Shown: piece by piece, positions 1-64,000 of the stretch
How the letters are laid out: every line of letters begins with the position of its first letter
How positions within the stretch are numbered: the stretch's first letter is position 1
Source: Alphaproteobacteria bacterium
GTDB lineage: Bacteria > Pseudomonadota > Alphaproteobacteria > UBA2966
Direction of reading: 5' to 3'
Length of the DNA stretch: 64,000 nt
Assembly: GCA_030740435.1 (NCBI GenBank)
Contig: JASLXG010000066.1
Location: 24,603-88,602, forward strand
The notes under the pieces: generated by a model
Told to the model about the DNA's origin: nothing
Database searches by the model: none
What the model saw: only the letters and a program-made list of their open reading frames with translations
Program-made: the position numbers and the translations under genes

Positions 1-2
1 TG

Positions 3-230
3 CACAACGGCAACTTCTTCGAACTCAGCGAAGTGGTCGAGTTCTACAACGAAGGCGGTGACCAGAACGAGTTCTCGGCCAACAAGACCAAGTTGCTCAA
101 GCCCCTCAACCTCTCGGACGAGGAGCAGGAGGACCTGGTGGCCTTCCTGGATTCCCTGAGCGGCGACGAAATCAAGATCACGTCGCCCAAGCTGCCGCCC
201 TATGCGCCGCTGCCGGCGTCGACGAATTGA
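3..230 (+). CDS. Cytochrome c peroxidase (CCP/MauG family) C-terminal fragment; the 5' end lies outside the window
   Basis: The frame starting at nt 3 translates to HNGNFFELSEVVEFYNEGGDQNEF...LNLSDEEQEDLVAFLDSL, the conserved C-terminal region of bacterial di-haem cytochrome c peroxidases. The stop is at 228-230. Confidence 0.55.
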   Translation, partial: HNGNFFELSEVVEFYNEGGDQNEFSANKTKLLKPLNLSDEEQEDLVAFLDSLSGDEIKITSPKLPPYAPLPASTN

Positions 231-244
231 GCGGGGATGCAATC

Positions 245-835
245 ATGAAAATCGAAACGCAAACTGTGATTTCCGCCCACCAGGCCCACGACATGGTGGC
301 TTCTGGGGCGGTCCACGAAGGCCACGGCAAGTGCCTGATGAGCCGGCGCCAGTTCCTGCTGACCTCGGGTGCCACCAGCGTCGTGATGGTCAGTGCCGGT
401 CCCGGCCTGGCTGCCGCGCCGGCCGTGGTGTCGGGTTATAAGCGCCAGAAGATCGCCAAGCTGAGCCAGCTCAAGACCGACCAGCCGGTCGATTTCAAAT
501 ACCCTGACCAGGGAGCCTTCTCGGAATCGATGGTGGTCAAGTTGGGCACGGAAGCCGGCGGCGGCGTCGGTCCGGGCCGCGACGTGGTGGCCTTCAACTA
601 TGCCTGCACCCATCAGGGCGGGACTTTGAGCGGCACCTACAAGGGCGACACCAAGTCGCTGGGCGCCTGCCCGCTGCACCTTTCGACCTATGACCTGACG
701 CGCCACGGCATTTTGATCTCGGGCCAGGCCTACCAGAGCCTGCCCCAGGTGCTGCTGGAGTTGAAGGGCGACGATGTTTTTGCCGTGGGCGTCTTCGGGC
801 TGATCTTCGGCCGCTACGACAATCTGTTGGGTTAG
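245..835 (+). CDS. aioB: Arsenite oxidase small subunit, Tat-exported Rieske [2Fe-2S] protein (AioB-like)
   Basis: Twin-arginine signal SRRQFLLTSGA. Rieske boxes CTH (box I) and CPLH (box II) are about 20 aa apart. It is immediately upstream of an AioA-like gene, the arrangement typical of aioBA. The start is ambiguous (TTG 227, ATG 245, 293 or 338). Confidence 0.65.
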   Translation: MKIETQTVISAHQAHDMVASGAVHEGHGKCLMSRRQFLLTSGATSVVMVSAGPGLAAAPAVVSGYKRQKIAKLSQLKTDQPVDFKYPDQGAFSESMVVKLGTEAGGGVGPGRDVVAFNYACTHQGGTLSGTYKGDTKSLGACPLHLSTYDLTRHGILISGQAYQSLPQVLLELKGDDVFAVGVFGLIFGRYDNLLG

Positions 836-848
836 GGAGCCAGGAACG

Positions 849-3521
849 ATGACAACACCCTATTACATTCCGGAAACCAACGTTCCGCTGCCGCCCAAGG
901 ACGCGGACGTCATCACCACCGCCTGCGACTACTGCATCGTGGCCTGCGGCTTCAAGGTCTACCGCTGGCCGGTGGCCGGCAACAACAAGGGTGGCCCCAA
1001 GGCCGGCCAGAACGCTTTCGGCGTCGACTTCCCGGTCTCCGCGCTGGGCGAGTGGGTGGCTCCCAACCAGCACAACATCGTGCTGCACAAGAACCAGCCC
1101 CACCACATCGTGATCATCCCCGACAAGGCCACCAAGCACGTCAACACGGATGGTGATTCGAGCCTGCGTGGCGGCTGCATCGCGCAAAAGGTCTACAATC
1201 CCCAGACGCCGACGCGCGACCGTCTGAAATCACCCTTTATGCGCATCTACGGCATCTTGCAGCCGGTGACCTGGGATTTCGCCCTCGACGTGGCGGCCGA
1301 GGTGGGGCGCCATGTCATCGCCAAGCACGGCGACAACGCCTATGGCGTCAAGACGTATTCCTACCAGTACATCGAGAACACCTACGCCATCACCAAGTTC
1401 GCGCTCCGCCACATCCGCACGGCCAACTTCACCTTCCATGATACGCCCTCGGACGTGTCGTCGACACCGGGCTTTCGCGACGCCGGCTTCGACAACTTCG
1501 GGCCGGCCTACGAAGACTGGATGAACGCCGAAACATTGTTCATGTGCGGCACCGATCCCTACGAGACCAAGACCATCCTCTTCACCCAGTGGATCATGAA
1601 GGGCATCCAGAACGGTCAGAAGGCCATCTTCATGCTGCCCCGCCGCACCGCCGGCGTTGCCTATGGCGAGAAGAACGGCGGCCTCTGGCTCGACGTAACC
1701 CCGGGCACCGACCTCCTGGTCATCAACGCCATCGCCCGCACCATCGTCGAGAACGGCTGGGAGGATTCGGAGTGGATCAAGAAGTGGGTCAACAACAAAT
1801 GGGAATCCTCCTCGGGCTTCGGCCAGGGCACGCGCAACACGCCCTGGCAGTGGCGCACCACCTGGGGCAAGTTCCAGACCAAGGGTTTCGCCGACTGGAA
1901 GAAGTGGCTCTTGAGCCGCGATGAGTTCAAGGTCGAAAACGCTTCCGCCGTCTCGGGCGTCGCCGCCAAGAAGATCCTGACCGCCGCCGAGTGGCTGGCC
2001 AAGCCCAAGAACGGCAAGCGGCCCAAGTCCTCGATCATGATCGAGAAGGGCCTTTACTGGTCCAACAACACCGGCAGCACCGAGGCCATCTCGGCGCTCG
2101 GCATTATCGTCGGGGCCGGCGGCCGGCCGGGCCAGGTCATCGGCCGGGCCGGCGGCCATCAGCGTGGCGGCCAGCGTGGCGGCAAATATCCGCGCAACAA
2201 GTCGCCCATGAAGGTGCCGGGCCGGCGCCGTCGGGCCCTGGATACCGATACCTGGACCATGGCCGGCCATACACACATGGCCCACGTCATCGGCACCACC
2301 TGGATCCAGTCCATGTGCGGCTCGCAGCAACTGGCCAAGCGCTTCCACGAACTGACGCTGGCCAACCCGCATCAGGTGCGTTCCTACGACAAGAGGGACA
2401 TCATCGAGAGTCTCAAGAAACGGGCCGATTCGGGCGGCATGGTGGTGATCAACCAGGAAATCTATCTGGTCGATCCCATCGGCAACCGTTATGCCGACAT
2501 CATCTTCCCGGCCGCCACCTGGGGCGAGGACAACTTCATGCGGGCCAACGGCGAACGCCGGCTCAGGCTCTACCAGAAGTTCTACGACGCCCCCGGCGAG
2601 GCCAAACCCGACTGGTGGATCATCGCCAACCTGGCCAAGCGCATGGGCTACGACGGCTTCGATTGGAAGAACTCCAACGACGTCGCCGAAGAGGCCTCGC
2701 GCTTCTCTCGCGGCAGCCGCAAGGACTTTCACATGGTCAAGGTGGCAGCCAAGCGCGAGGGCAAGACGCTGCACCGGAAGATGGCCGAATTCGGCACCAA
2801 CGGCATCCAGGGCCCGGTGTTCATGAACGACGACGGCTCGCTGATGGGCTGGAAGCGCTTGCATGACACCACCGCCAAACTGCCCGGTACGGGTCCGGCC
2901 GGGGCCAACGTCTTCAACAAGAAGTTGACCCACTTCAACAGCCAGACCGGCAAGTGCAACCTGCAGAAATCGCGCTGGTCGCTGTTTTCCGACTACTGGA
3001 ACTGGCTGAAGCCCAAGGGCGAGGAAATGTGGTGCACCTCGGGCCGCACCAACGAACGCTGGCAGTCGGGTTTCGACGACCGGCGCCGGCCCTACATCGT
3101 GCAGCGCTGGCCCGAGAACTATGTCGAGATGAGCCCCGAGGATGCCAAGGCCCGCGGCATCGAATCGGGAGATATGGTGATGGTCTACTCCGACCGGGTG
3201 CCCAGCCTGAAGGAAACCGTGCTCGGTGTCGAAGGCTCGGATTATTCCTTCGCCGGCCAGATGGCCAAGGGCAACGTCGAATTGACCCGGGCGGCGGTGA
3301 CCGGTGTGGCCATGGTGACGCGCCACATCAAGAAGGGCGTCCTCTATATGGACTTCCTGCACCCGGCCCAGCCGGCCAACGCGCTGGAGGGCCGCATCGT
3401 CGATTGGATCAGCGGCAATTATAATTACAAAATGGGCGTCGCCAAGGTGAAGAAGATCGGCGAATCCCCCTACAAGCGTTCCTTCCGCTCGATGTCGTTC
3501 GCGCCGCGCGATATCGTGTGA
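849..3521 (+). CDS. aioA: Arsenite oxidase large molybdopterin subunit (AioA-like, DMSO reductase superfamily), 890 aa
   Basis: The N-terminal C-X2-C-X3-C motif (TACDYCIVACGF) is typical of the AioA 3Fe-4S site rather than the 4-Cys motif of other Mo-bisPGD enzymes. Length and conserved blocks fit a molybdopterin oxidoreductase. It is paired with an upstream Rieske subunit. Confidence 0.7.
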   Translation: MTTPYYIPETNVPLPPKDADVITTACDYCIVACGFKVYRWPVAGNNKGGPKAGQNAFGVDFPVSALGEWVAPNQHNIVLHKNQPHHIVIIPDKATKHVNTDGDSSLRGGCIAQKVYNPQTPTRDRLKSPFMRIYGILQPVTWDFALDVAAEVGRHVIAKHGDNAYGVKTYSYQYIENTYAITKFALRHIRTANFTFHDTPSDVSSTPGFRDAGFDNFGPAYEDWMNAETLFMCGTDPYETKTILFTQWIMKGIQNGQKAIFMLPRRTAGVAYGEKNGGLWLDVTPGTDLLVINAIARTIVENGWEDSEWIKKWVNNKWESSSGFGQGTRNTPWQWRTTWGKFQTKGFADWKKWLLSRDEFKVENASAVSGVAAKKILTAAEWLAKPKNGKRPKSSIMIEKGLYWSNNTGSTEAISALGIIVGAGGRPGQVIGRAGGHQRGGQRGGKYPRNKSPMKVPGRRRRALDTDTWTMAGHTHMAHVIGTTWIQSMCGSQQLAKRFHELTLANPHQVRSYDKRDIIESLKKRADSGGMVVINQEIYLVDPIGNRYADIIFPAATWGEDNFMRANGERRLRLYQKFYDAPGEAKPDWWIIANLAKRMGYDGFDWKNSNDVAEEASRFSRGSRKDFHMVKVAAKREGKTLHRKMAEFGTNGIQGPVFMNDDGSLMGWKRLHDTTAKLPGTGPAGANVFNKKLTHFNSQTGKCNLQKSRWSLFSDYWNWLKPKGEEMWCTSGRTNERWQSGFDDRRRPYIVQRWPENYVEMSPEDAKARGIESGDMVMVYSDRVPSLKETVLGVEGSDYSFAGQMAKGNVELTRAAVTGVAMVTRHIKKGVLYMDFLHPAQPANALEGRIVDWISGNYNYKMGVAKVKKIGESPYKRSFRSMSFAPRDIV

Positions 3522-3530
3522 GTCGACTTG

Positions 3531-3573
3531 CGGGCGGGCTTGGCCGGGATTTTTTCTGGGTCAAGCCCGCCCG
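3531..3573 (+). terminator. GC-rich hairpin (12-bp perfect stem cgggcgggcttg/caagcccgcccg, 19-nt loop) between aioA and the HEAT-repeat gene; a possible partial terminator or attenuator
   Basis: The inverted repeat is read directly from the sequence and is followed by a moderately T-rich tract (atctttatgttcctttg). Downstream genes continue on the same strand, so full termination is unlikely. Confidence 0.3.
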
Positions 3574-3607
3574 ATCTTTATGTTCCTTTGGGATTAGAGT
3601 GCGATAA

Positions 3608-5803
3608 GTGATGAACCAGCATGACCCGCTTGCGCTCCAGCACAATGGAACGGCTGACGTCGTGGCCCTGAAGGCCAACGTCGTGGCCGCCCTGGCCGGC
3701 CTCCTGGGCCAAGGACCCGACGTGGTGCGCTGCGCCGCCGCCCGGGCCCTGGGGGTAATGGGATCCGAGGCTGCCGTCGAGCCACTGGTGGCGGCCTTGC
3801 TGGACGAGGACGAGGACGTGCGCACGGACGCCGCCGGGGCGCTGGCCCGTCTCGGCGCTGCGGCGGCCGACAAGCAGCTTCTGGAAAATTTGCTCGGCGA
3901 TCCCTGCGCCGACGTCAAGGCGGCCGCCATCCGGGCCCTGGCGGGCTCAAGGAATTCCGACGTCGTGCCTTGGCTGCGCCGCCTGGCGGCTGGCCGTGAC
4001 GAGGAGATCGCCTGGGACGAAGAGGCCTTTTTCGACCAGGACTGGGACGATTGGGTGGACTTGCAGGTGGCCGCCATCGAGGCCCTGGCCGAAATGGGCG
4101 GCACCGAGGCGGTGCCCGATATCGTCGCCGCCCTCGATGACGAATACGCCCAGGACATCACCGAGACCGCCTTCAAGGCCCTGGCGCGCCTGGGCGACGA
4201 GGGACTGACTGCGCTCTCGATCTATGCCGAGGGCGGCGACCAGCGCCTGCGCCGGCGCGCCGCGGCGGTCATGGCTACGGCCGGCGGCGAGGTGGCCGAG
4301 GCGGCGGTGGAGCGCGCGCTCGGCGATCCCGAGCCGGCCGTGCGCCTGGCCGTGGCCGAGGTGCTGGCCGCCAAGGCGGCCGCCGATCCCCGGCTCGAGG
4401 CTTTGCTCGGCGATGCCGATCCCGGGCTGCGCGCCATCGCGGCCGTGCGCTGGGGGGAGCACCACCCGGCCGGCCTGAGGCCGCTTTTCGAGGACCGCTC
4501 GGCCGCCGTGCGAACGGCTGCTTTCGCCGCCCTGGCGGCAGCCCCGGCCACTCCCGACGACGAAGGCCTGGCAGATCTCTTGCACCGTAACTTGGCGGCG
4601 ACGCCGGACCAGGTGCCGGCGGCCGCGGCCCAGGCCCTGGCGGCGCACTTCGGACAGGCGGCGCTCGATGACTTGGCGGCGCTGCTGGCGGACCGGTCCC
4701 GTGGACCGGAAGTGCGGCTGGGCGCGTTGCGTGGCCTTGGCCGTCTGGGCCTGGCGGCGGTGCCCGCGCTGAGCGGGCAATTGGCCGATGACGAACGCCA
4801 GATCCGCCTCGAAGCCATGACGGCGCTGGCCGGCGTCGCCAAGGCCGAGAGCTGGCCCAACGCCGCCGGCGAGAGCCTGCTGGCGGCCTTGCGCGGCGAG
4901 ATGGTGGCTGAGCCCGAGCCGGAACCAGAGGCCGAACCCGAGCCGGAACCAGAGCCCGAGCCCGAGCCCGACGAATCAGCCTTCCCGGAATCGACGCTGG
5001 CGGCCATCCTGGGCCCCGAATCGCCGCTGCTGGAAGCCCATGGCGAGGTCCGCGGTGGTGCCGAACTGGGTCCCGATGATTTGGAATTCCTCGGCTTGGC
5101 CCGCGAGGCCCGGCAGGCCGGCGGCAAGAAGCGGGTGCCGCTGGTGCCCGATGTGGCGACCCACCAGGACGTGCCGCGCTTTGCCGCCAACCTGCTCGGC
5201 GATATCGCCCGTGACGAAGTGGCGTTGGCGCTGACGCAAGCTCTGCCGGCCGCCGACCGCGAGTTGCGCATCGAGGCGGCGCGATCGTTGGGCCGCATCG
5301 GTGAGGTGCTGGGCGAGCTGCCCGAGGGGGCATTCGAGGCCCTGGCGGCGCTCAGCCAGGATCGTGAGCGCGATCTCAAGCTGGCCGCCGTGCGCAGCCT
5401 GGGCCTGGCTCCGCTGGCGCTGGCTGAGCCCTTGCTGCGGGCCGGACTCGAGGACGAGGACGGTTTCGTGCGCCGCGAGGCGGTCTCCGCCCTGGCCCGG
5501 CTGGGCCCCGTCGACGGTGCCGTCGACGCCCTTTTGCACGACAACGAGCCCGGCGTGCGCCTGGCCGTGGCGGAGGCGCTTTGCGCCTCGGGCCGCGAGG
5601 ACGCCCTGGCCCTGCTGATGGATTTCGCCTTTGCCTTCGGCGGCGCCCAGCGCCGCGAGGCCGGGCGGCTGCTGCGCCGCCTCGACGCCCCGGCCGCCAA
5701 TGCCCGGCTGTTGCAGGTGCTCGAAGACGAAAGCCGCGAGCCGGTCTGGCAGGTGGCCATCGAGATGCTGGAGGAAATCAATGCTTCCGTGGCGGGTGGA
5801 TAG
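3608..5803 (+). CDS. HEAT-repeat (PBS-lyase-like) protein, 731 aa, no signal peptide
   Basis: It contains many repeats of the form AAxALGxxG...AVxPLxxxLxDxDxxVRxxAAxAL, typical of HEAT/PBS-lyase repeats, and is Ala/Leu-rich. It also has an acidic (EP)n linker. Confidence 0.65.
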   Translation: MMNQHDPLALQHNGTADVVALKANVVAALAGLLGQGPDVVRCAAARALGVMGSEAAVEPLVAALLDEDEDVRTDAAGALARLGAAAADKQLLENLLGDPCADVKAAAIRALAGSRNSDVVPWLRRLAAGRDEEIAWDEEAFFDQDWDDWVDLQVAAIEALAEMGGTEAVPDIVAALDDEYAQDITETAFKALARLGDEGLTALSIYAEGGDQRLRRRAAAVMATAGGEVAEAAVERALGDPEPAVRLAVAEVLAAKAAADPRLEALLGDADPGLRAIAAVRWGEHHPAGLRPLFEDRSAAVRTAAFAALAAAPATPDDEGLADLLHRNLAATPDQVPAAAAQALAAHFGQAALDDLAALLADRSRGPEVRLGALRGLGRLGLAAVPALSGQLADDERQIRLEAMTALAGVAKAESWPNAAGESLLAALRGEMVAEPEPEPEAEPEPEPEPEPEPDESAFPESTLAAILGPESPLLEAHGEVRGGAELGPDDLEFLGLAREARQAGGKKRVPLVPDVATHQDVPRFAANLLGDIARDEVALALTQALPAADRELRIEAARSLGRIGEVLGELPEGAFEALAALSQDRERDLKLAAVRSLGLAPLALAEPLLRAGLEDEDGFVRREAVSALARLGPVDGAVDALLHDNEPGVRLAVAEALCASGREDALALLMDFAFAFGGAQRREAGRLLRRLDAPAANARLLQVLEDESREPVWQVAIEMLEEINASVAGG
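4908..4972 (+). repeat. Tandem DNA repeat of gagcccgagccggaaccagag-like units encoding an (EP)n low-complexity linker (AEPEPEPEAEPEPEPEPEPEPDE) inside the HEAT-repeat protein
   Basis: The direct repeat is visible in the sequence at about 4908-4972. Confidence 0.6.
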
Positions 5804-5841
5804 GGAGGCAAACGAACGATGCCAATGAGGAGAGGATGACA

Positions 5842-6618
5842 ATGAAAGCGCAGACGAAATTAGGCTCTTTGGCGATTGCCGTGGCGGTCGCGGTGGCCTT
5901 GGCGGCACCCGCCCAGGCGGCTAAGAAGTACAAGGAAATCGACGTCCAGAACGGCGCCACCATCAGCGGGCGTGTGAGCTTCGAAGGCGCGCTCCCGGCC
6001 GACGCGGTGGAGAAGATCCTGATCACCAAGGATCCCAAGATCTGCGGCGAGGGTGAACGCGAAGTGGTCTGGATCGACGTCAAGGACGGCGCGCTGCGCG
6101 GCAGCTTCGTCTTCATCAACAAAATAAAAGAGGGCAAGAAGTGGGGCGCCCCGACCGGCGGCAAGTACATCATCGACCAGAAGGGTTGCCGCTTCAATCC
6201 CTGGGCCCAGGTGGTGCAGCCCGGCCCCATCACCATCCGCCACTCGGACCCGGGGGCGCTGCATAACATCAACACGCGCGAGATCATCGGCGTGGGCAAG
6301 AAGAAGTCGGTCAAGCGCACCATGTTCAACTTCGGCCAGCCCGAGCCCGGCGATATCGAACAGGCGCTGAAGCCCAGGCGCTCAGCCTTCATCGGCATCA
6401 ACTGCGAGGCCCACAACTTCATGTTCGGCTACATGATGGCACCCAAACACCCCTATGCCGTGGTGGTCGCGGACGACGGCTCGTTCAGCCTTGGCGACGT
6501 GCCGCCAGGCAAGTATTCGGTGCGTGCCTGGCATCCCCGGCTCGGCCTCAAGAAGACCAAGATCACGGTGGCGGCCGGAGCCAAGGCGGAAGCCAATTTC
6601 GCTTTCAAGGCCAAGTAG
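5842..6618 (+). CDS. Secreted hypothetical protein (258 aa) with a signal peptide and carboxypeptidase-regulatory-like beta-sandwich motifs
   Basis: Signal peptide MKAQTKLGSLAIAVAVAVALAAPAQA with an AxA cleavage site. The C-terminal motif DDGSFSLGDVPPGKYSVRAWH resembles a CarbopepD_reg domain. A His/Met/Cys-rich patch INCEAHNFMFGYMMAPKH is present. The RBS aggagagg precedes the ATG at 5842. Confidence 0.45.
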   Translation: MKAQTKLGSLAIAVAVAVALAAPAQAAKKYKEIDVQNGATISGRVSFEGALPADAVEKILITKDPKICGEGEREVVWIDVKDGALRGSFVFINKIKEGKKWGAPTGGKYIIDQKGCRFNPWAQVVQPGPITIRHSDPGALHNINTREIIGVGKKKSVKRTMFNFGQPEPGDIEQALKPRRSAFIGINCEAHNFMFGYMMAPKHPYAVVVADDGSFSLGDVPPGKYSVRAWHPRLGLKKTKITVAAGAKAEANFAFKAK

Positions 6619-6649
6619 CGGCGCCGGACGGGTGCGAGCGGAGAGGACC

Positions 6650-8764
6650 GTGACGAAGGCGGGGCAGGGGCGAAGCAGGCAGGCGCTGCTGGCGCTGGCG
6701 GCGCTGACCCTGGCCGTTCTGGCTGCCTCGCCGGCCTGGGCCCTGGAGGCCAACGAATACCGCCAGGTCCTGGGCCTCGATTCGCGCAAAGTCGTTTGGT
6801 TCCTGGCCCAGATGCACCTTTTCTTCGGCGCCTTCGTGCTCGGCGTGCCGCTGTTCGCCGTGATCATCGAAATCGTCGGCTGGAAGAACGGCGACGAACG
6901 CTTCGACAAGCTGGCCTACGAATTCACCAGCCTGCTCAGCGTCGCCTATGCCACCACGGCGGCACTCGGCGGCATGCTGGCCTTCGCGCTGTTTACGCTT
7001 TACCCGACCTTCATGGGCTTCATGGCCGGAGCCTTCAAGGACGTCTTTTTCGTCTACGCCATCCTGTTTTTTGCCGAGACCTTCTGCCTCTATCTCTACT
7101 ACTACGGCTGGAAGGCGATGCAGGGGCGGGAGCCTTTCGGAAAAACCCTGCAACTGCTCTTCAAGACGGCCGGCGTGGTCATCGCAGGCCTTGGCCTGCT
7201 TTTCCTGTTCGGTCTTATCGGACCCGAGATGCGGGGCGATACCCGGGCCTTCATGGCGCTCTTGTACGTGCTGCCGCTGGGGGCCGGGATATATCTGCTG
7301 AAAGACGGCAAGTCGGGCCACATCCTGATCGGCATCCTGCTCAACCTGGCCGGCACCGGCATCATGCAGGCGGCCAACTCGATGGCCGGCTTCATGATGA
7401 GCCCGGCCGGCGTCAGCGAGGCCGGCGAGATCATCGGCAGCACCTGGCAGGTCTTCGAGAACGTGCTGGCCACGCCGGTGGCTATCCACCGCATGCTGGG
7501 CAATCTCGCCTTCGGCGGCCTGGTGGCGGGATCGTATGCCGCCGTCAAGTTCATCGGCGCCAAAACGGCCGAGGAAAAGGCGCACTACGACTGGATGGGC
7601 TACATCGCCAATTTCGTCGCCATCGCCGCCCTGATCCCGCTGCCCTTCGCCGGCTACTACCTGGGCCGCGAGGTCTATTCGACCTCGGCCGTCATGGGCA
7701 ACAACATGATGGGCGGCGATTTCTCCTGGACCTTCATCATCCAGGCCGTGCTGGTGGGCTCGCTGTTCTTGATCTCGAACTATTACCTCTGGTCCGGCAT
7801 GACCCGCATCCCGGGGTCCGAGCGCTATTACAAGTTCATCAAGTTCATCCTCTTTGCCCTGATCGTCTCCTTCGCCATCTGGCTGACGCCGCACAACCTG
7901 CCGCTGACGGGCTCGGAGGTGGGCGATATGGGCGGCAGCCAATACCACCCGACGCTCAAGTTCCTGGGCCTGATGCCGGCCAAGAACGCGGTGGTCAACC
8001 TGATCATCATCTCGACCTTCGTCAGCTTTCTTTTGTATCGCCGCGGCAACAAGGCCGATGCCGTGTCGATCCGGGCCCAGGGGCGGACGCCGATGATCGT
8101 CATCGGCCTGGCCGGCGCGGCGGCGCTCTTGATCGTTGGCCAATTCGCCTGGTCGCTGATGACCATGAGCCCGGCCGAGCTCGACCTGCCGGCCGACACG
8201 GCGCAGTACTTCCGCACCGTCGGTTGGCTCTTGATCGGCGAATGCGCCATGGTGGTGGTGGCCGTCGGCCTGGCGCTCACGGACCGCGGCAAGTGGGCCC
8301 AGGCGCTCTATCTCGCCTACACCGTCTTCAGCGTCGTGCTGTTCCTCGGCGTCTACGGCTTCGTGGTCATGGAGAAGGCCTCGCCCTTCCTGCGCGACGT
8401 TGCCGTGGCCCAGTTCCTGCAGCTCATCAGTGCCCTCATTCTGGTCTCCGCCATCGACCTATTCCTGTTCAAGGGCGCTCAGGAGATCGGCCCCCTGCAG
8501 TGGGGCAAGATGACCAACCGCAGCCAGTACGCGCTGCTGGCGCTGACCTTCGTCATCACCATGAACATGGGCCTGATGGGCTTCATCCGCTCAGGTTTGC
8601 GCGGCGACTGGCACATCTTCGGGGTCATGCGCGACACCTCGGAATGGTCCTACACGCCGACCAACGCCACCATGACCGAGATGGTCAGCCTGGCCGTGCT
8701 GGTCTTCATGGTGGGCGTCGCCTTCATGTTCTGGCTGGGCAGCATCGCTGCCAAGAAGGACTAG
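6650..8764 (+). CDS. Cytochrome bd oxidase subunit I (CydA)-like membrane protein, module 1, about 704 aa with a predicted cleavable signal peptide; no cydB partner
   Basis: The N-terminal region AQMHLFFGAFVLGVPLFAVIIEIVGW aligns with E. coli CydA [26 protein letters not shown], conserving the His19-equivalent. FFAETFCLYLYYYGW aligns with FFLESTFVGLFFFGW. VAIHRMLGNLAFGGLVAGSYAA matches the His186 helix. It is polytopic with extra C-terminal TM helices. The GTG start at 6650 follows the RBS ggagagg. The upstream ORF-track extension (from 6455) is Arg-rich nonsense. Confidence 0.7.
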   Translation: MTKAGQGRSRQALLALAALTLAVLAASPAWALEANEYRQVLGLDSRKVVWFLAQMHLFFGAFVLGVPLFAVIIEIVGWKNGDERFDKLAYEFTSLLSVAYATTAALGGMLAFALFTLYPTFMGFMAGAFKDVFFVYAILFFAETFCLYLYYYGWKAMQGREPFGKTLQLLFKTAGVVIAGLGLLFLFGLIGPEMRGDTRAFMALLYVLPLGAGIYLLKDGKSGHILIGILLNLAGTGIMQAANSMAGFMMSPAGVSEAGEIIGSTWQVFENVLATPVAIHRMLGNLAFGGLVAGSYAAVKFIGAKTAEEKAHYDWMGYIANFVAIAALIPLPFAGYYLGREVYSTSAVMGNNMMGGDFSWTFIIQAVLVGSLFLISNYYLWSGMTRIPGSERYYKFIKFILFALIVSFAIWLTPHNLPLTGSEVGDMGGSQYHPTLKFLGLMPAKNAVVNLIIISTFVSFLLYRRGNKADAVSIRAQGRTPMIVIGLAGAAALLIVGQFAWSLMTMSPAELDLPADTAQYFRTVGWLLIGECAMVVVAVGLALTDRGKWAQALYLAYTVFSVVLFLGVYGFVVMEKASPFLRDVAVAQFLQLISALILVSAIDLFLFKGAQEIGPLQWGKMTNRSQYALLALTFVITMNMGLMGFIRSGLRGDWHIFGVMRDTSEWSYTPTNATMTEMVSLAVLVFMVGVAFMFWLGSIAAKKD

Positions 8765-8768
8765 CCGC

Positions 8769-9746
8769 ATGACCGCCACCATGGCCAGGGTTGCGCTGTT
8801 CATGTTTCTGCTGCTGGGCCTTTTCCTGTGGGTCGGCAGCACCATCACGGCCATGACCGGCGGCGACAAGCGGCCCAAGGGCGGCGCCGTCGAGGTCAGC
8901 CCCGAGGGCGGCGAGGCCATCTTCTGGGGCAAGGGGCGCTGCTTCACCTGCCACAGCCTGGGCGGCCAAGGGAGCGCCGTGCGCTGCCCCAACCTGGGCC
9001 AATTCGGCGACAAGTTCGCGCTGCCCATCGGCGCCCGAGCGGCGGAGCGGGCCAAGGAACGCAGCGCCAAGACCGGCCAGACCTACACGACCACCGATTA
9101 CCTGGTGGAAAGCCTGGCCGAGCCTGGGGCCTACGTCGTCGAGGGCTACAAGAACGAGATGGCCATCGTCTACGCGCCGCCGATCTCGCTCAATCTTACC
9201 GAGATCAAGGCCGTGATCGCCTACTTGCAGAGCCAGGGCGGCGACGTCGACATGGAGGCGCTGAACAAGCCAAGCCCGATCAGCCAGAAGTTCTTCGCCC
9301 GCATCAATGCGGCCTCGGCCGCCGGTGGTGGCGATCCCGGTGCCGGCGAGGTGGTCTTCGAGGACAACTGCGCCGAATGCCATGACCTCGGTGGTGAAGA
9401 CGAGGAGCTGCCGGGTCCGGCGCTTTCGGGCGTCGGCAAGAAGGGCCTCAAGTTCCTGGCCGATGCCATCCTCAGGCCGGCCAAGGAGATCACCAAGGGT
9501 TTCGAGACGTATCAAGCGGTGATGAAGGACGGCCGCAAGCACGTTGGCCTGAAAAGCCGTGACGAGGGCGGCGAGGTCGACATCACCAAGGCCAACGGCG
9601 ACGTCGAGACGCTGGCCAAGGCCGAGATCAAGGAGCTCAAGGAAGACAAGGGCAAATCGATCATGCCCGAAGACCTGATCGAGGCCCTGACGGTCAAGGA
9701 CTATCAGGACGTCCTCTCGTTCCTGCTGTTGCAAAAGGGCGAGTAA
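8769..9746 (+). CDS. Membrane-anchored di-haem cytochrome c (module 1)
   Basis: N-terminal TM helix (VALFMFLLLGLFLWVG). Two CxxCH motifs (CFTCH, CAECH). The second domain carries GPALSGVGKKG...ILRP, a class I cytochrome c-like motif. Confidence 0.75.
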   Translation: MTATMARVALFMFLLLGLFLWVGSTITAMTGGDKRPKGGAVEVSPEGGEAIFWGKGRCFTCHSLGGQGSAVRCPNLGQFGDKFALPIGARAAERAKERSAKTGQTYTTTDYLVESLAEPGAYVVEGYKNEMAIVYAPPISLNLTEIKAVIAYLQSQGGDVDMEALNKPSPISQKFFARINAASAAGGGDPGAGEVVFEDNCAECHDLGGEDEELPGPALSGVGKKGLKFLADAILRPAKEITKGFETYQAVMKDGRKHVGLKSRDEGGEVDITKANGDVETLAKAEIKELKEDKGKSIMPEDLIEALTVKDYQDVLSFLLLQKGE

Positions 9747-9752
9747 GGCACC

Positions 9753-10718
9753 ATGGCAAAGCTCAGAATCAGTCGCTTCTGGTGGGTCGTGATCACCATT
9801 GTGGCGGTCTATGCCTTCGTCAAATGGGGCATTCCGGCGCTCTCGCGGGAAATCACGGCGCTGCCCTTCCCGCTTTCGGTGCCGGGCACCTTGATGTTCA
9901 TCTACATCGTGCTGACGCTGGTGGCGCTGTTTCTCTTCATCACCTTTTCGGACGACTACCTGGAAGAATTCAGCCGCCCCATCAAGCGTCTGCTGCGCGG
10001 CGAATTCGGCGCCATCCCGCGCCTCGTGGTGCTGCTGGCGGTGCCGTTGATCGTCGGCTGGCAGGTTTACGACGTGACCGTGCCCAAGGTCGAGCTGCCC
10101 TCGACGCTGCGCATCCAGCACCCCTCGTCGAACTTCCCCAAGAAGTTCGAGAGCATGAACAATCCCTTCGCCAATCCCGATGAAGCCACGGTCGCGGCCT
10201 TCATCGAGCAGGCCAAGGACGAGGAGATCGAGTTCATCGCCCAAGTCCAGGGCGACATCGAGGCCTGGCGCGAAGAGATCGATCCAGACAACCCCTACGA
10301 TTTCATCCCCACCAAGCCCTGGCGTGCCTTTCTCGCCCAGCTCGAAGAGGGCGAGGTCGAGCCGGCCGTGGCCAAGGCGGCGCTGGTGGAGAAGAACCTC
10401 TTCGAGGGGCGCGCCCTATATGCCATGAACTGCCGGCCCTGCCACGGCGACAGCGTCGCCGGCGACGGCCCGCTGGCCGACGGCTTCAAGCTCAGGCCGA
10501 TCAACTTCACCGACAACGGCACCATCGAGACCATCGTCGAGGGCTACACCTTCTGGCGCGTGAGCAACGGCGGCCCCGGCCTGCCCACCGAGGCCACACC
10601 CTGGGATTCGGCCATGCCCGAGTGGAAGGTCAGCCTGACCGAGGCCGAGCGCTGGAAGATCATCCTGGCCGAATACGACCTGGCCCAGAAGACGCCGCGC
10701 ATCCCGGAGAGCCATTGA
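9753..10718 (+). CDS. Membrane-bound mono-haem cytochrome c (module 1)
   Basis: Two to three N-terminal TM helices. A single CRPCHGD haem motif sits in a C-terminal soluble domain carrying the G[YF]xFWR...GGPGLP motif. It is a paralog of the gene at 16716-17483. Confidence 0.7.
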   Translation: MAKLRISRFWWVVITIVAVYAFVKWGIPALSREITALPFPLSVPGTLMFIYIVLTLVALFLFITFSDDYLEEFSRPIKRLLRGEFGAIPRLVVLLAVPLIVGWQVYDVTVPKVELPSTLRIQHPSSNFPKKFESMNNPFANPDEATVAAFIEQAKDEEIEFIAQVQGDIEAWREEIDPDNPYDFIPTKPWRAFLAQLEEGEVEPAVAKAALVEKNLFEGRALYAMNCRPCHGDSVAGDGPLADGFKLRPINFTDNGTIETIVEGYTFWRVSNGGPGLPTEATPWDSAMPEWKVSLTEAERWKIILAEYDLAQKTPRIPESH

Positions 10719-12337
10719 TGGTTTCGCGCATCACCATGGCGCTGGGCTTGGGCCTTCTCGCTTTCGCGGTCTCGCCGGCCGAGGCCGCCGACGTCTCGCA
10801 GGATCCCCAGCCCGAGTTCACGGACGAGCTGCGGGCTGAAGGCCGGCAGATCTACTTCCAGCGCTGCAGCTTCTGCCACGGCCTGCTGGGCGACGGCGAG
10901 GGACCGGCGGCGCCCTTCATGGACCCCCGGCCGCGCGACTTCACGCTGGGCACCTTCAAGTTCCGCACCACCCAGTCGGGCGAGCTGCCGCAAGATTCAG
11001 ACATCTTCCGCACCGTCAGCCGCGGCCTCAGCGGCACCGCCATGCAGGCCTTCGACGACGAGCGCATCAAGAACGGCCTCAGCGAGCACCAGCGCTGGGC
11101 CGTGATCGCCTACATCCAGACCTTCGCCCAGGAGTTCGACGATGAGGAACTGGACCCGGTCAAGACCGGCAAGGTGGTGGCGCTGCCCAAGGACCGCCCG
11201 GCCTATGGCGCCGAAATCGTGGCCAAAGGCAAAGAAATCTTTCTCAAGGCCAAGTGCTGGGAATGCCACGGCAAGTCGGGCCGCGGCGACGGCCAAAAAT
11301 CCTTCGACCGCAAGGACGACTGGGGCTTTCCCATCCGCATCCGCAACGTCACCCATCCCTGGAAGATCAAGGCCGGCGACCGCGTCGAGGACATCTACAT
11401 GCGTTTCTCGACCGGCATCAGCGGCACGCCCATGCCGTCTTTCGTCAAGGCCCTGAGCGAGAGCGAACGCTGGCAGCTGGCCAACTTCATCAAGTCTTTG
11501 CAGATCCAGCGCACCAGCCACCAGGTGCTGAAGGCGCTGCGCCTGGAGGGCGAGCTGCCCGAGAGCCCGGATGATCCGCGCTGGAAGCAAGCCGAGCCCA
11601 TGGACGTGATTCTTACCGGGCAGGCCGTGGCGCCGCCGCGCTGGCAAAGCCCGTCGGTCGAGATGGTGACGCTGAGGGCCGTCTTCAATGACAACGAAAT
11701 CGCTTTCCGGCTGACTTGGGACGACCCCTTCAAGGACACCAAGCACGACGCCGGGCAGGAACTCGACGTCAAGGAGATCAGCGCCAGCGGCATCTACAGT
11801 TCATACGTCGACGTCAACGAGTTGGCGGTGCGCAAGCTGGAGACCTATCGCGACGCCGTGGCGCTGCAGTTTCCCGTGAAGCCCACCGAGGGCACCAGGC
11901 GGCCGCACTTCCTGCGCGGCTCGGCCTCGGATCCGGTGCATCTCTGGCTTTGGAAAGCCGATGAGGGCGCTGTCGAGGAAGCCGTCGGCCGGGGTTGGCG
12001 CCAAGGCCTGAGGCCGCAGCCCGAGGAGCAGCAGCAGGTCGCCGCCAAGGCCGCCTGGGACCAGGGGCGCTGGCAACTGGTGATGAAACGGCCCTTGCGC
12101 ACCGAGGACAAGAACGACGTCCAGTTCGAGGCCGGCCGCTTCATTCCGCTGTCGCTCAATGCCTGGGACGGCTCCAACGGCGAACACGGTTTGATCATGA
12201 GCCTCTCTAGTTGGTATTACGTCTTCCTCGAAGCGCCGACGCCGATCAGCGTTTACCTCTATACCATCCTGGCGATCTTGATCACGGGCGGTCTGGGTTT
12301 CTGGTTGATGAGAAAAGCTGAAGCGGAAGACGCCTAG
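10718..12337 (+). CDS. Di-haem cytochrome c fused to an EB_dh/DOMON-like haem-binding domain, with a C-terminal TM anchor (module 1)
   Basis: The ATG at 10718 overlaps the upstream stop (tgATG). Signal peptide MVSRITMALGLGLLAFAVSPAEA. Haem motifs CSFCHG and CWECHG. The C-terminal half (WDDPFKDTKHD...ALQFPVK...DPVHLWLWKAD...WQLVMKRPL) resembles the ethylbenzene-dehydrogenase gamma / DOMON haem b domain. Terminal helix YLYTILAILITGGLGFWLM. Confidence 0.65.
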   Translation: MVSRITMALGLGLLAFAVSPAEAADVSQDPQPEFTDELRAEGRQIYFQRCSFCHGLLGDGEGPAAPFMDPRPRDFTLGTFKFRTTQSGELPQDSDIFRTVSRGLSGTAMQAFDDERIKNGLSEHQRWAVIAYIQTFAQEFDDEELDPVKTGKVVALPKDRPAYGAEIVAKGKEIFLKAKCWECHGKSGRGDGQKSFDRKDDWGFPIRIRNVTHPWKIKAGDRVEDIYMRFSTGISGTPMPSFVKALSESERWQLANFIKSLQIQRTSHQVLKALRLEGELPESPDDPRWKQAEPMDVILTGQAVAPPRWQSPSVEMVTLRAVFNDNEIAFRLTWDDPFKDTKHDAGQELDVKEISASGIYSSYVDVNELAVRKLETYRDAVALQFPVKPTEGTRRPHFLRGSASDPVHLWLWKADEGAVEEAVGRGWRQGLRPQPEEQQQVAAKAAWDQGRWQLVMKRPLRTEDKNDVQFEAGRFIPLSLNAWDGSNGEHGLIMSLSSWYYVFLEAPTPISVYLYTILAILITGGLGFWLMRKAEAEDA

Positions 12338-12391
12338 GACGCGCTAGAGTGCGGTCCATCCGTATGGGGAGAGAAGTTTGGGAGAGCGAGT

Positions 12392-13054
12392 ATGAGAATA
12401 ATTTTTGCCTCATCTTTGGCGCTGGCGCTGAGCCTGGCCGCAAGTGGTCCGGCCCGGGCTGATGCGGCGGCCGGCAAGGCCGCCTTCGCGGCCCAGAAAT
12501 GCGAGGGCTGCCATTACACCGAAGGGCCGGCCAGGGAGAAGTCGATCGACGATCAGTTGGCCAAGAAGGGGCCTGAGCTGTGGTACGCCGGTTCCAAGTT
12601 CCAGGCGCCCTGGCTCGAGGCCTGGCTGCAAAAACCCGATGCCATCCGGCCGCTGAAGTACAACACGCTCGAACAAGAGAACCCCGGCGACCATCCCAAG
12701 CTTTCGGGCGGCGATGCCAAGAACGTCGCCGCTTTCCTCATGAGCCTGACCTCGGACGCTGTCAAGGCGGGCAAGGTCAAGGCCAAGAGGAACGCCAAGG
12801 GGCGCCTGATTTTCTCCAAGAAAATGCCCTGTTCCGGTTGCCACTCCTCCATCGGCCGCAAGAAGAAAGTCGGCGGCGGGCGTTCCGGCCCGACCCTGGT
12901 CGGGGCCGGCCAGCGCCTCAACCCGGACTGGATCCTGGCCTATCTCAAGACGCCCGACGTCTTCAAGCCGATCAAGGCCATGCCCGTGTTCGCCGGTATC
13001 CTGGGCGACAAGGACATGCTCAACCTGGCCCGCCACGTGGCCAGCTTCAAGTAG
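12392..13054 (+). CDS. Di-haem cytochrome c with two CcoO/NorC-like haem domains (module 1 only)
   Basis: Signal peptide. Haem motifs CEGCH and CSGCH. Each is followed by a GPxL...G....W...LxxP......MP block resembling the cbb3 CcoO / NorC haem domain. Confidence 0.7.
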   Translation: MRIIFASSLALALSLAASGPARADAAAGKAAFAAQKCEGCHYTEGPAREKSIDDQLAKKGPELWYAGSKFQAPWLEAWLQKPDAIRPLKYNTLEQENPGDHPKLSGGDAKNVAAFLMSLTSDAVKAGKVKAKRNAKGRLIFSKKMPCSGCHSSIGRKKKVGGGRSGPTLVGAGQRLNPDWILAYLKTPDVFKPIKAMPVFAGILGDKDMLNLARHVASFK

Positions 13055-13074
13055 CCCGGCGGGAGGATAGAACC

Positions 13075-13443
13075 ATGAAAAGATTGACCACCGCCGCTGC
13101 CTTCTGCACCCTGGCGTTTGCCCTGGCCGTTCCTTCGGCCCAGGCCGCCGATGCCAAGAAGGTCTACAACTTCTATTGCGCCCAGTGCCACGGCACCGCC
13201 GGCAAAGGCAAGGGACCCAACGTCACCAAGGACTTTCCCGTCAGCCCGCGCGACTTCACCAATGCCGCCGAGATGGACAAGCTCTCGGACGCCGACATGA
13301 AGAACGTGATTCTGGATGGCGGTCCGGCGGCCTCCAAGTCGCCCATGATGCCGCCCTGGTCCAAGACCCTGAAGGGCGACGAGGTTGACGCTCTGGTCGG
13401 CTACCTGCGCAAGTTCTGCGGCTGCAAGGGCAAGCAAGGCTAG
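13075..13443 (+). CDS. Periplasmic mono-haem cytochrome c, 122 aa (module 1 only)
   Basis: The RBS gggagga precedes the ATG at 13075. Signal peptide MKRLTTAAAFCTLAFALAVPSAQA. CAQCHG motif. Confidence 0.7.
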   Translation: MKRLTTAAAFCTLAFALAVPSAQAADAKKVYNFYCAQCHGTAGKGKGPNVTKDFPVSPRDFTNAAEMDKLSDADMKNVILDGGPAASKSPMMPPWSKTLKGDEVDALVGYLRKFCGCKGKQG

Positions 13444-13531
13444 TAAGGCGCCCGGTGCCGCCGGGGAGGCGGCGCCGCTTCGTTTCAATTTTGGGAGAAG
13501 GGAGCCGCCGCGGTCTTGGACACTGCGGCCT

Positions 13532-13633
13532 TCAGAAAACGAAAAACCACAGAATCAGCACGATCACCACGGCGTTGATCAGCATGCCGGTGAGAATGAA
13601 GGTGTCGGCCAGACGTTTCTTGGGGATTTTCAT
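13532..13633 (-). CDS. Candidate 33-aa single-TM membrane peptide (MKIPKKRLADTFILTGMLINAVVIVLILWFFVF), antisense to the cluster
   Basis: Hand-translated ORF, too short for the ORF track. It has the classic small-membrane-protein architecture: a basic N-terminus followed by a 21-aa hydrophobic helix. It lies in the AT-rich spacer. Confidence 0.3.
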   Translation of the reverse strand: MKIPKKRLADTFILTGMLINAVVIVLILWFFVF

Positions 13634-13723
13634 TGAGGTAATGCAGTCTGTGGTTGCTTAATCTATGTGAAGGATATGGTTTCGGAGGCAGGTTAGGTTT
13701 CGGGCGCGCAACGATGGCTGGAC

Positions 13724-13846
13724 ATGACGATGACTGAAAACAACGGTGCAACAGGCAGTGGATCAGCCAACGCCTGGGCCGGTCCGGCCCTCTTTACGGT
13801 CGTTGCCGTGGTCATGCTGGTCTTCTTCTATTGGTTCCTGTCCTAG
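13724..13846 (+). CDS. Candidate 40-aa single-TM peptide (MTMTENNGATGSGSANAWAGPALFTVVAVVMLVFFYWFLS)
   Basis: Hand-translated ORF on the cluster strand upstream of cydA-like 2. The RBS is weak. Confidence 0.25.
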   Translation: MTMTENNGATGSGSANAWAGPALFTVVAVVMLVFFYWFLS

Positions 13847-13897
13847 AGTCAAGGCAGCCTGCAGGGGGGCACAAATGAATAATCCGAGGGATTGCTC

Positions 13898-14014
13898 ATG
13901 AAGGACTACGTGGTGCCCTTTGTGGCGGCGTTCGTGGTGTGGGGTCTCCTCTTTCTCGGTCTCGACGTGGTGATCATGAACGCCCAGGGACTGAACCTGA
14001 TCTATCAGCCGTAG
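13898..14014 (+). CDS. Candidate 38-aa single-TM peptide (MKDYVVPFVAAFVVWGLLFLGLDVVIMNAQGLNLIYQP), 10 nt upstream of cydA-like 2
   Basis: Hand-translated ORF. The RBS gaggg lies 7 nt upstream of the ATG. In size and position it looks like a CydX-like small subunit. Confidence 0.3.
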   Translation: MKDYVVPFVAAFVVWGLLFLGLDVVIMNAQGLNLIYQP

Positions 14015-14023
14015 GGGGGACTG

Positions 14024-15880
14024 GTGACGCACAGCAAGGTTTTGACCGCCTGGCGCCCCTGGGTGCTGGCGGCTCTGGTGGCGACGCTGTTGCTGGCCCT
14101 GGTGCCGCTGCTGGGCAGCGCCCTGGATATCGCGTCGCCGGCCCTGGCGGCCGAAGGCGAGGCGGCGGCGGCGGCAAGCGGCGAGCAGGCGGCGGCCCCG
14201 GCCGGCCCGACCATCGCGCCGCCCAAACTGAAGAGCACCGACTATCCGGTTGTGGCCGGCGTCAACGGACGCATCTTCGTCTGGCTGGCGGCGCAATTGC
14301 ACCTCTGGTTCGCGGCCTTCGTGCTGGCCGTGCCGATCTTCGTCTTCATCATCGAAGCCATCGGCATGTACAGCCGCGACCAACGCTACGACAACATGGC
14401 CTACGAGTTCATCAAGGTCAGCATCACCGCCTATTCCCTGACCGCCATCCTGGGTGGCCTGTTGGCCATCGGCCTGATCGTTTTCTACCCGCACCTCTTC
14501 CAGTACATGTCCGGCGTCTTCAAGGAATCGATGGTCTGGTATGCGGTGCTGTTCTTCGCCGAAAGCGCCTGCCTTTACATCTATTACTACGGCTGGCACT
14601 GGCTGCAGGGCGGCTTCCGCAAGTGGGTTCATCTGACGCTGGGGCTGGTGCTGAATGGCGTCGGCACGACGCTGATGTTCCTGGCCAACGCCTGGCTCAC
14701 CTTCCAGATGAGCCCGGCCGGCGTCGATGCCGCCGGCCTCTATTCCGGCGACGTCTGGGCCGCCATCCACAATCCCTTGTGGAACCCCATCAACCTGCAC
14801 CGCATGATCGCCAACGTCGCCTACGGCGGCTCGGTGGTCGGCGCCTATGCCGCCTTCCGGTTTCTCTCGTCGCGCACGGCCGAGCTCAGGGCGCATTACG
14901 ACTGGATGGGCTACACCGCCAACTTCATCGCCATCAGCGCGCTCTTGCCGCTGCCCTTCGCCGGCTACTACCTGACGGCCGAGATCTACGCCTACAGCCA
15001 GCAGATGGGCATCACCCTGATGGGCGGCGTCTTCGCCTGGCTCTTCATCATCCAGGCGGTGCTGATCGGCACGCTGTTCCTCTCGGCCAACTATTATCTC
15101 TGGTGCGGCATGGGGCGCAGCGACGGGGCGCCGCGTTACAACCCCTATATCAAGTACATAGCCTTCGGTCTGGTGGCCTCGTTCCTGGTCTGGTTCACGC
15201 CCCACACCCTGGTGCTGACGAACGAGGAACTGAAGGCTCTGGGCGGGCCCTACCACAAGTACCTGGGGCCGCTGGGCATCATGCCGGCCAAGAACACGGC
15301 CGTGAACTACATGATCATCCTGACGGCGCTGAGTTTCCTGATTTACCGCCGCGCCAACAAGATCCCGACGGTAAGCTGGGTCAAGATCGGCAATGCCGTG
15401 CAGGTGGCCATGTTCACGGCCGCCGTCGTCAACATCCTTATCCTGGGCGTCTACCACGGCTACTTCACCAACACCGTCTACAAGGTGGCGAGCTCGATCC
15501 CCCAGGTGTTGACGACGCTGGTGGTGATCTTCGTCAGTACGCTCATCGACGTCTTCATGTACCGCGGCGCCAAGGACGTGGCGCCGCTGCATTGGGGCCG
15601 ATTGCCCGAACGCGCCCAGTACGCGCTCTTCCTGCTGGCCGTCTCGTTCACCTGGCTGATGGGCCTGATGGGCTACATCCGCTCGGGCATCCGCCAGCAC
15701 TGGCACGTGGTCGGCATCTTCCGCGACAACTCGGCCGACGCCTTCACGCCGACCCTGGCGGGCGGTGCCAATATCGTCTCTGTGGGGGTCATCATCTTCC
15801 TGGTGATGGTCATCTTCGTCTTCTGGGTCAGCCAGATCAGCGGCCGCAAGACCGAAGTGGCCGGATACTGGAGGACCTAG
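14024..15880 (+). CDS. Cytochrome bd subunit I (CydA)-like membrane protein, module 2, 618 aa with a signal peptide and an Ala-rich periplasmic N-terminal extension; no cydB
   Basis: AAQLHLWFAAFVLAVPIFVFIIEAIGM (His19-equivalent). FFAESACLYIYYYGW. PINLHRMIANVAYGGSVVGAYAA (His186-equivalent). About 55% identical to the module 1 paralog over conserved blocks. GTG start per the ORF track. Confidence 0.7.
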   Translation: MTHSKVLTAWRPWVLAALVATLLLALVPLLGSALDIASPALAAEGEAAAAASGEQAAAPAGPTIAPPKLKSTDYPVVAGVNGRIFVWLAAQLHLWFAAFVLAVPIFVFIIEAIGMYSRDQRYDNMAYEFIKVSITAYSLTAILGGLLAIGLIVFYPHLFQYMSGVFKESMVWYAVLFFAESACLYIYYYGWHWLQGGFRKWVHLTLGLVLNGVGTTLMFLANAWLTFQMSPAGVDAAGLYSGDVWAAIHNPLWNPINLHRMIANVAYGGSVVGAYAAFRFLSSRTAELRAHYDWMGYTANFIAISALLPLPFAGYYLTAEIYAYSQQMGITLMGGVFAWLFIIQAVLIGTLFLSANYYLWCGMGRSDGAPRYNPYIKYIAFGLVASFLVWFTPHTLVLTNEELKALGGPYHKYLGPLGIMPAKNTAVNYMIILTALSFLIYRRANKIPTVSWVKIGNAVQVAMFTAAVVNILILGVYHGYFTNTVYKVASSIPQVLTTLVVIFVSTLIDVFMYRGAKDVAPLHWGRLPERAQYALFLLAVSFTWLMGLMGYIRSGIRQHWHVVGIFRDNSADAFTPTLAGGANIVSVGVIIFLVMVIFVFWVSQISGRKTEVAGYWRT

Positions 15881-15883
15881 GCG

Positions 15884-16702
15884 ATGATGAACTTCCTCAA
15901 GGTGGCCCTCTTCTCGCTGGTCGTCATCGGCTTTTTCGCGGGCTATTCCAACTGGGGCATCCCGCAGATCGAGCCGGCGGCGCCGCCGGTGGAAGAAGTG
16001 CTCGATCTGGGCGCCATGACCATGGACGACTTCATCGCGCTGGGCGGCAAGATCTACAACGGCAAGGGCACCTGCACGCTCTGCCACAATGCCGTCGGCG
16101 GCCGGGCGCCCATGCTCGATACCGCCGCCGGCCTGGTTGCCGAACGCCTCAAGGACGCCCGCTACAAGGGCGAGGCCAGCGACGCCGAGGGCTATCTGCT
16201 GGAATCGCTGGTCAATCCCTCGGCCTTCGTGGTGGCGGGCTTCGGCAAGAAGGGGACAGCCGATGCCGAAAGCCCGATGCCCGACGTCTCGGGCGGCTCG
16301 GTGGGCTTGAGCGAGGTCGAACTGGCGGCCGTGGTGGCCTTCCTGCAGGATCTCGGCGGCACCGATGTGACGGTGGAGATCCCCTCGGGCGCCCAGGCCT
16401 CCGACGAAAGCGGCGACGAGGAGGGCGAGCCCCGGGCGGCCTACGCCTCGATCGAGGAACTGATCGCCGAGCAGTCCTGCGGCGCCTGCCACAAGGTGGC
16501 CGGCGAGGAAGGCGACGTTGGTCCGGACCTCAACGGCATCGGCGCCAAGTACGATCGCGACTACCTGCGCCGTTCCATCCTCGATCCCAATGCCGACATC
16601 GGCCAGGGCTTCGAGGCCGACACCATGCCGGCGGAATACGGCACCACCCTCTATGCCCAGGAACTCGAAATGCTGATCGACTACCTGGCCAAACTGAAAT
16701 GA
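15884..16702 (+). CDS. Membrane-anchored di-haem cytochrome c (module 2)
   Basis: N-terminal TM helix. Haem motifs CTLCH and CGACH. GPDLNGIGAKYDRDYLRRSILDP motif. It is a paralog of the gene at 8769-9746. Confidence 0.75.
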   Translation: MMNFLKVALFSLVVIGFFAGYSNWGIPQIEPAAPPVEEVLDLGAMTMDDFIALGGKIYNGKGTCTLCHNAVGGRAPMLDTAAGLVAERLKDARYKGEASDAEGYLLESLVNPSAFVVAGFGKKGTADAESPMPDVSGGSVGLSEVELAAVVAFLQDLGGTDVTVEIPSGAQASDESGDEEGEPRAAYASIEELIAEQSCGACHKVAGEEGDVGPDLNGIGAKYDRDYLRRSILDPNADIGQGFEADTMPAEYGTTLYAQELEMLIDYLAKLK

Positions 16703-16715
16703 GCAGGGGCGCGGC

Positions 16716-17483
16716 ATGAAAATTCCCAGGCTCCTGCTGTCGGTCATCACCGTCCTGGTCTTCTACGCCGCCTTCGAGGTGGTCTTCGGGCTGATCCTCG
16801 GGCAGCCCATCCCGGCCAGCCTGATGACCATGTACATGTTCTTCGTGGTTGCCGGCGTCTTCATGACGTTTACCTTCACCGAGGAAGGCGGCCGCGAGAT
16901 GGTGGCGCCGATCAAGGCGCTGGTCGAGGATCCCTCCAAACGCATGGTGCGCAACGTCGTCTTCGTCATCGTGCCGCTGCTGGCCGGTGGCCTGACGTAT
17001 TGGCAGATGCAGCCCTCCTTCGAGGCGCCGCTGGAGCTGCGTTCGATCCATCCGGCACCGCCCTCGAGCGCCAAGATCTACGGCAAGCGCTACGATCTGC
17101 TGACGCTGGAGAACCCGTTGCGCAAGTTCGAGAAGGAGGATCCCGAGAAGTTCCGCGAATTGGTGGCGGCGGGCGCCACGGTCTACATCGAGAACTGCCA
17201 GTACTGCCACGGCGACAAGCTCGATGGCCAGGGGCCCTACGCCCAGGGCCTCAATCCGGTGCCGCTCAACTTCCAGGACATCGGCACCATCGCCCAGCTT
17301 CAGGAATCCTACCTCTTTTGGCGCATTGCCACGGGCGGGCCGGGCCTGCCCAGCGAAGCCTCGCCCTGGCTCTCGTCGATGCCGGTGTGGCAGAGCTTCC
17401 TCAAGGAAGAAGAAATCTGGCAGGTCATCCTTTTCCTTTACGACTACACCGGCCACCGGCCGCGCTCATGGGAGCATGAATGA
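16716..17483 (+). CDS. Membrane-bound mono-haem cytochrome c (module 2)
   Basis: Three N-terminal TM helices. CQYCHGD motif. ...YLFWRIATGGPGLPSEASPW... It is a paralog of the gene at 9753-10718. Confidence 0.7.
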   Translation: MKIPRLLLSVITVLVFYAAFEVVFGLILGQPIPASLMTMYMFFVVAGVFMTFTFTEEGGREMVAPIKALVEDPSKRMVRNVVFVIVPLLAGGLTYWQMQPSFEAPLELRSIHPAPPSSAKIYGKRYDLLTLENPLRKFEKEDPEKFRELVAAGATVYIENCQYCHGDKLDGQGPYAQGLNPVPLNFQDIGTIAQLQESYLFWRIATGGPGLPSEASPWLSSMPVWQSFLKEEEIWQVILFLYDYTGHRPRSWEHE

Positions 17484-19024
17484 TGGCTGCGGTGACGATG
17501 GATAAAGTGCTGCGGGCGCTGGGCGCCGGTATCGTGCTGGCCGCTCTTTCGGCGGGTGCCGCCCTGGCCGTGCCGGGCAATGCCGAGAAGGGCGAAAAGG
17601 TCTACCAGTTCCGCTGCCTGGCCTGCCACGGCGACGAAGGCGACGGCCTGGGCCCGGCTGCCGAGCGCCTCAACCCGCCGCCTCGGGACTTTACGCTGGG
17701 GATTTATAAGATCAAGACCAGCGCCTTTGACGAAGACGCGCCCAACGACGACGACATCTTCCGCATGATCAAGGACGGCATGCCCGGAACCGCCATGCCG
17801 GGCTGGTCGGACGTGCTCAGCGAGCAGGACATGTGGGACCTGGTGGCCTATCTCAAGGTCTTCGCCGAGATCGAGGAGGCGCCGGAGGGCCAGATCGACT
17901 ACGGCAAGCAGATCGAAAGCTCGGCCGACAGCATCGCCCGTGGGCGTGAAATTTTCCTCGATGGCGAGCGCTGCTCCGAATGCCACGGCCGTGAAGGCCG
18001 CGGTGACGGCATCAAGAAGCTCAAGGACGACAACGGCGCCCGCACCTGGCCCAGGAACCTCACCAAGGCCTGGACCTATCGCGCCGACAACAGCGCCAAG
18101 GAGATCTTCCGCCGCGTCACGGTGGGTATTCCCGGCACCCAGATGCCGGCCTTCGCCGATCCCAAGTCGAAAAAGAAACTGAGCATCGAGGAACGCTGGC
18201 ACGTGGCCAACTATGTGGCCTCGCTGGCCAAGACGGTGGAGGTCGTCAATCCCTCCAAGACGGTGATCGTGGCGGCCAAGCTCGAGGGCGCGCTGCCGGC
18301 CAAGGTCGACGACCCGAAATGGGCCGAGGCGGCGCCCGTGACCTTCATGCTGGTGCCCCAGATCATCGCCGAGGACAGGTTCTTCACGCCGGCCCACGAC
18401 AGCATCACCGCCCGCGCCTTCTATAACGACGAAGCGATCGCCATGCTGCTGGAATGGGACGACCGCACCAAGTCCTTGCCCGGGGACGACAAGGCGGCCC
18501 AGATCGCGGACGAGGAGCTGAGCTCCGACATGGTGGCCGTGCAACTGCCGGTGACGATTCCCATAAGCCAGGAGAAGCCCTATTTCCTGATGGGCGACAA
18601 ATCCCATCCCGTGAACTTCTGGCGCTGGTCCAGCGGCGGCAAGGAGGCGTCCCAGGGCGTCGAGTTGATGAACGCCACCGGGCCCTACGAGTTCGCCGAA
18701 CGCGACGCCGCCAAGACTGGTCTCACGGCCAGCGGCAGCTACAAGGACGGCACCTGGCGGGTAGTCATGACCCGGCCCTTGCGCACCGATGATGCCGAGG
18801 GCGACCTGCAGTTCGAGGAGGGCCGCTTCATCCCCGTGGCCTTCGCCAACTGGGACGGCTCCAACAGCGAAAGCGAAACCAGCCACACCCTGACGACCTG
18901 GTACTGGCTGCTGCTCGAGCCGCCGACGGGGACGCGGCCCCTGATCACGGCCCTGATCGTAGTGCTGCTGCTGGCGGCGGCCGAGATCTGGTGGGCGCGT
19001 AGCGCCCGTGGGTCCGATGCATGA
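17480..19024 (+). CDS. Di-haem cytochrome c fused to an EB_dh/DOMON-like domain with a C-terminal TM anchor (module 2)
   Basis: Signal peptide. Haem motifs CLACHG and CSECHG. EB_dh-like block (WDDRTKSLPGDD...AVQLPV...HPVNFWRWSSGG...WRVVMTRPLRTDD). Terminal helix LITALIVVLLLAAAEIWW. It overlaps the upstream gene by 4 nt. Confidence 0.65.
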   Translation: MMAAVTMDKVLRALGAGIVLAALSAGAALAVPGNAEKGEKVYQFRCLACHGDEGDGLGPAAERLNPPPRDFTLGIYKIKTSAFDEDAPNDDDIFRMIKDGMPGTAMPGWSDVLSEQDMWDLVAYLKVFAEIEEAPEGQIDYGKQIESSADSIARGREIFLDGERCSECHGREGRGDGIKKLKDDNGARTWPRNLTKAWTYRADNSAKEIFRRVTVGIPGTQMPAFADPKSKKKLSIEERWHVANYVASLAKTVEVVNPSKTVIVAAKLEGALPAKVDDPKWAEAAPVTFMLVPQIIAEDRFFTPAHDSITARAFYNDEAIAMLLEWDDRTKSLPGDDKAAQIADEELSSDMVAVQLPVTIPISQEKPYFLMGDKSHPVNFWRWSSGGKEASQGVELMNATGPYEFAERDAAKTGLTASGSYKDGTWRVVMTRPLRTDDAEGDLQFEEGRFIPVAFANWDGSNSESETSHTLTTWYWLLLEPPTGTRPLITALIVVLLLAAAEIWWARSARGSDA

Positions 19025-19260
19025 CGCCGAACCCGGCGGCTGACGACGAGGAGTTACGGGACGAGGAACCGGTCCGCGGCGTCAAGACGCGTATGATCGG
19101 CGCCGGCTTGATCTTTCTCGGCGTTCTCGACAGTCTGCTCAGTTGGCGGGGCGGTTTCGAGCCCAGCCTGTTTCATTGGTTTCTGATTGCCGCCGGCATA
19201 CTGGTTTTTGCCATCGGCGCGATCCGGCAGAGGCGGGACGCCGGGTCTCCGTCACCCTAG
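19021..19260 (+). CDS. Small two-TM membrane protein (79 aa), translationally coupled to the preceding cytochrome
   Basis: Its ATG overlaps the cytochrome stop (gcATGA). Two hydrophobic helices (MIGAGLIFLGVLDSLL and WFLIAAGILVFAIGAI). Confidence 0.4.
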   Translation: MTPNPAADDEELRDEEPVRGVKTRMIGAGLIFLGVLDSLLSWRGGFEPSLFHWFLIAAGILVFAIGAIRQRRDAGSPSP

Positions 19261-19270
19261 GAGAGTGTCC

Positions 19271-20944
19271 ATGACTGCACCCGCGTCCAGCCAGCCAGCG
19301 CTGCAGGACGGTGCCCAGGCGTCGCCGCCCGACACGGCGCCGGTTTCCTTCAAGCGCTTCATCGTCGCCCTCGATGCTTCCGACCATGCCAACCGGGCGC
19401 TGGCCGAAGCGCTACGCCTCTCGGCCACGGCCGAGGGTGAGATCACCGGCATCCACGCCTATGCCGCGGCGCTGCATGACCGGCGCTTTCGCCAGATGGA
19501 AGGCGGCCTGCCCGAGCGCTACCTCGACGAAGAGGAAATGTCCTACCAGCGCGACGTCCACGACGACCTGATTACGCGCGGTCTCGACATCATCTCCGAC
19601 AGCTACCACGACCAGGCCGAGGCCGCCTGCGAGACGGCCGGGCTGCCTTATGCCCGCCTCAGCCCCGAAGGCAAGAACGCGAGCCGCATCGTCGAAGCCC
19701 TCGAGGCCGGGGGCCACGACGTGCTGGCCATGGGTGCGCTGGGCCTGGGAGCGGTGCCGGGCAGCCTGATCGGCACCGTCTGCGAGCGCGTGGTGCGGCG
19801 CTCGCCGATCGATGTGCTCGTCGTTCGCGATGTCGAACGGGCCATCGGCGAGGGGCCGGTGGTGGTCGGCCTGGATGGCTCGCCACAGTCCTTCGGGGCG
19901 CTGCTCACGGGCTTCGAGATGGCCCGCCGGCTCGGCGTCGAGCTGCATGCCGTGGCGGCCTACGACCCCTACTACCACTACGTCGCCTTCAACCGCATCG
20001 CCGGCGTGCTCAGCGACGAAGCCGGCAAGGTCTTTCGCTTCAAGGAACAAGAACAGCTGCACGAGGAACTGATCGACGAGGGCATCGCCAAGATCTATCA
20101 GTCCCACCTCGAGGTGGCGTCGCGCACGGCCAAGGATGCCGGCGTCGAGCTCGTCACCAAGCTCCTGGACGGCAAGCCCTTCAAGGCCATCGAGGCCTAT
20201 GTCCGTGAGGTCGGCGCCAGCCTGCTGATGCTGGGCAAGACCGGCATCCACGGCGACGCCATGATCGATATCGGCGGCAACACCGAAAACCTCTTGCGTC
20301 TCGCGCCCTGCCACGTCTGGATCGGCCAGGCCAGCCACGTGCCGGCGCTGGATATCGTCGCCGCCGAAAGCATCAGCTGGAGCCATGAGGCCGAGGCGCT
20401 GCTCAACCGCGCCCCCGAATTCGCCCGTGGCATGGCCCGCCAGGCGGTGATCCGCTTTGCCCATGCCCGGGGCAACACCTACATCACGTCGGATCTGGTC
20501 GAGCAGGTGGCGGCCAAGATGATGCCCGGCCGGGGCCAGGCGGAGGCGGCCGCGGCCAGCCCGGAAACGGTCTGGAGCGCCGCCGCCGAAGCCGAGCTGG
20601 CCAAGCTCGATGATGCCAACCAGGCCGCCGGTGTTCGCCTGCGGGCGGAAAAGCGGGCTCGCCGCGAGGGCGCGGCCGAGGTTGGCGCCGAGCACGTGCG
20701 GGCCTTTGTCGAGGCGCCGGCCGCGGCCACGCTGCCTTGGGCCGCGGCGGCGCTGGCCCGGCTGACCAGGGTGCCCGAGGCCATGCGCGATCGCACCCGG
20801 GCGCGCATCGAAGAGGTGGCGCGCGAGCAGGGCGCCACCGAGGTCACGCTGGCGATCTGCGAGCTGGGCCTCGAAGAGGCCCGCAAGGCCATGCACGAGG
20901 CCATGGTCAAAGGCGGTCACACCAAGACGGTCGAAGACGATTGA
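19271..20944 (+). CDS. Tandem universal stress protein (UspA) domains with C-terminal PCP_red-like repeats
   Basis: The RBS ggagag precedes the ATG at 19271. Two UspA-like blocks (FKRFIVALDASDHANRAL...; PVVVGLDGSPQSFGALL...IDVLVV). The C-terminus has two P-[EA]-x-[MA]-R-x-x-x-R-x-[RI]-x-E-x-x-A-R-x-x-G repeats resembling the BchB C-terminal PCP_red domain. Confidence 0.6.
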   Translation: MTAPASSQPALQDGAQASPPDTAPVSFKRFIVALDASDHANRALAEALRLSATAEGEITGIHAYAAALHDRRFRQMEGGLPERYLDEEEMSYQRDVHDDLITRGLDIISDSYHDQAEAACETAGLPYARLSPEGKNASRIVEALEAGGHDVLAMGALGLGAVPGSLIGTVCERVVRRSPIDVLVVRDVERAIGEGPVVVGLDGSPQSFGALLTGFEMARRLGVELHAVAAYDPYYHYVAFNRIAGVLSDEAGKVFRFKEQEQLHEELIDEGIAKIYQSHLEVASRTAKDAGVELVTKLLDGKPFKAIEAYVREVGASLLMLGKTGIHGDAMIDIGGNTENLLRLAPCHVWIGQASHVPALDIVAAESISWSHEAEALLNRAPEFARGMARQAVIRFAHARGNTYITSDLVEQVAAKMMPGRGQAEAAAASPETVWSAAAEAELAKLDDANQAAGVRLRAEKRARREGAAEVGAEHVRAFVEAPAAATLPWAAAALARLTRVPEAMRDRTRARIEEVAREQGATEVTLAICELGLEEARKAMHEAMVKGGHTKTVEDD

Positions 20945-20957
20945 GCATGGGAGGCTC

Positions 20958-22250
20958 ATGAACGCCCAGGCCCATATCGCCGAACCTCCCTTCCTGGTTG
21001 CCCTCAACCTGACGCGGCGGTGCAACCTGGCCTGCGCGCACTGCTACCTCGATGCCGGTACCCGGAGTGACGGGACGGCCGGCGAGATGGGCACGGCCGA
21101 GGTAACGGCGCTGCTCGTCGACATCGCGGCGCTGGACGACGAGACCATGGTGGTACTGACCGGCGGCGAGCCGCTGCTGCGCCGCGATATCGAGGATATC
21201 GCCCGCCATGGCGCCGATCTCGGCCTGATGGTGGTGCTGGGCTCCAATGGCACGCTGCTCGATGGTCCTCGCGTGGCATCGTTGGCGGCGGCCGGCGTGC
21301 GCGGCGTTGGCATCAGCCTCGATTCCCTCGACCCGGCCTACCACGACGGCTTCCGCGGCCGGCCCGGAGCCTGGGAGCAGGCCATGAACGGCATCGACGC
21401 CTGCCGCCGGAGCGGGCTCGGATTCCAGATCCACTTCTCGGCCACCGAGGAGAACGCGGCCGAGCTCGACGACATGATCGCCTTCGCCAAAAGTTCCGGG
21501 GCGCTGGTGCTGAACGTTTTTTTTCTCGTCTGCACCGGTCGCGGCGAGCGTTTCTCGGGCATCTCGGTGAAAACCTACGACCGGGTGCTGGAACGCCTGA
21601 CGGAGGCCGCCCACGACGATACGGGACCCCTGGTGCGGGCCAAGTGCGCGCCCCATTTCCGCCGCCTGGCGATCGAGCTCGATCCGGCCTGGGCGATCAC
21701 GCCGATGCACGGCTACGAGGCCGGTGGCTGTTTGGCCGGCAGCCGTTATTGCCGAGTCACCCCCGAGGGCGAGGTGACGCCGTGCCCCTACATCGAAGAG
21801 CCGGCGGGATCGCTCAGCCAGACAAGTTTCGCCGAGATTTGGCAGGGTGCCGAGCTCTTCGCCCGGCTGCGCCAGCCTGAGCTCGGCGGGCGTTGCGGCG
21901 TTTGCGAATACCGCCGTGTCTGTGGCGGCTGCCGGGCCCGGCCGGCGGCCCGCGACGGCGACCTGATGGGCGAGGATTTCCTTTGCGGCTACCAGCCCCG
22001 GGGCGGTGCCGTGATCGAGCCCCTGGTGCTGGCCGAGAGCGCTCTCGACTGGTCGCGCGAGGCGGAGCAGCGCTTGCGGCGCGTGCCCGCCTTCCTGCGC
22101 CGCATGGTGCGCCGCCGGGCCGAGGTTTTCGTGCGCGGCGAAGGCCGACAGCAAGTCGAGGCCGATGACCTCCAGACCCTGGCGCGGCGGCGCTTTGGCG
22201 AGGCCGGCCCGCCGCGGCCCGAATTTGACGGAGAGCGCCGTGAGCTTTGA
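20958..22250 (+). CDS. Radical SAM enzyme with a SPASM-type auxiliary Cys cluster and a C-terminal PCP_red-like domain (NirJ/AhbD-like)
   Basis: CNLACAHCY (CxxxCxxC) radical-SAM motif. C-terminal Cys cluster CPYIEE...CGVCEYRRVCGGCRAR, typical of SPASM. The tail RRVPAFLRRMVRRRAEVFVRGEGRQQVEADDL matches the PCP_red-like repeats of the upstream USP. Confidence 0.65.
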   Translation: MNAQAHIAEPPFLVALNLTRRCNLACAHCYLDAGTRSDGTAGEMGTAEVTALLVDIAALDDETMVVLTGGEPLLRRDIEDIARHGADLGLMVVLGSNGTLLDGPRVASLAAAGVRGVGISLDSLDPAYHDGFRGRPGAWEQAMNGIDACRRSGLGFQIHFSATEENAAELDDMIAFAKSSGALVLNVFFLVCTGRGERFSGISVKTYDRVLERLTEAAHDDTGPLVRAKCAPHFRRLAIELDPAWAITPMHGYEAGGCLAGSRYCRVTPEGEVTPCPYIEEPAGSLSQTSFAEIWQGAELFARLRQPELGGRCGVCEYRRVCGGCRARPAARDGDLMGEDFLCGYQPRGGAVIEPLVLAESALDWSREAEQRLRRVPAFLRRMVRRRAEVFVRGEGRQQVEADDLQTLARRRFGEAGPPRPEFDGERREL

Positions 22251-23637
22251 CGCAGCCATCATCGGCGGCGGCATCTCGGGCCTGGCCACGGCCGAGGAAC
22301 TGCGCCGGCGGGGCCGCTCGGTGGTGCTGTTGGAGCGCCAGGTGGCGGCTGGCGGCAAGGCCTTTTCGGAACGCCTGGGCGGCTTTCTCATGGAGCACGG
22401 ACCCAGCACCGTCGGTGCTCACGTCGCGGCGGCCACCGACTGGTCGCAGCGCCTGGAGTTGGAGACCGAGCGCTGCGAGCTGGGCCCCGCCGTGCGCCGG
22501 CGCTATCTGGTGGCCGGGGGGCGTCTCGAAGGTATGGCCAGCCATCCCTTCAGCCTGCTCAGCTCGGGTTATCTCTCGCTGCCGGCCAGGCTTCGGCTGC
22601 TGGCCGAGGTGGTGCTGCCCCGCGGCCGGGAGGGCGACGACGAATCGGTGGCCCAGTTCGCCCGCCGCCGCTTCGGCCGCGAGGTCGCCGAGCGCCTGGT
22701 CGATCCCCTGGTCGGTGGTATCTACGCCGGGCGGGCCGACGAGATTTCGCTGCGTGCCGCCTTTCCGGCGCTGCATGAGCTGGAGCGCCAGTACCGTTCC
22801 GTGGTGCTGGGCGTGGCGGCGCGGCGCTGGCGCGGCGGCCGCATGCCGGGCGGCCGGCTGTTTTCCTGGCGCCACGGCGTGGCCAGCCTGCCCCGGGCGC
22901 TGCAGCGGAACCTGGGCCAAGCCTTGCGTACCGGCATCGCCGTGCAGGGCCTGGAACGCGGGCGCCGGGGCTTTAGGCTGCTGACGCCAGAGGGTGAGCT
23001 TGAAGCCCGGGCCGTGGTCATTGCCACCCAGCCCCACATGACGGCGGCCCTGATCGAGAAGCTGGACCCGACCGCGGCCGAGGCCGCCGCCGGCGTGGCG
23101 GCGCCGTCGCTGGCCGTGGTTTATCTCGGCTACCGGCGCCAGCAGGTCGAACACGCGCTCGACGGGCTGGGCTTCCTGGCGGCGGCCGACGAAGGCCGGG
23201 CCCTCAACGGCGCCCAATTTTGCTCGACCATGTTCAGCCACCGGGCGCCGGCCGGCCACGTCGCCCTGGCCGCCTATTTCGGCGGTGCCCGCAATCCTGA
23301 TCTGGGCTTGCTGCCGGCCGACGATCTGGTGGCCTTGGCGCGGCGCGAGTTTGGCGATCTGGTCGGCGCCCGCGGCGAGCCGGTGCTGGCGCGGGTGCGC
23401 CACTGGCCGCGCGGTTTGCCGCAATACGCTGCCGGTCACGTCGAGCGGGTGCGGGATTTGGCGGCGCTGCCGCAGCGCCTGCCCGGCCTTTTCCTCACCG
23501 GCAACTATTTTCGCGGACCCTCCGTGGCGGCCTGTCTGGAACTTGCCGATGAGACCGCGGCCCGGCTCGACGGCTTCCTCGCCGGGCTAGGCGAGAGCAG
23601 CGACCGGGCCCCTATCAAGGCTGCCGCAAGCCGCTGA
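22240..23637 (+). CDS. FAD-dependent protoporphyrinogen/coproporphyrinogen oxidase-family protein (HemY/CgoX-like)
   Basis: GTG at 22240 overlaps the radical-SAM stop by 11 nt. The N-terminal dinucleotide fold AIIGGGISGLATAEELRRRGRSVVLLERQVAAGGKA and the overall length fit HemY-type amine-oxidase-fold enzymes. Confidence 0.6.
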   Translation: MSFDAAIIGGGISGLATAEELRRRGRSVVLLERQVAAGGKAFSERLGGFLMEHGPSTVGAHVAAATDWSQRLELETERCELGPAVRRRYLVAGGRLEGMASHPFSLLSSGYLSLPARLRLLAEVVLPRGREGDDESVAQFARRRFGREVAERLVDPLVGGIYAGRADEISLRAAFPALHELERQYRSVVLGVAARRWRGGRMPGGRLFSWRHGVASLPRALQRNLGQALRTGIAVQGLERGRRGFRLLTPEGELEARAVVIATQPHMTAALIEKLDPTAAEAAAGVAAPSLAVVYLGYRRQQVEHALDGLGFLAAADEGRALNGAQFCSTMFSHRAPAGHVALAAYFGGARNPDLGLLPADDLVALARREFGDLVGARGEPVLARVRHWPRGLPQYAAGHVERVRDLAALPQRLPGLFLTGNYFRGPSVAACLELADETAARLDGFLAGLGESSDRAPIKAAASR

Positions 23638-23661
23638 TCGGCGTCTTCGAAGGCCGGAAAG

Positions 23662-23689
23662 TGACGCCCTTTTTGGGCGTTATTTTTTT
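23662..23689 (+). terminator. Rho-independent terminator (stem acgccc / loop ttttt / stem gggcgt, then tattttttt) ending the 23.6-kb cluster
   Basis: Read directly from the sequence 25 nt after the HemY-like stop. An AT-rich region follows. Confidence 0.6.
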
Positions 23690-23790
23690 GTCTGTGCATA
23701 AATATTCCATCTTTACCTACCTTTAGACACAATATATGGTATGCCACATGAAGAATCTTGCGTAGCCCATTGTGAAGGGGGAGAGTTCGG

Positions 23791-24501
23791 ATGTCGCTCT
23801 TGGAAGAAGCTCCGGCGCCGCTCGGCCACAACAGTATTCCCTGCAGCGAAGAGCTGGTGAGCGACCGTGGGGGACGCAACAAAAAGCTGATTTTTCTTTA
23901 CGAAATTCGGTCGGAGGCTTTGCAAACCGTCGAGCGCGGCGAGATCGAAGCCGAGCACGAGGAGGACGCCTGGCGGCGCTTGCGCCTGCAACGCCTGGCG
24001 CCCAGGCTGCGCTCCAACACACGCATCTGGAGCAAGGTCGATGGCGAAAATGGCGAGCAGCGGAGGCGTTCGAACAAACTGCGGCGCCTGCTGCGCGCCC
24101 TGGCCAGCCACCACCGTTGGCTGACCGGCGGCGAGGGCGAACGCGCCGATCTCAGCGGTCTCGACCTGTCACGGGTATCGCTGCGCAATCGCGACCTGAG
24201 CCACGCCAACCTGGCCAGCAGCGATCTCAGCGAGGCCGATCTCAGCGGCATCCGCCTGGCCGGTGCCAACCTGGCCGGGGCAAATCTCTCGCGGGCCGAC
24301 CTTTCGGGGGCCAACTTGCGCGACGTCGATCTCAGCCATGTCAATTTCTGCCAGGCGGTGCTGATCGGCGCCGATCTCAAAGGCGCCGACCTGTGGCGCG
24401 CCAACCTCAGCGGCTGCGTCATCGCGCCGGCCAACCTGCACAGCGCGCTGGGCTGCCGCAAGGCGGTGGGGATGCACGAGGTGGAAGCCCCGGTTTCCTG
24501 A
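23791..24501 (+). CDS. Pentapeptide-repeat protein
   Basis: The C-terminal half is made of A(D/N)LSG/A(N/D)L(S/R)xA(N/D)L pentapeptide repeats. It is preceded by an AT-rich promoter-like region at 23690-23790. Confidence 0.7.
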   Translation: MSLLEEAPAPLGHNSIPCSEELVSDRGGRNKKLIFLYEIRSEALQTVERGEIEAEHEEDAWRRLRLQRLAPRLRSNTRIWSKVDGENGEQRRRSNKLRRLLRALASHHRWLTGGEGERADLSGLDLSRVSLRNRDLSHANLASSDLSEADLSGIRLAGANLAGANLSRADLSGANLRDVDLSHVNFCQAVLIGADLKGADLWRANLSGCVIAPANLHSALGCRKAVGMHEVEAPVS

Positions 24502-24531
24502 ATTTTCTCTCCATTGTGATATCGTCCTGGC

Positions 24532-26739
24532 ATGAACAGGACAGATCGTCGGCGCCGGAAAAAGCTGGCAACCAAGGGCCGTTTCAAGCCCGGCGACGAT
24601 CTGACGCCGGCGCTCAAGCAGGCGGCCGAGTGGCACCGCGCCGGGCGGCTGGTCCAGGCGGCGGGGATCTACCAACGTGTTCTCGCCGCCGATCCCGATC
24701 AGGCCGACGTGCTGCACCTGTTGGCCACCATCGTCTATGAGCAGGGCGATGCAAAACGGGCGGTCGAGCTTTCCCGTCGTGCCGTGGCGCAGGCGGCGGC
24801 GAACCCCGACTACCTCAATATGCTGGGTACGGCGCTGCTCGCCCTGGGCCGGCTGCCGGAGGCCGAGACGAGTTTTCGCCAGGCCATCGCGGCGGCGCCG
24901 GGCGGAGCCGAATCGCACAGCAATTTTTTGGCTGGTGCTGCGCCGGCAGGGGCGTTTGTCCGAGGCCGAGGAATCGCTCGGGCGGGCCCTGGAACTGGCT
25001 CCGGAGTCGACCAAGATCCGCAACAACCTGGGCGTTACGCTCCTCGACCAGGGCAAGCCCGTGGCCGCTGCGGCGATCTTCGCCCAGGTGCTGGAGCGCG
25101 ATCCGGGCTATGCCGCGGCCCACAACAATCTGGGGCTGGCCCTGCTCGAGCGTGGTGACAGCGCCGCCGCCATCAGCCAGATGCGTCAGGCCATCGCTCT
25201 CGATCCCGGACTTGCCGACGCCCATTGCAACCTGGCTTCGACGCTGCTCGGCGAGGGCCGGCTGGATGGCGCAACGGAGCATATCGAGAAGGCGCTGGCC
25301 TTGGTGCCGGGCGATACCCGGGCCGAGGAGGTGGCGCTCAGGCACGCTTTGTTTAGCTGTCAGTGGAACCGCGCCCGGCAGCTGACGGCATCGATCGGGG
25401 CCGCCACCGATGCCTCCCTGGCGGCCCGGCGCCGGCCCGCCGAAAGCCCCTTTCTCAGCGTCATCCATGATCCCGACCCGCGGCGCAACCTGGCCATCGC
25501 CCAAGCCTGGTCGGCCGACCTCAACCAGCGCAGCGCCGCCGTCCTCGCGGGCAAAAAGGATCCGGCCGGATCTGCCCGCTCCGGATCCGAGCGCCTCGTC
25601 GTCGGCTACCTCTCCAACGATTTCTTCGAGCACGCCACGGCGCGCCTGATCTCCGGCTTGTTGGAGGCCCACGATGGCCGCCAGTTCGATATTAGGGCCT
25701 ACTCCTACGGCCCCGATGACGGCTCCGAGCTGCGCCGCCGCATCACTGCCGCCGCCACCGACTTCGTCGACCTCAGGGATTTCGACGACGCCGATGCGGC
25801 GCGCCGCATTGCCGACGACGGCGTCGACATCCTGGTCGATCTCAAGGGTTACACCCGGGGCGGACGCCTGGGCATTTGCGCCTGGCGGCCGGCGCCGCTG
25901 CAGCTCACGTGGTTGGGCTTTCCCGGCAGCACAGGCGGCGATTTCTTCGATTACCTGATTGCCGACAGCATCGTGGCGCCGCCGGCCGAGGCCGAAATGT
26001 TCAGCGAGACCCTGGCTTATCTGCCGGATTGCTATCAGCCCTGTGATGGCGGGCGAGAGCCACCGGGCGCGCCGGACGCGCCGGGTGTGCGGCGGGGCCA
26101 GCGCTCAGGGCCGATCTTGGCTTGCCCGAAGAGGGTCTGGTTTTCTGCTGCTTCAACCAGACTTACAAGATCGAGGCGGCGATGTTTTCCCGCTGGATGG
26201 CGGTGCTGGAGGCGCTGCCCGGATCGTCGCTCTGGCTGCTCGACGGCGGTCCCGGCTGCCGCGACAGTCTCGGCGCCGCGGCCCGGGCCGCCGGCATCGA
26301 TCCCGGGCGCCTGCTGTTTGCCCCCAGGATCGCCCAGGCGGCCCACCTCAGCCGCCTGGCCGTCGCCGACCTGGCCTTCGATACCTTCCCCTGCAACGGC
26401 CACACCACGACCTCGGACGCGCTCTGGGCCGGTGTGCCGGTGCTGACGCTGGCCGGCCGTCACTTCGCCTCGCGGGTCTCCGAAAGCCTGCTGCGGGCGC
26501 TGGAAATGCCCGAGCTGGTGGCTGCCGACCTGGACGCCTATGGCAAGCTGGCCATCAGCCTGGCGGAGGACGGCGAACGGCTGGCCGCCGTGCGCGCCAA
26601 GCTGGCGGCCAAGCGAAGGACGGCGCCGCTTTTCGACACGCCGCGCTTTGCCCGCAACCTGGAGGCGCTTTATCGCCAGGCCTGGCAGCGCCAGCTCGAC
26701 GGCCAGCCGCCGGCGCCGCTCAACCTTGCAGCACCCTGA
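24532..26739 (+). pseudogene. TPR-repeat / GT41 O-GlcNAc-transferase-like glycosyltransferase, disrupted by two frameshifts (or sequencing errors)
   Basis: The N-terminal TPR repeats (frame A, 24532-) continue into frame B after a T6 homopolymer at 24924-24929. Removing one T restores ...ESHSNFWLVLRRQGRLSEAEE.... The OGT catalytic region then shifts again near 26050-26100 into the frame holding ...ADLGLPEEGLVFCCFNQTYKI...NGHTTTSDALWAGVPVLTLAG... (frame C, 26122-). Confidence 0.55.
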
Positions 26740-27667
26740 TCGGCTTGCCGGCCATGAAAGCGGCGATGTCTTCCACCATCTCCGGGTAGAAAGTCTCATA
26801 GGTCGCTTCGGTGACGTAGCCCAGGTGCGGCGTCAGTACCACGTCGGACAGGCTGCGCAGCGGATGGTCCGGCGCCAGTGGCTCCTCGTCGTAGACGTCG
26901 AGCGCGGCGCCGGCGATGAGGTTTTCCTTGAGCGCCGAGACCAGCGCCCATTGCTCGATGATAGGGCCGCGCGAGGTGTTGATCAGCACCGCCGTCGGCT
27001 TCATCAGGGCCAACTCCCTGGGTCCGATGGTGCCGCGCGAGCGCTCGCTCAGCACCAGGTGCAGCGTGATGATGTCGGCCGTTGAGACCAGCGCTTCCTT
27101 TTCCAGCAACGTGGCGCCGCACTCGGCCGCCCGCTCGGCCGTCAGGTTCTCGCTCCAGGCCACCACGTTCATGCCGAAGGCGTTGCCCACCTTCGCCACC
27201 TGGCTGCCCAGCCGCCCGAGCCCGATGACGCCCAGCGTGCGCCCCTTGAGATCGAGGCCCAGCGTGGTCTGCCAACCGCCCTGGCGCATGGCTTCGTGCT
27301 CCACCGGAATGGAGCGGCAAAGCGCCAGGATCAGGCCCCAGGTGAGTTCGGCCGTGGGGTGGGCGACGCCGCCGGTGCCCGAGACGGTGATGCCCAATTC
27401 GGCCGCCGCCTCGAGGTCGATGGAGGCGTTGCGCATGCCCGTGGTAACCAGCAATTTGAGATTGGGCAAGCTCTCCAGCAGCGAGCGCGGGAAGGGCGTG
27501 CGCTCGCGCATGGCGGCGATGGCGGCAAAGGGCTTAAGCCTGGCCACCAGGGCGCTCTCGTCGCTGATGGTGTCGTTGAAGACGGTGATCTCGGCGCCCT
27601 CGAGCACGCTCCAGTCGGCGATCCTGAGCGCCAGGTCCTGGTAATCGTCGAGGATCGCTATCTTCAT
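26720..27667 (-). CDS. D-isomer-specific 2-hydroxyacid dehydrogenase family (NAD-binding)
   Basis: GVIGLGRLGSQVAKVGNAFGMNV NAD-binding motif. RGPIIEQWALVSAL...AALDVYDEEP catalytic region. Confidence 0.75.
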   Translation of the reverse strand: MKIAILDDYQDLALRIADWSVLEGAEITVFNDTISDESALVARLKPFAAIAAMRERTPFPRSLLESLPNLKLLVTTGMRNASIDLEAAAELGITVSGTGGVAHPTAELTWGLILALCRSIPVEHEAMRQGGWQTTLGLDLKGRTLGVIGLGRLGSQVAKVGNAFGMNVVAWSENLTAERAAECGATLLEKEALVSTADIITLHLVLSERSRGTIGPRELALMKPTAVLINTSRGPIIEQWALVSALKENLIAGAALDVYDEEPLAPDHPLRSLSDVVLTPHLGYVTEATYETFYPEMVEDIAAFMAGKPIRVLQG

Positions 27668-27688
27668 GGCGGGGCCGGGCTCGCTGTC

Positions 27689-29242
27689 TCAGACAACTTG
27701 TTTGTCGCGGCCGGCCCAATAGGGTTCGCGCAACTCTCGCTTGAGAATCTTTCCCGAGGGATTGCGCGGCAACTCGGCCGTGAAGTCGACCGATTTGGGG
27801 GCCTTGAAATGGGCGATGCGCTCGCGGCTGAAGGCGATCAGCTCCTCGCTGGTGAGTTCCGCCTCGGGCGCCTTGACGATGATTGCCTTGACCGCCTCGC
27901 CCCAGCGCTCGTCGGGTACGCCGATGACGGCGGCGTCGGCCACCTCGGGATGCTGGTGCAGCACGTTCTCGACCTCGGCCGGATAGACGTTCTCGCCGCC
28001 CGAGATGATCATGTCCTTGACCCGGTCGTGGATATAAAGATAGCCCTCGTCGTCGACATAGCCGGCGTCGCCGGTGTGGAACCAATCGCCGCGTACCGCC
28101 CGGGCTGTATCCTCGGGCAGGTTCCAGTAGCCCTTCATGTTGAGCACGCTTCGCGTCGCCACCTCGCCGATCTCGCCAATGGGCAGCTCCTGGCCGTCCG
28201 GGCCGACGATGCGCAGCTCGACGCAGGAATAGGGCTTGCCGCAGGATTTGAGCCGCGGGCTCTGGCTGACGTGCTCGGCCGGCGGCAGGAAGGTGACGGC
28301 ACCGGTGGTCTCGGTCAGGCCGTAGACCTGGGCGAAGTCGCAGCCGAACACCGGCATGGCCTTTTCCAAAAGCTCCAGCGGCATCGGCGCGGCGCCGTAG
28401 ACGATCAGCTCGAGGCTCGAGAAATCGGTCTTTTCGACGCCGGGAACCTGCAACAGGAATAGCACCACGGCGGGCACGTAGAGCACCTTGGTGATACCGT
28501 CGCGGGGGATCGAGGCCAGGATCTCCGGGGGATCGACCTCGCCTATGATGATGGCCCGGGCGCCGGAAAAGAAGGCCATCAGGCCCCAGGCCGTGCCGCC
28601 GATGTGAAAGAGCGGCAGGACCACTTGCGTCACGTCGTCGTCGGACCAGGTACCGAGCTCCTTGGCGCCTTCGTGGACCTGCCAGAAAAGGTTCTCGTGG
28701 GTGGTCTCGGTGCCCTTGGGATGGCCGGTGGTGCCCGAGGTGTACATCTGCACGGCGGTGTCGCCGGGCTCGGGCGCGCTGTTGGGCTCGCCTGAACTCT
28801 GGCCGGCCAGCCAGTCCTTGTAGCTCGGCCATTCGGTGTGGCCGCCATCCAGCGCGATGATCTCGCGGATCGTCGTGAGCTCGCCCTGGATGCCCTCGAC
28901 GACCTCGTAGAAGTCCTGGTCCACGAACAACACCTCGGCCTGGGCGTCGTTGATGATGAAGCTGATCTCAGGGGGCGCCAGGCGCCAGTTGACCGGCACC
29001 AGGGCGCCCCGGGTCTTGCTGGCGCCGAAGAAGATCTCGAAAAAGAGATCGCTGTTCTTGCCGATCTGGGCCACCCGCTGGCCCGGCCCGATGCCGGCTG
29101 CGGCGAGACCGTTGGCGACTTGGTTGGAGCGCTCGTGGAATTGGCCGAAGCTGGTCTCGCGGCCGGCGAACTCCCAGGCCACGCGGTCGGGCCGCAGCTG
29201 CGCCTGGCGCCGCGTCATGTCGGCCAGGGTCTCGATCTCCAT
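27689..29242 (-). CDS. AMP-dependent synthetase/ligase (acyl-CoA synthetase family)
   Basis: YTSGTTGHPKG AMP-binding motif. Strong RBS aaggggaggga before the ATG at 29242. The ORF-track N-terminal extension is rejected. Confidence 0.75.
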   Translation of the reverse strand: MEIETLADMTRRQAQLRPDRVAWEFAGRETSFGQFHERSNQVANGLAAAGIGPGQRVAQIGKNSDLFFEIFFGASKTRGALVPVNWRLAPPEISFIINDAQAEVLFVDQDFYEVVEGIQGELTTIREIIALDGGHTEWPSYKDWLAGQSSGEPNSAPEPGDTAVQMYTSGTTGHPKGTETTHENLFWQVHEGAKELGTWSDDDVTQVVLPLFHIGGTAWGLMAFFSGARAIIIGEVDPPEILASIPRDGITKVLYVPAVVLFLLQVPGVEKTDFSSLELIVYGAAPMPLELLEKAMPVFGCDFAQVYGLTETTGAVTFLPPAEHVSQSPRLKSCGKPYSCVELRIVGPDGQELPIGEIGEVATRSVLNMKGYWNLPEDTARAVRGDWFHTGDAGYVDDEGYLYIHDRVKDMIISGGENVYPAEVENVLHQHPEVADAAVIGVPDERWGEAVKAIIVKAPEAELTSEELIAFSRERIAHFKAPKSVDFTAELPRNPSGKILKRELREPYWAGRDKQVV

Positions 29243-29291
29243 ACCACCGTCCCTCCCCTTGGCGTCTCCAACGGCTGCCGAGTGTACCTCT

Positions 29292-30212
29292 TCAATCGCC
29301 GCTTGCCAGCCCCTCGAACAGCGTCGTGATGCGCTGACGCTGGTTCTCGTCCAGGGTCCCCAGCAAGACCAGCCGACTGCCCGCCGCGGCGTTCGCGGCC
29401 TCGCCGATCTGCAAACGCCGCCCGACCAGTTGCACCAGACGCGGCCGCTCGGGGGCCGGGGCAAAACGCACGATGCCTTTGCCCCGCAGCACGCCCGCCG
29501 GCAGCTCGGCCAGGGCGGTACGGAATCGGGTCTCGTCGAGGCCGCCGGGCCAGGTCAATTCGACGCTGGCAAAGGGATGTTCGGGCTCGTGATGGTGACC
29601 GCCCTGGGGCACCTTTTCGAGGCCGCGGCCGAGCAGCAGCGCCAGCGGCGCCGCCGCGTACTCGGTCTCGACGAGCGCCGCCTCGGGCGCCAACTCGGCC
29701 AGCCAGGCCCGAAGCTCGGCCCGCGCGGCGGCATCCACCAGATCGCACTTGTTGAGCAGCACCACGTCGGCTGCCTTGAACTGGCGCTCGACGGTGTCGC
29801 TGAGGCGGGGATCGGCGGCGCGTTCGCGGATCTCGGCGGCGTCGGCCAGCACGATGGTGGCGTCGGGGGTGAGTTCGGGATGCAGGATCGCGACCTCGGC
29901 GATGGGCCTGGGATCGGCCACGCCGCTGGCCTCCACCAGCAGGTGCTCGGGTTTGTCGGCGCCTTGCATCAGGCGCATGACGGTGATCAAGAGGTCGTCG
30001 CCCAACGAGCAGCAGATGCAGCCGTTGGCCAGCGTGATGGTGTCGCCGCCATGCTCGACGATCAAATCCCCGTCGATGGCCAGGTCGCCGAAATCGTTGA
30101 CCAGCACGGCATAGCGCACGCCGCCGGCCTGGCGCAGCAGGTTGTTCAGCAGCGTCGTCTTGCCGGCCCCGAGAAAGCCGCCGATGACCGAAAGCGGAAC
30201 CAGGGGTGCCAT
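29292..30212 (-). CDS. CobW/COG0523 family GTPase (putative metal chaperone)
   Basis: GFLGAGKTT P-loop, GCICC metal-binding motif, and a His-rich stretch GGHHHEPEH. Confidence 0.75.
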   Translation of the reverse strand: MAPLVPLSVIGGFLGAGKTTLLNNLLRQAGGVRYAVLVNDFGDLAIDGDLIVEHGGDTITLANGCICCSLGDDLLITVMRLMQGADKPEHLLVEASGVADPRPIAEVAILHPELTPDATIVLADAAEIRERAADPRLSDTVERQFKAADVVLLNKCDLVDAAARAELRAWLAELAPEAALVETEYAAAPLALLLGRGLEKVPQGGHHHEPEHPFASVELTWPGGLDETRFRTALAELPAGVLRGKGIVRFAPAPERPRLVQLVGRRLQIGEAANAAAGSRLVLLGTLDENQRQRITTLFEGLASGD

Positions 30213-30224
30213 GACCGGCGGCGG

Positions 30225-31865
30225 CTAATCGGCGGCGGCGAAGACCCGGCCGCCCAGCACCGTGCCCCAGACCGGTACGTCACGTAGTGTTTCGGGCGCC
30301 ACCAGCAGTGGGTCGTCTTCGAGCACCGCGAAATCGGCCCGCTTGCCGACCTCGATGGAGCCGATCTCGTGGTCCAGCTTCAAGGTATAGGCGGCGCCCT
30401 GGGTGATGGCGTAAAGGGCGTCGGCCGTGCTGATGCGCTCCTCGGGCCCCAGCACCTGGCCCGAAGCCGTCAGGCGATTTACGGCGCACCAGGCGGTAAA
30501 AAGCGGCCCCAAGGGCGTCACCGGGGCGTCGGAATGGATGGCAAAGGGCACGCCCCAGCGCTTGGCCGTGTTGGCCGCATCCATGCGCTTGGCCCGATCG
30601 GGTCCCAAGGTGGTGGCCAGGTGCTCGTCGCCCCAATAGTAGATGTGGTTGGCAAAGAGATTGACGCAGATGCCGAGGCGCGCCATGCGGCGGAACTGGG
30701 CCTCGTCGGCCATCTGGCAGTGCTGCAGGGTGTGGCGGTGGTCGGGCCGGGGCGAACGCGCCAGCACCGCCTCGACGGCCTCGATGGCGAGTTCCGAGGC
30801 CTCATCGGCGTTGGCGTGGATGAAGACCTGCAGGCCGCCGTCATGATAGCCGCCGAGCACCTCCTCGAGCTCGTCCGGCGTCACGTTCCAGACGCCGTTG
30901 GCGGCGCCGTTGTAGTAACCCGGCCACTTGAGCCGCCCCGTGAAGCCCTGGATCGAGCCGTCGGTGACCAGCTTGACGATGCCGAAGTGGAGTTTTTCGT
31001 GGTTGAGCTTCTTGAGCTCGTGCACCCTGGCCACGCCATCACGAGCCGGCATCGAGGAGCCGCCGAAAGCCGGCACGATACGAAAACGAAAATCCTCGCG
31101 CCGGGTGCATTCGAGCATGCTGGCGACGGCCTCGTCGGGGGCTGCGTTGTAGAGATCGGTGGCGGTGGTGACGCCGGTCTGGCAGGCGATGCGGCCGAAG
31201 TTCTCCAGCGACTGGGGCTCGCCCACCTCGGAGAAATAATCCACCCCCATGGTGCTCAGCGCCATGAACTTGGCGGCCATCTCCTGCAATTCGCCGTTGG
31301 GCTCGCCGGCCGCGTCCTTGACGATGCCCTCGACGTTGGTGGCGGCCGTGATGTTGGCTCCCTCCAGGACCGCCGAGTTGACGTTCATGATGTGGAAGTT
31401 GGAATGCACCACGGCCACCTGGCGGCGCTGGGAGACGGCGTCGAGATCCTGGCGGTTCATGCGCCGGCCCTCGAAATAGATGGGATCGAAGCCCCAGGCC
31501 ACCAACGGCGCGTCTGCGTCCGGCATTTCGCTTTCCACCTGGCAGAGCCGCTCGACCACCGCCTCGATGCTGGTCAGGCCTTCGTGTAGCTGGCCGTCGG
31601 GTCCCGTGCGGGCATGGGAACCGGCGTACTGGTAGCGCCAGATGCTGCCCTCCATGAGGTGGCAGTGGCCTTCCACGAACCCCGGCAGCAGCACCTTGTC
31701 GGCAAAGCGCTCATCGAGCGTGTAGTCGCCCCAGCCGGCCAGCTCGTCGAGCCGGCCCACGCCCAGGATACAGCCCTGGCGCACGGCCACATGGCTGGCC
31801 TCGGGCTGGTAGCGGTTCATGGTGATTATTTTGCGCGCGCTGAAGACGGTGGTCTCGCCGGACAT
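30225..31865 (-). CDS. Amidohydrolase-family metal-dependent hydrolase (Amidohydro_3-like)
   Basis: HxH metal motif (GFVEGHCHLMEG) and overall length. The RBS ggagaag precedes the ATG at 31865. Confidence 0.6.
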   Translation of the reverse strand: MSGETTVFSARKIITMNRYQPEASHVAVRQGCILGVGRLDELAGWGDYTLDERFADKVLLPGFVEGHCHLMEGSIWRYQYAGSHARTGPDGQLHEGLTSIEAVVERLCQVESEMPDADAPLVAWGFDPIYFEGRRMNRQDLDAVSQRRQVAVVHSNFHIMNVNSAVLEGANITAATNVEGIVKDAAGEPNGELQEMAAKFMALSTMGVDYFSEVGEPQSLENFGRIACQTGVTTATDLYNAAPDEAVASMLECTRREDFRFRIVPAFGGSSMPARDGVARVHELKKLNHEKLHFGIVKLVTDGSIQGFTGRLKWPGYYNGAANGVWNVTPDELEEVLGGYHDGGLQVFIHANADEASELAIEAVEAVLARSPRPDHRHTLQHCQMADEAQFRRMARLGICVNLFANHIYYWGDEHLATTLGPDRAKRMDAANTAKRWGVPFAIHSDAPVTPLGPLFTAWCAVNRLTASGQVLGPEERISTADALYAITQGAAYTLKLDHEIGSIEVGKRADFAVLEDDPLLVAPETLRDVPVWGTVLGGRVFAAAD

Positions 31866-32009
31866 TCTTCTTCTCCGCAAACTGGGGATCGGGCAGTGTG
31901 TGCCGCCGCCGATCATGAACCTAGGACCAAGCCGCCTCAAGCGTCTGGTCCAGGGGCTTGGGCGCGGCTATATTTGGCGCCCCGTGAACCAGCATGCCGG
32001 AGAATCCCT

Positions 32010-33152
32010 GTGAAGTTCGATACCAAAGTCGTGCGCGCCGGAATCACCCCCGACCCCACCACCGGCTCGATCGTGCCGCCGATCTACGAGACCGCCACCT
32101 ACGTTCTGCCCGAAGTCGGCCGCGACAAGGGTTTCGACTACACGCGCTCCTCCAACCCCACGCGCCAGGTGCTGGAAGCCAACCTGGCGGCCATCGAGGG
32201 CGGTGCCCATGGCATCTGCTTTTCCTCGGGCATGTCGGCCGTCGACACCTGCCTCAAGCTCTTGAGCGCCGGCGACCACGTGGTTTGCTCCGACGACGTC
32301 TACGGCGGCGTCTCGCGCCACTTCAACAAGGTGCTGGCGCGCTACGGCCTGACCTTTACTTACGTCGATTCATCGAGCCCCGACCTGGTGCGACAGGCCG
32401 TGCGGCCCGAGACCAAGATGCTCTGGGTCGAAACGCCGACCAATCCGCTGCTCAAGGTCACCGACCTGGACGCCATGTCGGCCATCGCCAAGGAACATGA
32501 CCTCTACTTCGGCGTCGATTCGACCTTCGCCACGCCGGTTTTCCTCAGGCCGCTGGAGTTCGGCGCCGACATCGTCATGCACTCGACCACCAAGTACCTG
32601 GCCGGCCACAACCAGATCATCGGCGGCACCCTGATCACCAACCGCGACGACCTGCGCGACGAGTTCAAGTTCATCCAAAAAACCATCGGCGCCGTGCCCA
32701 GCCCCTTCGACTGCTGGCTGACGCTGGCCGGCATCAAGACGTTGCATTTGCGCATGGAGCGCCACGCCGCGAACGCCCAGAAGGTGGCCGAATACCTGGA
32801 AGCCCACGCCAAGGTGGCCTCCGTCAGCTACCCCGGCCTCCCCTCCCACCCCCAGCACGCCGTGGCCAAGGCCCAGATGTCGGGCTTTTCCGGCATGATC
32901 TCGTTCGAGCTCAAGGGTGGTATTCCGGCCGGCACGACGCTGATGAACACGGTCGAGCTTTGCGCCCTGGCCGAAAGCCTGGGCGCCGTCGAGACCATGA
33001 TCACGCATCCGGCGACCATGACCCACGCCGAGGTGCCGGCCGAGGACCGTCACGCGCGTGGGCTAAGCGACGGCCTGGTGCGCTTGAGCGTCGGCATCGA
33101 AGACGCCGACGACATCATCGCCGATCTCGATCAGGCCCTGGCGGTGGCTTAA
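32010..33152 (+). CDS. PLP-dependent Cys/Met-metabolism enzyme (O-succinylhomoserine sulfhydrylase / cystathionine gamma-synthase family)
   Basis: SSGMSA, DNTFATP-like (DSTFATP) and STTKYLAGH PLP-lysine motifs. GTG start at 32010. Confidence 0.75.
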   Translation: MKFDTKVVRAGITPDPTTGSIVPPIYETATYVLPEVGRDKGFDYTRSSNPTRQVLEANLAAIEGGAHGICFSSGMSAVDTCLKLLSAGDHVVCSDDVYGGVSRHFNKVLARYGLTFTYVDSSSPDLVRQAVRPETKMLWVETPTNPLLKVTDLDAMSAIAKEHDLYFGVDSTFATPVFLRPLEFGADIVMHSTTKYLAGHNQIIGGTLITNRDDLRDEFKFIQKTIGAVPSPFDCWLTLAGIKTLHLRMERHAANAQKVAEYLEAHAKVASVSYPGLPSHPQHAVAKAQMSGFSGMISFELKGGIPAGTTLMNTVELCALAESLGAVETMITHPATMTHAEVPAEDRHARGLSDGLVRLSVGIEDADDIIADLDQALAVA

Positions 33153-33171
33153 GCCGCGGGGGCGGCGCCCC

Positions 33172-33699
33172 TTATTCGCCCTCGAATTCGCACAGCGTCA
33201 TCACCTTGACGTCGAGCGCTTCGAGCCGTTGGCGGCCGCCGATGTCGGGCAGGTCGACGACGAAGCAACACCCCACCACCTCGCCGCCGGCCTGGCGGAT
33301 CAGCTTGACGGCGGCCTCGGCGGTGCCGCCGGTGGCGATCAGGTCGTCGACCAGCAGCACCTGATCGCCGCGGCGCACCGCGTCCTGGTGCATCTCGACC
33401 TCGTCGGTGCCGTACTCCAGCTCGTACTCCTCGGAGAAGGTCTTGTGCGGCAGCTTGCCTTTCTTGCGCACCGGCACGAAGCCGACGCTCAATTGATGGG
33501 CCACGGCGCCGCCCAGGATGAAGCCCCGGGCCTCGATGCCGGCGACCACGTCGATGCGCTGGCCGGCATAGGGCTGGACCAGCTCGTCGACCACCTTGCG
33601 GAAGCCGAAGGGGTCCTGGAGCAGCGTCGTGATGTCGCGGAACATGATCCCGTCCTGGGGGTAGTTCGGGATGGTGCGGATACGGGATTTGATCGGCAT
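33172..33699 (-). CDS. apt: Adenine phosphoribosyltransferase
   Basis: [21 protein letters not shown]-binding motif. 175 aa. RBS ggagg. Confidence 0.85.
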
Positions 33700-33719
33700 G
33701 GTCGCCTCCGGGCCGGCCT

Positions 33720-34607
<888 letters not shown>

Positions 34608-34681
34608 TCTGCCGCCCTATTGATTGCCGATTGCCAAACCCGGGCGGCAGATTAGCGGGGAAAACCCAGCCCGACTATGCC

Positions 34682-35455
34682 CTAATGCACGTCGGCCCAG
34701 ACCCGGCGCTTGGTCAGGTAGAAGAGCCCGGTCAGGATGATGAGAAAGATCATCACCTTGAAGCCCAGCCGCTTGCGCGCCTCGAGGGTGGGCTCGGCCG
34801 CCCACATCAGGAAGTGGACCACGTCGTGGGACTGCTGCGCCACGGTCGCCTTGGTGCCGTCGGCGTATTCCACGCCCTCGTCGAAGATGGGCTCGGGCAT
34901 GGCGATCTGGTGCCCCGGGAAATAGGGGTTGTAGGCCATGCCCTCGGCCAATTCCACGCCCTCCGGGGCTTCGCGGTAGCCCGAGAGCAGCGAATAGATG
35001 TAGTCGTGAAAGCCCGGTCGGGCCTTGACGATGAGCGAAAGGTCCGGCGGCAGGGCGCCGTTGTTGGCCGACCGGGCGGCGTTGGCGTTGGGGTAGGGAT
35101 CGAGGAAATAGTCCGAAAGCCGGGCCGGCCGGTCGAACATCTCGCCCTCGTCGTTGGGCCCGTCCTGGACCTCGAACTCGGCGGCAAAGGCCTTGGCCTG
35201 GTCCTGGCTCAGCCCGATCTCGGTGAGATTCCGAAAGGCGATGTATTCCAGGCCGTGGCAGCCGGCGCAGACCTCCTGGTAGACCTGCAGCCCGCGCTGC
35301 AGCGCCGCCCGGTCGAAAGTGCCGAAGAAGCCTTCGAAGGTCCAGCCCGGCGATTTGGGTTTTTCGACCACGCCCGAGGCCTGGGCCGGGGCGGCGGAAA
35401 GCGCCAGGGCGGCCAGAGCCGCCAGCAGCGTGGCCTTCATGCCGAGCGCCTTCAT
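34682..35455 (-). CDS. petC: Cytochrome c1 of the bc1 complex
   Basis: Signal peptide. CAGCHG haem motif. C-terminal TM anchor. It is the last gene of the petABC operon. Confidence 0.85.
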
Positions 35456-36705
35456 GGCCCCGCCTCCGCTTTGGCGGCGTCCGGTTTTCGCGCCTTGTCG
35501 AGCACCGCCTGGGCGATCGAATCGGGCAACGGCTTGGGCGTTTCGAGCCAGCCCACCAGCGGCATGACGAGGAGGAAATGGGCGAAATAGTAGGCCGTGG
35601 CGATGCGTCCGATGAGCACGTAGTAGCCCTCGGCCGGGTTGGCGCCGATCCAGCCCAGCACGATGCAGTCGATCACCAGGATCCAGAAAAACTGCTTGTA
35701 GATGGGCCTGAAGGTGGACGAGCGCACGCGCGAGGTGTCGAGCCAGGGAATGACGAACAGCACCGCCACCGCGGCAAACATCAAGATCACGCCGCCCAGC
35801 TTGTCAGGCAAAGCGCGCAAAATGGCGTAGAAGGGCAGGAAATACCATTCCGGCACGATATGCGCCGGCGTGGCCATGGGATTGGCCGGAATGTAGTTGT
35901 CGGGATGGCCCATGTAGTTGGGCCGGTAGAAGACGAAATAGGCCAGCACCAGCAGGAAGACGCCCAGCCCCACCAGATCCTTGGTGGTGTAGTAGGGATG
36001 GAAGGGCAGGGTGTCCTGTGGGCCCTTGATCTCGATGCCGAGCGGATTGTTCGACTTGTGTACGTGCAGCGCCCAGATGTGCACGATGACCACGGCGGCG
36101 ATGACGAAGGGCAGCAGGTAATGCAGGCTGTAGAAGCGTTTGAGCGTCGAGTTGTCGACGGCGAAGGCGCCCCACAGCCAGATCACGATGTCCTCGCCGA
36201 CCAGCGGCACGGCGGAAAACAGGTTGGTGATGACGGTGGCGGCCCAGAAGCTCATCTGGCCCCAGGGCAGCACGTAGCCCATGAAGGCCGTAGTCATCAT
36301 CAGCAGCAGCAGGATGACGCCCAGCCCCCAAAGCAGCTCACGGGGATACTTGTAGGAGCCGTAATAGAGGCCGCGGAAGATGTGCACGTACATGCAGAAG
36401 AAAAACAGCGCACTGGCGTTGGCGTGGATGTAGCGGATCAGCCAGCCATAGTTGACGTTGCGCATGATGTGCTCGACGCTGCCGAAGGCGAGGTCGGAGT
36501 GCGGCACGTAGTGCATGGCCAGCACGACGCCGCTGACGATCTGGATGACCAGGGCGATGCCGGCCAATGATCCGAAATTCCACCAGTAGCTCATGTTCTT
36601 CGGCGAGGGATAGTTGGTGCCGACCGAATCGTTGATGAAGGTGAAGATCGGCAGCCGGTACTCGATCCAGTTGACGACCGCTTGTGTGATACCGCGGGAT
36701 GCCAT
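35452..36705 (-). CDS. petB: Cytochrome b of the bc1 complex
   Basis: Canonical cytochrome b sequence ([20 protein letters not shown]). Confidence 0.9.
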
Positions 36706-36714
36706 GATCCGCCC

Positions 36715-37266
36715 CTAACCCAGCTTGACGGTGGTGTCGTCGAGGAACTCATATTTCGGCACCTCGAGGTTGGTCGGTGCCGGCCCCAGGCGGATGCGGC
36801 CCGAGGTGTCGTAGTGCGAGCCGTGGCAGGGACAGAACCAGCCCCCGAATTTGCCCTTGGGCTCGGTGTCCTTCTGGCCCAGCGGCACGCAGCCGAGATG
36901 GGTGCAGACGCCGACCATGACCAGCCACTGGGGTTTCTGCACGCGCTCGGCATCGCTTTCGGGATGCGGCAGCTCGGCGCCGTCGTCGGCCCGGGCCTGG
37001 GCGATTTCCTTCTCCGTGCGGTAGCGCACGAAAGCCGGCTTGCCGCGCCACTTGACGGTGATGGCCTGGCCCGGCTCGAGGGGCGAGAGATCGACCTCGA
37101 TCGAGGCCAGCGCCAAGACGTCGGCGGTGGGATTCATCTGGTCGATGAAGGGCCAGGTGGCCAGGGCGGTGCCGACGGCGGTGAAGGCGCCGGTCGCTAT
37201 ATAGAGGAAATCACGCCGGGTGGTGCCCTCGGCGGGATCGGAATCGGGTGTTGTGGTCGACATCAA
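36715..37266 (-). CDS. petA: Ubiquinol-cytochrome c reductase Rieske iron-sulfur subunit
   Basis: Tat-like N-terminus RRDFLY. Rieske boxes CTHLGC and CPCHGS. Confidence 0.9.
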
Positions 37267-37806
37267 CTAACCATCCAATGGCGGGCCATTCAGCCCCGGG
37301 GCTGGAGTTGGGCGCCCTTTTTTCATGAATCCGGCGCCATGTCCAGAGTCCCAGGCCGTGGCGGGTGGCGGCCTTTGAAGCCTGTCCCCACTCGGCGATT
37401 GTTCTAAAGTGCAGGTCCTGCCCGAGGAGATGCCATGGCCACGGCAAAAGGCGACAAACAACGCCTCCAGGCTCGGACCCGGTTCTAGAGCATGTCGAGG
37501 ACGAATTCAGCGCTTGCCCCCTGCCGCCCGGCGCAAAATGGCCCTGAGGCCGCGCCGATATGTCCCTGTGGCGCCCCTCCCCGTCCCGGGCACGGCGGAA
37601 CATATTTCCGGGCGTCTGGGCAAGGCTTGGCCGAAGGGTCGGTTCTTGCCCTCGGCAGAATTTTCAAGACGTTGATTTTAAATGATTTTTTGCTGGCACG
37701 GGGCTTGCTAAATAGGTAGCGGGCAGTGGGCTTATTCGAGCCGCAAACGGTCCACGGCCCAGGGAAGACCCATCAGAGGTCATCGCACCAAGATAGGGAA
37801 AGACCC

Positions 37807-38250
37807 ATGACATCCACCCCAGCCAACGCCGAATGGGCGTATCAGGCGTCAGCGCGCAGGATCCCGACCGACTATGTCGCGACGGTCCAGCCGATGGCGT
37901 CAGCGGCTCCCGAACCTGAACCGGGCAACCGGTATCAGGGCATCGTCTCGCGCTACAATGTGGGCACGATGACCGGGACCGAAGCAGTGCGGTTCGCCAA
38001 CGACCTCATTGCGACGGGCGTGGAAGAAACCGATGCCCTTGCCGTCACGCTGCCCATCACCAGCCGCAACCTGTTGCTGTCGGTGGGTAAGGCCAGCACG
38101 GCTCCCAAGACCGAGAACTGGAACGACGTGGTGCGCCATCATCAGGCCCAGCACGAACTGGCGCAACGACGCGCCAGCAAGAATTACGCGTATCAGCTCG
38201 AGCGGCTGATCACGCTGGCTCAGGACCTGCAGGAGGCTGAAGCAGCCTGA
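37807..38250 (+). CDS. Hypothetical protein (147 aa)
   Basis: ORF with an ATG at 37807. No recognisable motif. It sits in the large intergenic region upstream of petA. Confidence 0.35.
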   Translation: MTSTPANAEWAYQASARRIPTDYVATVQPMASAAPEPEPGNRYQGIVSRYNVGTMTGTEAVRFANDLIATGVEETDALAVTLPITSRNLLLSVGKASTAPKTENWNDVVRHHQAQHELAQRRASKNYAYQLERLITLAQDLQEAEAA

Positions 38251-38289
38251 GCCACCTTGCCGCCTCCCCAGACGGATACCAAGGGCCGG

Positions 38290-39531
38290 CTAAACGCCGG
38301 CCTTTCCTTTTGCGGCTGCCAGCTGCACCAGCTTCTCCAGGCAGGCTTCCCGCCCGGCCTGAAAGTCACCGTCGAGCCACCAGTCCTCGGCGGCGGCCAA
38401 CAGGCAACCGACCTGGGGGCCAGGGCTGATGCCAAGCGCCAGCACATCGTCACCGTCGACGGGCAGAACCGGCACCGTCCAGTCGTTGGCCAGGGCCAGA
38501 TGCGCCGCCCAGCGCCCGTCTTCGGGACGTTCGGCCCAGCGCAGGTAGGCGGCATCGGCAAAACCCTCGGCCCCCAGACCATAGACGGCCCGGCGCGCAC
38601 CTGCCGGGTCGAGGTCGGTCTCCAGCGTGGCCTCGGCCAGGGCCCGGAGCCGCTCGCCCTGGGCCCGCGAGAGCTTGAGGCGGCGGGCCAGGCTTTGCGC
38701 TCCAGCGCCGTCGACGGCCAACAGCGCGCCCAGGCGGCGCAGCGGGTCGGGATCGTCGCCATCCAGCCCTACCAGCCCGGCCAGGCGCCGCAGCCTGCGC
38801 GCCTCGGGCACTATCTCGGCCAGGATGTCGCAGTCCGCCATGACATTCAGCGCCGGCCCCGGATCCCGGGCCGCCAGCAGCTTCAAAAGCTCGGCCGCCA
38901 CCCGTTCCGCCGACAGCCTCGACAAGCCAGCCCGGGCCTGACGGCAGGCGGCCAGGGCCGCGGCATCGATGGGCGGCCGGCCGAAATGGGCGTAGAAGCG
39001 GAAAAAGCGCAGGATGCGCAGATAATCCTCCTTGATGCGCTGTTCGGCCTGGCCGACAAAGCGCACCCGGCCGGCCTCGAGGTCGGCGCGGCCCTGGCAA
39101 GGGTCGTAGAGCGTGCCGTCGGCATCGAGGTATAGCGCGTTCATGGTGAAGTCGCGGCGCCCGGCGTCGGTCAGCCAGTCGCCCTCGAAGGCCACCTGGG
39201 CGTGGCGTCCGTCGCTTTCGACGTCGCGCCTGAGCGTCGTGATCTCGAAGTGGCGCCGGCCGCTGACGGCGGTGACGGTGCCGTGCTCGAGACCGCTGGG
39301 CAGGGCCTTGAGGCCGGCCGCCGTCAGCCGTTCCATGACGCGCTCGGGCGGCTCCGGGGTGGCCAGGTCGATATCGCCGTCAGCCGGCACCGGCCTTCCC
39401 AGCACGGTGTCGCGCACGGCGCCGCCGACGTAGCGCACCGGGGCGCCGCCGGCCGTCAGCGCCGCCATCACTGCCGTGCTCTCGGCCGCCAGCATCCAGG
39501 GCGCGGGCGCCAGGCGGTCGACCGGCTGCAT
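38290..39531 (-). CDS. cca: CCA-adding tRNA nucleotidyltransferase
   Basis: GGAVRD...DIDLAT and RRDFTMNAL head-domain motifs. The 190-aa upstream extension in the ORF track is rejected. Confidence 0.75.
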   Translation of the reverse strand: MQPVDRLAPAPWMLAAESTAVMAALTAGGAPVRYVGGAVRDTVLGRPVPADGDIDLATPEPPERVMERLTAAGLKALPSGLEHGTVTAVSGRRHFEITTLRRDVESDGRHAQVAFEGDWLTDAGRRDFTMNALYLDADGTLYDPCQGRADLEAGRVRFVGQAEQRIKEDYLRILRFFRFYAHFGRPPIDAAALAACRQARAGLSRLSAERVAAELLKLLAARDPGPALNVMADCDILAEIVPEARRLRRLAGLVGLDGDDPDPLRRLGALLAVDGAGAQSLARRLKLSRAQGERLRALAEATLETDLDPAGARRAVYGLGAEGFADAAYLRWAERPEDGRWAAHLALANDWTVPVLPVDGDDVLALGISPGPQVGCLLAAAEDWWLDGDFQAGREACLEKLVQLAAAKGKAGV

Positions 39532-39539
39532 GGGGCTCA

Positions 39540-39806
39540 CTACTTCCTGCTGCCCGGGACGATGCGGCCATCCTCGAGCCGGGCCGGCGTGTAGTCGCCC
39601 TCGATACTGTCGACGGTGGTGAAGCGGACGATGAAAAGCGAGGCGATCAACAACACCACGCCGACGATGGTCAGCCACATCCAGGGTGCTTCGCGCCAGC
39701 CCTGTTGCTGGCCGTGGCGGCGCAGCCGGCCCAGCCCTATCCACAGCCCGTAGGCCAGGAAGGGCAGCAGGAAGGGAATGGCGTACTTGAGGATTTTCCA
39801 GATCAT
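39540..39806 (-). CDS. Small two-TM membrane protein (88 aa)
   Basis: Two hydrophobic helices. It lies in an operon between the NUDIX and cca genes. Confidence 0.4.
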   Translation of the reverse strand: MIWKILKYAIPFLLPFLAYGLWIGLGRLRRHGQQQGWREAPWMWLTIVGVVLLIASLFIVRFTTVDSIEGDYTPARLEDGRIVPGSRK

Positions 39807-40456
39807 GGCGCCGCCACTTTGCCGTGGAGTTTGCCGTAGAGGTTGACCAGCATGCCCGCCGTGGCCCCCCAGATGAAGCGTTTTTGGTAGTTGATGACAT
39901 AAAACTGCCGGCGCTGGCCCTGCCAGATCTGGCTGCGGCGTTCGTGGTTGGCCGGGTCGAAGACGAAAGCCAGCGGCACCTCGAAAACCTCCGCCACTTC
40001 GAAATCGTCGAGCTCGAGGGTATAGCCGGAATCGACGAAGCCCACCACCGGCGTGATGCGAAAGCCGGTGCCGGTTTCGTAGGTGTCAAGGAACCCCAGA
40101 ATTTCCACCAGATCGGGCTGGATACCGATCTCCTCGTCGGTCTCGCGCAATGCCGCGGCCACGGCGTCGGCGTCGACGCTCTCGATGCTGCCGCCGGGGA
40201 AGCTGATTTGGCCGGCGTGGTCGTTGAGATGTTCGGTGCGCTGGGTCAGCAGGACCGAGGTGCCGTCCCGGCGCTCGACCAGCGGCACCAGCACGGCGGC
40301 CGGCTTCATGGCGCGGCCGTCGAGGCTTGAGCGATAATCGGGATTGAGATCGAAATCGCCGCGCAGATCGCCGCTGCCGCTGCCGCTGTCCGCGTCGTCG
40401 AGGGGATGGAGGCTGCTCTCCAGGCGCACACGTAGATCCCGCATAGGGCTAGTCAT
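39803..40456 (-). CDS. NUDIX hydrolase (CoA pyrophosphatase-like)
   Basis: Nudix box GGSIESVDADAVAAALRETDEEIG. Confidence 0.65.
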   Translation of the reverse strand: MTSPMRDLRVRLESSLHPLDDADSGSGSGDLRGDFDLNPDYRSSLDGRAMKPAAVLVPLVERRDGTSVLLTQRTEHLNDHAGQISFPGGSIESVDADAVAAALRETDEEIGIQPDLVEILGFLDTYETGTGFRITPVVGFVDSGYTLELDDFEVAEVFEVPLAFVFDPANHERRSQIWQGQRRQFYVINYQKRFIWGATAGMLVNLYGKLHGKVAAP

Positions 40457-41040
40457 CGAGCCGGCCCAGGTCGAACCAGGTGCCGGCGCTCCGCACCGCC
40501 AGCACCGGTCCCTGGGCGCCCGGGCGCTCGATGCCATGGTCGACCAGTTGGTAATAGACCGCCCGCCCGATCAGGGCCTCGAGGCCGTCGCGCACCAGCA
40601 CGTAGGGTGCCGGCCCGCCGCTCACGGCTTCGTGATCGACGCGGATGGGATGGCGGGCATCGGCCGTGACCTCGTCGTCCAGGTTGGTGCGGAAGGTCAG
40701 GCGCTGGCCCTGGCCCTGGCCCGTGACATTGAGTTCCACCGCCACGAAGGGCGCGTCGTCGACCTGGATGCGGCCCTTCTCATAGGGCGTCTCTAGGTAG
40801 TAGTGACCGTCGTTTTCACGCTTCAGCACGCTGGCGAACAGCTTGACCAGTGGTTTGCGGCGGATCGGCGAAGCGTGATAAAACCAAGTTCCATCGCGGC
40901 CGATGCGAATGTCGATGTCAGCCCACATTGGCTCCCCGGGGGGAGCGGCAGTAGGCCGACGTCCACCGCTTGCTGCGGGGCCCATTTGATCCCCGTGCAA
41001 AAAAGCCGCCCAGGCGGCGGCATCGCTGGGTGTTTTCGAC

Positions 41041-41042
<2 letters not shown>
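40449..41042 (-). CDS. DUF1285-like conserved protein
   Basis: This is the conserved alphaproteobacterial neighbour of the CoA pyrophosphatase and cca genes. Its start codon shares a CATG with the divergent moxR start. Confidence 0.4.
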
Positions 41043-42132
<1,090 letters not shown>

Positions 42133-42136
42133 GCGG

Positions 42137-43018
42137 GTGGGGGGCAGCGCCATGCCAACGGGCATGCGCCAGCAAGCCGAGCAGCTTGCCGCCACCTTGC
42201 CGCCGCTGCTGGTGGCGGCCGAACGCGTTGCCGCCACCGTGGCCCAGGGCGTCCATGGGCGCCGCCGCGTCGGCCAGGGCGAAAGCTTTTGGCAGTTCCG
42301 CCAGTACCAGCCCGGCGACGAGGTGCGGGCCATCGATTGGCGCGCCACGGCCAAGTCGGAACGCGTCTTCGTGCGCGAACACGAATGGGAGGCGGCCCAG
42401 AGCGTCTGGCTGTGGCCCGACGCCTCGCCCTCGATGCACTATGCCTCGGCCGGCGCCCCCGTCGCCAAGGTCGAGCGGGCGACGCTGCTCACGCTGGCGC
42501 TGGCGGCGCTGCTGCTGCGGAGCGGCGAGTTCGTCGGACTGTTGGGCGTCGACCGGGTGCCGACCTCGGGCCGGGCGGCGCTGGCCCGCCTGGCCGCCAG
42601 CCTGCACGCCCGGGCCGGCGCAGGCCCCAGCCTGCCGCCCGCCGAGCCCCTGCCGCGCTATGCCCGGGTGGTGCTGATCGGTGATTTCCTGTCACCGGTC
42701 GCGGACATCGAAGAGTGCGTGCGCCACTTTGCCGCCAACGCCGTCGACGGCCACCTGCTGCAGCTGCTGGACCCGGCCGAGGAGGATCTGCCGTTCACCG
42801 GCCGCACCCGCTTCGAGGGACTGGAGGGCGAGCCGAGCTACCTGGTCAGCCGGGCCGAGACGCTGCGCCAGGCCTACGGTGCCCGCCTGGCGGCGCACCA
42901 CGAGGACCTGCTGACGCTGAGCCGGGGCGTCGGCTGGACGCTGGCCCGCCACCGCACCGATCGGGCGCCGGAAACGGCGCTGCTGGCGCTCTACCAGGCG
43001 CTGGCCGGCAAGGAATAG
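42137..43018 (+). CDS. DUF58-domain protein (MoxR partner)
   Basis: The GESFWQFRQYQPGDEVRAIDWRATAKSERVFVRE block is typical of DUF58. Confidence 0.7.
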   Translation: MGGSAMPTGMRQQAEQLAATLPPLLVAAERVAATVAQGVHGRRRVGQGESFWQFRQYQPGDEVRAIDWRATAKSERVFVREHEWEAAQSVWLWPDASPSMHYASAGAPVAKVERATLLTLALAALLLRSGEFVGLLGVDRVPTSGRAALARLAASLHARAGAGPSLPPAEPLPRYARVVLIGDFLSPVADIEECVRHFAANAVDGHLLQLLDPAEEDLPFTGRTRFEGLEGEPSYLVSRAETLRQAYGARLAAHHEDLLTLSRGVGWTLARHRTDRAPETALLALYQALAGKE

Positions 43019-43024
43019 GTAGCC

Positions 43025-45796
43025 GTGCTCAGCCTCGGAACCCTGGCCTTCGCCACGCCCTGGATGCTGCTGGCCCTGACGGCGCTGCCGCTGCTTTGGT
43101 GGCTTTTGCGCCTGACGCCGCCGGCGCCGCGCCGCGTTGTCTTTCCCGCCATCCAACTGCTGCGCGGGCTGGTGGCGCCGCAGGAGACGCCGCATAGCAC
43201 GCCCTGGTGGCTGTTGCTGCTGAGGTTGCTCATCGCCGTGCTGATCATCGCCGCCCTGGCCCAGCCCCTGCTCAACCCCGGCAGCCGCCTGGGCCCGCGG
43301 GGTGCCGTGCTGCTGGTGGTCGACGACGGCTGGGCGGCGGCGGCGGACTGGCCGCGCCGCCGTGCCAGCCTCGACAAGCTGTTGGCCGAGGCCGAGCGCA
43401 AGGGCCGCCCGGTGCTGTTGCTGACCACGGCGCCGCCGGCCGGCGGCGGCGCCTTACAGGTCTCCGAGGTGATGCCGGCGGGCGCCGCCCGCGAGCTGGT
43501 GGCGGCGCTCGAGCCCAAGCCCTGGCCGGTCGACCGTGCCGCCGCCCGCCGGGCCATCGCCGAGCTTGACCTGGGCGGCCCGGCCGACGTGGTTTGGCTC
43601 AGCGACGGCTTGCAGGCCATGCCCGGTGGCGACGCCGCCATTCTGCTGGCCGAGCGCCTGCAGCGCTTGGGACCGGTGCAACTGGTGGCACCACGGCCGG
43701 CAGCCCTGGCCAAGGTGCTGCTGCCGCCAGAGGCCGTCGGCACGCTGCTCTCGCTGCGAGCCTGGCGGGCGCCGACGGCGGCGGCCGAAACGGTCTGGCT
43801 GCGGGCGCTGGGCCAACGTGGCCAAGTGCTGGCGCGCCAGCGCCTCGAGTTCGCCGCCGCTTCCCAACATGCCGAACAGGTGCTGGAGTTGCCGGCCGAG
43901 ATGCGCAACCGGCTGGCCCGGCTGGAGCTCGAGAACGCCGGCACGGCGGCCGGCGTGGTGCTGCTCGACGAGCGCTGGCGGCGCCGCCCGGTGGGTCTTG
44001 TTTCGGGCAGCGCGAGCGGCCCCGACCAGCCGCTCTTGTCGAGCCTCTATTACCTCGAGCGCGCGCTGGCGCCTTTCGCCGAGATCCGCCAGGGCAAGGT
44101 GGCCAAACTGCTGGCCCGGCGGCTGGCCTTGCTGGTGCTGGCCGATGTCGGCCAGGTCGTCGGCCCCGACCGGGCCCGCATCGAGGATTGGCTTGACCGG
44201 GGCGGCGTGCTGGTGCGTTTCGCCGGTCCGCGCCTGGCCGAGCAGGCCGACGATCTGGTGCCGGTACCGCTGCGCGTCGGTGGGCGCAACCTGGGCGGCG
44301 CGCTGACCTGGACCCAGCCGGTGCGGCTGGCGCCCTTCGCCGCCACCAGCCCCTTCGGCGGCCTGGTGCCGCCGGACGACGTGCTGGTATGGCGCCAGGT
44401 GTTGGCTCAGCCCTCGCTGCAACTGGGCTCGCGCACCTGGGCTCGCCTGGCCGACGGCACGCCGCTGATCACCGCCGAGCGCCGCGGCCGGGGCTGGATC
44501 GTGCTCTTTCACACCAGTGCCGACACCAGTTGGTCCAACCTCTCGCTCAGCGGCCTCTTTGTCGCCATGCTGCAGCGCATCGTGGCCCTGGCCGAGGGCG
44601 TGCCGGGTGCCGCCACGACGGCCTTGCCGGCGCTCAGCGTGCTCGATGGCTTCGGCCGGGCAGAGGCCCCGCCGGCCACCGCCCGTCCCATCGCCGTCAG
44701 CGAATTGCAGGAAGCCGGGCTCGACGGCGTGGCGGTCGGGCCGGTTCATCCGCCGGGTCTTTACGGCAGCGCCCAGGCCCGCCATGCCCTTAACCTGGGC
44801 CCCTCGGTGGGCCATCCGGCGGCCCTGGCCGGTCTGCCCCAGGGCATCACGGTGTCGGGCTTCGCGGCCAGTCGCGAGGTTGATCTCAAGCCCTGGCTGT
44901 TGGCCGCGGCGGTGCTGCTGACGCTGATCGAATTTCTCCTCAGCCTGGGGCTGAGGGGCCTGTTGCAGAGCCCGCTCGGCCGCCGCGCCACGATACTGGG
45001 CGCCATCACGCTGGTGCTCCTGGCCCAGCCCCAGGCGGCCCGCGCCCAGGCCACCGACGACGAGTTCGCCCTGGCCGCCACGCTCGAGACCCGGCTGGCC
45101 TACGTCATCACCGATTTCGCCGAGATCGACGAAATGAGCCGGGCCGGCCTGAGCGGGCTGACGCGTCTTCTCGATCGGCGCACGGCGGTCGAGGGCGGCG
45201 AGCCGCTGGGCGTCGACCTGGAGCTCGACGAGTTGGTCTTCTTCCCGCTGCTCTATTGGCCCGTGCTGCCCGAACAGCGCCAACTCAGCCCGGCCGCCCT
45301 GGCCAAGGTCGACGCCTTCATGAAGAACGGCGGCACCATCCTCTTCGATACCCGCGACGAGCAGATGCTGGTGTCCCAGCCCGGTTTTGGCCGCCTGGGG
45401 GCCGGCAGCCCGGCCCGGCAGCGCCTCAGGCAACTTCTCAACCGGCTCGACGTGCCGCCGCTGGTGCCGGTGCCGCAGCAGCATATCCTGACCAAGGCCT
45501 TCTACCTGCTGCAACAGTTCCCGGGACGCTGGAGCGGCGGCCCGGTGTGGGTCGAGCGCCATGCCGGCGGTGTCAACGACGGTGTTTCGGCGCTGGTCAT
45601 CGGCAGCCACGATTGGGCCGCGGCCTGGGCCGTGGACGACCAGGGCCGGCCTCTGGCGGCGGTGGTGCCGGGCGGCGAACGCCAGCGCGAAACGGCCTTT
45701 CGCTTCGGCATCAACCTGGTGATGTACACGCTGACCGGCAACTACAAAAGCGACCAGGTGCACGTGCCGGCCATCCTGGAAAGGCTGGGGCAATGA
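43025..45796 (+). CDS. BatA-like membrane protein with an N-terminal double-TM domain (TIGR02226-like) and a C-terminal DUF4159-like domain
   Basis: The N-terminus PWMLLALTALPLLWWLLRLTPP...WWLLLLRLLIAVLIIAALAQPLLNP is the signature two-anchor domain. The C-terminus carries GGTILFDTRDE...INLVMYTLTGNY. Confidence 0.55.
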   Translation: MLSLGTLAFATPWMLLALTALPLLWWLLRLTPPAPRRVVFPAIQLLRGLVAPQETPHSTPWWLLLLRLLIAVLIIAALAQPLLNPGSRLGPRGAVLLVVDDGWAAAADWPRRRASLDKLLAEAERKGRPVLLLTTAPPAGGGALQVSEVMPAGAARELVAALEPKPWPVDRAAARRAIAELDLGGPADVVWLSDGLQAMPGGDAAILLAERLQRLGPVQLVAPRPAALAKVLLPPEAVGTLLSLRAWRAPTAAAETVWLRALGQRGQVLARQRLEFAAASQHAEQVLELPAEMRNRLARLELENAGTAAGVVLLDERWRRRPVGLVSGSASGPDQPLLSSLYYLERALAPFAEIRQGKVAKLLARRLALLVLADVGQVVGPDRARIEDWLDRGGVLVRFAGPRLAEQADDLVPVPLRVGGRNLGGALTWTQPVRLAPFAATSPFGGLVPPDDVLVWRQVLAQPSLQLGSRTWARLADGTPLITAERRGRGWIVLFHTSADTSWSNLSLSGLFVAMLQRIVALAEGVPGAATTALPALSVLDGFGRAEAPPATARPIAVSELQEAGLDGVAVGPVHPPGLYGSAQARHALNLGPSVGHPAALAGLPQGITVSGFAASREVDLKPWLLAAAVLLTLIEFLLSLGLRGLLQSPLGRRATILGAITLVLLAQPQAARAQATDDEFALAATLETRLAYVITDFAEIDEMSRAGLSGLTRLLDRRTAVEGGEPLGVDLELDELVFFPLLYWPVLPEQRQLSPAALAKVDAFMKNGGTILFDTRDEQMLVSQPGFGRLGAGSPARQRLRQLLNRLDVPPLVPVPQQHILTKAFYLLQQFPGRWSGGPVWVERHAGGVNDGVSALVIGSHDWAAAWAVDDQGRPLAAVVPGGERQRETAFRFGINLVMYTLTGNYKSDQVHVPAILERLGQ

Positions 45797-47901
45797 ACGG
45801 CGCCGTGGATGGCTCTGTAGCCTCTGTGGTCACCGGCTTCAGCGGCTTGATCTGGGCGCCGTTGCTGCCCTGGTCGTTGCTCGCCGGCCTCGGCGCCGGG
45901 GCGCTGATCATCGTCGGATATGCCGCGCTGCGGCGCGCCGGCGGCACGCTGTGGCGCCTGCTGGCCCTGTTTGTGGCCTTGTTGGCGCTGGTCAATCCCA
46001 AGCTGATCGAGGAACAGCGCCAGCCGTTGAGCGACGTCGTGGCCCTGGTGGTCGACCGCTCGGATAGCCAGGACATCGGCCAACGCCGGCAGGCGACGCA
46101 CCAGGCCACCGCGGCCTTGCGTGCGAAACTAGAGGGCTTCAAAGGCCTCGAGATACGCGAGGTGGCCGCCGGCGGCCGCCACAGCCGGCTTTTCGCGGCC
46201 CGCGACGAGGCCCTTTCCGATGTTCCCCCCAACCGCCGGGCCGGCACCATCATGATCAGCGACGGCCAGGTCGACGACGTACCCCAGGCGGCCGCCGGCG
46301 AGGCCCCGGGTGGGCCGCTGCACGTGCTGTTGTCGGGCCGGCGCGATGAACGCGACCGGCGCCTGGTGGTGGTCGAGGTGCCGAGCTACGGCATGGTCGG
46401 CGATCCGCTGGCCATGACGCTGCGCATCGAGGATCGGGGTGGGCCGGCGGCGGCAGGGCGAGCTTCCGCTCGTGCCCTGGTGACGATCCGCCGCGACGGC
46501 GGAGCGGCGCTGAAGAGAAGCCTGGGGATCGGCCAGGACGTTCGCCTGCCCTTCGTGCTCGAGCACGCCGGGCGCTCCATCATCGAGATCGAGGTCGAGG
46601 CCGGCCCGGACGAGCTCAGCTTGCGCAACAACCGCGCGGCGCTGCTGCTTAACGGCGTGCGCGACCGCCTGCGGGTGCTGCTGGTCTCGGGCGAGCCGCA
46701 CGCCGGCGAACGCACCTGGCGCAACCTCTTGAAGGCCGATCCTTCGGTCGATCTGGTGCATTTCACCATCCTGCGTCCGCCCGAGAAACAGGACGGTACG
46801 CCGGTCAACGAGCTCTCGCTGATCGCCTTTCCCATCCGCGAGCTGTTTGAGATCAAGCTGGCCGAGTTCGACCTCATCATCCTCGACCGCTACCGCCGCC
46901 GCGGCGTGCTGCCGCACGGCTATTTCCTCAACATCGCCAATTATGTCGAGGCCGGCGGGGCGCTGCTGGAGGCGGTCGGCCCCTCGTTCGCCGGCGCCAT
47001 GTCGCTGTTTCGCACACCGCTGGCCAACGTCCTGCCGGGCCGGCCGACGGGCCAGATCCACCGCCAGGGCTTCAAGCCCCGGTTGGCCGCCAGCGGCTTG
47101 CGCCATCCCGTCATCGCCGACCTGACGCCCGGCGGCGACGGCGGCGACGGCGGCGAGCCGGATTGGGGCCGCTGGTTCCGCATGATCGACGCCGATGCCG
47201 AGAGCGGCGAGGTGCTGATGCGCGGCGTCGCCGAGCGGCCCTTGCTCATCCTCGACCGCGTCGGTGAGGGCCGGGTGGCACTGCTGCTCTCCGACCACGG
47301 CTGGCTCTGGGCCCGGGGCTTCGAGGGCGGCGGCCCCCAGGCCGAGTTGCTGCGCCGGCTGGCGCACTGGCTGATGAAGGAGCCCGAGCTGGAAGAAGAG
47401 GACCTGCGTGCGACGGCGGCAGGAAACAAGATCGACATCGTGCGGCGCAGCCTGAAGCCCGGCGCTGCTCCGGTGACGGTGACACCACCCGGCGGCGAGG
47501 CTTTCGAGGTGGATCTCGACGAGGGTCCCGGTGGTCGCGCCAGCGCCCGCATCGAGGTGACGCGTGACGGCATCTATGCCGTGACCGACGGTCGCCACAA
47601 GACGGTGGTGCCGGTGGGCGATCCCAATGCCCGTGAACTGATCGACGTGCGCGCCACGTCAGAGCTGTTGCGGCCGGCCACCCGGGCGCAGGGCAGCATC
47701 CGCTGGCTCGAGGACGGCCTGCCGCGCTTGCGCCGCGTGCGGCCCGGGCGCGACGTTGCCGGCAGCGACTGGATCGCCATCCACGACAACCAGGCCTACA
47801 CCGTCGGCGGCGTCGAAGAGATGCCGCTGCTGCCGCCGCTGGCCGTGCTGATTCTGCTGCTGGGCGGCCTGATGGCGGCCTGGTATCGTGAGGGTCGGTA
47901 G
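45793..47901 (+). CDS. Membrane protein of the Bat/aerotolerance-like operon (N-terminal TM helices plus a GATase1-like region)
   Basis: Its ATG overlaps the upstream stop (cATGA). It has N-terminal TM helices and a C-terminal TM. Confidence 0.5.
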   Translation: MNGAVDGSVASVVTGFSGLIWAPLLPWSLLAGLGAGALIIVGYAALRRAGGTLWRLLALFVALLALVNPKLIEEQRQPLSDVVALVVDRSDSQDIGQRRQATHQATAALRAKLEGFKGLEIREVAAGGRHSRLFAARDEALSDVPPNRRAGTIMISDGQVDDVPQAAAGEAPGGPLHVLLSGRRDERDRRLVVVEVPSYGMVGDPLAMTLRIEDRGGPAAAGRASARALVTIRRDGGAALKRSLGIGQDVRLPFVLEHAGRSIIEIEVEAGPDELSLRNNRAALLLNGVRDRLRVLLVSGEPHAGERTWRNLLKADPSVDLVHFTILRPPEKQDGTPVNELSLIAFPIRELFEIKLAEFDLIILDRYRRRGVLPHGYFLNIANYVEAGGALLEAVGPSFAGAMSLFRTPLANVLPGRPTGQIHRQGFKPRLAASGLRHPVIADLTPGGDGGDGGEPDWGRWFRMIDADAESGEVLMRGVAERPLLILDRVGEGRVALLLSDHGWLWARGFEGGGPQAELLRRLAHWLMKEPELEEEDLRATAAGNKIDIVRRSLKPGAAPVTVTPPGGEAFEVDLDEGPGGRASARIEVTRDGIYAVTDGRHKTVVPVGDPNARELIDVRATSELLRPATRAQGSIRWLEDGLPRLRRVRPGRDVAGSDWIAIHDNQAYTVGGVEEMPLLPPLAVLILLLGGLMAAWYREGR

Positions 47902-47913
47902 CAGGAGATCGCC

Positions 47914-48819
47914 ATGTCATTTTCCCTCGTCACCCTCGACCTCGATGGCGCCACCGGCTGTCTCGAATTGGACGGCCGTTGCTGGCCGCTGCGTGCCACC
48001 GCCGAGCGGCTGGGCTTCGAGCTGCCCAACGCCCTGATCGAGCTTTTCGCCGACTGGCCGGGTAGCCAGATCCGCTTGCAGAACCTAGCCGACCGGGCAC
48101 CTCAAGACGCTCCCGAGCTGGCCCTGGAGACGGCCGGGGCGCAGCTGTTGGCGCCGCTCAGATACCCCGGCAAGGTGCTGTGCGCTGGGGCCAACTATTA
48201 CGACCATCTGGCCGAGATGGGCAGCGAGGACACGCGCAAGGAAGCCCAGCGGCTCTTTTTCTTCTTCAAGCCGGCCCGGACCGCCGTGGTCGGACCCGGC
48301 GCCACGGTGAAAAAGCCCGGGCGGACCGAGATGTTCGATTGGGAGATCGAACTGGCGGCGGTGATCGGCAAGACAGTGAAAGACGTGGCCGAGGAAGATG
48401 CCATGGCGGCCGTGGCGGCCTATACCGTGGCCATCGATTTCTCCGCCCGCGACCTCAATTTCGCCCCCGAGACCTTCTACAAGCTGGATTGGGTGGCGGG
48501 TAAGGGCCAGGACACCTGCTGCCCCACCGGCCCGCGCCTGGTGCCGGCCGAGGCCATAAAGGATCCCCAGGACTTAGGGCTCAGGCTGGCCGTCAACGGC
48601 CAGACCAAGCAGGATTCGCGAACCTCGCAGATGATCTTCTCGATCGCCGAGCAGATCGCCGAGCTCTCGTCGATCATGACGCTGGAGCCCGGCGACCTCT
48701 TGCTCACCGGCACCCCGGCCGGCGTCGGATTCCCCCAGAAAACCTTCTTGGAGGTGGGCGACCGGGTGACCGCCGAGATCGAGGGCATCGGGGCATTGGA
48801 AGTCGAGATCACGGCGTAG
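47914..48819 (+). CDS. Fumarylacetoacetate hydrolase (FAH) family protein
   Basis: FAH-domain motifs: FFKP...WEIELAAVIGK...GTPAGVG.... Confidence 0.8.
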   Translation: MSFSLVTLDLDGATGCLELDGRCWPLRATAERLGFELPNALIELFADWPGSQIRLQNLADRAPQDAPELALETAGAQLLAPLRYPGKVLCAGANYYDHLAEMGSEDTRKEAQRLFFFFKPARTAVVGPGATVKKPGRTEMFDWEIELAAVIGKTVKDVAEEDAMAAVAAYTVAIDFSARDLNFAPETFYKLDWVAGKGQDTCCPTGPRLVPAEAIKDPQDLGLRLAVNGQTKQDSRTSQMIFSIAEQIAELSSIMTLEPGDLLLTGTPAGVGFPQKTFLEVGDRVTAEIEGIGALEVEITA

Positions 48820-49328
48820 CGGCGAAGACACCTCCCGGGCACCACGGTGCCGGTAAGGCGAGCCAGGGCGCCGGGCACCAGTTCACGGGCCAGTAGGCGG
48901 TCGGCCGCTTCGCCCGGCAACGCGATGTCGCCCGCCAGGCGGTGCGAGAATCCGAAACGCCGGTAGTAGCCCAAGTCACCGGTCAGCAGCACGGCGGCGT
49001 GGCCGGCGGCCTGGGCCGCCGCCAGGCCGCTGCGCACCAGGGCGCTGCCGAGACCGGCACCGGCGAATTCCGGGGCCACGGCCAGAGGGCCCAGGATCAG
49101 CACCTCGATCAGCTGGCCCGAGCGGTATTCGCGCACCGCGGCGGGCCAGAAGCGCAGACTGCCAGTGACCGTGTCACCGGCCAGCGCCACGCGGCCGAGC
49201 TCGGTCAGCGCTGCCCGGCCGGCGCGCAGCCGTTCGATGGGTTTCAAATCGGGCGAGGGAAAGGCCTGGGCCAGCAGGCGGGCGATGGCGGCGGCGTGCT
49301 CGGGCCGCTCGGGGGATATGCTGAACAT
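48477..49328 (-). CDS. GNAT-family N-acetyltransferase; the ORF lacks a stop until 343 nt into the convergent FAH gene
   Basis: An acetyl-CoA-binding-like block (LGPLAVAPEFAGAGLGSALVRSGLAAAQAAGHAAVLL) fills the first ~170 aa. The remaining ~110 aa are antisense to FAH, which suggests a lost stop or an indel. Confidence 0.45.
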   Translation of the reverse strand: MFSISPERPEHAAAIARLLAQAFPSPDLKPIERLRAGRAALTELGRVALAGDTVTGSLRFWPAAVREYRSGQLIEVLILGPLAVAPEFAGAGLGSALVRSGLAAAQAAGHAAVLLTGDLGYYRRFGFSHRLAGDIALPGEAADRLLARELVPGALARLTGTVVPGRCLRRYAVISTSNAPMPSISAVTRSPTSKKVFWGNPTPAGVPVSKRSPGSSVMIDESSAICSAIEKIICEVRESCLVWPLTASLSPKSWGSFMASAGTRRGPVGQQVSWPLPATQSSL

Positions 49329-49550
49329 GACGGGCTCCGACAAAAAAGGGTGCAAACGCACCCCTGTCGCGAAAGCCGGGTGCGCGCTAGGAGGCTGGAC
49401 CGCCTCGTCGTCGCAGTGTGGTGCGCCGGATCGTCATGGCGGCGCATGTAGCATGGACGGGTCGCCGCCGCCAACCCCTTTTTGCCGCTCTGGACCGGCC
49501 GAACGAATCCCGCTAGCGTCCGGCAGCCCGCAAACCAACGCAGATAAGAA

Positions 49551-50165
49551 ATGTTCTATGAACCCAAGGACGGCCACGGCCTGCCCCACAATCCCTTCAA
49601 GAGCCTGATCGTGCCGCGGCCCATCGGCTGGATTTCGACCATCAGCGCCGACGGCATCGCCAATCTGGCGCCTTTCAGCTTCTTCAACGGCGTTTCCGAG
49701 GCGCCGCCGGCGGTGATGTTCGCGGCCAACGGCAAGCTCGACCGGGGCCGCCTCAAGGACACCCTGACCAACGTCGAGGAGACCGGGGAATTCGTCGTCA
49801 ACCTGGTCACCGAGGTGCTGACGGACGAGATGAACGCCACTTCGGCCCACGTCGATCCCGAGGTCGACGAGTTCGCCCTGGCCGGCCTGACGGCGACGCC
49901 TTCGCAACTCGTCAAGCCGCCCCGGGTGGCCCAGTCGCCGGCCCAGATGGAATGCCGCTACCTGCAGACCGTGGCGCTCGCCAGCTCCGATGCCGAGTGG
50001 CAGAACGCCGTGGTGCTGGGCGAGGTGATCGGCATCCACATCGCCGACGAGGCGCTGACGGCCGAGGGCAAGGTCGACGTCGCCCTGCTCAGACCGCTGG
50101 CGCGCCTGGGTTACATGGAATACACCGTCGTCGAGAAGGTCTTCAGCCTCGACCGGCCGGCCTGA
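49551..50165 (+). CDS. Flavin reductase-like FMN-binding domain protein
   Basis: LIVPRPIGWISTISADGIANLAPFSFFN is typical of the flavin reductase family. Confidence 0.7.
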   Translation: MFYEPKDGHGLPHNPFKSLIVPRPIGWISTISADGIANLAPFSFFNGVSEAPPAVMFAANGKLDRGRLKDTLTNVEETGEFVVNLVTEVLTDEMNATSAHVDPEVDEFALAGLTATPSQLVKPPRVAQSPAQMECRYLQTVALASSDAEWQNAVVLGEVIGIHIADEALTAEGKVDVALLRPLARLGYMEYTVVEKVFSLDRPA

Positions 50166-50175
50166 TCGAGGCGAT

Positions 50176-51369
50176 ATGACGGCTGAAGCGCCGCCCCAAC
50201 GCGAGGGCGAGACACGTTTTTTACTGGCCAGCTTTTCGCTCGGCCACATGGCCAACGACTGGGCCCCGGGCGCGGTCTGGCTGATCGCCCCGGCCATCGC
50301 TTTCGACCTCGGCCTCTCGCCTTCCGAGCTTGGCTTGCTCATCACCATTTCGGCCATCGGCGCCTCGCTGGCCTACTTCCCGGCCGGCCTGCTGGCCGAT
50401 CACGTGGCCCATCGTGGGCGCCTGCTGGCGCTCACCTTCTGGTGGGTGGCCATCGGCTTCTTCGCGGCCTCGTTCGCCACCTCGTTCTGGTCCATCGCCA
50501 TCCTGCTGGCCCTGGCCGGGCTGGGCGACGCGGCCTGGCACCCCATCGCCACCGGCGTCTTGGCCAAGCGCTGGCCCGCCCGCCGCGGCGAGGCGCTGGG
50601 CGTGCATGCCATCGGCGGCAGCCTGGCGGTGGTGCTGGCACCGCTGGCGGTGGGGTATCTGTTGGCCGTGCTCGACTGGCGCGAGGCGCTGAGGATCTCG
50701 GTGCTGCCGGCCCTGATCATGGCCCTGGTCTTTACCGTCTTCATCGCCCGCCGGGTGCCGCCGTCCGACGACAGCGGCACCACGCGCGGCGACGTGGGCG
50801 CCTTCTTTGCCGTCTGGTTGCGACCGCTCGGCCTGGCCTTCCTGACCATGGTCGTCGCCTATCACATGTCCTTCACGGCGGTGATGAGCATGACGCCGCT
50901 CTATTTGCAGACCACGCACGGCTACAGCCCGGCCCAGGCCGGCACGCTGTTTGCCGTCGGCCTGCTGGCCGGCACCGTCGTGCTGCCCTGGCTGGGGCGG
51001 GTCTCGGACCGCATCGGCCGCAAGCGGGTGGTCGTGGTGATGACGTTTTTTGGCGGCCTGCTGGCCGCCGGTATCGCCTTCGCCGGCCCCGGCCCCGCCC
51101 TGCTGCTCACGGTGGTGGGCGCCATCGGCATGCTGGTCGGCGTGCGCGCCGTGATCCTCGCCCTGGCCGTCGATTTCGCGGCCAAGCGCGAAGGCACGAC
51201 GCTGGGATTCGTTTTCGGCCTGATGGATGGGGTGGGAGCATTGGGGGCGGTTCTGGCCGGGCTGGTGGGCGAGGTCGATCTCAGCCGAGCCTTCCTGCTG
51301 GGCGGCGGCCTGGCGCTGGCCTCGGCGCTGCTGGCCTTGCTGTTGCCGCTACGCCGGGCGAGCGGTTGA
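50176..51369 (+). CDS. MFS transporter
   Basis: Twelve predicted TM helices. MFS loop motif GRVSDRIGRKR. Confidence 0.7.
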   Translation: MTAEAPPQREGETRFLLASFSLGHMANDWAPGAVWLIAPAIAFDLGLSPSELGLLITISAIGASLAYFPAGLLADHVAHRGRLLALTFWWVAIGFFAASFATSFWSIAILLALAGLGDAAWHPIATGVLAKRWPARRGEALGVHAIGGSLAVVLAPLAVGYLLAVLDWREALRISVLPALIMALVFTVFIARRVPPSDDSGTTRGDVGAFFAVWLRPLGLAFLTMVVAYHMSFTAVMSMTPLYLQTTHGYSPAQAGTLFAVGLLAGTVVLPWLGRVSDRIGRKRVVVVMTFFGGLLAAGIAFAGPGPALLLTVVGAIGMLVGVRAVILALAVDFAAKREGTTLGFVFGLMDGVGALGAVLAGLVGEVDLSRAFLLGGGLALASALLALLLPLRRASG

Positions 51370-51420
51370 ACCTACGTCCGCAGGGCGCCAGAATGTTGCT
51401 GTCGGATCCAGGAGGAAAGA

Positions 51421-52398
51421 ATGGGCCTATTGGTCGAAGGTCGTTGGCAGGCCGGCGGCAGGGACGCGCGCCAGACCGGGGGCCGATTCGTGCGCCAGGA
51501 TGCGCAGTTCCGCGACTGGATCTCGGCCGATGGGTCGAGTGGCTTCGCGGCCCAGCCCGGGCGCTATCACCTTTATGTCTCTTTTGCCTGTCCCTGGGCC
51601 CACCGCACCCTGATCTTCCGCACCCTCAAAGGCCTGAAGGCCGCCATCGAGGTCTCGGTGGTGCATCCCTTCATGGGCGACGATGGCTGGAGTTTCGCGG
51701 CCGGCCAGGGCGTCGTGCCCGACCCCCTCAACGGCGCCGAGTTCATGCGCGACGTTTACCTGGCGGCGGCGCCTCGTTACAGCGGCCGTTGTTCGGTGCC
51801 GGTGCTCTGGGACAAAGAGCGGCAAACCATCGTCAGCAATGAATCTTCCGAGATCATCCGCATGTTCAACAGCGCCTTCGATGCCCTGATCCCGGCGGCT
51901 GAGGCGGCACTCGATTTCTATCCCGAGGAAATGCGGGGCGAAATCGATAGGATCAACACCGAGGTCTACGACAACCTCAACAACGGCGTCTACAAGTGCG
52001 GCTTCGCCACCACCCAGGAAGCCTATGAGGAGGCCCTTACGGCGCTATTCGGCACCCTGGAGAGGCTGGAAGAAGTCCTCGGCCGCCAGCGTTATTTGGC
52101 TGGCGGGCGAATAACGGAAGCCGACTGGCGGCTCTTTGCTACGCTCGTGCGCTTCGACGCCGTCTACGTCGGCCACTTCAAATGCAACCTCAAGCGTATC
52201 GAGGACTACCCCAACCTGAGCCACTATCTGCGTGAACTCTACCAGCTGCCCGGTGTGGCGCCGACCGTCAACCTCGACCACATCAAGCGCCACTATTACC
52301 AGAGCCACGCCACCGTCAATCCCACCGGCATCGTGCCGGCGGGGCCCGAGCTCGACTTCAGCCGCCCCCACGACCGCGGCCGTTTGGCGGCAGCCTGA
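51421..52398 (+). CDS. Glutathionyl-hydroquinone reductase (Xi-class GST, YqjG/ECM4-like)
   Basis: CPWAHR active-site motif and a length of about 325 aa. Confidence 0.75.
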   Translation: MGLLVEGRWQAGGRDARQTGGRFVRQDAQFRDWISADGSSGFAAQPGRYHLYVSFACPWAHRTLIFRTLKGLKAAIEVSVVHPFMGDDGWSFAAGQGVVPDPLNGAEFMRDVYLAAAPRYSGRCSVPVLWDKERQTIVSNESSEIIRMFNSAFDALIPAAEAALDFYPEEMRGEIDRINTEVYDNLNNGVYKCGFATTQEAYEEALTALFGTLERLEEVLGRQRYLAGGRITEADWRLFATLVRFDAVYVGHFKCNLKRIEDYPNLSHYLRELYQLPGVAPTVNLDHIKRHYYQSHATVNPTGIVPAGPELDFSRPHDRGRLAAA

Positions 52399-52439
52399 GG
52401 CCCCACGAGGTTTCGTTACGTTCGGTGATGAAATGCGGG

Positions 52440-52634
52440 TTAAGCCGCGTCGCGTCCGGATTCGCTGTCCGCGGCTTCGTTGGCGGCTGTCGCCAACGCT
52501 GCCGGAGCCTCGCCTTGCTGTTCCGGCGTAGGCTGGTGCAGCTTCCCCGAATTAAGCGCCCAAAGAAAAAACACGACGCCAATGCCGCCAATCACCAGGA
52601 TCAAAGACAGAATGATAAGCGCACTCGATGCCAC
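52440..52634 (-). CDS. ccoS: CcoS/FixS-like cbb3 oxidase maturation peptide (64 aa), orphan
   Basis: LILVIGGIGVVFFLWALNSGKLHQ fits the FixS/CcoS consensus (L.L.GG.G...F.W.L.SGQ). No ccoNOQP or fixGHI genes are in the window. Confidence 0.5.
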   Translation of the reverse strand: MASSALIILSLILVIGGIGVVFFLWALNSGKLHQPTPEQQGEAPAALATAANEAADSESGRDAA

Positions 52635-52805
52635 GGTCCCAACCCCTCGTTGCTGCCGCCAATGTTACTTTTGGCGGCGGCGGATTTGTAGGTGAATCGT
52701 GTCCAAAATGAACAAGACCACGGAGCGCCGTCATTGCTCTGGCAAAATCGCGCGGCATCGTTCATGACTGGTTCAGCATCTCGAGTCTCTAGGAGTACCC
52801 CAAGA

Positions 52806-53504
52806 ATGATCGACGCCCACTATTGGCCGACGCCGAACGGCTGGAAGCTGTCCATCGCCCTCGAGGAAATGGAGCTCGAATACCGCGTCGTGCCGGTGAA
52901 CATCGGTGCCGGCGACCAGTTCGAGGCCGAATTCCTGGTCATCAGCCCCAACAACCGCATGCCGGCCATCGTCGACCACGACCCGCCCGGCGGCGGCGAG
53001 CCGGTCTCGGTGTTCGAAAGCGGCGCCATCCTGATCTATCTGGCCGAGAAGTGTGGCCGCTTCCTGCCCAGCGACCTGCGCGGCCGCACGCAAGTGCTGC
53101 AATGGCTGATGTGGCAGATGGGCGGTGTCGGCCCGATGTTCGGCCAGGCCGGGCATTTCCGCTTCTATGCCCCGGTGGCAGAGCCCTATGCCCAGGAACG
53201 CTACCGCAACGAAATGCTCAGGCTATACGGCGTGCTCGACCGGCGCCTGGAAGGGCGCGAGTTCGTCGCCGGCGATTATTCCATCGCCGACATGGCGATC
53301 TGGCCTTGGGTCATCACCTACAAGCGCCAGGAAGTGGATCTCGAGCAATTCGCCAACGTGCGGCGCTGGTACAAGGCCCTGCAAACCCGCCCGGCGCTAC
53401 GCCGCGGCTACGACGTGGGCAAGGAATTCGGCAAGCCCGACGGCAATTGGGACGACGAGGCGCGCAAGCACCTGATGGCCCAGGCCAATCCCGGCAAGCA
53501 GTAA
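52806..53504 (+). CDS. Glutathione S-transferase (Nu-class, YfcG/YghU-like)
   Basis: GST N- and C-terminal domain motifs (PNGWKLSIALEE...SPNNRMPAIVD...ESGAILIYLAEK). Confidence 0.75.
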   Translation: MIDAHYWPTPNGWKLSIALEEMELEYRVVPVNIGAGDQFEAEFLVISPNNRMPAIVDHDPPGGGEPVSVFESGAILIYLAEKCGRFLPSDLRGRTQVLQWLMWQMGGVGPMFGQAGHFRFYAPVAEPYAQERYRNEMLRLYGVLDRRLEGREFVAGDYSIADMAIWPWVITYKRQEVDLEQFANVRRWYKALQTRPALRRGYDVGKEFGKPDGNWDDEARKHLMAQANPGKQ

Positions 53505-53516
53505 AGGGAGAGTGCG

Positions 53517-53984
53517 ATGATCGAAGTCAACGGCATGGCCCACGTCATTCTCACCGTCAGCCAGTTCGAGGCGTCACGTGAGTTCTATTGCGAACTGCTG
53601 CCCTACCTGGGCATGCAGAAGGTCTTCGACGGCGACAACTTCGTCTATCACGTGGGCGGCCGCACGGCGCTGGGCATCCAGCGCTGTGCCGAAGAACACG
53701 AAGGCGAGCGCTTCGTCCAGAACCGCGTCGGTCTGCACCACGTCTGCCTGCGCGCACGTTCGCGCGATGATGTCGACAAGGCGGCGGAAAAGCTGCGCCA
53801 GATGGGTGCCTACATCGACCGCGGGCCGATGCAGCGCCAATGGGCGGAGGGGTACTACTTTTTCGTTTTCGAGGACCCGGACGGGATTCGTCTGGAGATC
53901 AACCACATCCCCGGCAAGGGGTTGTTGGAGGGCGACCGGCCGGCCAGCCCCAGCCAGGACCCGAACTGGGACCAGAACGCCTGA
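53517..53984 (+). CDS. VOC-family (glyoxalase/bleomycin-resistance/dioxygenase fold) protein
   Basis: Its size and the HV...HHVCL...FEDPDGIRLEI pattern fit the VOC family. Confidence 0.6.
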   Translation: MIEVNGMAHVILTVSQFEASREFYCELLPYLGMQKVFDGDNFVYHVGGRTALGIQRCAEEHEGERFVQNRVGLHHVCLRARSRDDVDKAAEKLRQMGAYIDRGPMQRQWAEGYYFFVFEDPDGIRLEINHIPGKGLLEGDRPASPSQDPNWDQNA

Positions 53985-53996
53985 AGCGAGTCGGGA

Positions 53997-54521
53997 TCAA
54001 GCGCTCGCTGCCGCACCCTCCGGGTCGTGGCGCCGCTCGTCGCCGGCGTAGGGGTCATAGAACTGCGCCGGCAGGCGGCGGCGACAGGGGCCGACATAGC
54101 TGCCGATTTCGATTTTCTCGGGCGGCTGGGCGATCAGGTTGCGGATCGTTGCCTCCAATTCGGCGGGAGATATGGGCTTGACCAGGATGTGGTCGGCGCC
54201 GGCCTTGATGGCTGCCGTGATGTGATTTCTGTGATGATCGTCGGTGGTCATGATGACCGGCAGGTGCGCTACCGGCGTGGTTTTGGGATCGCGCAGGTAG
54301 CGCAACACAACGAATCCCTTGCCGTCTTCGAGGGTGCGGTCGAGCAGCACGTAGTCGAGCGGCGCTTCATCTATCTCGGCCCGCGCCTCGACGGCATCGC
54401 CGGCCAGACGGACCTGGGAGATGCCGATGCGGCGCAACATGCTGGTCATCAGACGGCGGTAGCTCTGATCGTCATCGACGACGAGAAAGCGGAGCTCTTG
54501 CAGGTCAATTCGCTCGTCCAT
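53997..54521 (-). CDS. Response regulator with a receiver domain plus a short C-terminal tail
   Basis: FLVVDDD...D (phospho-acceptor)...LVKP receiver motifs. Confidence 0.7.
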   Translation of the reverse strand: MDERIDLQELRFLVVDDDQSYRRLMTSMLRRIGISQVRLAGDAVEARAEIDEAPLDYVLLDRTLEDGKGFVVLRYLRDPKTTPVAHLPVIMTTDDHHRNHITAAIKAGADHILVKPISPAELEATIRNLIAQPPEKIEIGSYVGPCRRRLPAQFYDPYAGDERRHDPEGAAASA

Positions 54522-54685
54522 GTTCGGCGGCCTCGGCAAAGCGGTTTACCCAACCATTCACCTATCGTGAGAATCACTAAACCACGGAAATCGTTGATAA
54601 TTCCTCAAGATTGTGCGGTCGACCCTGGTGGAAAGAAAAGGGCGCGCCGCGGCGCACCCCTTCCCCGGTAGCAAATTTCCCGGCG

Positions 54686-55648
54686 CTACCACATGGCGAC
54701 GGGGTTGATGATCATCTGCACCGTGCCCTTGATGCGGGCCTGGCCCAGCACGAACATGAACTCGTGCACGCCTTCACGGGCCAGGCGGCCGGTGTTCATG
54801 GTCTCGAGGATGTAAATGCCGCCATTCTTGAGCATATGGACATGGCCGTAGAAGACCTTGTCGCCCTTTGGCGGGGGCACCACGTCGACGCCCCAGGTAT
54901 CGGCACCGACGGCCATCGGGTTGAGCGAGGCCACGTAGGCCATGGCCTCGTTGTTGAGGCCGGGCTCGGACGAGACCCAGGCCTTAGGATCCGAGGCCAG
55001 CTTGCCGTCGGTCCAGCCGGTGTGGAACAGCACCACGTCGCCCTGGCGGATGCTGACGCCCTGGGCCTTGGCGGCGGCCTTGATGTCGGCCGAGCCGATG
55101 GCCTGGCCGCCCTTCATGGTGGCGACGCCGAAATGCTTGGCCATATCGATCATGACGCCGCGTCCCACCAGCGGCGGGATGTTATGGACGGCGAGCTTCT
55201 TCAGGCCGGTGATGTGGACGAAATCGGCGGCGGCGTTGCAGTTGTAATAGAGGTTGTCCTCGCCCAGGTGCCCCAGCCCGTCGATCTGCGGTCCGGTGCC
55301 GAACCAGAGCTGTGCCAGGTCGTCGTTGTAGACGATGGGCCAGCCGAAGTCCTGGGCCAGGCTGCGGCCGTTGTGCTGTCCCGGCGACACTATCTGCAAC
55401 GAGGTCGAGCGTGGCGGAAAGGCCGGCATCTTGGGATCGACGACGATGCCCAGAGGATGGCTCTCGCCCTTCTTGACCAGCTTGACGGCGGCCAGAACCT
55501 GGGCCGGTGTGACGTAGTTGGCGGCGCCGATCTCGTCCTTGGCACCCCATTTCGAGGTCTTGCAGGCGGCGGCCTGGGCGGTGCCGGCGGCCATTGCCAG
55601 GGCCCCCGCGGCCACGGCGGTAAGGCATAAGGTACGCAAGTTTCGCAT
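54686..55648 (-). CDS. Secreted cyclase-family protein (kynurenine formamidase-like fold)
   Basis: A signal peptide and the HxGTHxD-like block LFHTGW of the putative cyclase family. The RBS agggagagaaag precedes the ATG. Confidence 0.6.
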   Translation of the reverse strand: MRNLRTLCLTAVAAGALAMAAGTAQAAACKTSKWGAKDEIGAANYVTPAQVLAAVKLVKKGESHPLGIVVDPKMPAFPPRSTSLQIVSPGQHNGRSLAQDFGWPIVYNDDLAQLWFGTGPQIDGLGHLGEDNLYYNCNAAADFVHITGLKKLAVHNIPPLVGRGVMIDMAKHFGVATMKGGQAIGSADIKAAAKAQGVSIRQGDVVLFHTGWTDGKLASDPKAWVSSEPGLNNEAMAYVASLNPMAVGADTWGVDVVPPPKGDKVFYGHVHMLKNGGIYILETMNTGRLAREGVHEFMFVLGQARIKGTVQMIINPVAMW

Positions 55649-55828
55649 CTTTCTCTCCCTGCTATGATGTCTTTTTTTGTAAGCGTTCAACATTCACTAC
55701 TACGGCGTGAATGATCCCCAATTCGTCACCCAGATCAAATCTTATCGCTGGGCCCCGAGGCGACAGCGGGCCGAGTCGGGGCTACACTCGGCGCCGAAAA
55801 TTCCAGGCAGCGCAGGCGGGAGTGCGAT

Positions 55829-56611
55829 ATGACGGATGGTGGCAGACTGGCGGGAAAGGTGGCGCTGATCAGCGGCGCGGCTTCGGGCATCGGGGCCGAA
55901 ACGGCGCGCCTGTTTGCCCGCGAAGGCGCCGCCGTGGCGCTCTCCGACGTCAACGACAACCTGGGCCGCCAGGTGGCCGACGAGATCACCGCCGAGGGCG
56001 GCCGGGCGCATTATTTGCACCTCGATACCTCCGACGAAGGCGAATGGCGGGACGCCGTGGCCGCCACGCTGGAGGAATTCTCCGCGCTCCACATACTGGC
56101 CAACGTGGCCGGGGTTTCCGGCCGCCGCCCGGGCGGCAAGGCCACGAATAAGATCGACGCCACCGAGCTCGACGACTGGAACGCCGTGATGGCCGTCAAC
56201 GCCACCGGCGTCTTCCTCGGCACCAAGCACGTCATTGCCGCCATGCGCCAGGCCGGCGGCGGCTCGATCATCAATATCTCGTCGATCTACGGCATTGCCG
56301 GCTCGCCCCAGAGCGCGCCCTACCACGCCTCCAAGGGCGCCGTGCGCACACTCTCGAAGTCAGCCGCCATCCAGTTTGCCCCCGACAACATCCGGGTCAA
56401 TTCGATCCACCCCGGCTTCGTCGACACGGCCATGACCGAGTTCATCCACGACGATCCCAAGATCGCCAAGTGGCGCCTCGACCAGACGCCGCTACGCCGC
56501 TTCGGCCAGCCCCGCGACATCGCCATGGGCTGTCTCTACCTGGCCTCCGACGAGGCCGAATGGGTGACCGGAACCGAGTTGATCATCGACGGCGGCTATC
56601 TGGCCCAGTAG
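55829..56611 (+). CDS. SDR-family oxidoreductase
   Basis: GAASGIG cofactor motif. SSIYG...YHASKGAV catalytic tetrad region. Confidence 0.8.
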   Translation: MTDGGRLAGKVALISGAASGIGAETARLFAREGAAVALSDVNDNLGRQVADEITAEGGRAHYLHLDTSDEGEWRDAVAATLEEFSALHILANVAGVSGRRPGGKATNKIDATELDDWNAVMAVNATGVFLGTKHVIAAMRQAGGGSIINISSIYGIAGSPQSAPYHASKGAVRTLSKSAAIQFAPDNIRVNSIHPGFVDTAMTEFIHDDPKIAKWRLDQTPLRRFGQPRDIAMGCLYLASDEAEWVTGTELIIDGGYLAQ

Positions 56612-56631
56612 GGCGCCGGGCACCGTCTGCC

Positions 56632-58146
56632 ATGCCCGATTTTTCTACCATGGTCGAGATGTTCGACCATGTCGCCGGGCGCTGGCCCGAACGCACGGCC
56701 ATGATCTCGGGCGAGGCGCGCCTGAGCTACCGCGCCTACCGCCATGGCGCCGGGGTGCTGGCGGAACGCTTGTGGAGCCTGGGGGTGGAACGCGGCGGCC
56801 GGGTCGCGGTCTTCAAGGGGAACTCGATCGAGCTCTCCATCGCGGCCCAGGCCATCTGGGCCGCCGGGGCCCAATTGGTCCTGCTCAACCCGCTCTATAC
56901 GGCCCGGGAACTCGGTCCCCTTTTGCTTGACGCGGCACCGGCGGTGCTGCTCTGCGACGACGATCTGATGGCGCTGGCGGCGCCGCTGGCGGCCGAGGCC
57001 GGGATCGCGGTTCTGGCCTTCCAGGCAGACGGGTTGACTGACGAACGCGGCGACGAATCGGCCGACCGGCCCTTGCCCGGCCCGCCGCCGGGCCCCGGCG
57101 AACCCGCCTCGCTGGTCTATACCGGCGGCACCACCGGCCTGCCGAAAGCCGCCTTCCACAGCCACGCCACCACCATGGCCCACATCCGCATGCACGATGC
57201 CACCTGGCGGCTCGGCGAGTCCGGCCAGACGGTGCTCAACGTGGCTCCGCAAAGCCACGTCTGGGGCCTGGCCATGACCTTGCAGTCGCCCCTGCTGGGC
57301 GGCGCCACCATCGTCAACGTGCCGCGCTTTCAGCCCGCCGAGGTGCTTGAGGCCCTGGTGCGCCACCGTGTCACCGTCTTCACCGGCGGCCCTTCAACGG
57401 TCTACAATGCCCTGATGGGCCTGCCCGAGATCGCCACGGCCGATCTCGGTGCGCTGGAGCGCTGCTTCGGCGGCGGCGCGCCCTTCGCCGAGGAAACCGT
57501 TCGCGCCTGGCAGGGCCTCACCGGCAACCCCATCCTCGAGGGCTATGGCATGAGCGAGGCCGGGCCGATCTGCGGCAATCCCCTGGACCGGCCCCGCCCC
57601 GGCAGCGTCGGCCTGGCCATGCCCGGCATGGAGCTCGAAGTGGTGGATGTCGAAAGCGCCACCCAGGTGCTGGCGCCGGACGAGGCCGGCGAGATCCGGG
57701 TGCGCGGTCCCAACGTCTGCTCGCACTACTGGCAGCGCCCCGAGGAAAGCGCCCAGGCCATCCGCGGGGGCTGGCTCTATACCGGCGACATCGGCCTGGT
57801 TGATGCCGAGGGTTACGTCTGCATCGTCGAGCGCAAGAAGGACATGGCCATCACCGGCGGCTACAACGTCTACCCGCGCGAGATCGACGAGGTGCTGTTC
57901 GCCCATCCGGCCGTGCAAGAGGCCGCCGCCGTGGCCGTGCCCGATGCCCACTGGGGCGAGGTGCTGTGGGCCTACGCGGTGTTGTCGCCGGGCCAGACGG
58001 CGGACGCGGACGAGCTCATGGACTGGTGCCGCGAGCGCCTGGCCAAATACAAGATCCCGGCGCGGATCGAGCTGGCCGAGGGGCTTCCCAAGACGCCGGC
58101 CAACAAGATCGACAAGCGGGCCTTGCGCGAGTTGGCGCGAAAATAG
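56632..58146 (+). CDS. AMP-dependent synthetase/ligase (acyl-CoA synthetase)
   Basis: YTGGTTGLPKA AMP-binding motif and a C-terminal GEI...KIPARIELAEGLPKTPANKIDK motif. Confidence 0.8.
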   Translation: MPDFSTMVEMFDHVAGRWPERTAMISGEARLSYRAYRHGAGVLAERLWSLGVERGGRVAVFKGNSIELSIAAQAIWAAGAQLVLLNPLYTARELGPLLLDAAPAVLLCDDDLMALAAPLAAEAGIAVLAFQADGLTDERGDESADRPLPGPPPGPGEPASLVYTGGTTGLPKAAFHSHATTMAHIRMHDATWRLGESGQTVLNVAPQSHVWGLAMTLQSPLLGGATIVNVPRFQPAEVLEALVRHRVTVFTGGPSTVYNALMGLPEIATADLGALERCFGGGAPFAEETVRAWQGLTGNPILEGYGMSEAGPICGNPLDRPRPGSVGLAMPGMELEVVDVESATQVLAPDEAGEIRVRGPNVCSHYWQRPEESAQAIRGGWLYTGDIGLVDAEGYVCIVERKKDMAITGGYNVYPREIDEVLFAHPAVQEAAAVAVPDAHWGEVLWAYAVLSPGQTADADELMDWCRERLAKYKIPARIELAEGLPKTPANKIDKRALRELARK

Positions 58147-58348
58147 AGGTTTGAGGCGAAGATTCTGGACACAACTTATTTTCCCGCGCTTCCTCAGACG
58201 GATCATGCCAATACGCAAACCGCCAGACGGAACCTGGGGGGCTGCCGGGGTGAGCTGGTTCAGCAGCCGGCGTGCGTTCTATTGCGCTCGGCCGGAAGAG
58301 TCCTTATTTTTGAGCTACGTTGTAGCCCAGACGTGGGAGATTGATATC

Positions 58349-58606
58349 GTGAGTACCGTCGTTCGTGCGCGCATCGACGAAAGGGTCAAGGACGAAGCGG
58401 CCGCCGTACTGGCGTCGATCGGCCTGACCGTATCCGATGCCTTCCGTCTCATGTTGGTGCGCGTCGCCGCCGAGAAGAAACTGCCCTTTGAGCCGCTGGT
58501 GCCGAACGAAGAGACCGTCGAGGTCATGCGCGCGGCCCGCAGGGGCGACATTGTCGAGGTCGGCAAACTGGACGATCTGCTGGCGGATCTGAATGCGGAC
58601 GATTAG
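58349..58606 (+). CDS. dinJ: RelB/DinJ-family antitoxin (85 aa)
   Basis: The ribbon-helix-helix N-terminus (VRARIDERVKDEAAAVLASIGLTVSDAFRL) matches DinJ. Its stop overlaps the toxin ATG. Confidence 0.65.
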   Translation: MSTVVRARIDERVKDEAAAVLASIGLTVSDAFRLMLVRVAAEKKLPFEPLVPNEETVEVMRAARRGDIVEVGKLDDLLADLNADD

Positions 58607-58874
58607 CCGCACCACAGCCTTCAAACGCGATTACAGACGGGAAAAAAGGGGCCGGCATCGCGACGTCCTCGACAACGAGTTGCTGTCGGCTCTGCGCCTG
58701 CTGGTCGCCGACTAGCCGCTGCCGCCGCGTTATCACGACCATTCCCTGGTCGGGGAATGGAAGGACCATCGTGATTGCCACATCAAGCCGGATCTGGTGC
58801 TGATTTACCGCAAACCCGACGACGGAACCCTCGATCTCGTGCGCCTGGGCTCGCATAATGAGCTTGGGCTGTGA
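58593..58874 (+). pseudogene. yafQ: YafQ/RelE-family toxin gene interrupted by an in-frame amber codon (TAG at 58713-58715)
   Basis: The 5' part (M..FKRDYRREKRGRHRDVLDNELLSALRLLVAD*) and the 3' part (PLPPRYHDHSLVGEWKDHRDCHIKPDLVLIYRK...) are in the same frame and together match E. coli YafQ (..LLINNTLPLPAVYKDHPLQGSWKGYRDAHVEPDWILIYKL..). Confidence 0.65.
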
Positions 58875-59005
58875 TCTTTGCCTGAATCCGCTTGCCAGAA
58901 GGCGCTACGCTTGAAAACATAGCGCTCAAAGCACAACACAAACAGCGCCGCCGCGCGGCCCCGGTGGGAGGGGCCCGAACGAGGCGGCATTTCGGGGCAT
59001 TGATC

Positions 59006-61027
59006 ATGAACTCAGGCAGAGAAACCGGGCCTCACAACGTGGCACTTGTGGGGCCGTACCTATCGGGCAAGACGACGCTCTTGGAAAACCTTCTGTTCGT
59101 CTCCGGCGGCGTCCACCGCAAGGGCAACATGCGCGACGGCAACACGGTCGGCGATTCCTCGGCCGAGGCGCGCGATCGCGGCATGAGCGTCGAGGTCAAC
59201 GTCGCCACCACCAGCTTCATGGACGACCAGTTCACCTTCCTCGACTGCCCCGGCTCGATCGAGTTCAGCCAGGAGATGGCCTTCGCCCTCAAGGGCGCCG
59301 ACTGCGCCGTGGTGGTTTGCGAGCCCGAGGCCGACAAGGCCCTGGCGCTGGCGCCCATTCTCAAGCAGCTCGACGACCTGGATCTGCCGCGCTTCATCTT
59401 CGTCAACAAGATGGACCGGGCGGTGACGCCGGTGGCCGATCTGGTGGCGGCACTCGACGATATCTCCTCCAAGCCCGTGGTGCTGCGCCACGTGCCCATC
59501 CGCCAGGACGAGGAGGTCACGGGCTACGTCGACCTGGCCAGCGAAAAAACCTACCACTGGGAGGAGGGCGCCGCTTCATCGGCCTCGGAGCCGCCGGCCG
59601 AGATGGCCGACGAGCTGGCCGACGCCCGTTTCGCCATGCTGGAGAAGCTCTCCGACTTCAACGACGAGCTGATGGAGAAGCTGCTGGAAGACGAGATGCC
59701 GCCGATGGCCGACGTCTACGGCCATCTCACCGAATGCACGCGCTCGGGCGACATCGTGCCGGTGCTGCTCGGTGCCGCCGAGCACGAACACGGCGTGCGC
59801 CGGCTGTTGAAGGCTTTGCGCCACGAAACCCCGGCGGCCGCCGTCACGGCCGAGCGCCTGGGCGTCAACGGCAGCGACACCGTGGCCCAGGTGCTCAAGA
59901 CCTACCATACGGCGCATGGCGGCAAGCTCTCGGTGGCCCGGATCTGGTCGGGGGCGCTGAAGGACGGCATGACGATGAACGGCGAGCGTGTCTCGGGCAT
60001 TTTTCACCTCAGCGGCCTGGCCACCGAAAAGGCCGCCGAGGCCAAGGCCGGCGAGATCGTGGCGCTGGGCCGCATGGAAAGCGTGGCCACCAACGACACC
60101 CTGATCGAGGGCAAGGAGAGTGGCGATCTGGCCCGGGCCGAGGTGCCGCAGGCGGTCTATGCGATGAAATTGAAGGCCGCCGACCGCAACGACGAGGTCA
60201 AGCTCTCCGGTGCCATGAACAAGCTTTTGGAGGAGGACCCCTCGCTCACCTTCGAGCACGAACACGATACCAACGAGTGGATCCTGGCGGGCCAGGGCGA
60301 GATGCACCTGCGCGTCGCGGTGCAGCGCCTGGAAAACAAGTACGGCCTCAAGGTCGAAGGCACCCGCCCCAAGGTGCCCTACAAGGAAGCCATCCGCAAA
60401 TCGGTCGAACAGCACGCCCGCTTCAAGCGCCAGACCGGCGGCCACGGGCAGTTCGGCGACGTCCACGTCGAGATCAAGCCGCTGCCCCGCGGCACCGGCT
60501 TCCAGTTCGAGGACAAGATCGTCGGCGGCTCCATCCCGCGCCAGTTCATCCCCGCCGTCGAGGCCGGCATCGTCGAATACCTGAGCAAGGGGCCGCTGGG
60601 TTTTCCCGTGGTCGACCTGGCCGTCAGGCTTTACGATGGCCAGTTCCACGCCGTCGACTCATCGGAACTGGCCTTCAAGACGGCCGGCCGCATGGCCATG
60701 TCGGAGGGCCTGCCGAAGTGCGATCCGGTGTTGCTGGAGCCCATCTTGCAGGTCGATATCTATGTCCCCAACGAGGCCACGCCCAAGGCCAATGCCCTGG
60801 TCTCCAGCCGGCGCGGCCAGATCATGGGCTTCGATGCCCGCGAGGGCTGGTTGGGCTGGGACGTGGTGCAGGCGCAACTGCCGCAATCGGAAATCCACGA
60901 CCTGATCATCGAGCTGCGCTCGATCTCGTCGGGCGTTGGCAGCTACGGCTGGAAGTACCATCACCTGCAGGAGCTCAGCGGGTCGTTGGCCGACAAGGTC
61001 ATCGCGGCCTACGCCGAAGAGGAGTAG
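59006..61027 (+). CDS. Elongation factor G-like GTPase paralog with degenerate catalytic motifs
   Basis: EF-G domain order (G, II, III, IV, V) is conserved. The P-loop GPYLSGKTT and NKMD are intact. The switch II motif DCPGS replaces DxPGH, so the catalytic His is absent, and the switch I motif RGMSV replaces RGITI. Confidence 0.7.
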   Translation: MNSGRETGPHNVALVGPYLSGKTTLLENLLFVSGGVHRKGNMRDGNTVGDSSAEARDRGMSVEVNVATTSFMDDQFTFLDCPGSIEFSQEMAFALKGADCAVVVCEPEADKALALAPILKQLDDLDLPRFIFVNKMDRAVTPVADLVAALDDISSKPVVLRHVPIRQDEEVTGYVDLASEKTYHWEEGAASSASEPPAEMADELADARFAMLEKLSDFNDELMEKLLEDEMPPMADVYGHLTECTRSGDIVPVLLGAAEHEHGVRRLLKALRHETPAAAVTAERLGVNGSDTVAQVLKTYHTAHGGKLSVARIWSGALKDGMTMNGERVSGIFHLSGLATEKAAEAKAGEIVALGRMESVATNDTLIEGKESGDLARAEVPQAVYAMKLKAADRNDEVKLSGAMNKLLEEDPSLTFEHEHDTNEWILAGQGEMHLRVAVQRLENKYGLKVEGTRPKVPYKEAIRKSVEQHARFKRQTGGHGQFGDVHVEIKPLPRGTGFQFEDKIVGGSIPRQFIPAVEAGIVEYLSKGPLGFPVVDLAVRLYDGQFHAVDSSELAFKTAGRMAMSEGLPKCDPVLLEPILQVDIYVPNEATPKANALVSSRRGQIMGFDAREGWLGWDVVQAQLPQSEIHDLIIELRSISSGVGSYGWKYHHLQELSGSLADKVIAAYAEEE

Positions 61028-61825
61028 ATGGATCCAGCCTTGGACCCCGCCATCGCCAAGGCCGCGGCGGCCCTGGCGGCGGCGCGCCGGCGCCGGCGGC
61101 GGCTGCCCGGCCTGGGCGAATACATCGAGCTCGACAGCCTGCTCGATGCCTATGCCATCCAGCACAGGCTGGTGCAGTCCTGGGGCGGGCGCGTGGCGGG
61201 CTGGAAGGTGGGCTGCACCAACGCGATAGCGCAAAAGCAGCTCGGCGTGGACGAGCCCTTCCGCGGCCAGGTGCTGGCTTCGGCCATGCACGAAAGCCCG
61301 GCGACGGTGCCCGGTGGCGATTTTTCCATGCGCGTCATCGAGCCCGAGTTCGCCTTCCGCCTGGCCCGCGACCTGCCGGCCCGCGAGGCGCCCTATGACC
61401 AGGACGGCGTGGCGGCGGCGGTGGGCGAGCTGATCCCGGTCATCGAGATCGTCGATACCGCCTACCAGGATTGGCTCAGCGTCGGCGCGCCTTCGCTGAT
61501 CGCCGACAACGGCTGCTTCGCCGCCCTGGTGCTGGGCCGGGCGGTCGGCGACTGGCAGCGCTTGGACCTCGGCGGCCACAGCGTGCGCGGCTTTCTCAAC
61601 GGCCGGCAGGTGGTCGAAGGCAGCGGCGCCAACGTCTTGGGCCATCCCCTGAATTCGCTGGCCTGGCTGGCCAACGACCTGGCCAGCGTCGGGCTTTCCC
61701 TGACGGCCGGCGAGATCGTCAGCACAGGCGTTTGCAGCGGCTTCTTCACGGCCGAGCCGGGCGACAGCGCCAGCGCCGACTTCGGCGAGCTGGGCGAGGT
61801 CACGGTGGCCTTTTCGGCCGATTGA
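61028..61825 (+). CDS. 2-keto-4-pentenoate hydratase / 2-oxohept-3-enedioate hydratase family (MhpD/HpaH-like)
   Basis: Hydratase-family blocks (GWKVGCTN...PVIEIVDT...GEIVSTG). Confidence 0.65.
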   Translation: MDPALDPAIAKAAAALAAARRRRRRLPGLGEYIELDSLLDAYAIQHRLVQSWGGRVAGWKVGCTNAIAQKQLGVDEPFRGQVLASAMHESPATVPGGDFSMRVIEPEFAFRLARDLPAREAPYDQDGVAAAVGELIPVIEIVDTAYQDWLSVGAPSLIADNGCFAALVLGRAVGDWQRLDLGGHSVRGFLNGRQVVEGSGANVLGHPLNSLAWLANDLASVGLSLTAGEIVSTGVCSGFFTAEPGDSASADFGELGEVTVAFSAD

Positions 61826-61867
61826 GGTAGGCTCCGGCGGCCCCGTTCCTGCCCGGCGCCCTGAACC

Positions 61868-63091
61868 ATGGCCGGATATCTCGACTTCGTTCTGTCGCAC
61901 CGCCGGTTTCTCGCCTTCGGCTTCTTTTTGTCTTTCGCTTCGGCTTCCGGCCAGACCTTTGTCATCGCCCTTTTCGGCGGCGAAATCCGGGCCGAGTTCG
62001 GGCTCGGCCACGGCGCCTTCGGCACCGTCTATTCGTTGGCCACGCTGGCCAGCGGCGTGCTGCTGGTGTGGACCGGGCGACTCATAGACCGGCTCGATCT
62101 GAGGCTGATCACGGCGTTTTCCTTTCTCGGCTTCGCCGCGGCCTGCATGGGTTTGGCGCTGGTCCCGGGCGTGGTGCTGCTGGGCGTCGCCATTTTCGGC
62201 CTGCGCTTTTGCGGCCAGGGCCTGATCTCGCTGATCGCCACCACCAGCATGGCGCGCTACTTCGAAGCCGGCCGGGGCAAGGCCATGACCGTGGCGGCGC
62301 TGGGTTTCCAGGCCGCCCAGGCGGTCTACCCCGTCGGCCTGGTGGCCCTGACGGCGTTGCTGGGCTGGCGTCAGGTTTGGCTGGTGATGGCGGCGGGTTT
62401 GCTGGTGCTGGCTCTGCCGGCGGCGCTCTGGATGCTGCGCGGGCATGGCTTGCGCCATCGCCGCCTGTTGGCCCGCAGCAGCGATCCCGGCCCGGGCTCG
62501 CGCCAGTGGTCGCGCCGCGAGGCCCTTGGTGATCGCCGCTTCTGGCTGCTGGCCCCGGCGGTGATGGCGCCATCCTATGTTTACACGGGCCTCTTTTTCC
62601 ACCAGGTCCACTTGGTCACCGTCAAGGGCTGGTCGTTGGCCTGGTTCGCCAGCGGGTTCCTGGTCTTTTCCGCCGCCTCGGTGCTCACGGCGCTGGTCTG
62701 CGGCAGCCTGATCGACCGCTTCGGGGCACGCCGTCTGGCCGGCTGGTACATTCTGCCCATGTCGCTCTCGCTGGTGCTGCTGCTGGCCTTCGACCATGCC
62801 GCCGTGGTGCCCCTCTTCATGGTTAGCGCCGGCGTCACATCGGGCGCCGCCATGACGGTGGTCGGCGCGCTGTGGGCGGAGCTCTACGGTGTGCGCAACC
62901 TGGGCGCCATCCGCTCGCTGGTCTGGGCCATGATGGTGGTGGCCTCGGCGCTGGCGCCCTTTTCCATGGGGTTGTTGATCGATGCCGGCACGGGCATCAC
63001 CGCCATCATCGCCGGCTGCCTGGCCTTCACTCTCATCGGCGGCGCCTTGATGCCTGCCGCCTTGACTGAGGCGGCCGGCGCGCAACATTAG
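61868..63091 (+). CDS. MFS transporter
   Basis: Twelve predicted TM helices and an overall MFS topology. Confidence 0.7.
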   Translation: MAGYLDFVLSHRRFLAFGFFLSFASASGQTFVIALFGGEIRAEFGLGHGAFGTVYSLATLASGVLLVWTGRLIDRLDLRLITAFSFLGFAAACMGLALVPGVVLLGVAIFGLRFCGQGLISLIATTSMARYFEAGRGKAMTVAALGFQAAQAVYPVGLVALTALLGWRQVWLVMAAGLLVLALPAALWMLRGHGLRHRRLLARSSDPGPGSRQWSRREALGDRRFWLLAPAVMAPSYVYTGLFFHQVHLVTVKGWSLAWFASGFLVFSAASVLTALVCGSLIDRFGARRLAGWYILPMSLSLVLLLAFDHAAVVPLFMVSAGVTSGAAMTVVGALWAELYGVRNLGAIRSLVWAMMVVASALAPFSMGLLIDAGTGITAIIAGCLAFTLIGGALMPAALTEAAGAQH

Positions 63092-63125
63092 GTAAGTAGC
63101 GTCAAGCGCAGAGCGGGGGAGCGGC

Positions 63126-64000
63126 ATGCTGATCAAACGGCAAAAAGGCTGGGAGCTGCCCGAGGCGGCAGCCAGCGACGAGCGCCATTTCCTCGACCGG
63201 CGCCGCTTGATGCAGGGGCTGGCGGCGGGATCGATCCTGGCGGCGGCGTCGCCGCTGGTCTCGGCGGCACGGGCCGCGGGCGATCCTTCGGGCCAGCTTT
63301 ATCCCGCGGCCGGCAGTTCGAAATACCCGGCCGGCCGCGAGGTGACGGCCGAGAAGTTCGCCGCCACCTACAACAACTTCTACGAATTCGGCTCGCACAA
63401 GGAGATCGCCCGGGCGGCCCAGAACCTGAAGATCCGGCCCTGGCAAATCCGCATCGACGGCCTGGTGGAAAAGCCCTTCAGCATCGCCATCGACGAGCTG
63501 CTGGCCCGGGTGGCGCTGGAGGAACGCGTCTACCGCCAGCGCTGCGTCGAGGCCTGGTCGATGGTGGTGCCCTGGACCGGCTTTCCCCTGCGCGCTCTGT
63601 TGGACCTGGCGCGGCCGCTGGGCAGCGCCAAATACCTGGTCATGCAGACCTTCAAGGATGCGGGCCAGGCGCCCGGCCAGAAGCAGTTCTGGTATCCCTG
63701 GCCCTATACGGAGTGCCTTACCATGGCCGAGGCGGCCCACGATCTGGCCTTTCTGGTCAGCGGCGCCTATGGCAAGCCGGCGGCCAAGCAGTTCGGCGCG
63801 CCGCTGCGCCTGGCCGTGCCCTGGAAATACGGCTTCAAGTCGGTCAAGTCGATCAACCGCTTCAGTTTCGTCGAGCGCCGCCCCAAGACCTTCTGGGAGG
63901 AGATCCAGCCCCGCGAATACGGCTTCTGGGCCAACGTCAATCCCCAAGTCGACCACCCCCGCTGGAGCCAGGCCAGCGAACGCGTGCTGGGCGGCAGCCA
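63126..64000 (+). CDS. msrP: Protein-methionine-sulfoxide reductase catalytic subunit MsrP (YedY), Tat-exported, Mo-MPT; the 3' end lies outside the window
   Basis: Tat motif RRRLMQGLAAGS. The YNNFYEFG signature and the sulfite-oxidase-fold blocks fit MsrP. Confidence 0.8.
   Translation, partial: MLIKRQKGWELPEAAASDERHFLDRRRLMQGLAAGSILAAASPLVSAARAAGDPSGQLYPAAGSSKYPAGREVTAEKFAATYNNFYEFGSHKEIARAAQNLKIRPWQIRIDGLVEKPFSIAIDELLARVALEERVYRQRCVEAWSMVVPWTGFPLRALLDLARPLGSAKYLVMQTFKDAGQAPGQKQFWYPWPYTECLTMAEAAHDLAFLVSGAYGKPAAKQFGAPLRLAVPWKYGFKSVKSINRFSFVERRPKTFWEEIQPREYGFWANVNPQVDHPRWSQASERVLGGS

Follow-up and report, generated by a model that had tools for sequence, protein, structure and literature searches.

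Gene content and organization of the cluster

We analysed a 64,000-nucleotide stretch of DNA (the window) from an uncultured marine alphaproteobacterium, probably an inhabitant of an oxygen-deficient zone. Positions 3-19260 hold 18 genes, all on the forward strand and supported by GC3 (Table 1). The preliminary description had counted seventeen; the shared direction stands, and recounting returned its eight cytochromes with 13 CxxCH sites, two CydA-like proteins and two EB_dh domains. The Pfam check that it had proposed gave matches to Rieske, Rieske_3, Molybdopterin, HEAT_2, Cyt_bd_oxida_I, Cytochrom_C and EB_dh. The cluster begins upstream of the window, as seen on identical contigs, and its 3' end lies at about 23637, so that a trio of tetrapyrrole enzymes lengthens it to about 23.6 kb.

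Intergenic spacing is -4 to +86 bp (4-86 bp from idrA up to and including module 1), with two exceptions in the first gene calling: 280 bp past 13443 and 162 bp past 19024, the latter occupied by the ORF at 19021-19260. The 280-bp gap, the sole long one, comes directly after the sole strong terminator-like hairpin, both this hairpin and the tight spacing having been recorded in the preliminary description. The hairpin sets module 2 apart from the unit formed by idr and module 1 and, judging from its structure and position, probably marks a boundary between two transcription units; terminator-like matches overall were not above expectation (14 versus 13.0 expected from shuffling). Identical proteins in the same arrangement occur in six independent assemblies (L001-L006), and the arrangement recurs in dozens of related genomes. 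Hence, an assembly chimera, a concern raised earlier, is ruled out.

Table 1. Features of the cluster and its 3' extension, in window coordinates
Feature	Position	Strand	Evidence
Dihaem cytochrome c peroxidase (CCP), second of two (idrP2-like), C-terminal 75 aa	3-230	+	weak NCBIfam MauG/MbnH C-terminal matches
IdrB-like Rieske [2Fe-2S] small subunit, twin-arginine signal	227-835	+	Pfam Rieske; TIGR02694 arsenite_ox_S 115 bits
IdrA-like molybdopterin catalytic subunit, N-terminal 3Fe-4S domain, 890 aa, 100.0 kDa	849-3521	+	Pfam Rieske_3, Molybdopterin, Molydop_binding
Cytoplasmic HEAT-repeat protein, 731 aa, acidic Pro-Glu repeat linker	3608-5803	+	Pfam HEAT_2 182 bits, 8 stretches
Secreted three-domain beta-sandwich protein, predicted type-1 copper site	5839-6618	+	cupredoxin-like middle domain flanked by transthyretin-like domains
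CydA-like membrane protein 1, OR-N2 type by sequence, 704 aa	6650-8764	+	Pfam Cyt_bd_oxida_I 40.2 bits, N-terminal 117 profile positions only
Module 1 TM-anchored dihaem c	8769-9746	+	CxxCH, Pfam Cytochrom_C, hydropathy
Module 1 3-TM monohaem c	9753-10718	+	CxxCH, Pfam Cytochrom_C, hydropathy
Module 1 dihaem c + EB_dh haem b domain, C-terminal TM anchor	10718-12337	+	CxxCH, Pfam EB_dh, hydropathy
Soluble periplasmic dihaem c	12392-13054	+	signal peptide, CxxCH, Pfam
Soluble periplasmic monohaem c	13078-13443	+	signal peptide, CxxCH, Pfam
Terminator-like GC-rich hairpin, then T-rich tail	13453-13477	+	stem of 10 pairs, 9 GC
Two 40-aa single-TM ORFs directly 5' of CydA-like 2	13724-13846, 13892-14014	+	tblastn conservation
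CydA-like membrane protein 2, OR-N2 type by sequence, 618 aa	14024-15880	+	Pfam Cyt_bd_oxida_I 53.3 bits, N-terminal part only
Module 2 dihaem c	15884-16702	+	CxxCH, Pfam
Module 2 3-TM monohaem c	16716-17483	+	CxxCH, Pfam, hydropathy
Module 2 dihaem c + EB_dh, C-terminal TM anchor	17480-19024	+	CxxCH, Pfam, hydropathy
Conserved 79-aa two-TM ORF, overlapping the EB_dh gene stop codon	19021-19260	+	translation
Usp + 2x PCP_red	19268-20944	+	Pfam
AhbD/NirJ2-like radical SAM/SPASM + PCP_red	20958-22250	+	Pfam
HemY-type protoporphyrinogen-oxidase-like flavoprotein	22165-23637	+	TIGR00562 220.4 bits (cut-off 97.85)

The Rieske/molybdopterin pair and its peroxidases

The window opens within a peroxidase gene, the remainder of which lies upstream. 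On L001-L006 the Rieske gene is preceded by a HAMP histidine kinase, a sigma54 response regulator and two complete CCP_MauG genes (372 and 379 aa). This is the idrP1P2BA layout, and synteny with two CCP genes is the criterion used by Reyes-Umana et al. (PMC8692401) to tell idr from aio. The idr-type locus on an Azonexus plasmid has the same gene order. The NT-26 aio locus differs: it carries aioX but lacks a CCP, while the present locus has two CCPs and no aioX was seen in it. The Mo subunit shares 66-78% identity with proteins of the marine Idr clade, 49% with its Azonexus counterpart and 31% with NT-26 AioA (30-32% with bona fide AioA proteins), with a bimodal identity distribution, in comparisons (identity matrix, tblastn against plasmids and genome scan) that leave out the experimentally verified proteins of Pseudomonas SCT, Denitromonas IR-12 and R. 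azorensis. Its homologues in species listed as IdrA carriers by Reyes-Umana et al., who include Photobacterium proteolyticum and Roseibium (Labrenzia) album, are 70% (L086) and 76% (P0100, Roseibium album) identical, and its mass compares with 99.4 kDa in R. azorensis. The Rieske subunit is kept beside it at 51-80% identity in nearly all loci; its TAT_signal match is weak and under the Pfam cut-off, and an internal ATG may be the true start.

The pair had initially been read as aioBA within a possibly arsenite-linked chain. Indeed, the Mo subunit exceeds the TIGR02693 cut-off (400.9 versus 359 bits), the Rieske subunit exceeds that of TIGR02694, public annotations all name the Mo protein arsenite oxidase or arsenate reductase (azurin), and three of the four AioA substrate-site residues are kept. 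However, the fourth, Glu203, is replaced by Ser, and together with the low identity to AioA and the two upstream CCPs this led us to reject an AioBA identity: judged by sequence and synteny, the pair is IdrBA, the iodate reductase type, with iodate as its predicted substrate. Grouping of the Mo subunit outside Aio had been named in the preliminary description as a result that would refute its reading, and this is where the subunit falls. The marine 'aioA-like' clade has likewise been reassigned to IdrA in the literature. Low O2 is required for both the induction and the activity of Idr; R. azorensis reduces iodate and its idr genes are iodate-induced; and IdrA protein peaks in the lowest-O2 water, having been detected only in the lowest-O2 bin in the ETNP ODZ.

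Two CydB-less bd-like modules

Both CydA-like proteins match Cyt_bd_oxida_I above its cut-off (26.2 bits), as the preliminary description had expected. Each module combines such a CydA homologue, with ~14 TM segments, and three cytochromes: a membrane-anchored dihaem c, a monohaem c with 3 TM segments, and a dihaem c to which an EbdC-like haem b domain is fused. No CydB is encoded within the window; the earlier statement that bd operons always pair cydA with cydB fails, since OR-N, OR-C and cydAA', families defined in 2021, have no CydB. In the OR-N2 type of operon described by Murali et al., a 14-TM CydA is accompanied by several cytochromes c and an EbdC-like subunit, and the present modules are of this type, equivalent to TO_1 of Nitrospirota. 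The 41-46% identity between the two CydA-like proteins is in line with the ~40% similarity that the same authors gave for cydA genes of OR-N1 and OR-N2 type sharing an operon.

The OR-N2 signature comprises His56, Tyr136, Glu143, Tyr150, Tyr152, His224 and His280 in CydA-like 1, and His93, Tyr173, Glu180, Tyr187, Tyr189, His203, His259, Met420/Asn424, Ser554 and Trp560 in CydA-like 2, with spacings in the latter that equal the OR-N2 reference within a few residues. Both proteins lack the Q-loop, and OR-N is defined by the absence of this and other quinol-site features. They retain haem ligands of the His19 and His186/Met393 types and a channel residue of the Glu107 type. Two canonical CydA residues have changed, Glu99 to Tyr and Glu445 to Ser, so that catalysis may follow a different chemistry. 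CydA-like 2 shows weak sequence matches to the CydA chains of 9r2g and 5doq over its first ~230 residues, and its AF2 model (pLDDT 51.6) is unusable. By these residues, both proteins belong to the OR-N2 family, a known but biochemically uncharacterised kind. To our knowledge, no OR-N enzyme has been biochemically characterised, and O2 reduction by OR-N2 is hence an assumption from Nitrospirota genomics. A new kind of bd-like complex was rejected on the signature residues and the OR-N2/TO_1 operon make-up.

The module 1 cytochromes (8769-12337) match TIGR03477 DMSO_red_II_gam (110.8 bits). The two soluble cytochromes c downstream of module 1 are kept there in many loci and are candidate electron shuttles. 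The paired 40-aa ORFs, possible small subunits on the strength of their tblastn conservation, occupy the same position in alpha-, beta- and gammaproteobacterial loci (L007, L008, L038, L044, L048, L087-L090), with 38-aa genes called there in L088-L090. The 79-aa ORF has counterparts of 43-50% identity at the same position in L087-L090.

Linkage of idr and OR-N2 modules across genomes

Of 80 species-level genomes that encode a close IdrA, 39 have an OR-N2 module adjoining idr; where the contig runs on for 9 kb or more in each direction, a CydA-like gene lies next to idr in 20 of 39 loci. The linkage takes two gene orders and is found in Alphaproteobacteria, Gammaproteobacteria and SAR324, and also on one betaproteobacterial contig. 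The contigs of three close homologues of CydA-like 2 were looked up (in Beta-, Alpha- and Gammaproteobacteria), and all show the modules in the same order; the Mo gene can be seen only on the betaproteobacterial contig, and a HEAT gene on the alphaproteobacterial one. About half of the close idr loci have no modules within 10 kb; among these are the loci of all the cultured strains and long-contig genomes that were examined (Ruegeria, Rhodovibrionaceae A322, Photobacterium). Hence, the modules are accessory and not required for iodate reduction.

The HEAT gene lies directly 3' of idrA in most marine-subclade loci that reach past idrA, including cultured strains and the long-contig genomes L071, L095 and L096, whereas neither the Azonexus nor the Thiothrix idr-type locus has it. 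Its product, which lacks a signal peptide, is a companion of idrA in the marine subclade rather than of the OR-N2 modules. The predicted cupredoxin-like protein, probably a blue-copper protein, and the tetrapyrrole-enzyme trio travel with the modules, the trio in both gene orders and missing from idr-only loci. The trio, which also matches TIGR04545 (292.9 bits) and TIGR04055 (288.9 bits), both under their own cut-offs, possibly supplies or modifies haem.

The core of the preliminary description, a Mo/Rieske enzyme of AioBA type joined to two multi-cytochrome modules of the CydB-less bd-like kind, is thus a conserved, co-directional cluster. The undescribed respiratory complex that it had suggested is new only in part: the modules are a known type, and we did not find their linkage to idr in the literature searched. 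This coupling, the new element here, appears undescribed, CydB-less bd-like modules having so far been discussed mainly for nitrite and manganese oxidisers.

Proposed function and alternatives

We posit, at somewhat better than even confidence, that the cluster is an extended iodate-reduction island in which cytochromes c and/or the cupredoxin-like protein feed Idr, the peroxidases and the OR-N2 oxidases from bc1. The window also encodes a canonical bc1 (34682-37266), 15 kb away. An oxidase role for the modules is suggested by the kept haem ligands and channel residue, the missing Q-loop and CydB, this bc1 and the low-O2 activity of Idr. An opposite role, as quinol:cytochrome c oxidoreductases forming an alternative complex III on a bd scaffold and feeding IdrAB and the peroxidases, would make the cluster a self-contained quinol-to-iodate chain. 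The modules do lie between idr and the soluble cytochromes c and are rich in periplasm-facing haem c, two paralogues could split roles, and Murali et al. suggested quinol use for some OR-N subfamilies, though via pet genes. However, the cluster has no pet-like or ACIII-like quinol module, the defining absence in OR-N is that of quinol-site features, bc1 is nearby, a simple dehydrogenase would not need the His19-type active-site ligand and Glu107-type residue, and idr-only genomes do without the modules; we regard this role as unlikely.

Co-location without direct electron exchange, with Idr and the OR-N2 oxidases as separate low-oxygen options on one mobile or co-regulated island, would agree with the horizontal transfer of idrABP1P2 and its poorly conserved surroundings, with the half of close idr loci that lack modules, and with the hairpin and 280-bp gap that set off module 2, a point against our preferred island model. 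The recurrence of the association in two gene orders across Alpha-, Beta- and Gammaproteobacteria and SAR324, the shared module order around all three CydA-like 2 homologues (one with a visible Mo gene) and the 4-86 bp junctions from idrA through module 1 make it rather improbable. An oxidative chain modelled on NXR and the bd-like oxidase of Nitrospira, in which OR-N2 receives, by way of cytochromes c, the electrons that an Idr-like enzyme takes from iodide or from a different donor of high potential, draws on OR-N complexes being typical of organisms that oxidise nitrite, Mn(II) and similar high-potential donors, on the presence of both oxidising and reducing enzymes in the AioA/IdrA family, and on the EbdC-like haem b, described as an electron-receiving subunit. 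We consider it very improbable given the 66-78% homologues in listed idr species, among them the iodate-reducing R. azorensis, the IdrA peak in lowest-O2 water, and the two peroxidases, which suit a reductive model; moreover, the potential of the first step, iodide to HOI, is very high by the standards of a Mo(VI/IV) centre. An arsenite oxidase wired to a new bd-like chain is hardly credible: the family models, annotations and shared substrate residues that favour it are set against the low AioA identity, the lost Glu203, the CCP synteny and the reassigned marine clade.

In the iodate-reduction island that we favour, bc1 would oxidise quinol, and soluble cytochromes c and/or the cupredoxin-like protein would share out periplasmic electrons to three sinks. 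TAT-exported IdrB and the Mo/3Fe-4S IdrA would reduce IO3- in the periplasm, and IdrP1P2 would clear oxidants formed as by-products, such as peroxide. As cytochrome-c-dependent terminal oxidases working at low O2, the two OR-N2 complexes would consume O2 that is present in traces or arises as a by-product, and possibly peroxide too, at the membrane. Such O2 removal would both protect the O2-sensitive Idr and conserve energy under micro-oxic conditions.

Gene content and integrity of the cluster

Since the G+C content of the window (61-74%) makes raw ORF lists noisy, genes were chosen by third-position GC (GC3), which left a single clean series of plus-strand genes from base 3 to about 23.6 kb, and their content was called by Pfam and NCBIfam scans (see table). 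These scans bore out the gene content that the preliminary description had assigned to 3-19260 and, with the addition of three small conserved membrane ORFs, bring the gene total to 18. The cluster carries 13 CxxCH motifs spread over eight proteins. Neighbouring genes are separated by -4 to +86 bp. The one exception is a 280-bp gap that follows 13443, at the start of which lies the only strong terminator-like hairpin (13453-13477).

Features of the cluster in window coordinates
Position	Strand	Feature	Called by	Remarks
3-230	+	C-terminus of MauG/CCP-type dihaem peroxidase	Pfam/NCBIfam	last 75 aa
227-835	+	TAT-Rieske protein	Pfam/NCBIfam	
849-3521	+	Mo subunit with Rieske_3 3Fe-4S domain	Pfam/NCBIfam	890 aa
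3608-5803	+	HEAT-repeat protein	Pfam/NCBIfam	731 aa
5839-6618	+	Secreted beta-sandwich protein		
6650-8764	+	CydA-like protein 1		704 aa; next come a dihaem c with a TM anchor, a monohaem c with three TM helices, and a dihaem c-EB_dh fusion with C-terminal anchor
12392-13054 and 13078-13443	+	Two soluble cytochromes c		
13724-13846 and 13892-14014	+	Two membrane ORFs		40 aa and one TM helix each; positionally conserved
14024-15880	+	CydA-like protein 2		618 aa; followed by the same three companion types as CydA-like 1, to 19024
19021-19260	+	Membrane ORF		79 aa, two TM helices; positionally conserved
19268-23637	+	Trio of tetrapyrrole-related genes		Usp + two PCP_red; AhbD/NirJ2-like radical SAM/SPASM + PCP_red; HemY-type protoporphyrinogen-oxidase-like flavoprotein

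The exact Mo protein is present on at least 23 contigs, and the six that were fetched (L001-L006, from marine metagenomes and MAGs) have an identical gene order. On these, the region upstream of the window encodes a HAMP histidine kinase (HK), a sigma54 response regulator, and two complete CCP_MauG peroxidases, followed by the Rieske gene. An assembly chimera is ruled out by this identical arrangement on six assemblies and by its presence in many genomes. Elsewhere in the window, genes for a DUF58 protein and a 923-aa BatA/DUF4159 protein of the aerotolerance-operon type lie at 42137-45796 (+).

The Mo/Rieske pair is of the iodate reductase type

The Mo/Rieske pair had been taken for an arsenite oxidase, AioBA. 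It matches the Pfam models Rieske, Rieske_3, Molybdopterin, and Molydop_binding, with a weak TAT_signal match under the Pfam cut-off. Among solved structures, the best matches of the Mo subunit are AioA/AroA (220-270 bits, roughly 30% identity), and it passes TIGR02693 marginally (400.9 against a cut-off of 359), a model that does not discriminate Idr. In tblastn searches against plasmids, its identities were bimodal: genuine arsenite oxidisers, among them NT-26, NT-25, Thermus, and Nitrobacter, formed a low group at 26-30%, and Vibrio (66%), Azonexus, and Thiothrix (both 48%) a separate high one. An identity matrix gave the same picture, the Mo subunit falling with the Idr proteins of the marine clade (66-78%) and not in the Aio clade (30-32% to NT-26 AioA); its identity to the idr-type locus of an Azonexus plasmid, which is of the Rhodocyclales type, is 49%. 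In this matrix, of eight sequences, the members of a marine subclade (window, Ruegeria, Photobacterium, Vibrio, and SAR324) are 66-79% identical to each other, a Rhodocyclales/Thiothrix subclade is 47-52% identical to them, and both subclades are 30-32% identical to AioA. Photobacterium proteolyticum and Labrenzia (now Roseibium) album, whose proteins (L086 and P0100) are respectively 70% and 76% identical to the Mo subunit of the window, are both included in the list of IdrA carriers in the supplement of PMC8692401. The calculated mass of the Mo subunit is 100.0 kDa, compared with 99.4 kDa for IdrA of R. azorensis (WP_093034476.1). With regard to the AioA substrate-site residues His195, Glu203, Arg419, and His423, the two histidines and the arginine are kept, and Glu203 is replaced by Ser.

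Reyes-Umana et al. (PMC8692401) distinguished idrA from aioA by synteny, that is, by peroxidases as against none, and state that the marine 'aioA-like' genes of oxygen minimum zones are IdrA. Two genes for dihaem cytochrome c peroxidases (CCP) adjoin idrBA on L001-L006 and in nearly all related loci. The Azonexus locus, with the order HK, sigma54 regulator, CCP, CCP, small subunit, large subunit, cytochrome c, and moaA, has the architecture of the window's contig, whereas the NT-26 locus reads aioX-aioS-aioR-aioB-aioA-cytC-moeA and codes for no peroxidase. Next to the HK/sigma54 pair on the contigs identical to the window, we found no aioX-type binding protein and instead the two CCP genes. 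Grouped by the identity matrix, the Mo/Rieske pair is Idr-type and not Aio-type, and is a predicted iodate reductase; the arsenite assignment is contradicted by the low identity to NT-26 AioA, the Glu203 to Ser replacement, the two CCP genes, and the lack of aioX. The pair retains several similarities to AioBA of Pseudorhizobium banfieldiae NT-26, namely a Rieske small subunit encoded ahead of a 3Fe-4S/Mo large subunit and the same kind of regulator pair, but differs from that system (aioXSR, cytC, moeA) in its 31% identity, the non-conserved Glu203, the presence of peroxidases, and the absence of aioX. In substrate and in the direction of electron transfer, it is probably the opposite of AioBA. 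In the public annotations covered (P0001-P0120, P0121-P0240), the names seen for the Idr clade are all 'arsenite oxidase / arsenate reductase (azurin) large subunit'.

Islands of the idrABP1P2 type are known from Pseudomonas sp. SCT, Denitromonas sp. IR-12, and Roseovarius azorensis (Yamazaki 2020; Reyes-Umana 2021, PMC8692401; Kine 2024, PMC11445184). The cluster shares with these the Mo/3Fe-4S and TAT-Rieske subunits with two dihaem peroxidases ahead of them, and with the Azonexus plasmid locus the HK and sigma54 regulator upstream. Unlike the described islands, which comprise four genes with a cytochrome c and moaA or moeA nearby, idr is followed in the window by genes for the HEAT protein, a cupredoxin-like protein, two modules built on CydA-like proteins, and the tetrapyrrole trio.

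The CydA-like proteins belong to the OR-N2 subfamily

Both CydA-like ORFs, as the preliminary description had proposed, match the Cyt_bd_oxida_I model above threshold, with 40.2 bits for CydA-like 1 (profile positions 3-117 of 418) and 53.3 bits for CydA-like 2 (positions 3-231 of 418), and thus over its N-terminal third to half only; CydA chains in the PDB align with just the first ~230 residues. No match to the CydB model Cyt_bd_oxida_II was found among the scanned GC3-supported ORFs of the 64-kb window (the 121-aa ORF at 29749-30114 excepted), and no Pfam or PDB match reaches the Q-loop region. The H186-M393 spacing is ~160 residues, as in the OR-N2 reference, compared with 207 in the Escherichia coli CydA, and the canonical Glu99 and Glu445 are replaced by Tyr and Ser, respectively. 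A canonical CydAB quinol oxidase is ruled out by the lack of CydB in the window, the lack of a Q-loop, and the replacement of Glu99 and Glu445. What is shared with CydAB(X) is homology over the first four to five helices, the His19-, His186-, and Met393-type ligands, the Glu107-type residue, and small single-TM companions that recall CydX/CydS; in addition to the above differences, there are probably about 5 extra helices.

Families of the bd superfamily that possess neither CydB nor a quinol site were defined by Murali, Gennis & Hemp (2021) as OR-C and OR-N, so the premise that cydA always pairs with cydB is outdated. Within these, OR-N2 is described as having a 14-TM CydA, whose operons also encode several cytochromes c together with an EbdC homologue, and its signature consists of H99, Y183, E190, Y197, Y199, H213, H269, M430/N434, S563, and W569 (Murali Supplementary Table 6). 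CydA-like 2 displays H93, Y173, E180, Y187, Y189, H203, H259, M420/N424, S554, and W560, with spacings within a few residues of the reference, and CydA-like 1 displays H56, Y136, E143, Y150, Y152, H224, and H280; wherever a signature residue was checked in both proteins, it showed no variation between the paralogues or among 28 homologues aligned with them. The two proteins are 41-46% identical to each other, and Murali et al. report roughly 40% similarity between OR-N1- and OR-N2-type cydA of one operon. Hydropathy indicates 11-18 TM segments, and an AF2 model of CydA-like 2, built on a 30-sequence alignment, has ~13-14 long helices by a rough count; its confidence is low (pLDDT 51.6, pTM 0.41), too poor for a fold search or inspection of the haem pocket. 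NCBIfam has no model for the CydA-like proteins or the beta-sandwich protein.

As judged from their sequences, both CydA-like proteins are members of OR-N2. Modules 1 and 2 of the window equal the 'TO_1' complex of Nitrospirota, in which a bd-like oxidase is joined by two cytochromes c and one periplasmic cytochrome b; they are hence of a known kind, albeit one biochemically uncharacterised, O2 reduction by OR-N enzymes being inferred from genomics and expression only (OR-N/TO_1 literature including Murali et al.). Like the OR-N2/TO_1 complexes of Nitrospira and Ca. Manganitrophus, they are built on a CydA homologue that lacks a Q-loop, has no CydB partner, probably has ~14 TM helices, and carries the same set of signature residues (His, Tyr-x6-Glu, Tyr-x-Tyr, His, His, Met/Asn, Ser, Trp); the operon likewise encodes an EbdC-like periplasmic haem b protein next to several cytochromes c. 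They differ from those in their hosts, which are Proteobacteria and SAR324 of marine low-oxygen water, and in the fusion of the EbdC-like domain with a dihaem c and its C-terminal anchor. Further differences are the tandem pair of paralogous modules, the additional small TM subunits, and the physical link with an Aio/Idr-type Mo enzyme. The electron donor of the modules is presumably cytochrome c rather than quinol.

The anammox NXR gene cluster also includes genes for a bd-like membrane protein, for cytochromes c, and for subunits of the EB_dh type. It resembles the present cluster in that a periplasmic Mo enzyme is encoded beside a bd-like membrane protein and carriers with haem b or c, but NXR is a type II DMSOR, the enzyme here is of the Aio/Idr type, and the hosts differ.

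In the public annotations covered, OR-N2 proteins are named 'cytochrome ubiquinol oxidase subunit I'. The CydA-like proteins have further invariant histidines (H394, H411, and H561 in the numbering of CydA-like 2), and a gene for a SCO1/SenC copper chaperone lies after or between OR-N2 modules on one betaproteobacterial and one alphaproteobacterial contig (L087, 14988-15605; L088, 9245-9886). These genes and the extra histidines hint at a copper requirement.

Linkage of idr and OR-N2 modules across genomes

One genome per species was scanned for relatives of the Mo subunit, yielding 80 loci at 69-87% identity, onto which all proteins of the window were mapped. The order idrP1P2-B-A is essentially universal among them, and the gene for the HEAT protein lies 3' of idrA in most marine-subclade loci that extend past it. 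CydA-like genes stand beside idr in 39 of the 80 loci, and in 20 of the 39 loci with at least 9 kb on both sides. Two arrangements recur. One of them reads idr, HEAT, beta-sandwich, module 1, c2x/c1x, and module 2, and occurs in Rhodospirillaceae-like MAGs of marine origin (Saanich Inlet, Arabian Sea, and Caspian Sea among others), with a reduced form in a SAR324 MAG. The other reads module 2, idr, HEAT, beta-sandwich, Usp-PCP_red, rSAM, and HemY-like, and is found in MAGs of Rhodobacteraceae, Sneathiellales, and Hyphomicrobiales; loci of Thiotrichaceae, Motiliproteus, and other Gammaproteobacteria have module 2 directly 5' of idr without the downstream genes of this second arrangement. Conversely, all three close homologues of CydA-like 2 that were looked up (Beta-, Alpha-, and Gammaproteobacteria) are on contigs with the same module order, a Mo gene being in view only on the betaproteobacterial contig and a HEAT gene on the alphaproteobacterial one; an SCO1/SenC copper chaperone is also encoded on some of these contigs.

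The loci examined from cultured strains or long-contig genomes (Ruegeria spp., Rhodovibrionaceae A322, one 4.9-Mb contig genome, Kiloniella, Photobacterium, and Vibrio THAF190c) have no modules and only idrP1P2BA with or without HEAT, which indicates that the modules are accessory. Reyes-Umana et al. (PMC8692401) found the surroundings of idr to be poorly conserved, and our literature search returned no report of a bd-type component beside idr or an iodate reductase. The linkage of idr to OR-N2 modules is real and conserved, and apparently undescribed. We regard the cluster as an idr island of about 25 kb that has been extended by OR-N2 modules. Of the interpretation put forward in the preliminary description, it is this conserved and apparently undescribed linkage that stands; the arsenite assignment and the novelty claimed for CydB-less bd proteins do not.

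The idr locus of Ruegeria intermedia (L071) has an extra stand-alone bc1-type Rieske gene (PetA-like; 3800-4348) and a PAS hybrid histidine kinase gene (4746-6962) upstream, and moeA (15432-16823) downstream; these extra genes imply that its regulation of idr differs from that by the HAMP-HK/sigma54 pair on the window's contig.

Accessory proteins

In the beta-sandwich protein, the one referred to here as cupredoxin-like, His142, Cys189, His192, and Met195 (C-x2-H-x2-M) are invariant across 49 locus-derived and 30 database homologues, and agree with the type-1 copper ligand set His...Cys-x(n)-His-x(n)-Met, with the spacing of amicyanin. A PDB sequence search with this protein gave no meaningful match. 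Azurin is a known partner of Aio and is also part of that enzyme's EC name; by analogy, the beta-sandwich protein is plausibly a blue-copper carrier for IdrAB. A divergent paralogue (34% identity) with the same His/Cys/His/Met set is encoded upstream of the window on the identical contigs (L001, 2513-3250, -), and is transcribed divergently from the HK/sigma54 regulator pair.

The HEAT protein of the window has an acidic Glu-Pro repeat linker, EPEPEPEAEPEPEPEPEPEPD. Its gene follows idrA in marine-subclade loci, including the cultured or long-contig loci L071, L095, and L096, and is absent from the idr-type loci of Azonexus and Thiothrix, which have genes for a cytochrome c and moaA in its place. 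The small membrane ORFs flanking module 2 are conserved in position across alpha-, beta-, and gammaproteobacterial loci and are reminiscent of CydX/CydS.

Within the trio, the AhbD/NirJ2-like radical SAM protein scores below all NCBIfam equivalog cut-offs, and the HemY-type flavoprotein matches TIGR00562 with 220 bits against a cut-off of 98. The trio accompanies the OR-N2 modules in both gene orders and is missing from idr-only loci. That it tracks the modules rather than idr alone suggests a role in haem supply or modification for the haem-rich complexes, and hints that it may be a dedicated haem pathway for the bd-like oxidases.

Possible modes of electron transfer

All the cytochrome domains lie in or face the periplasm, and so do IdrAB, IdrP1P2, and the cupredoxin-like protein. 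A canonical bc1 operon (petABC; 34682-37266, -), coding for a Rieske protein with a UCR TAT signal, cytochrome b, and cytochrome c1, is found 15 kb downstream. In our preferred model, electrons would pass from quinol through bc1 to the soluble cytochromes c or the cupredoxin, and from there branch to IdrAB, with iodate as acceptor, and to IdrP1P2, acting on peroxide or another oxidant. A third branch would lead via the EbdC-like and c-type subunits to the haems of the CydA-like proteins and on to O2. To this last step, the reduction of O2 by the OR-N2 modules, we give about an even chance. The model fits the retention of His19-type and His/Met b558-type ligands and of the Glu107-type channel residue with the quinol site absent, as well as the precedent of the Nitrospirota. 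It also fits what is known of the Idr system: low O2 is needed both for the induction of idr and for Idr activity, the enzyme appears to be O2-sensitive, the IdrA protein is confined to the lowest-O2 water, and O2 and H2O2 arise during iodate reduction in the Yamazaki model.

Several other readings of the same genes have to be weighed. The modules might be input devices carrying electrons from quinol to cytochrome c; the bc1 operon in the window indicates that the organism already has a quinol:cytochrome c oxidoreductase, and we consider this reading unlikely. The OR-N2 complexes might instead be membrane-bound reductases of an iodine or oxygen intermediate (HOI, IO2-, H2O2) that complete iodate respiration, a role that we regard as rather improbable. 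We think it similarly improbable that idr and the modules are co-located without coupling. An oxidative chain, in which the Idr-like Mo enzyme would convert I- to IO3- and pass electrons via cytochromes c and the EbdC-like haem b to the OR-N2 oxidases, would mirror the coupling of NXR to bd-like oxidases in Nitrospira; it appears very improbable here. Arsenite oxidation by the Mo enzyme, with the identity matrix and synteny against it, we consider about as improbable.

Conclusions

In metaproteomes of Pacific oxygen-deficient zones, IdrA (formerly 'AioA-like') is reported to be about as abundant as oxidative DsrA, and this implies a significant role for iodate as electron acceptor in those waters. 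The published model of iodate respiration involves four genes along with generic bc1 and cytochrome c; we find that many uncultured marine carriers of Idr, including Saanich Inlet, Arabian Sea, and Caspian Sea MAGs, encode a far larger conserved unit. Its extra components offer testable ideas on the wiring of iodate respiration and on its coexistence with traces of O2. If the oxidative reading were true, the cluster would be a candidate for the long-sought biological oxidation of iodide in the ocean. Metabolic reconstructions based on marine MAGs will probably be misled by the current public names of IdrA and of the CydA-like proteins.

The cluster also places OR-N2 bd-like oxidases in Proteobacteria beside a defined partner enzyme, and this idr-linked setting may be more tractable for their first biochemical characterisation. 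Our findings bear on iodine cycling in oxygen-deficient zones and provide a handle on the uncharacterised OR-N oxidases.

Follow-up and report, generated by a model that had tools for sequence, protein, structure and literature searches.

A CydB-less bd-like protein of the OR-N2 type beside an iodate reductase cluster: possible core of a cytochrome-c-fed O2 reductase

What does a relative of the cytochrome bd oxidase subunit CydA do when it is encoded among cytochromes c, with no CydB at its side? This question is raised by a protein of 704 amino acids encoded in a 64,000-nucleotide stretch of an alphaproteobacterial contig (JASLXG010000066.1), which we call the window. The features discussed here are collected in Table 1.

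The open reading frame begins with a GTG codon, has GGAGAGGA upstream, and encodes a product that is 100% identical to an NCBI MAG protein, likewise of 704 residues. When E. coli CydA was BLASTed against the window no match was obtained, so that the homology is detected only by profile and fold methods. With these, the similarity to the bd subunit I family claimed by the initial annotation is significant. The CydA family PF01654 is matched with a Pfam E-value of 2e-10, and hhalign with our more diverse alignment A2 gave a probability of 95% across E. coli (Ec) residues 8-212, with His56 on His19; a profile of near-identical homologues (A1) reached a probability of only 36% against the single E. 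coli CydA sequence. The nine-helix core fold of CydA is present in full. Judged from these alignments, subunit I of cytochrome bd oxidase is a distant relative of this membrane haem protein.

Table 1. Features of the window (Ec, E. coli CydA numbering; TM, transmembrane)
Feature	Position	Strand	Remark
IdrB-like Rieske small subunit	245-835	+	TIGR02694 115 bits; gene call in identical contigs
IdrA-like Mo-bisPGD catalytic subunit (iodate reductase / arsenite oxidase clade)	849-3521	+	
HEAT-repeat protein, 730 aa	3611-5803	+	HEAT_2 E 2e-54
Periplasmic putative type-1 copper (cupredoxin-like) protein	5842-6618	+	C-terminal CarboxypepD_reg-like beta-sandwich
bd-like OR-N2-type CydA homologue, 704 aa	6650-8764	+	signal peptide and 17 predicted TM helices
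Signal peptide, aa 1-31	6650-6742	+	predicted cleavage after A29-W-A31
CydA core residues	6815-7489	+	hhalign, PDB profile alignments, family-wide invariance
His56	6815-6817	+	= Ec His19
Tyr136	7055-7057	+	= Ec Glu99 position
Glu143	7076-7078	+	= Ec Glu107
His224	7319-7321	+	approximately Ec His126
His280	7487-7489	+	= Ec His186
C-terminal part residues (Met442 to His655)	7973-8614	+	
Met442	7973-7975	+	candidate second ligand of b558-like haem (= Ec Met393)
Ser648	8591-8593	+	stands at Ec Glu445
Arg651/Trp654	within 7973-8614	+	= Ec Arg448/Trp451
His655	8612-8614	+	invariant in 75-sequence alignment of close relatives; 24/31 in diverse set
Membrane-anchored dihaem cytochrome c	8769-9746	+	CxxCH at aa 58 and 201
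Monohaem cytochrome c	9753-10718	+	hydrophobic N-terminal membrane domain, about three segments
Dihaem cytochrome c fused to EB_dh (EbdC/NxrC-type) haem b domain	10718-12337	+	C-terminal TM anchor; 'alt-NxrC'-like
Soluble dihaem cytochrome c	12392-13054	+	
Monohaem cytochrome c	13075-13443	+	
Terminator-like hairpin	13453-13477	+	10-bp stem, 9 G-C pairs; consensus match only
Two conserved 38-aa single-TM ORFs	13730-13846, 13898-14014	+	may be small CydX-like subunits of module 2
Second module	14024-19024	+	
bd-like paralogue, 618 aa	14024-15880	+	
Second-module dihaem c	15884-16702	+	
Second-module monohaem c	16716-17483	+	
Second-module dihaem c + EB_dh	17480-19024	+	
Tetrapyrrole cassette, AhbD/HemY-like	19187-23637	+	
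Usp + PCP_red protein	19187-20944	+	
AhbD/NirJ2-like radical SAM/SPASM + PCP_red protein	20958-22250	+	
Protoporphyrinogen/coproporphyrinogen oxidase-like flavoprotein	22165-23637	+	start uncertain
bc1 complex, complete	34682-37266		

The motifs quoted in the initial annotation are all present, namely QMHLFFG (residues 54-60), AIHRM (278-282), FKDVFFVYAILFFAETF (129-145) and LAASPAWA/LEAN (24-35, the stroke marking the proposed cleavage), but their reading has to be adjusted. Alignment to CydA structures and profiles finds the equivalents of His19 and His186, so the N-terminal and helix-5 histidines are indeed kept; that both simply ligate haems b does not hold, since His19 ligates haem d in E. 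coli and haem b595 in Geobacillus. Glu99 is lost, as had been stated, yet the region around it does align, with Tyr136 in its place and the invariant Glu143 at Glu107. Among 75 aligned sequences, His56 is found in 74, and Tyr136, Glu143, His224, His280, His415, His433 and His655 are found in every one. The polar intramembrane residues Glu143, His224 and Asp314 are invariant. The TM8 motif E445-x2-R-x2-W of CydA is altered to S648-x2-R651-x2-W654 and is carried by the last two helices.

The cleavable signal peptide is likewise predicted by us: it has a basic n-region and a hydrophobic helix (residues 4-26), and its A-x-A site is kept in 39 of 40 orthologues. After cleavage the N-terminus would lie in the periplasm, as in CydA. 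The estimated surplus of about 180 residues is accurate (182 more than the 522 of E. coli CydA), but it does not form extra C-terminal helices. It consists of internal TM hairpins, inserted at residues 163-218, 357-412, 479-505 with 578-606, and 506-577, which replace the Q-loop and flank TM4 and TM8. The resulting count is 17 TM helices plus the signal helix, against an OR-N2 expectation of about 14. The Q-loop region (TM6-TM7) holds two TM helices and two short loops. The CydA alignments end at Ec residue 212, with no alignable Q-loop or quinol-binding residues. Conservation peaks, at 0.93-0.97, in the periplasmic loops that stand in for the Q-loop, and these loops could form a new substrate site. 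The inserted hairpins specific to the 704-residue type are the least conserved segments, which makes a new quinol site within them unlikely.

These residues lead to the OR-N2 family of Murali, Gennis and Hemp (2021; bioRxiv 10.1101/2021.01.16.426971), which includes the NIDE0901-like Nitrospira proteins. The OR-N2 signature of their Table S6, in Ec numbering H(19), Y(99), E(107), H(126), H(186), M/N(393), S(445) and W, is matched at nine of nine residues (H56, Y136, E143, H224, H280, M442/N446, S648 and W654). The spacing equals that of the OR-N2 reference and of the Nitrospira/Manganitrophaceae protein P0268, which has the same pattern and is 36% identical to our protein (E 2e-86). Because the HMM alignment is sub-threshold in the C-terminal part, we infer the mapping of Met442 and Ser648, the spacing there being that of the Table S6 reference. 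The operon partners typical of OR-N2, several cytochromes c and an ebdC (EB_dh haem b) homologue, are present, and a quinol site and CydB are lacking here as in that family. With the nine signature residues and the usual partners, the protein is a new member of a known, uncharacterised kind, and we consider its place in OR-N2 highly probable. A CuB-like site has reportedly been suggested for NIDE0901.

The initial annotation, which had pointed to bd-like families associated with cytochromes c, was essentially right in its family placement: the protein is one of those bd-like proteins that have neither a quinol site nor a CydB partner. The precise family is OR-N2 and not OR-C. Members of OR-C share the missing quinol site and cytochrome c as presumed donor, but have 8 TM helices and carry CxxCH motifs inside CydA itself (bioRxiv 10.1101/2021.01.16.426971), whereas the 704-residue protein has no CxxCH, just two Cys residues, and the signature of another clade. 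The claimed absence of a CydB-like gene from the cluster also holds: none of about 55 translated genes and ORFs of the window matches PF02322 (Cyt_bd_oxida_II), and tblastn of the window with E. coli CydB and CydX found nothing. Compared with canonical CydAB(X) (PDB 6RKO, 5DOQ), the equivalents of His19, Glu107 and His186, and probably of His126 and Met393, are shared, as are an outward N-terminus and an inward C-terminus. The Q-loop, CydB and a CydX homologue are missing, Glu99 and Glu445 are exchanged for Tyr and Ser, a cleavable signal peptide and eight additional TM helices are gained, and the electrons presumably come from cytochromes c.

The partners of the protein are remarkably constant. 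The dihaem cytochrome c gene follows the bd-like gene directly on its 3' side in 57 of 57 related loci, and the monohaem cytochrome c gene and the dihaem-c/EB_dh gene each occur in 56 of them. The dihaem-c/EB_dh product matches EB_dh (E 1e-23) and TIGR03477 (111 bits), and in the PDB NxrC (7B04_C), EbdC (2IVF_C) and, with its dihaem part, 6H5L_B (E 1.5e-53). Upstream of the bd-like gene, the cupredoxin-like protein has a signal peptide and the pattern H141...C188-x2-H191-x2-M194, invariant in 42-68 homologues; with its AF2 model (pLDDT 83.5), Foldseek consistently returned pseudoazurin, plastocyanin and amicyanin (prob 0.96-1.0, at weak E-values of 5e-3 to 4e-2). A HEAT-repeat protein stands at the same position in both idr variants and in an idr-less locus (L082).

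Near the start of the window, on the same strand, lies an iodate reductase-like gene pair. The IdrB-like subunit carries a Tat signal with the twin-arginine motif SRRQFLL at residues 39-45 of its 202-residue ORF. The IdrA-like subunit consists of Rieske_3, Molybdopterin and Molydop_binding domains and scores 401 bits with TIGR02693, just over the cut-off of 359. A Vibrio chromid gene shares 66% identity with it; the homologue in the idr-type cluster of Azonexus hydrophilus NCP973, a strain given among the isolated iodate respirers in PMC13455634, shares 48%, and genes annotated as arsenite oxidase large subunit, including that of the arsenite oxidiser NT-25, share only 27-31%. The annotation of those genes reads 'arsenate reductase (azurin) large subunit'. 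Contigs that are identical over this region extend further upstream and carry, immediately before the window, two CCP/MauG-type peroxidase genes (P1, P2) and a sigma-54 regulator. All elements by which Reyes-Umana (2021, PMC8692401) defines idrABP1P2 are therefore found, namely an AioA-like large subunit, an adjacent IdrB and two cytochrome c peroxidase genes. The order of sigma-54 regulator, two peroxidases, small subunit and large subunit is that of the island in Azonexus hydrophilus NCP973 (Yamazaki 2020; Reyes-Umana 2021). By gene content and order, the cluster is of the idrP1P2BA type and is predicted to encode an iodate reductase. When idrABP1P2 from one alphaproteobacterial MAG of an oxygen-minimum zone (OMZ) and from one SAR324 MAG was expressed heterologously, iodate reduction was raised (PMC13455634).

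From idrA through the last cytochrome c the intergenic gaps are short; then follows the hairpin, which apparently closes the transcription unit of idr and module 1. Module 1 hence seems to be co-transcribed with the iodate reductase cluster, and both occur together in 46 of 48 related species-level loci. This differs from the idr island of cultured iodate respirers, which ends with one small cytochrome c and moaA and has no bd-like module. Such a link of an OR-N2 module with an iodate reductase operon, in marine low-oxygen bacteria, appears to be unreported. The bd-like module is also found without idr, in Acidiferrobacteraceae and Arenicellales loci, so its function should be general rather than specific for Idr.

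A second CydA-like paralogue, absent from the initial annotation, lies in the same cluster. It belongs to a second module, paralogous to module 1 and located 5 kb downstream, which occurs in 49 of 55 related loci. The paralogue is 47% identical to the 704-residue protein and has the same nine signature residues. It lacks two inserted hairpins (four helices) and, as derived from the model of the larger protein, has 13 TM helices plus the signal helix, or 14. The two small ORFs preceding it gave 48 and 50 matches by tblastn of the fetched loci at E <= 0.01, four window-identical contigs included, and had no match in Pfam. An obligatory CydAA'-type heterodimer of the two paralogues is unlikely, since both carry the same 'catalytic' signature, each has a full partner set, and the 704-residue type stands alone in six loci. 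The tetrapyrrole cassette that follows is syntenic with bd-like modules in idr-less loci and was found beside such modules in 7 of 7 informative loci retrieved from the radical-SAM side. It is a candidate haem-maturation cassette.

Taken together, the 704-residue protein is best explained as the membrane core that binds haem in a bd-like respiratory complex without CydB, and we put the probability that this complex is a terminal O2 reductase fed by cytochrome c at roughly 45%. The equivalent of the ligand of the O2-reactive haem (His56), the b558-type His280 and the proton-channel equivalents Glu143 and His224 are kept, while the Q-loop, Glu99 and Glu445 are lost. Electrons would enter from the bc1 complex by way of soluble cytochromes c or the cupredoxin; the EB_dh/c-haem subunits would hand them to the His280/Met442 haem, and this to the His56 haem, where O2 would be reduced with cytoplasmic protons arriving via Glu143/His224. 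The O2 may be the ambient nanomolar O2 of OMZs, or O2/peroxide may come from iodate reduction; in one published iodate-respiration model, as summarised in PMC8692401, O2 is an intermediate consumed by a terminal oxidase. The complex would then be a terminal oxidase of high affinity whose expression goes along with that of the iodate reductase and its peroxidases, and the operon would form an 'island' of cytochrome-c-dependent reductases for strong oxidants. OR-N enzymes are proposed as the cytochrome-c-oxidising terminal oxidases of Nitrospirales and Nitrospinota (PMC12342949, PMC10839748, PMC10579370); in the 2024-2025 literature this O2 reduction has the status of a proposal (PMC10839748, PMC12342949). 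In a Mn-oxidiser, the TO_1 module is expressed at the 98th percentile (bioRxiv 10.1101/2021.11.15.468770). What speaks against an O2 reductase is that Glu99 and Glu445, which build the canonical di-haem O2 site, are now Tyr and Ser, and that the highly conserved loops in place of the Q-loop could serve another substrate. In addition, anammox bacteria, which are strict anaerobes, keep homologous modules (PMC3578206, PMC6606698); this is a point against O2 as the sole function of the whole family.

The initial annotation had favoured electron transfer from quinol to cytochromes c over O2 reduction, an idea already published for bd-like proteins (Lucker 2013, PMC3578206; Mundinger 2019, PMC6606698). 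Our analysis does not favour it. As an ACIII-like module, in line with the Lucker 2013 / Kartal 2013 hypothesis, the complex would carry electrons from the quinol pool over c- and b-haems to IdrAB and the peroxidases, or would run in reverse as a cytochrome c:quinone oxidoreductase. Known idr clusters indeed have no quinol dehydrogenase of their own (PMC8692401; Azonexus locus), and the module shares an apparent operon with idr; the conserved b558-type ligands His280 and Met442, the extreme conservation of the Q-loop-replacing loops and the retention of the family in anaerobic anammox bacteria (PMC3578206) would fit as well. However, the Q-loop is missing and nothing in the protein aligns with the quinol-site residues of CydA (our alignments; PMC3578206), and with a complete bc1 complex encoded 16 kb away in the window, a second quinol:cytochrome c oxidoreductase is not needed. 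For these two reasons the reading is the weaker one. Some loci moreover have the module without idr, a periplasmic quinol site would not require the invariant proton-channel equivalents on the cytoplasmic side, and ActF/PsrC scores are far under those of CydA and CydB. We therefore regard this function as unlikely. We give somewhat less credit still to a non-catalytic anchor and electron wire, in which the bd-like protein would tether the periplasmic cytochromes, cupredoxin and Mo enzyme in a supercomplex and its haems would relay electrons with no turnover at His56. The Nitrospira module has been proposed as anchor point for the periplasmic NXR (PMC6606698), the three partner cytochromes each have TM segments of their own, and two canonical active-site residues are lost. 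Yet an identity of 74-81% across MAG groups and the invariance of Glu143, His224 and Asp314 exceed what a scaffold needs, and IdrAB-type enzymes are soluble and use soluble carriers.

Another strong oxidant of the pathway (H2O2, hypoiodous acid or NO) might be the substrate in place of O2. The gene apparently shares a transcript with those of the iodate reductase and two peroxidases, published models of iodate respiration yield HIO and H2O2 (PMC8692401), and canonical bd oxidases have side activities on peroxide and NO (PMC12342949); nitrite and Mn oxidisers, however, have the module too, as do lineages with no idr close by, and we hold this reading to be improbable. It is very improbable that the supercluster of Idr and bd-like modules runs oxidatively, with the Idr-like enzyme and the two peroxidases oxidising iodide or hypoiodous acid. 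The electrons would then pass over cupredoxin and cytochromes c to two OR-N2 oxidases and O2, by analogy with nitrite oxidisers, where NXR, a periplasmic molybdoenzyme for a high-potential couple, is encoded beside the same bd-like/alt-NxrC module. Set against O2, the IO3-/I- couple yields very little energy. Together with the increase of iodate reduction by heterologous idrABP1P2 from OMZ MAGs (PMC13455634), this disfavours the oxidative direction. If it were true, it would be a biological route to marine iodate, the formation mechanism of which calls for more research according to the iodate literature.

The closest known systems are Nitrospira moscoviensis (bd-like_3/bd-like_4 with alt_NxrC_2; Mundinger 2019, PMC6606698) and Ca. 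Manganitrophus (TO_1; bioRxiv 10.1101/2021.11.15.468770). They have the same four-gene module of a bd-like protein, two membrane cytochromes c and a periplasmic haem b subunit (two CxxCH, one TM), and the same tandem duplication a few genes downstream. These organisms oxidise nitrite or Mn(II), whereas the window combines the module with Idr, the HEAT-repeat protein, the cupredoxin-like protein and the tetrapyrrole cassette. Within OR-N2 the 704-residue type is further set apart by four TM helices above the usual 14, from two inserted hairpins, by iodate reductase in place of NXR as partner, and by its hosts, uncultured bacteria from marine and groundwater settings that nearly all bear the label Proteobacteria. 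Among MAGs labelled Alpha-, Beta-, Gamma- and Deltaproteobacteria and, occasionally, Nitrospirae, from OMZs and groundwater, the protein is 72-81% identical. A search of a plasmid collection gave no relative and no cultured, plasmid-borne copy.

In summary, the main terminal oxidases of Nitrospira, Nitrospina and Mn-oxidising Nitrospirota, organisms that are hard to grow, are presumed to be OR-N bd-like complexes, and the window places an OR-N2 module in abundant uncultured bacteria of OMZs and groundwater. For thousands of such metagenomic proteins, the name 'cytochrome ubiquinol oxidase subunit I' given in databases misleads. The cupredoxin-like gene, the bd-like gene, the three cytochrome genes and the candidate haem-maturation cassette form a compact, clonable set for heterologous study. 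Our analysis offers the concrete hypothesis that iodate respiration in oxygen-minimum zones may be linked to the scavenging of O2 or peroxide.

The 704-aa bd-like protein is read from a GTG start with GGAGAGGA just 5' of it. A longer reading from an ATG at 6455 runs into the upstream gene, and the 704-aa form is the version in public gene calls; a marine "Alphaproteobacteria bacterium" MAG encodes it with 100% identity. Pfam recognised only its N-terminal part (PF01654 at aa 46-159, E 2e-10), and the NCBIfam scan of the protein gave no match. A profile of diverse relatives matched Geobacillus CydA with E 6e-18 and E. coli CydA with E 4e-7, hhalign of the family against E. coli CydA gave a Prob of 95% spanning E. 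coli (Ec) residues 8-212, and the AlphaFold2 model (pLDDT 78, pTM 0.76) returned CydA chains, and nothing else, as its top Foldseek matches. The profiles and the predicted fold leave no doubt that we are dealing with a homologue of CydA.

All sequence motifs quoted in the initial annotation were indeed found. In the alignments to CydA, His56 corresponds to Ec His19, His280 to Ec His186 and Glu143 to Ec Glu107, and His224 lies at Ec His126 or at most one helical turn away. Bd structures have established Ec His19 as a haem d ligand, so that the earlier description of the N-terminal His as a plain haem b ligand does not fit. The position of Ec Glu99 is occupied by Tyr136; the proposed loss of this glutamate is thereby confirmed, but the region does align, with Glu107 retained as Glu143, and the Tyr136-Glu143 interval is one residue shorter than Ec Glu99-Glu107, the same deletion as in the qOR3 type of quinol-oxidising bd oxidases. 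Met442/Asn446 and Ser648...Trp654 show spacing identical to the reference table of OR-N2, a subfamily within the cytochrome bd superfamily, for the Met393 and Glu445 positions, and a sub-threshold HMM alignment paired S648-G-L-R651-G-D-W654 with Ec E445-Y-G-R448-Q-P-W451. The comparison shows that the CydA core is retained with equivalents of the haem ligands His19 and His186 and of two proton-channel residues, and that the Q-loop, Glu99 and Glu445 are missing.

In the model, 17 TM helices come after a signal helix (aa 4-26); the A-x-A cleavage site (A29-W-A31) is kept in 39 of 40 orthologues, and the charge pattern is compatible with an N-terminus out and a C-terminus in, like CydA. The added helices lie inside the chain: the surplus over CydA consists of internal hairpin inserts and not, as first proposed, of extra C-terminal helices. 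Two hairpins, aa 163-218 and about 506-577, are absent from the 618-aa paralogue encoded in the same window, while the helices replacing the Q-loop (aa 357-412) and those between TM7 and TM8 are common to both. Conservation is lowest in the two hairpins peculiar to the 704-aa type (0.65 and 0.82) and comes close to invariance (0.93-0.97) in TM7 and in periplasmic loops 329-356 and 413-440.

Features of the bd-like/idr region and of other genes in the window
Feature	Position	Strand	Remarks
Rieske and Mo subunits (idr-type)	245-3521
Cupredoxin-like protein	5842-6618		Signal peptide; invariant H141...C188-x2-H191-x2-M194, amicyanin-type Cu motif
704-aa bd-like protein	6650-8764	+
Membrane-anchored dihaem c	8769-9746		Partner of the 704-aa protein
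Monohaem c on membrane domain	9753-10718		Partner of the 704-aa protein
Dihaem c fused to EB_dh haem-b domain	10718-12337		Partner of the 704-aa protein; C-terminal anchor
Two 38-aa single-TM ORFs	13730-13846 and 13898-14014		Directly 5' of the 618-aa bd-like gene
Module 2, complete paralogous set	14024-19024		Bd-like 618 aa (14024-15880), dihaem c, monohaem c, dihaem c + EB_dh
Tetrapyrrole cassette	19187-23637		Three genes downstream of module 2
Canonical cytochrome bc1	34682-37266	-	Rieske (Tat signal), cytochrome b, cytochrome c1; 16 kb downstream of cluster

OR-N2 proteins are CydA homologues without a quinol site and with about 14 TM helices, their operons often lack a second cydA and hold several cytochromes c together with an ebdC homologue, and their residue signature is H/Y/E/H/H/M-N/S/W (bioRxiv 10.1101/2021.01.16.426971). 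The 704-aa protein carries all nine signature residues, and its neighbours exactly match the OR-N2 gene partners. Membership of OR-C, a related family with CxxCH in CydA, is excluded, since the protein has no CxxCH motif. The same four-gene unit (module 1, the protein with its three partners) is found as the "TO_1" complex of Ca. Manganitrophus and, in Nitrospira moscoviensis, as the "bd-like_3 + two membrane cytochromes c + alt_NxrC_2" cluster, of which a second copy lies a few genes downstream, as in the window; a Nitrospira/Manganitrophaceae protein cluster shares 36% identity and the same signature pattern. OR-N had been recorded earlier in Proteobacteria. With this signature and partner set, the protein therefore joins a catalogued, biochemically uncharacterised family, and by its sequence it is new as a member only. 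For the dihaem part of the EB_dh fusion (aa 34-261), PDB 6H5L chain B is a strong match (E 1.5e-53). Preprint 10.64898/2026.07.28.741245 cites this entry as the Kuenenia stuttgartiensis HAO-type structure, and the match links the subunit to anammox electron carriers.

The proposed lack of a CydB-like gene held up: a Pfam scan of about 55 translated window genes and ORFs gave no Cyt_bd_oxida_II, and E. coli CydB and CydX had no tblastn match in the window. The guess of a CydB-less, cytochrome-c-associated family was right, and the public names of both bd-like proteins ("cytochrome ubiquinol oxidase subunit I" or "cytochrome bd-type quinol oxidase subunit 1") are misleading, as neither has a quinol site or CydB. 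The 618-aa paralogue shares 47% identity and the nine signature residues and has separate partner genes. Module 2 was found in 49 of 55 related loci; the 704-aa type stands without the 618-aa type in six loci, which makes an obligatory heterodimer of the two unlikely. Pfam has no family for the two conserved 38-aa ORFs (motifs WAGPALF...FFWWFL and PFVAAF...FLGLD...QGL), for which tblastn reported 48 and 50 matches in the fetched loci; they may be analogues of CydX/CydS-type small subunits.

Contigs identical to the window that reach further upstream carry a sigma-54 regulator and two CCP/MauG-type dihaem peroxidases directly 5' of the Rieske/Mo subunits, in content and order equal to the iodate reductase (idr) cluster of Azonexus hydrophilus NCP973, listed as an isolated iodate respirer. 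The Mo large subunit shares 66% identity with a Vibrio chromid gene and 48% with the Azonexus gene. Its identity to genes carrying an arsenite oxidase large subunit annotation, the one of the arsenite oxidiser NT-25 among them, is only 27-31%. The subunit adjoins the peroxidase genes idrP1P2, and this adjacency, the criterion that Reyes-Umana et al. apply operationally, classes it as IdrA-type. Gaps of 5-90 bp run from idrA through a HEAT-repeat protein, the putative cupredoxin, the bd-like gene, its three partners and two soluble cytochromes c, and a 10-bp G+C-rich terminator-like hairpin follows the last of these; idr and module 1 are thus apparently co-transcribed.

Among the 80 closest species-level loci, 48 extend at least 9 kb upstream, and an IdrA-like gene was present in 46 of these. 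The genes fall into two classes (loci L005-L084, e.g. L007, 452-12154): identity to the window gene exceeds 75% in 27 and is 45-60% in 19. The former class has the gene order of the window; in the latter, the cupredoxin-like gene lies before idrP1 instead, and the bd-like gene is preceded by an additional small cytochrome c. The three partner cytochromes occur in 56-57 of 57 loci, showing an obligate genetic tie to c- and b-type periplasmic haem subunits. A few lineages (Acidiferrobacteraceae, Arenicellales) carry the modules with no idr close by; cultured iodate reducers possess idr and lack the bd-like module.

Relatives gave >4,600 protein database matches, the best 120 at 74-81% identity, and 436 stretches in species-representative genomes. 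The best 80 of these 436 come from metagenome-derived uncultured genomes, mainly marine with some groundwater, labelled Alpha-, Beta-, Gamma-, Deltaproteobacteria or Nitrospirae, and many stem from oxygen-minimum zone (OMZ) sampling series (Arabian Sea, ETNP, SI/Saanich-type names). Clustered at 50%, the family as a whole is compact: a limit of E <= 1e-3 admits 916 representatives, and one of E <= 1e-30 admits 164.

The cupredoxin-like protein is publicly annotated only as "carboxypeptidase regulatory-like". Its model (pLDDT 83.5) matched pseudoazurin, plastocyanin and amicyanin most consistently (N-terminal domain, weak E-values), and together with the sequence motif this makes a type-1 copper carrier plausible; such carriers were previously noted for NXR/bd-like clusters. 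The tetrapyrrole cassette encodes a Usp + PCP_red protein (PCP_red being BchB C-terminal-like), an AhbD/NirJ2-like radical-SAM/SPASM + PCP_red enzyme (293 bits, under the equivalog cut-off) and a protoporphyrinogen/coproporphyrinogen-oxidase-like (HemY/CgoX-like) flavoprotein. In all seven informative loci that were reached by starting from the radical-SAM enzyme, it lies next to bd-like or idr genes, and it stands directly 5' of the module in idr-less loci (L082 and L014). This consistent synteny suggests a dedicated haem supply, synthesis or modification. Further along, a Bat-like (aerotolerance-type) operon at 41041-45796 (MoxR-type AAA ATPase, DUF58 protein, BatA/DUF4159 protein) appears unconnected to the cluster.

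We tentatively infer, with a probability of about 45%, that the 704-aa protein is a cytochrome-c-fed O2 reductase. The bc1 complex would deliver electrons to the soluble cytochromes c or the cupredoxin, and these to the EB_dh/c-haem subunits, from which they would pass via the His280/Met442 haem to the His56 haem, where O2 would be reduced with protons from the cytoplasm. This is consistent with the terminal oxidase role assigned to OR-N enzymes of Nitrospirales and Nitrospinota, and with the literature model of iodate respiration, in which O2 and H2O2 form and need consuming. The initial annotation, otherwise largely correct, had preferred electron transfer between quinol and cytochromes c. 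An ACIII-like quinol:cytochrome c oxidoreductase supplying Idr would suit the idr islands, which encode no quinol dehydrogenase, and the retention of the family in anammox bacteria, yet the nearby bc1 genes mean that the organism is already equipped with such an enzyme, and the quinol site is absent, so that we regard this role as unlikely. Less probable still is a non-catalytic anchor or electron wire, and we give least credence to a reductase of another oxidant, such as H2O2 or HOI.

In the literature searched, we found no mention of idrA together with cytochrome bd and no report of a linkage of idr with OR-N2 modules, which appears to be new. That iodate reductase in OMZ bacteria is so tightly and widely linked to a pair of OR-N2 modules, together with a cupredoxin-like protein and a tetrapyrrole cassette, is worth following up.

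Follow-up and report, generated by a model that had tools for sequence, protein, structure and literature searches.

Results

The window analyzed here, a 64,000-nucleotide stretch of contig JASLXG010000066.1 from an alphaproteobacterium, carries a conserved gene island that combines two bd-like modules with genes for an iodate-reductase-like enzyme; apart from one small gene, all features lie on the + strand. It opens with the 3' end (3..230; last 75 codons, the remainder outside the window) of the second of two idrP-like di-haem cytochrome c peroxidase genes, whose translation agrees with the end of a CCP_MauG gene on the same-organism contigs L162, L163 and L165 (99.9% nucleotide identity). 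There follow an IdrB/AioB-like Rieske [2Fe-2S] small subunit with a twin-arginine signal (245..835; Pfam Rieske; TIGR02694 at 115 bits, cut-off 95.65; SRRQFL motif) and a molybdopterin large subunit of the AioA/IdrA group (849..3521; Rieske_3, Molybdopterin and Molydop_binding; TIGR02693 at 400.9 bits, cut-off 359). The large (Mo) subunit scores 270 bits against NT-26 AioA and retains the CxxCxxxC motif, with Ser aligned where AioA has its active-site Glu. Next come a 730-residue HEAT/PBS-lyase-like repeat protein (3611..5803; HEAT_2, E 2e-54) and a cupredoxin-like protein (5842..6618) that has a signal anchor and, at its C terminus, a CarboxypepD_reg beta-sandwich.

Module 1 comprises A1, a CydA-like protein of the OR-N2 type with 704 residues and ~18 TM helices (6650..8764); B1, a di-haem cytochrome c anchored by one N-terminal TM helix (8769..9746; CxxCH at 58 and 201); C1, a 3-TM mono-haem cytochrome c (9753..10718; CxxCH at residue 227); and D1, in which a di-haem cytochrome c is fused with a haem b domain of the EbdC/NxrC type and a C-terminal TM helix serves as anchor (10718..12337; EB_dh E 1e-23; TIGR03477 at 111 bits; CxxCH at 50 and 180). 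Module 2 repeats this order with A2 (14024..15880; CydA-like, OR-N2-type, 618 residues, ~14 TM helices), B2 (15884..16702; anchored, di-haem, CxxCH at 64 and 199), C2 (16716..17483; 3-TM, mono-haem, CxxCH at residue 161) and D2 (17480..19024; same architecture as D1, EB_dh E 2e-22). The N-terminal domain of D2 matches 6H5L_B (E 7e-40), and its M371 aligns with Met108 of EbdC (2IVF_C chain numbering), which we take to be a haem b ligand. All eight ORFs are intact, on the + strand and where the original prediction had placed them, confirming that the same ordered four-protein set occurs twice; the two sets are not plain four-gene modules, as extra module-specific genes accompany each copy.

Between the modules lie two periplasmic cytochromes c, the di-haem E (12392..13054) and the mono-haem F (13075..13443), the latter followed directly after its stop codon by a terminator-like G+C-rich hairpin with a 10-pair stem, nine pairs of which are G-C, and then a T-rich run (13453..13477). 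Three single-TM proteins precede A2: s1 (13532..13633, − strand, 33 residues, recognized by tblastn conservation), s2 (13730..13846, 38 residues, WAGPALF...FFWWFL, 67 loci) and s3 (13898..14014, 38 residues, 80 loci). A fourth, the 79-residue two-TM protein s4 (19021..19260), begins in overlap with the D2 stop codon. The presumed AT-rich spacer at 13450-14023 is not empty: the region 13444-14023 has a GC content of 0.55 and is mostly coding, filled by s1-s3 with the hairpin at its start. The hairpin and s1 on the opposite strand suggest that the modules would be transcribed separately; against this, no sigma-70 or sigma-54 promoter consensus was found upstream of module 2.

These accessory genes belong to the A2 clade. 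Matches to s1 were found in 67 loci, all upstream of an A2-type gene (tblastn E<0.01), on a strand that varies between lineages, and s1 is annotated as a gene on L161, L162 and L166. Of the 104 A2-type loci, 86 have s1-s3, and A1-only loci have none of the three; s3 is conserved also in single-module loci. Among 39 loci with s4, the gene lies shortly 3' of D2 in 38, the exception being L008 (~2.8 kb from D2), and it never directly follows D1. Cytochromes E and F also travel with A2-type modules, standing upstream of A2 in single-module loci of Gallionella, Mariprofundus and Magnetococcales. We found no description of s1-s4 in the literature searched.

Both CydA-like proteins match Cyt_bd_oxida_I over their N-terminal half only, PDB profiles giving the same result, and A1 and A2 have no quinol-binding Q-loop and no recognizable quinol site. 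The signature residues of the OR-N2 subfamily, which Murali, Gennis & Hemp (2021) place in the cytochrome bd superfamily, are present in A1 and A2 and at least 97% conserved across 59 A1-clade and 104 A2-clade sequences, with every haem-ligand and proton-channel signature residue kept in both clades. A1 differs from A2 by two insertions of two TM helices each (A1 residues ~158-218 and ~472-548), such extra helices (2-4 across the clade) being restricted to the A1 clade, and by a clade-specific Asp (D653) where A2 has His (H559).

The two copies are more diverged than the 50-55% identity first proposed. A1 and A2 share 41-46% identity by BLASTP and 47% on a gap-trimmed alignment, and the B, C and D pairs share 34%, 29% and 36% (BLASTP), placing the four measured pairs at 29-46% with E-values of 1e-19 to 2e-116, far beyond chance. 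The CydA-like proteins of 160 related loci split into an A1 and an A2 clade, each 75-80% conserved across proteobacterial classes. Estimates of dN/dS are 0.13-0.27 for the A genes and 0.19-0.40 for B-D, so that all eight genes fall within 0.1-0.4, comparably in both clades; A1 and A2 are both under purifying selection, and these values together with the two clades bear out an old duplication kept by selection. A2 is 57-65% identical to A2-type proteins of Nitrospinota and Nitrospirota, nearer to them than to its neighbor A1, which indicates that the A1/A2 split long predates this locus. The duplication is accordingly ancient as predicted, but with a split older than the locus a tandem origin in situ cannot be shown.

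Related loci do not always carry both modules. Among A2-type loci whose upstream sequence spans at least 8.5 kb, 22 of 43 lack the A1 module; among deep A1-clade loci with 8 kb or more on the downstream side, A2 is missing from 8 of 10. Absence was scored within ±10 kb of the locus rather than genome-wide. The A2-type loci lacking A1 include those of Gallionella, Mariprofundus, Magnetococcales, Nitrospinota and Desulfobacterota-like lineages, and many lineages have A2-type modules of 76-80% identity but no A1 beside them. Where an A1 orthologue is close (at least 70% identity), by contrast, A2 lies downstream in fixed order in 15/15 cases, so that in this lineage module 1 might rely on module 2 or on its neighbors.

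The surroundings of module 1 are also conserved. The peroxidase-peroxidase-Rieske-Mo cluster lies upstream of A1 in 13/13 close and 7/17 deeper loci, and related loci keep the HEAT repeat gene in its place between the genes for the Mo subunit and A1. The cupredoxin-like gene stands directly 5' of the A1-type gene in 8/22 close and 20/32 distant loci with enough upstream DNA, and its motif H143...C190-x2-H193-x2-M196 is kept in 69 homologues down to 27% identity, making its product a candidate electron carrier for module 1; in an alternative layout a cytochrome c gene takes its place. The idr-like proteins are ~55-58% identical between the two layouts found. Module 1, co-oriented with the iodate-reductase-like cluster, is probably co-transcribed with it. 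The link to a molybdoenzyme is not exclusive to A1, since A2-type single modules adjoin idr-like clusters in one MAG each of Nitrospinota and Sedimenticola (L079, L080).

Three genes follow s4: a Usp domain protein with two PCP_red domains of the BchB C-terminal type (19271..20944), a radical SAM/SPASM enzyme of the tetrapyrrole-modifying AhbD/NirJ group with a PCP_red domain (20958..22250; TIGR04545 at 293 and TIGR04055 at 289 bits, both below cut-off) and a protoporphyrinogen-oxidase-like flavoprotein (22240..23637; TIGR00562 at 220 bits, cut-off 97.85).

Discussion

By sequence criteria, both gene sets are copies of an OR-N2-type module, in which a bd-like oxidase is combined with two membrane-bound cytochromes c and a cytochrome c/b of the alt-NxrC type; this assignment rests on the N-terminal-half-only match, the signature residues and an operon content like that described for OR-N2 and for the Nitrospira/Nitrospina/anammox cluster. 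We favor, at a probability of roughly 65%, the view that the window encodes two ancient paralogous modules of this kind, each forming its own complete membrane complex, as two isoenzymes rather than an A1-A2 pair. Separately expressed isoenzymes, the alternative offered in the original prediction, fit best with the hairpin after F and the divergently oriented small gene between the modules. Periplasmic carriers, namely the cupredoxin-like protein for module 1 and cytochromes E and F for module 2, would hand electrons on to the c-type haem domains of subunits B, C and D and to the haem b in the EbdC-like domain of D; the next station would be the CydA-like subunit A, with its His/Met low-spin haem and a high-spin site on the His19 equivalent. 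There the terminal acceptor would be reduced, most probably O2, as the literature proposes for the family. Module 1 carries four extra TM helices inside A1, and module 2 would be a separate unit with s1-s4 as small membrane subunits.

The pseudo-heterodimer of AA' type that was first proposed, in which all eight proteins form one super-complex and one CydA-like subunit takes the structural role of CydB, now appears very improbable. CydB and archaeal CydA' have indeed diverged from copies of CydA, pairing as a/b partners has been proposed for several OR-N and OR-C subfamilies (Murali 2021), and the invariable company of A2 with close A1 orthologues would suit such pairing; however, 'b' partners typically lose the haem and channel residues, all of which are kept here in both paralogs, each paralog has its own B, C and D, and the OR-N2 group was named a likely exception to paralog pairing (Murali 2021). 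The A genes are also 5.3 kb apart, separated by eight genes, one on the opposite strand, and by the terminator-like hairpin, and the common occurrence of each clade alone argues for two self-sufficient complexes. It is unlikely, too, that module 1 is a non-oxidase membrane electron-transfer module of the Idr/Aio-like molybdoenzyme, docked through the alt-NxrC-type D1 and delivering to the quinone pool or another acceptor, with module 2 as the general terminal oxidase. The upstream molybdoenzyme cluster, the four extra helices of A1 and its D653 against H559 of A2 would all agree with such a division, as would the like cluster beside the periplasmic NXR of Nitrospina, Nitrospira and the anaerobe Kuenenia, for which a quinone link or anchoring was proposed (Lücker; Mundinger 2019). 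Against it, the putative O2-reducing site residues are conserved equally in A1 and A2, no quinol site is recognizable, and A2-type single modules also stand beside idr-like clusters.

Two self-sufficient isoenzymes can be compared with several known systems. The OR-N2 module family itself is known; the genomic context and form of the module in the window are new. In Nitrospira, Nitrospina and anammox bacteria the family appears as a cluster of bd-like oxidase, two cytochromes c and alt-NxrC (Lücker 2010; Lücker 2013; Mundinger 2019), and also as the TO_1 complex of Ca. Manganitrophus. The window shares with it A proteins with a CydA-like N-terminal half, no Q-loop and at least 14 TM helices, identical signatures (Tyr for E99, Glu for E107, His126, His186, Met/Asn for M393, Ser for E445, and Trp), and operons that encode a di-haem and a mono-haem membrane-bound cytochrome c together with a cytochrome b subunit of the EbdC/NxrC type. 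Unlike the known clusters, it lies in Proteobacteria beside an Idr/Aio-like molybdoenzyme instead of NXR, has the whole module twice, adds 2-4 TM helices in the A1 clade, fuses D to a di-haem cytochrome c and accompanies A2 with four conserved small membrane proteins. The known cluster also occurs in strictly anaerobic anammox bacteria, which counts against O2 as acceptor.

Old, diverged bd-like paralogs lying near each other are also found in Nitrospira, where bd-like_4 lies a few genes downstream of bd-like_3 (Mundinger 2019) and an OR-N1/OR-N2 pair shares one operon, the N. inopinata pair being 32% similar (Murali 2021). The window differs in duplicating all four module genes rather than the CydA-like gene alone and in lacking petABD genes, and the position equivalent to E107 is still Glu in A1 but Gly in the OR-N1 reference. 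With archaeal CydAA' (qOR4a/qOR4b of Caldivirga and other archaea) it shares two CydA-family paralogs per locus and no CydB gene; the CydAA' genes, however, are adjacent and the A' partner lacks haem b558 ligands, quinol site and channel residues, whereas the A copies of the window are complete, distant and each found alone elsewhere.

The tandem ccoNOQP-1 and ccoNOQP-2 operons of Pseudomonas encode cbb3 oxidase isoenzymes with separate regulation. In its working the window resembles these most, with a whole multi-subunit terminal oxidase operon twice in tandem, although the superfamily is unrelated and the Pseudomonas copies are far more similar to each other. Canonical bd oxidases have small single-TM subunits, CydX, CydS and CydH; s1-s4 are likewise short TM proteins encoded beside a catalytic subunit gene (A2) and conserved together, but they differ in number and show no sequence similarity to these, and we regard them as putative subunits.

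The upstream enzyme recalls idrABP1P2 (Yamazaki 2020; Reyes-Umana 2021) in combining an AioA-related Mo subunit and a Rieske subunit with two di-haem cytochrome c peroxidases encoded next to each other, the synteny by which IdrA is called. Its gene order is P-P-B-A instead. The literature searched yielded no link between an iodate reductase cluster and a bd-like module.

The downstream genes may connect the two modules. The Usp-PCP_red gene adjoins bd-like modules in 34 of 80 A2-centred loci, and the Usp and radical SAM genes come after whichever module is last, including in single-module loci of either clade. This position suggests that the Usp-PCP_red protein, the AhbD/NirJ-like radical SAM enzyme and the HemY-like oxidase probably form one tetrapyrrole-tailoring cassette serving both modules, which would explain why the modules are located together.

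Two intact four-gene modules

The window encodes two gene sets of identical order, each comprising a CydA-like protein (A), two membrane cytochromes c (B and C), and a cytochrome c joined to an EB_dh domain (D), and both lie at exactly the coordinates originally predicted, where open reading frames and domain content agree. Module 1 consists of A1 (6650-8764), B1 (8769-9746), C1 (9753-10718), and D1 (10718-12337), and module 2 of A2 (14024-15880), B2 (15884-16702), C2 (16716-17483), and D2 (17480-19024), all intact and on the plus strand; G+C content in the window is 0.62-0.73, and genes are readily recognized by their third-position G+C. In both modules, B carries two CxxCH motifs and one N-terminal transmembrane (TM) helix, C one CxxCH motif and three TM helices, and D a signal peptide, two CxxCH motifs, the EB_dh domain, and a C-terminal TM helix. 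The A genes are 5.3 kb apart with eight genes between them.

Pairwise BLASTP matches between the modules are highly significant and give identities of 41-46% for A, 34% for B, 29% for C, and 36% for D, so that the 50-55% first proposed was too high; on a gap-trimmed alignment, A1 and A2 are 47% identical. Similarity at the DNA level is limited to patches of 70-82% within conserved codons, which rules out recent duplication or gene conversion between the modules.

OR-N2-type signatures of the CydA-like proteins

The cytochrome bd superfamily comprises qOR, OR-C, and OR-N (Murali, Gennis and Hemp), with OR-N listed for Proteobacteria. According to the supplement of that work, members of OR-N1 and OR-N2 lack a quinol site and span the membrane with 14 TM helices, and OR-N2 operons contain multiple cytochromes c together with a homolog of EbdC (type II DMSO reductase gamma). 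Pfam PF01654 matches the two A proteins (E values of 2e-10 and 2e-14) over only the N-terminal part of Cyt_bd_oxida_I, ending at profile position 117 (A1) or 231 (A2) of 418 and at about residue 250 of CydA, and no Q-loop or quinol-binding region is recognizable; likewise, the A2-type profile aligns with solved CydA structures (5DOQ_A, 9R2G_A) over TM1-5 only. Further TM helices follow the His186 helix in AF2 models, which show about 14 long helices for A2 and about 18 for A1, that is, 14 plus two two-helix insertions. In profile alignments, the heme ligands His19, His186, and Met393 (E. coli numbering) correspond to H93, H259, and M420 of A2 and to H56, H280, and M442 of A1, positions conserved in 163 sequences, and A2 E180 and H203 fall on the Glu107 and His126 positions of the CydA structures. 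The remaining signature residues, Y136 (E99), E143 (E107), H224 (H126), S648 (E445), and W654 (W441) in A1 and Y173 (E99), E180 (E107), H203 (H126), S554 (E445), and W560 (W441) in A2, agree with the OR-N2 residues of the Murali supplement table. By their signature residues, both proteins appear to be OR-N2-type, although A1 may instead belong to OR-N1. Consistent with the operon type, both modules include B, C, and D, with matches to EB_dh and TIGR03477 and conservation of the EbdC Met ligand position.

A canonical CydAB(X) quinol oxidase was rejected, given the lack of a Q-loop and of any Cyt_bd_oxida_II (CydB) match in the neighboring genes. Nor does A represent a fusion of CydA and CydB by internal duplication, as hhalign of the N-terminal against the C-terminal half returned a probability of 0.1.

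Lücker et al. (2013) and Mundinger et al. (2019) reported a bd-like oxidase, one mono-heme and one di-heme cytochrome c, and an alternative NxrC as a single cluster, which in Nitrospira, Nitrospina, and anammox bacteria is conserved beside the nitrite oxidoreductase of the periplasmic type, and the equivalent TO_1 complex of Ca. Manganitrophus is among its most highly expressed genes. O2 reductase activity of OR-N2 or bd-like oxidases has been proposed from genomics and expression, and we infer from this literature and the conserved high-spin heme site that the terminal reaction here would be O2 reduction. The occurrence of the bd-like cluster in anaerobic anammox bacteria keeps alive a different role, quinone-linked or anchoring an enzyme, particularly for module 1.

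Two clades with separate distributions

Two sets of 80 loci were collected, one from species-representative genomes by means of an A2-type profile and one from metagenomes by means of an A1-type profile, and every protein of the window was mapped onto them. A1 and A2 each have thousands of homologs, the close ones 75-81% identical and found in MAGs labeled Alpha-, Beta-, and Gammaproteobacteria, and the A proteins split into two clean clades of 59 A1-type and 104 A2-type members. The complete order of the window recurs in Rhodospirillaceae, Hyphomicrobiales, Kiloniellales, Acidiferrobacteraceae, Arenicellales, and one Burkholderiales MAG. Close A1 orthologs (at least 70% identity) have A2 downstream in all 15 cases, but more widely the modules occur apart: where 8.5 kb or more of upstream sequence was available, 22 of 43 A2-type loci had no A1 module, and where 8 kb or more of downstream sequence was available, eight of ten loci from deeper in the A1 clade had no A2. 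The A2-type loci without A1 include Gallionella, Mariprofundus, Magnetococcales, Nitrosomonadales, Sulfuricellaceae, Nitrospinota, and Desulfobacterota-like MAGs. Since A2 is closer to the A2-type proteins of Nitrospinota and Nitrospirota (57-65%) than to A1, the A1/A2 split predates the island, and the tandem, in situ duplication originally envisaged cannot be claimed.

A complete two-module island of about 78% identity also occurs under implausible taxon labels, in a Dehalococcoidia MAG (UWMA-0331, locus L058) and in a locus labeled Enterobacteriaceae (L031), which suggests mis-binning or horizontal transfer; a Dehalococcoidia MAG has also been noted as an odd outgroup of IdrA (Reyes-Umana et al.). 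One MAG (Pseudomonadota MAG064) contains two different A2-type loci (L005 and L007), so some genomes hold at least three modules of the bd-like family.

Conservation of both copies and the case for two complexes

The prediction that both copies are maintained under selection is borne out. In both clades, conservation reaches at least 97% at each of the heme-ligand and channel signature positions, and four further histidines are common to A1 and A2. In comparisons with relatives at three distances (loci L130, L002, and L004), dN/dS came to 0.13-0.27 for the two A genes and to 0.19-0.40 for the B, C, and D genes of either module; given the GC3 bias here, the NG86 method probably yields too low a dS. 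One position differs between the clades, D653 in A1 (about 8606-8608) versus H559 in A2 (about 15698-15700), each at least 90% conserved within its clade, and could mark differing metal or heme environments of the paralogs; it adjoins an invariant Trp-His pair and is among few such between-clade differences.

The closest relative, an ENA contig of 7682 nt (L161), was set aside from the dN/dS comparison as uninformative. Aligned with window positions 8219-15880, it is 100% identical from module 1 through the intervening cytochrome and small-protein genes to the first ~1100 nt of A2 and 6% divergent from there to the contig end, a pattern that probably reflects either a mosaic of strains or a chimeric assembly at the end of the contig.

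The best-supported reading of gene content and conservation is that the modules encode two self-sufficient OR-N2-type complexes, predicted isoenzymes with their own donors and small subunits, of which module 1 is co-oriented with the idr-like genes upstream and module 2 would form a separate unit. The original prediction had also considered that A1 and A2 might pair as a CydAA'-type pseudo-heterodimer, and the invariable company that the crown A1 group keeps with A2 (15/15 close orthologs) speaks for such pairing. In a CydAA'-type pair, however, one partner should be degenerate, the genes adjacent, and the two always found together, whereas here both clades keep all b558 ligands and proton-channel residues that a degenerate partner loses, the A genes lie eight genes apart, and each clade is also found alone (A2 without A1 in 22/43 loci, deep A1 without A2 in 8/10). 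Neither A copy looks like a degenerate structural partner, unlike the "b" members of known a/b pairs, and each comes with a separate set of B, C, and D. Because the copies are complete, are separately equipped, and also occur apart, the heterodimer is not supported.

Accessory parts of the two modules

The two module types differ in the parts around them. A1 contains two insertions of two TM helices each, at residues ~158-218 and ~472-548; the second is found in the whole A1 clade and the first is restricted to the crown group. Immediately upstream of A1, and of A1-type genes in many related loci, lies a plus-strand gene (5842-6618) whose product matches only CarboxypepD_reg in Pfam and contains a His...Cys-x2-His-x2-Met motif typical of type-1 copper proteins (H143, C190, H193, and M196, conserved in 69 homologs), together with C70 and C118; this product is probably a cupredoxin-like electron carrier. 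In an alternative island layout, a cytochrome c gene lies directly 5' of A1 (L081, 9171-10001; same position in L009, L031, L058, L082, L086, and L134) and the cupredoxin-like gene lies upstream of the peroxidase genes, which looks like a copper-versus-heme carrier swap at the same position. A HEAT/PBS-lyase-like repeat protein of 730 aa (3611-5803, plus strand), with repeats resembling bilin lyases such as CpcE and NblB, is conserved between the molybdenum (Mo) subunit gene and module 1.

Module 2 is preceded by cytochromes c E and F (12392-13443), which also precede A2 in single-module loci, and by three small single-TM proteins, s1 (13532-13633, minus strand, 33 aa), s2 (13730-13846, plus strand, 38 aa), and s3 (13898-14014, plus strand, 38 aa). 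These are conserved in 86 of 104 loci, where they lie 5' of the A2-type gene, were found in none of the A1-only loci, and are predicted by gene callers on related contigs as well; the orientation of s1 depends on lineage, being minus here and in many alphaproteobacterial loci and plus in Acidiferrobacteraceae. A fourth, two-TM protein of 79 aa, s4 (19021-19260, plus strand), overlaps the D2 stop codon. Among the 39 loci in which it is conserved, s4 lies shortly 3' of D2-type genes in 38 (about 2.8 kb away in L008) and never directly after D1.

Three plus-strand genes of tetrapyrrole type follow module 2 (19271-23637). The first encodes a Usp protein in which PCP_red occurs twice, the second a radical SAM/SPASM enzyme that contains one PCP_red domain and is closest to the heme b synthase AhbD and to NirJ2, and the third a protoporphyrinogen-oxidase-like flavoprotein. 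The Usp and radical SAM genes adjoin bd-like modules in 34 of 80 loci, distant phyla included, and also follow single modules of either clade, which suggests that in the tandem arrangement one heme-tailoring cassette is common to both modules. We regard this conserved AhbD/NirJ-like cassette as a candidate for making a modified, unusual active-site heme of bd-like complexes.

Earlier work has already described the bd-like family, the type of operon, and a duplicated bd-like gene; as far as the searchable literature extends, the architecture of the A1 clade, its cupredoxin partner, the set of four small proteins in A2 modules, the shared tetrapyrrole cassette, and the tight link to idr-like genes appear to be new. 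In oxidizers of nitrite, manganese, and possibly iron, complexes of the bd-like (OR-N) type are believed to act as the main terminal oxidases, and none has been purified. Two ancient subtypes, with membrane parts either built in or separately encoded and with copper versus heme carriers, offer natural material for sorting out which parts are essential.

An idr-like cluster upstream

The Rieske and molybdopterin genes at 245-3521 (plus strand) score above the cut-offs that NCBIfam sets for arsenite oxidase and can be aligned with structures of AioA; the Mo subunit is AioA-related with a 3Fe-4S motif, and the Rieske subunit is TAT-exported, as judged from sequence. Window positions 3-230 are the end of the second of two di-heme cytochrome c peroxidase genes, both complete on contigs of the same organism (L162-L165), where a gene for a sigma-54-dependent response regulator and a sigma-54-like -24/-12 site lie upstream of both (L162, 1-6872). 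All related loci that extend far enough upstream show the order peroxidase-peroxidase-Rieske-Mo, including 13 of 13 close A1 loci and two A2-type single-module loci, and this synteny has served as the criterion for calling the iodate reductase IdrABP1P2 (Reyes-Umana et al.). By synteny, the "arsenite oxidase" genes thus appear to form an idrP-idrP-idrB-idrA-like cluster. The AioA substrate site has the conserved residues His195, Glu203, Arg419, and His423 (A. faecalis numbering). Alignment to NT-26 AioA shows that the His, Arg, and His are kept and that Ser occupies the Glu position; this change and the two peroxidase genes led us to set aside a plain arsenite oxidase reading. In the part of the literature that we covered, no work connected idr genes to bd-like oxidases, and none dealt with such oxidases in Gallionella, Zetaproteobacteria, or Magnetococcus.

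The A1 subtype is linked to iodate-reductase-like genes in abundant marine Proteobacteria, many from oxygen-minimum waters, tying low-oxygen respiration to iodine cycling. The conserved island of ~25 kb runs in order from the sigma-54 activator, two peroxidases, Rieske and Mo subunits, HEAT protein, cupredoxin, and module 1 to E and F, and on through s1-s3, module 2, and s4 to the heme-tailoring cassette. The island could be one self-contained respiratory unit in which the periplasmic Idr-type enzyme is hard-wired to a dedicated bd-like module via the cupredoxin and the alt-NxrC-like D1, much as NXR is thought to be joined to the bd-like cluster in nitrite oxidizers; we consider this conjecture very unlikely to be correct. 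Were the Idr-type enzyme to run oxidatively, drawing electrons from iodide or another high-potential donor and sending them to O2, the island would amount to a lithotrophic chain and a candidate for the long-sought biological oxidation of iodide to iodate in the ocean, and the two paralogous modules would be specialized branches rather than redundant copies.

The spacer and sigma-54-like sites

The spacer between F and A2 (13444-14023) had been taken as an AT-rich region bearing a promoter for module 2. A terminator-like hairpin directly 3' of F and the placement of s1 on the opposite strand favor separate transcription of module 2. The spacer codes for s1-s3, and scans for sigma-70 and sigma-54 consensus found nothing in it above chance; Rfam searches of 12300-14200 came near no gathering score. 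The sigma-54-like site upstream of the first peroxidase gene, TGGTACGGTTTTTGC, lies outside the window at 1166-1180 of contig L162 and is the sole intergenic site of this kind that we found. Within the window, a perfect sigma-54 -24/-12 consensus, TGGCACGGGGCTTGC, stands at 37694-37708 on the plus strand, 18 nt before an ORF at 37726-38250 and unrelated to the modules.
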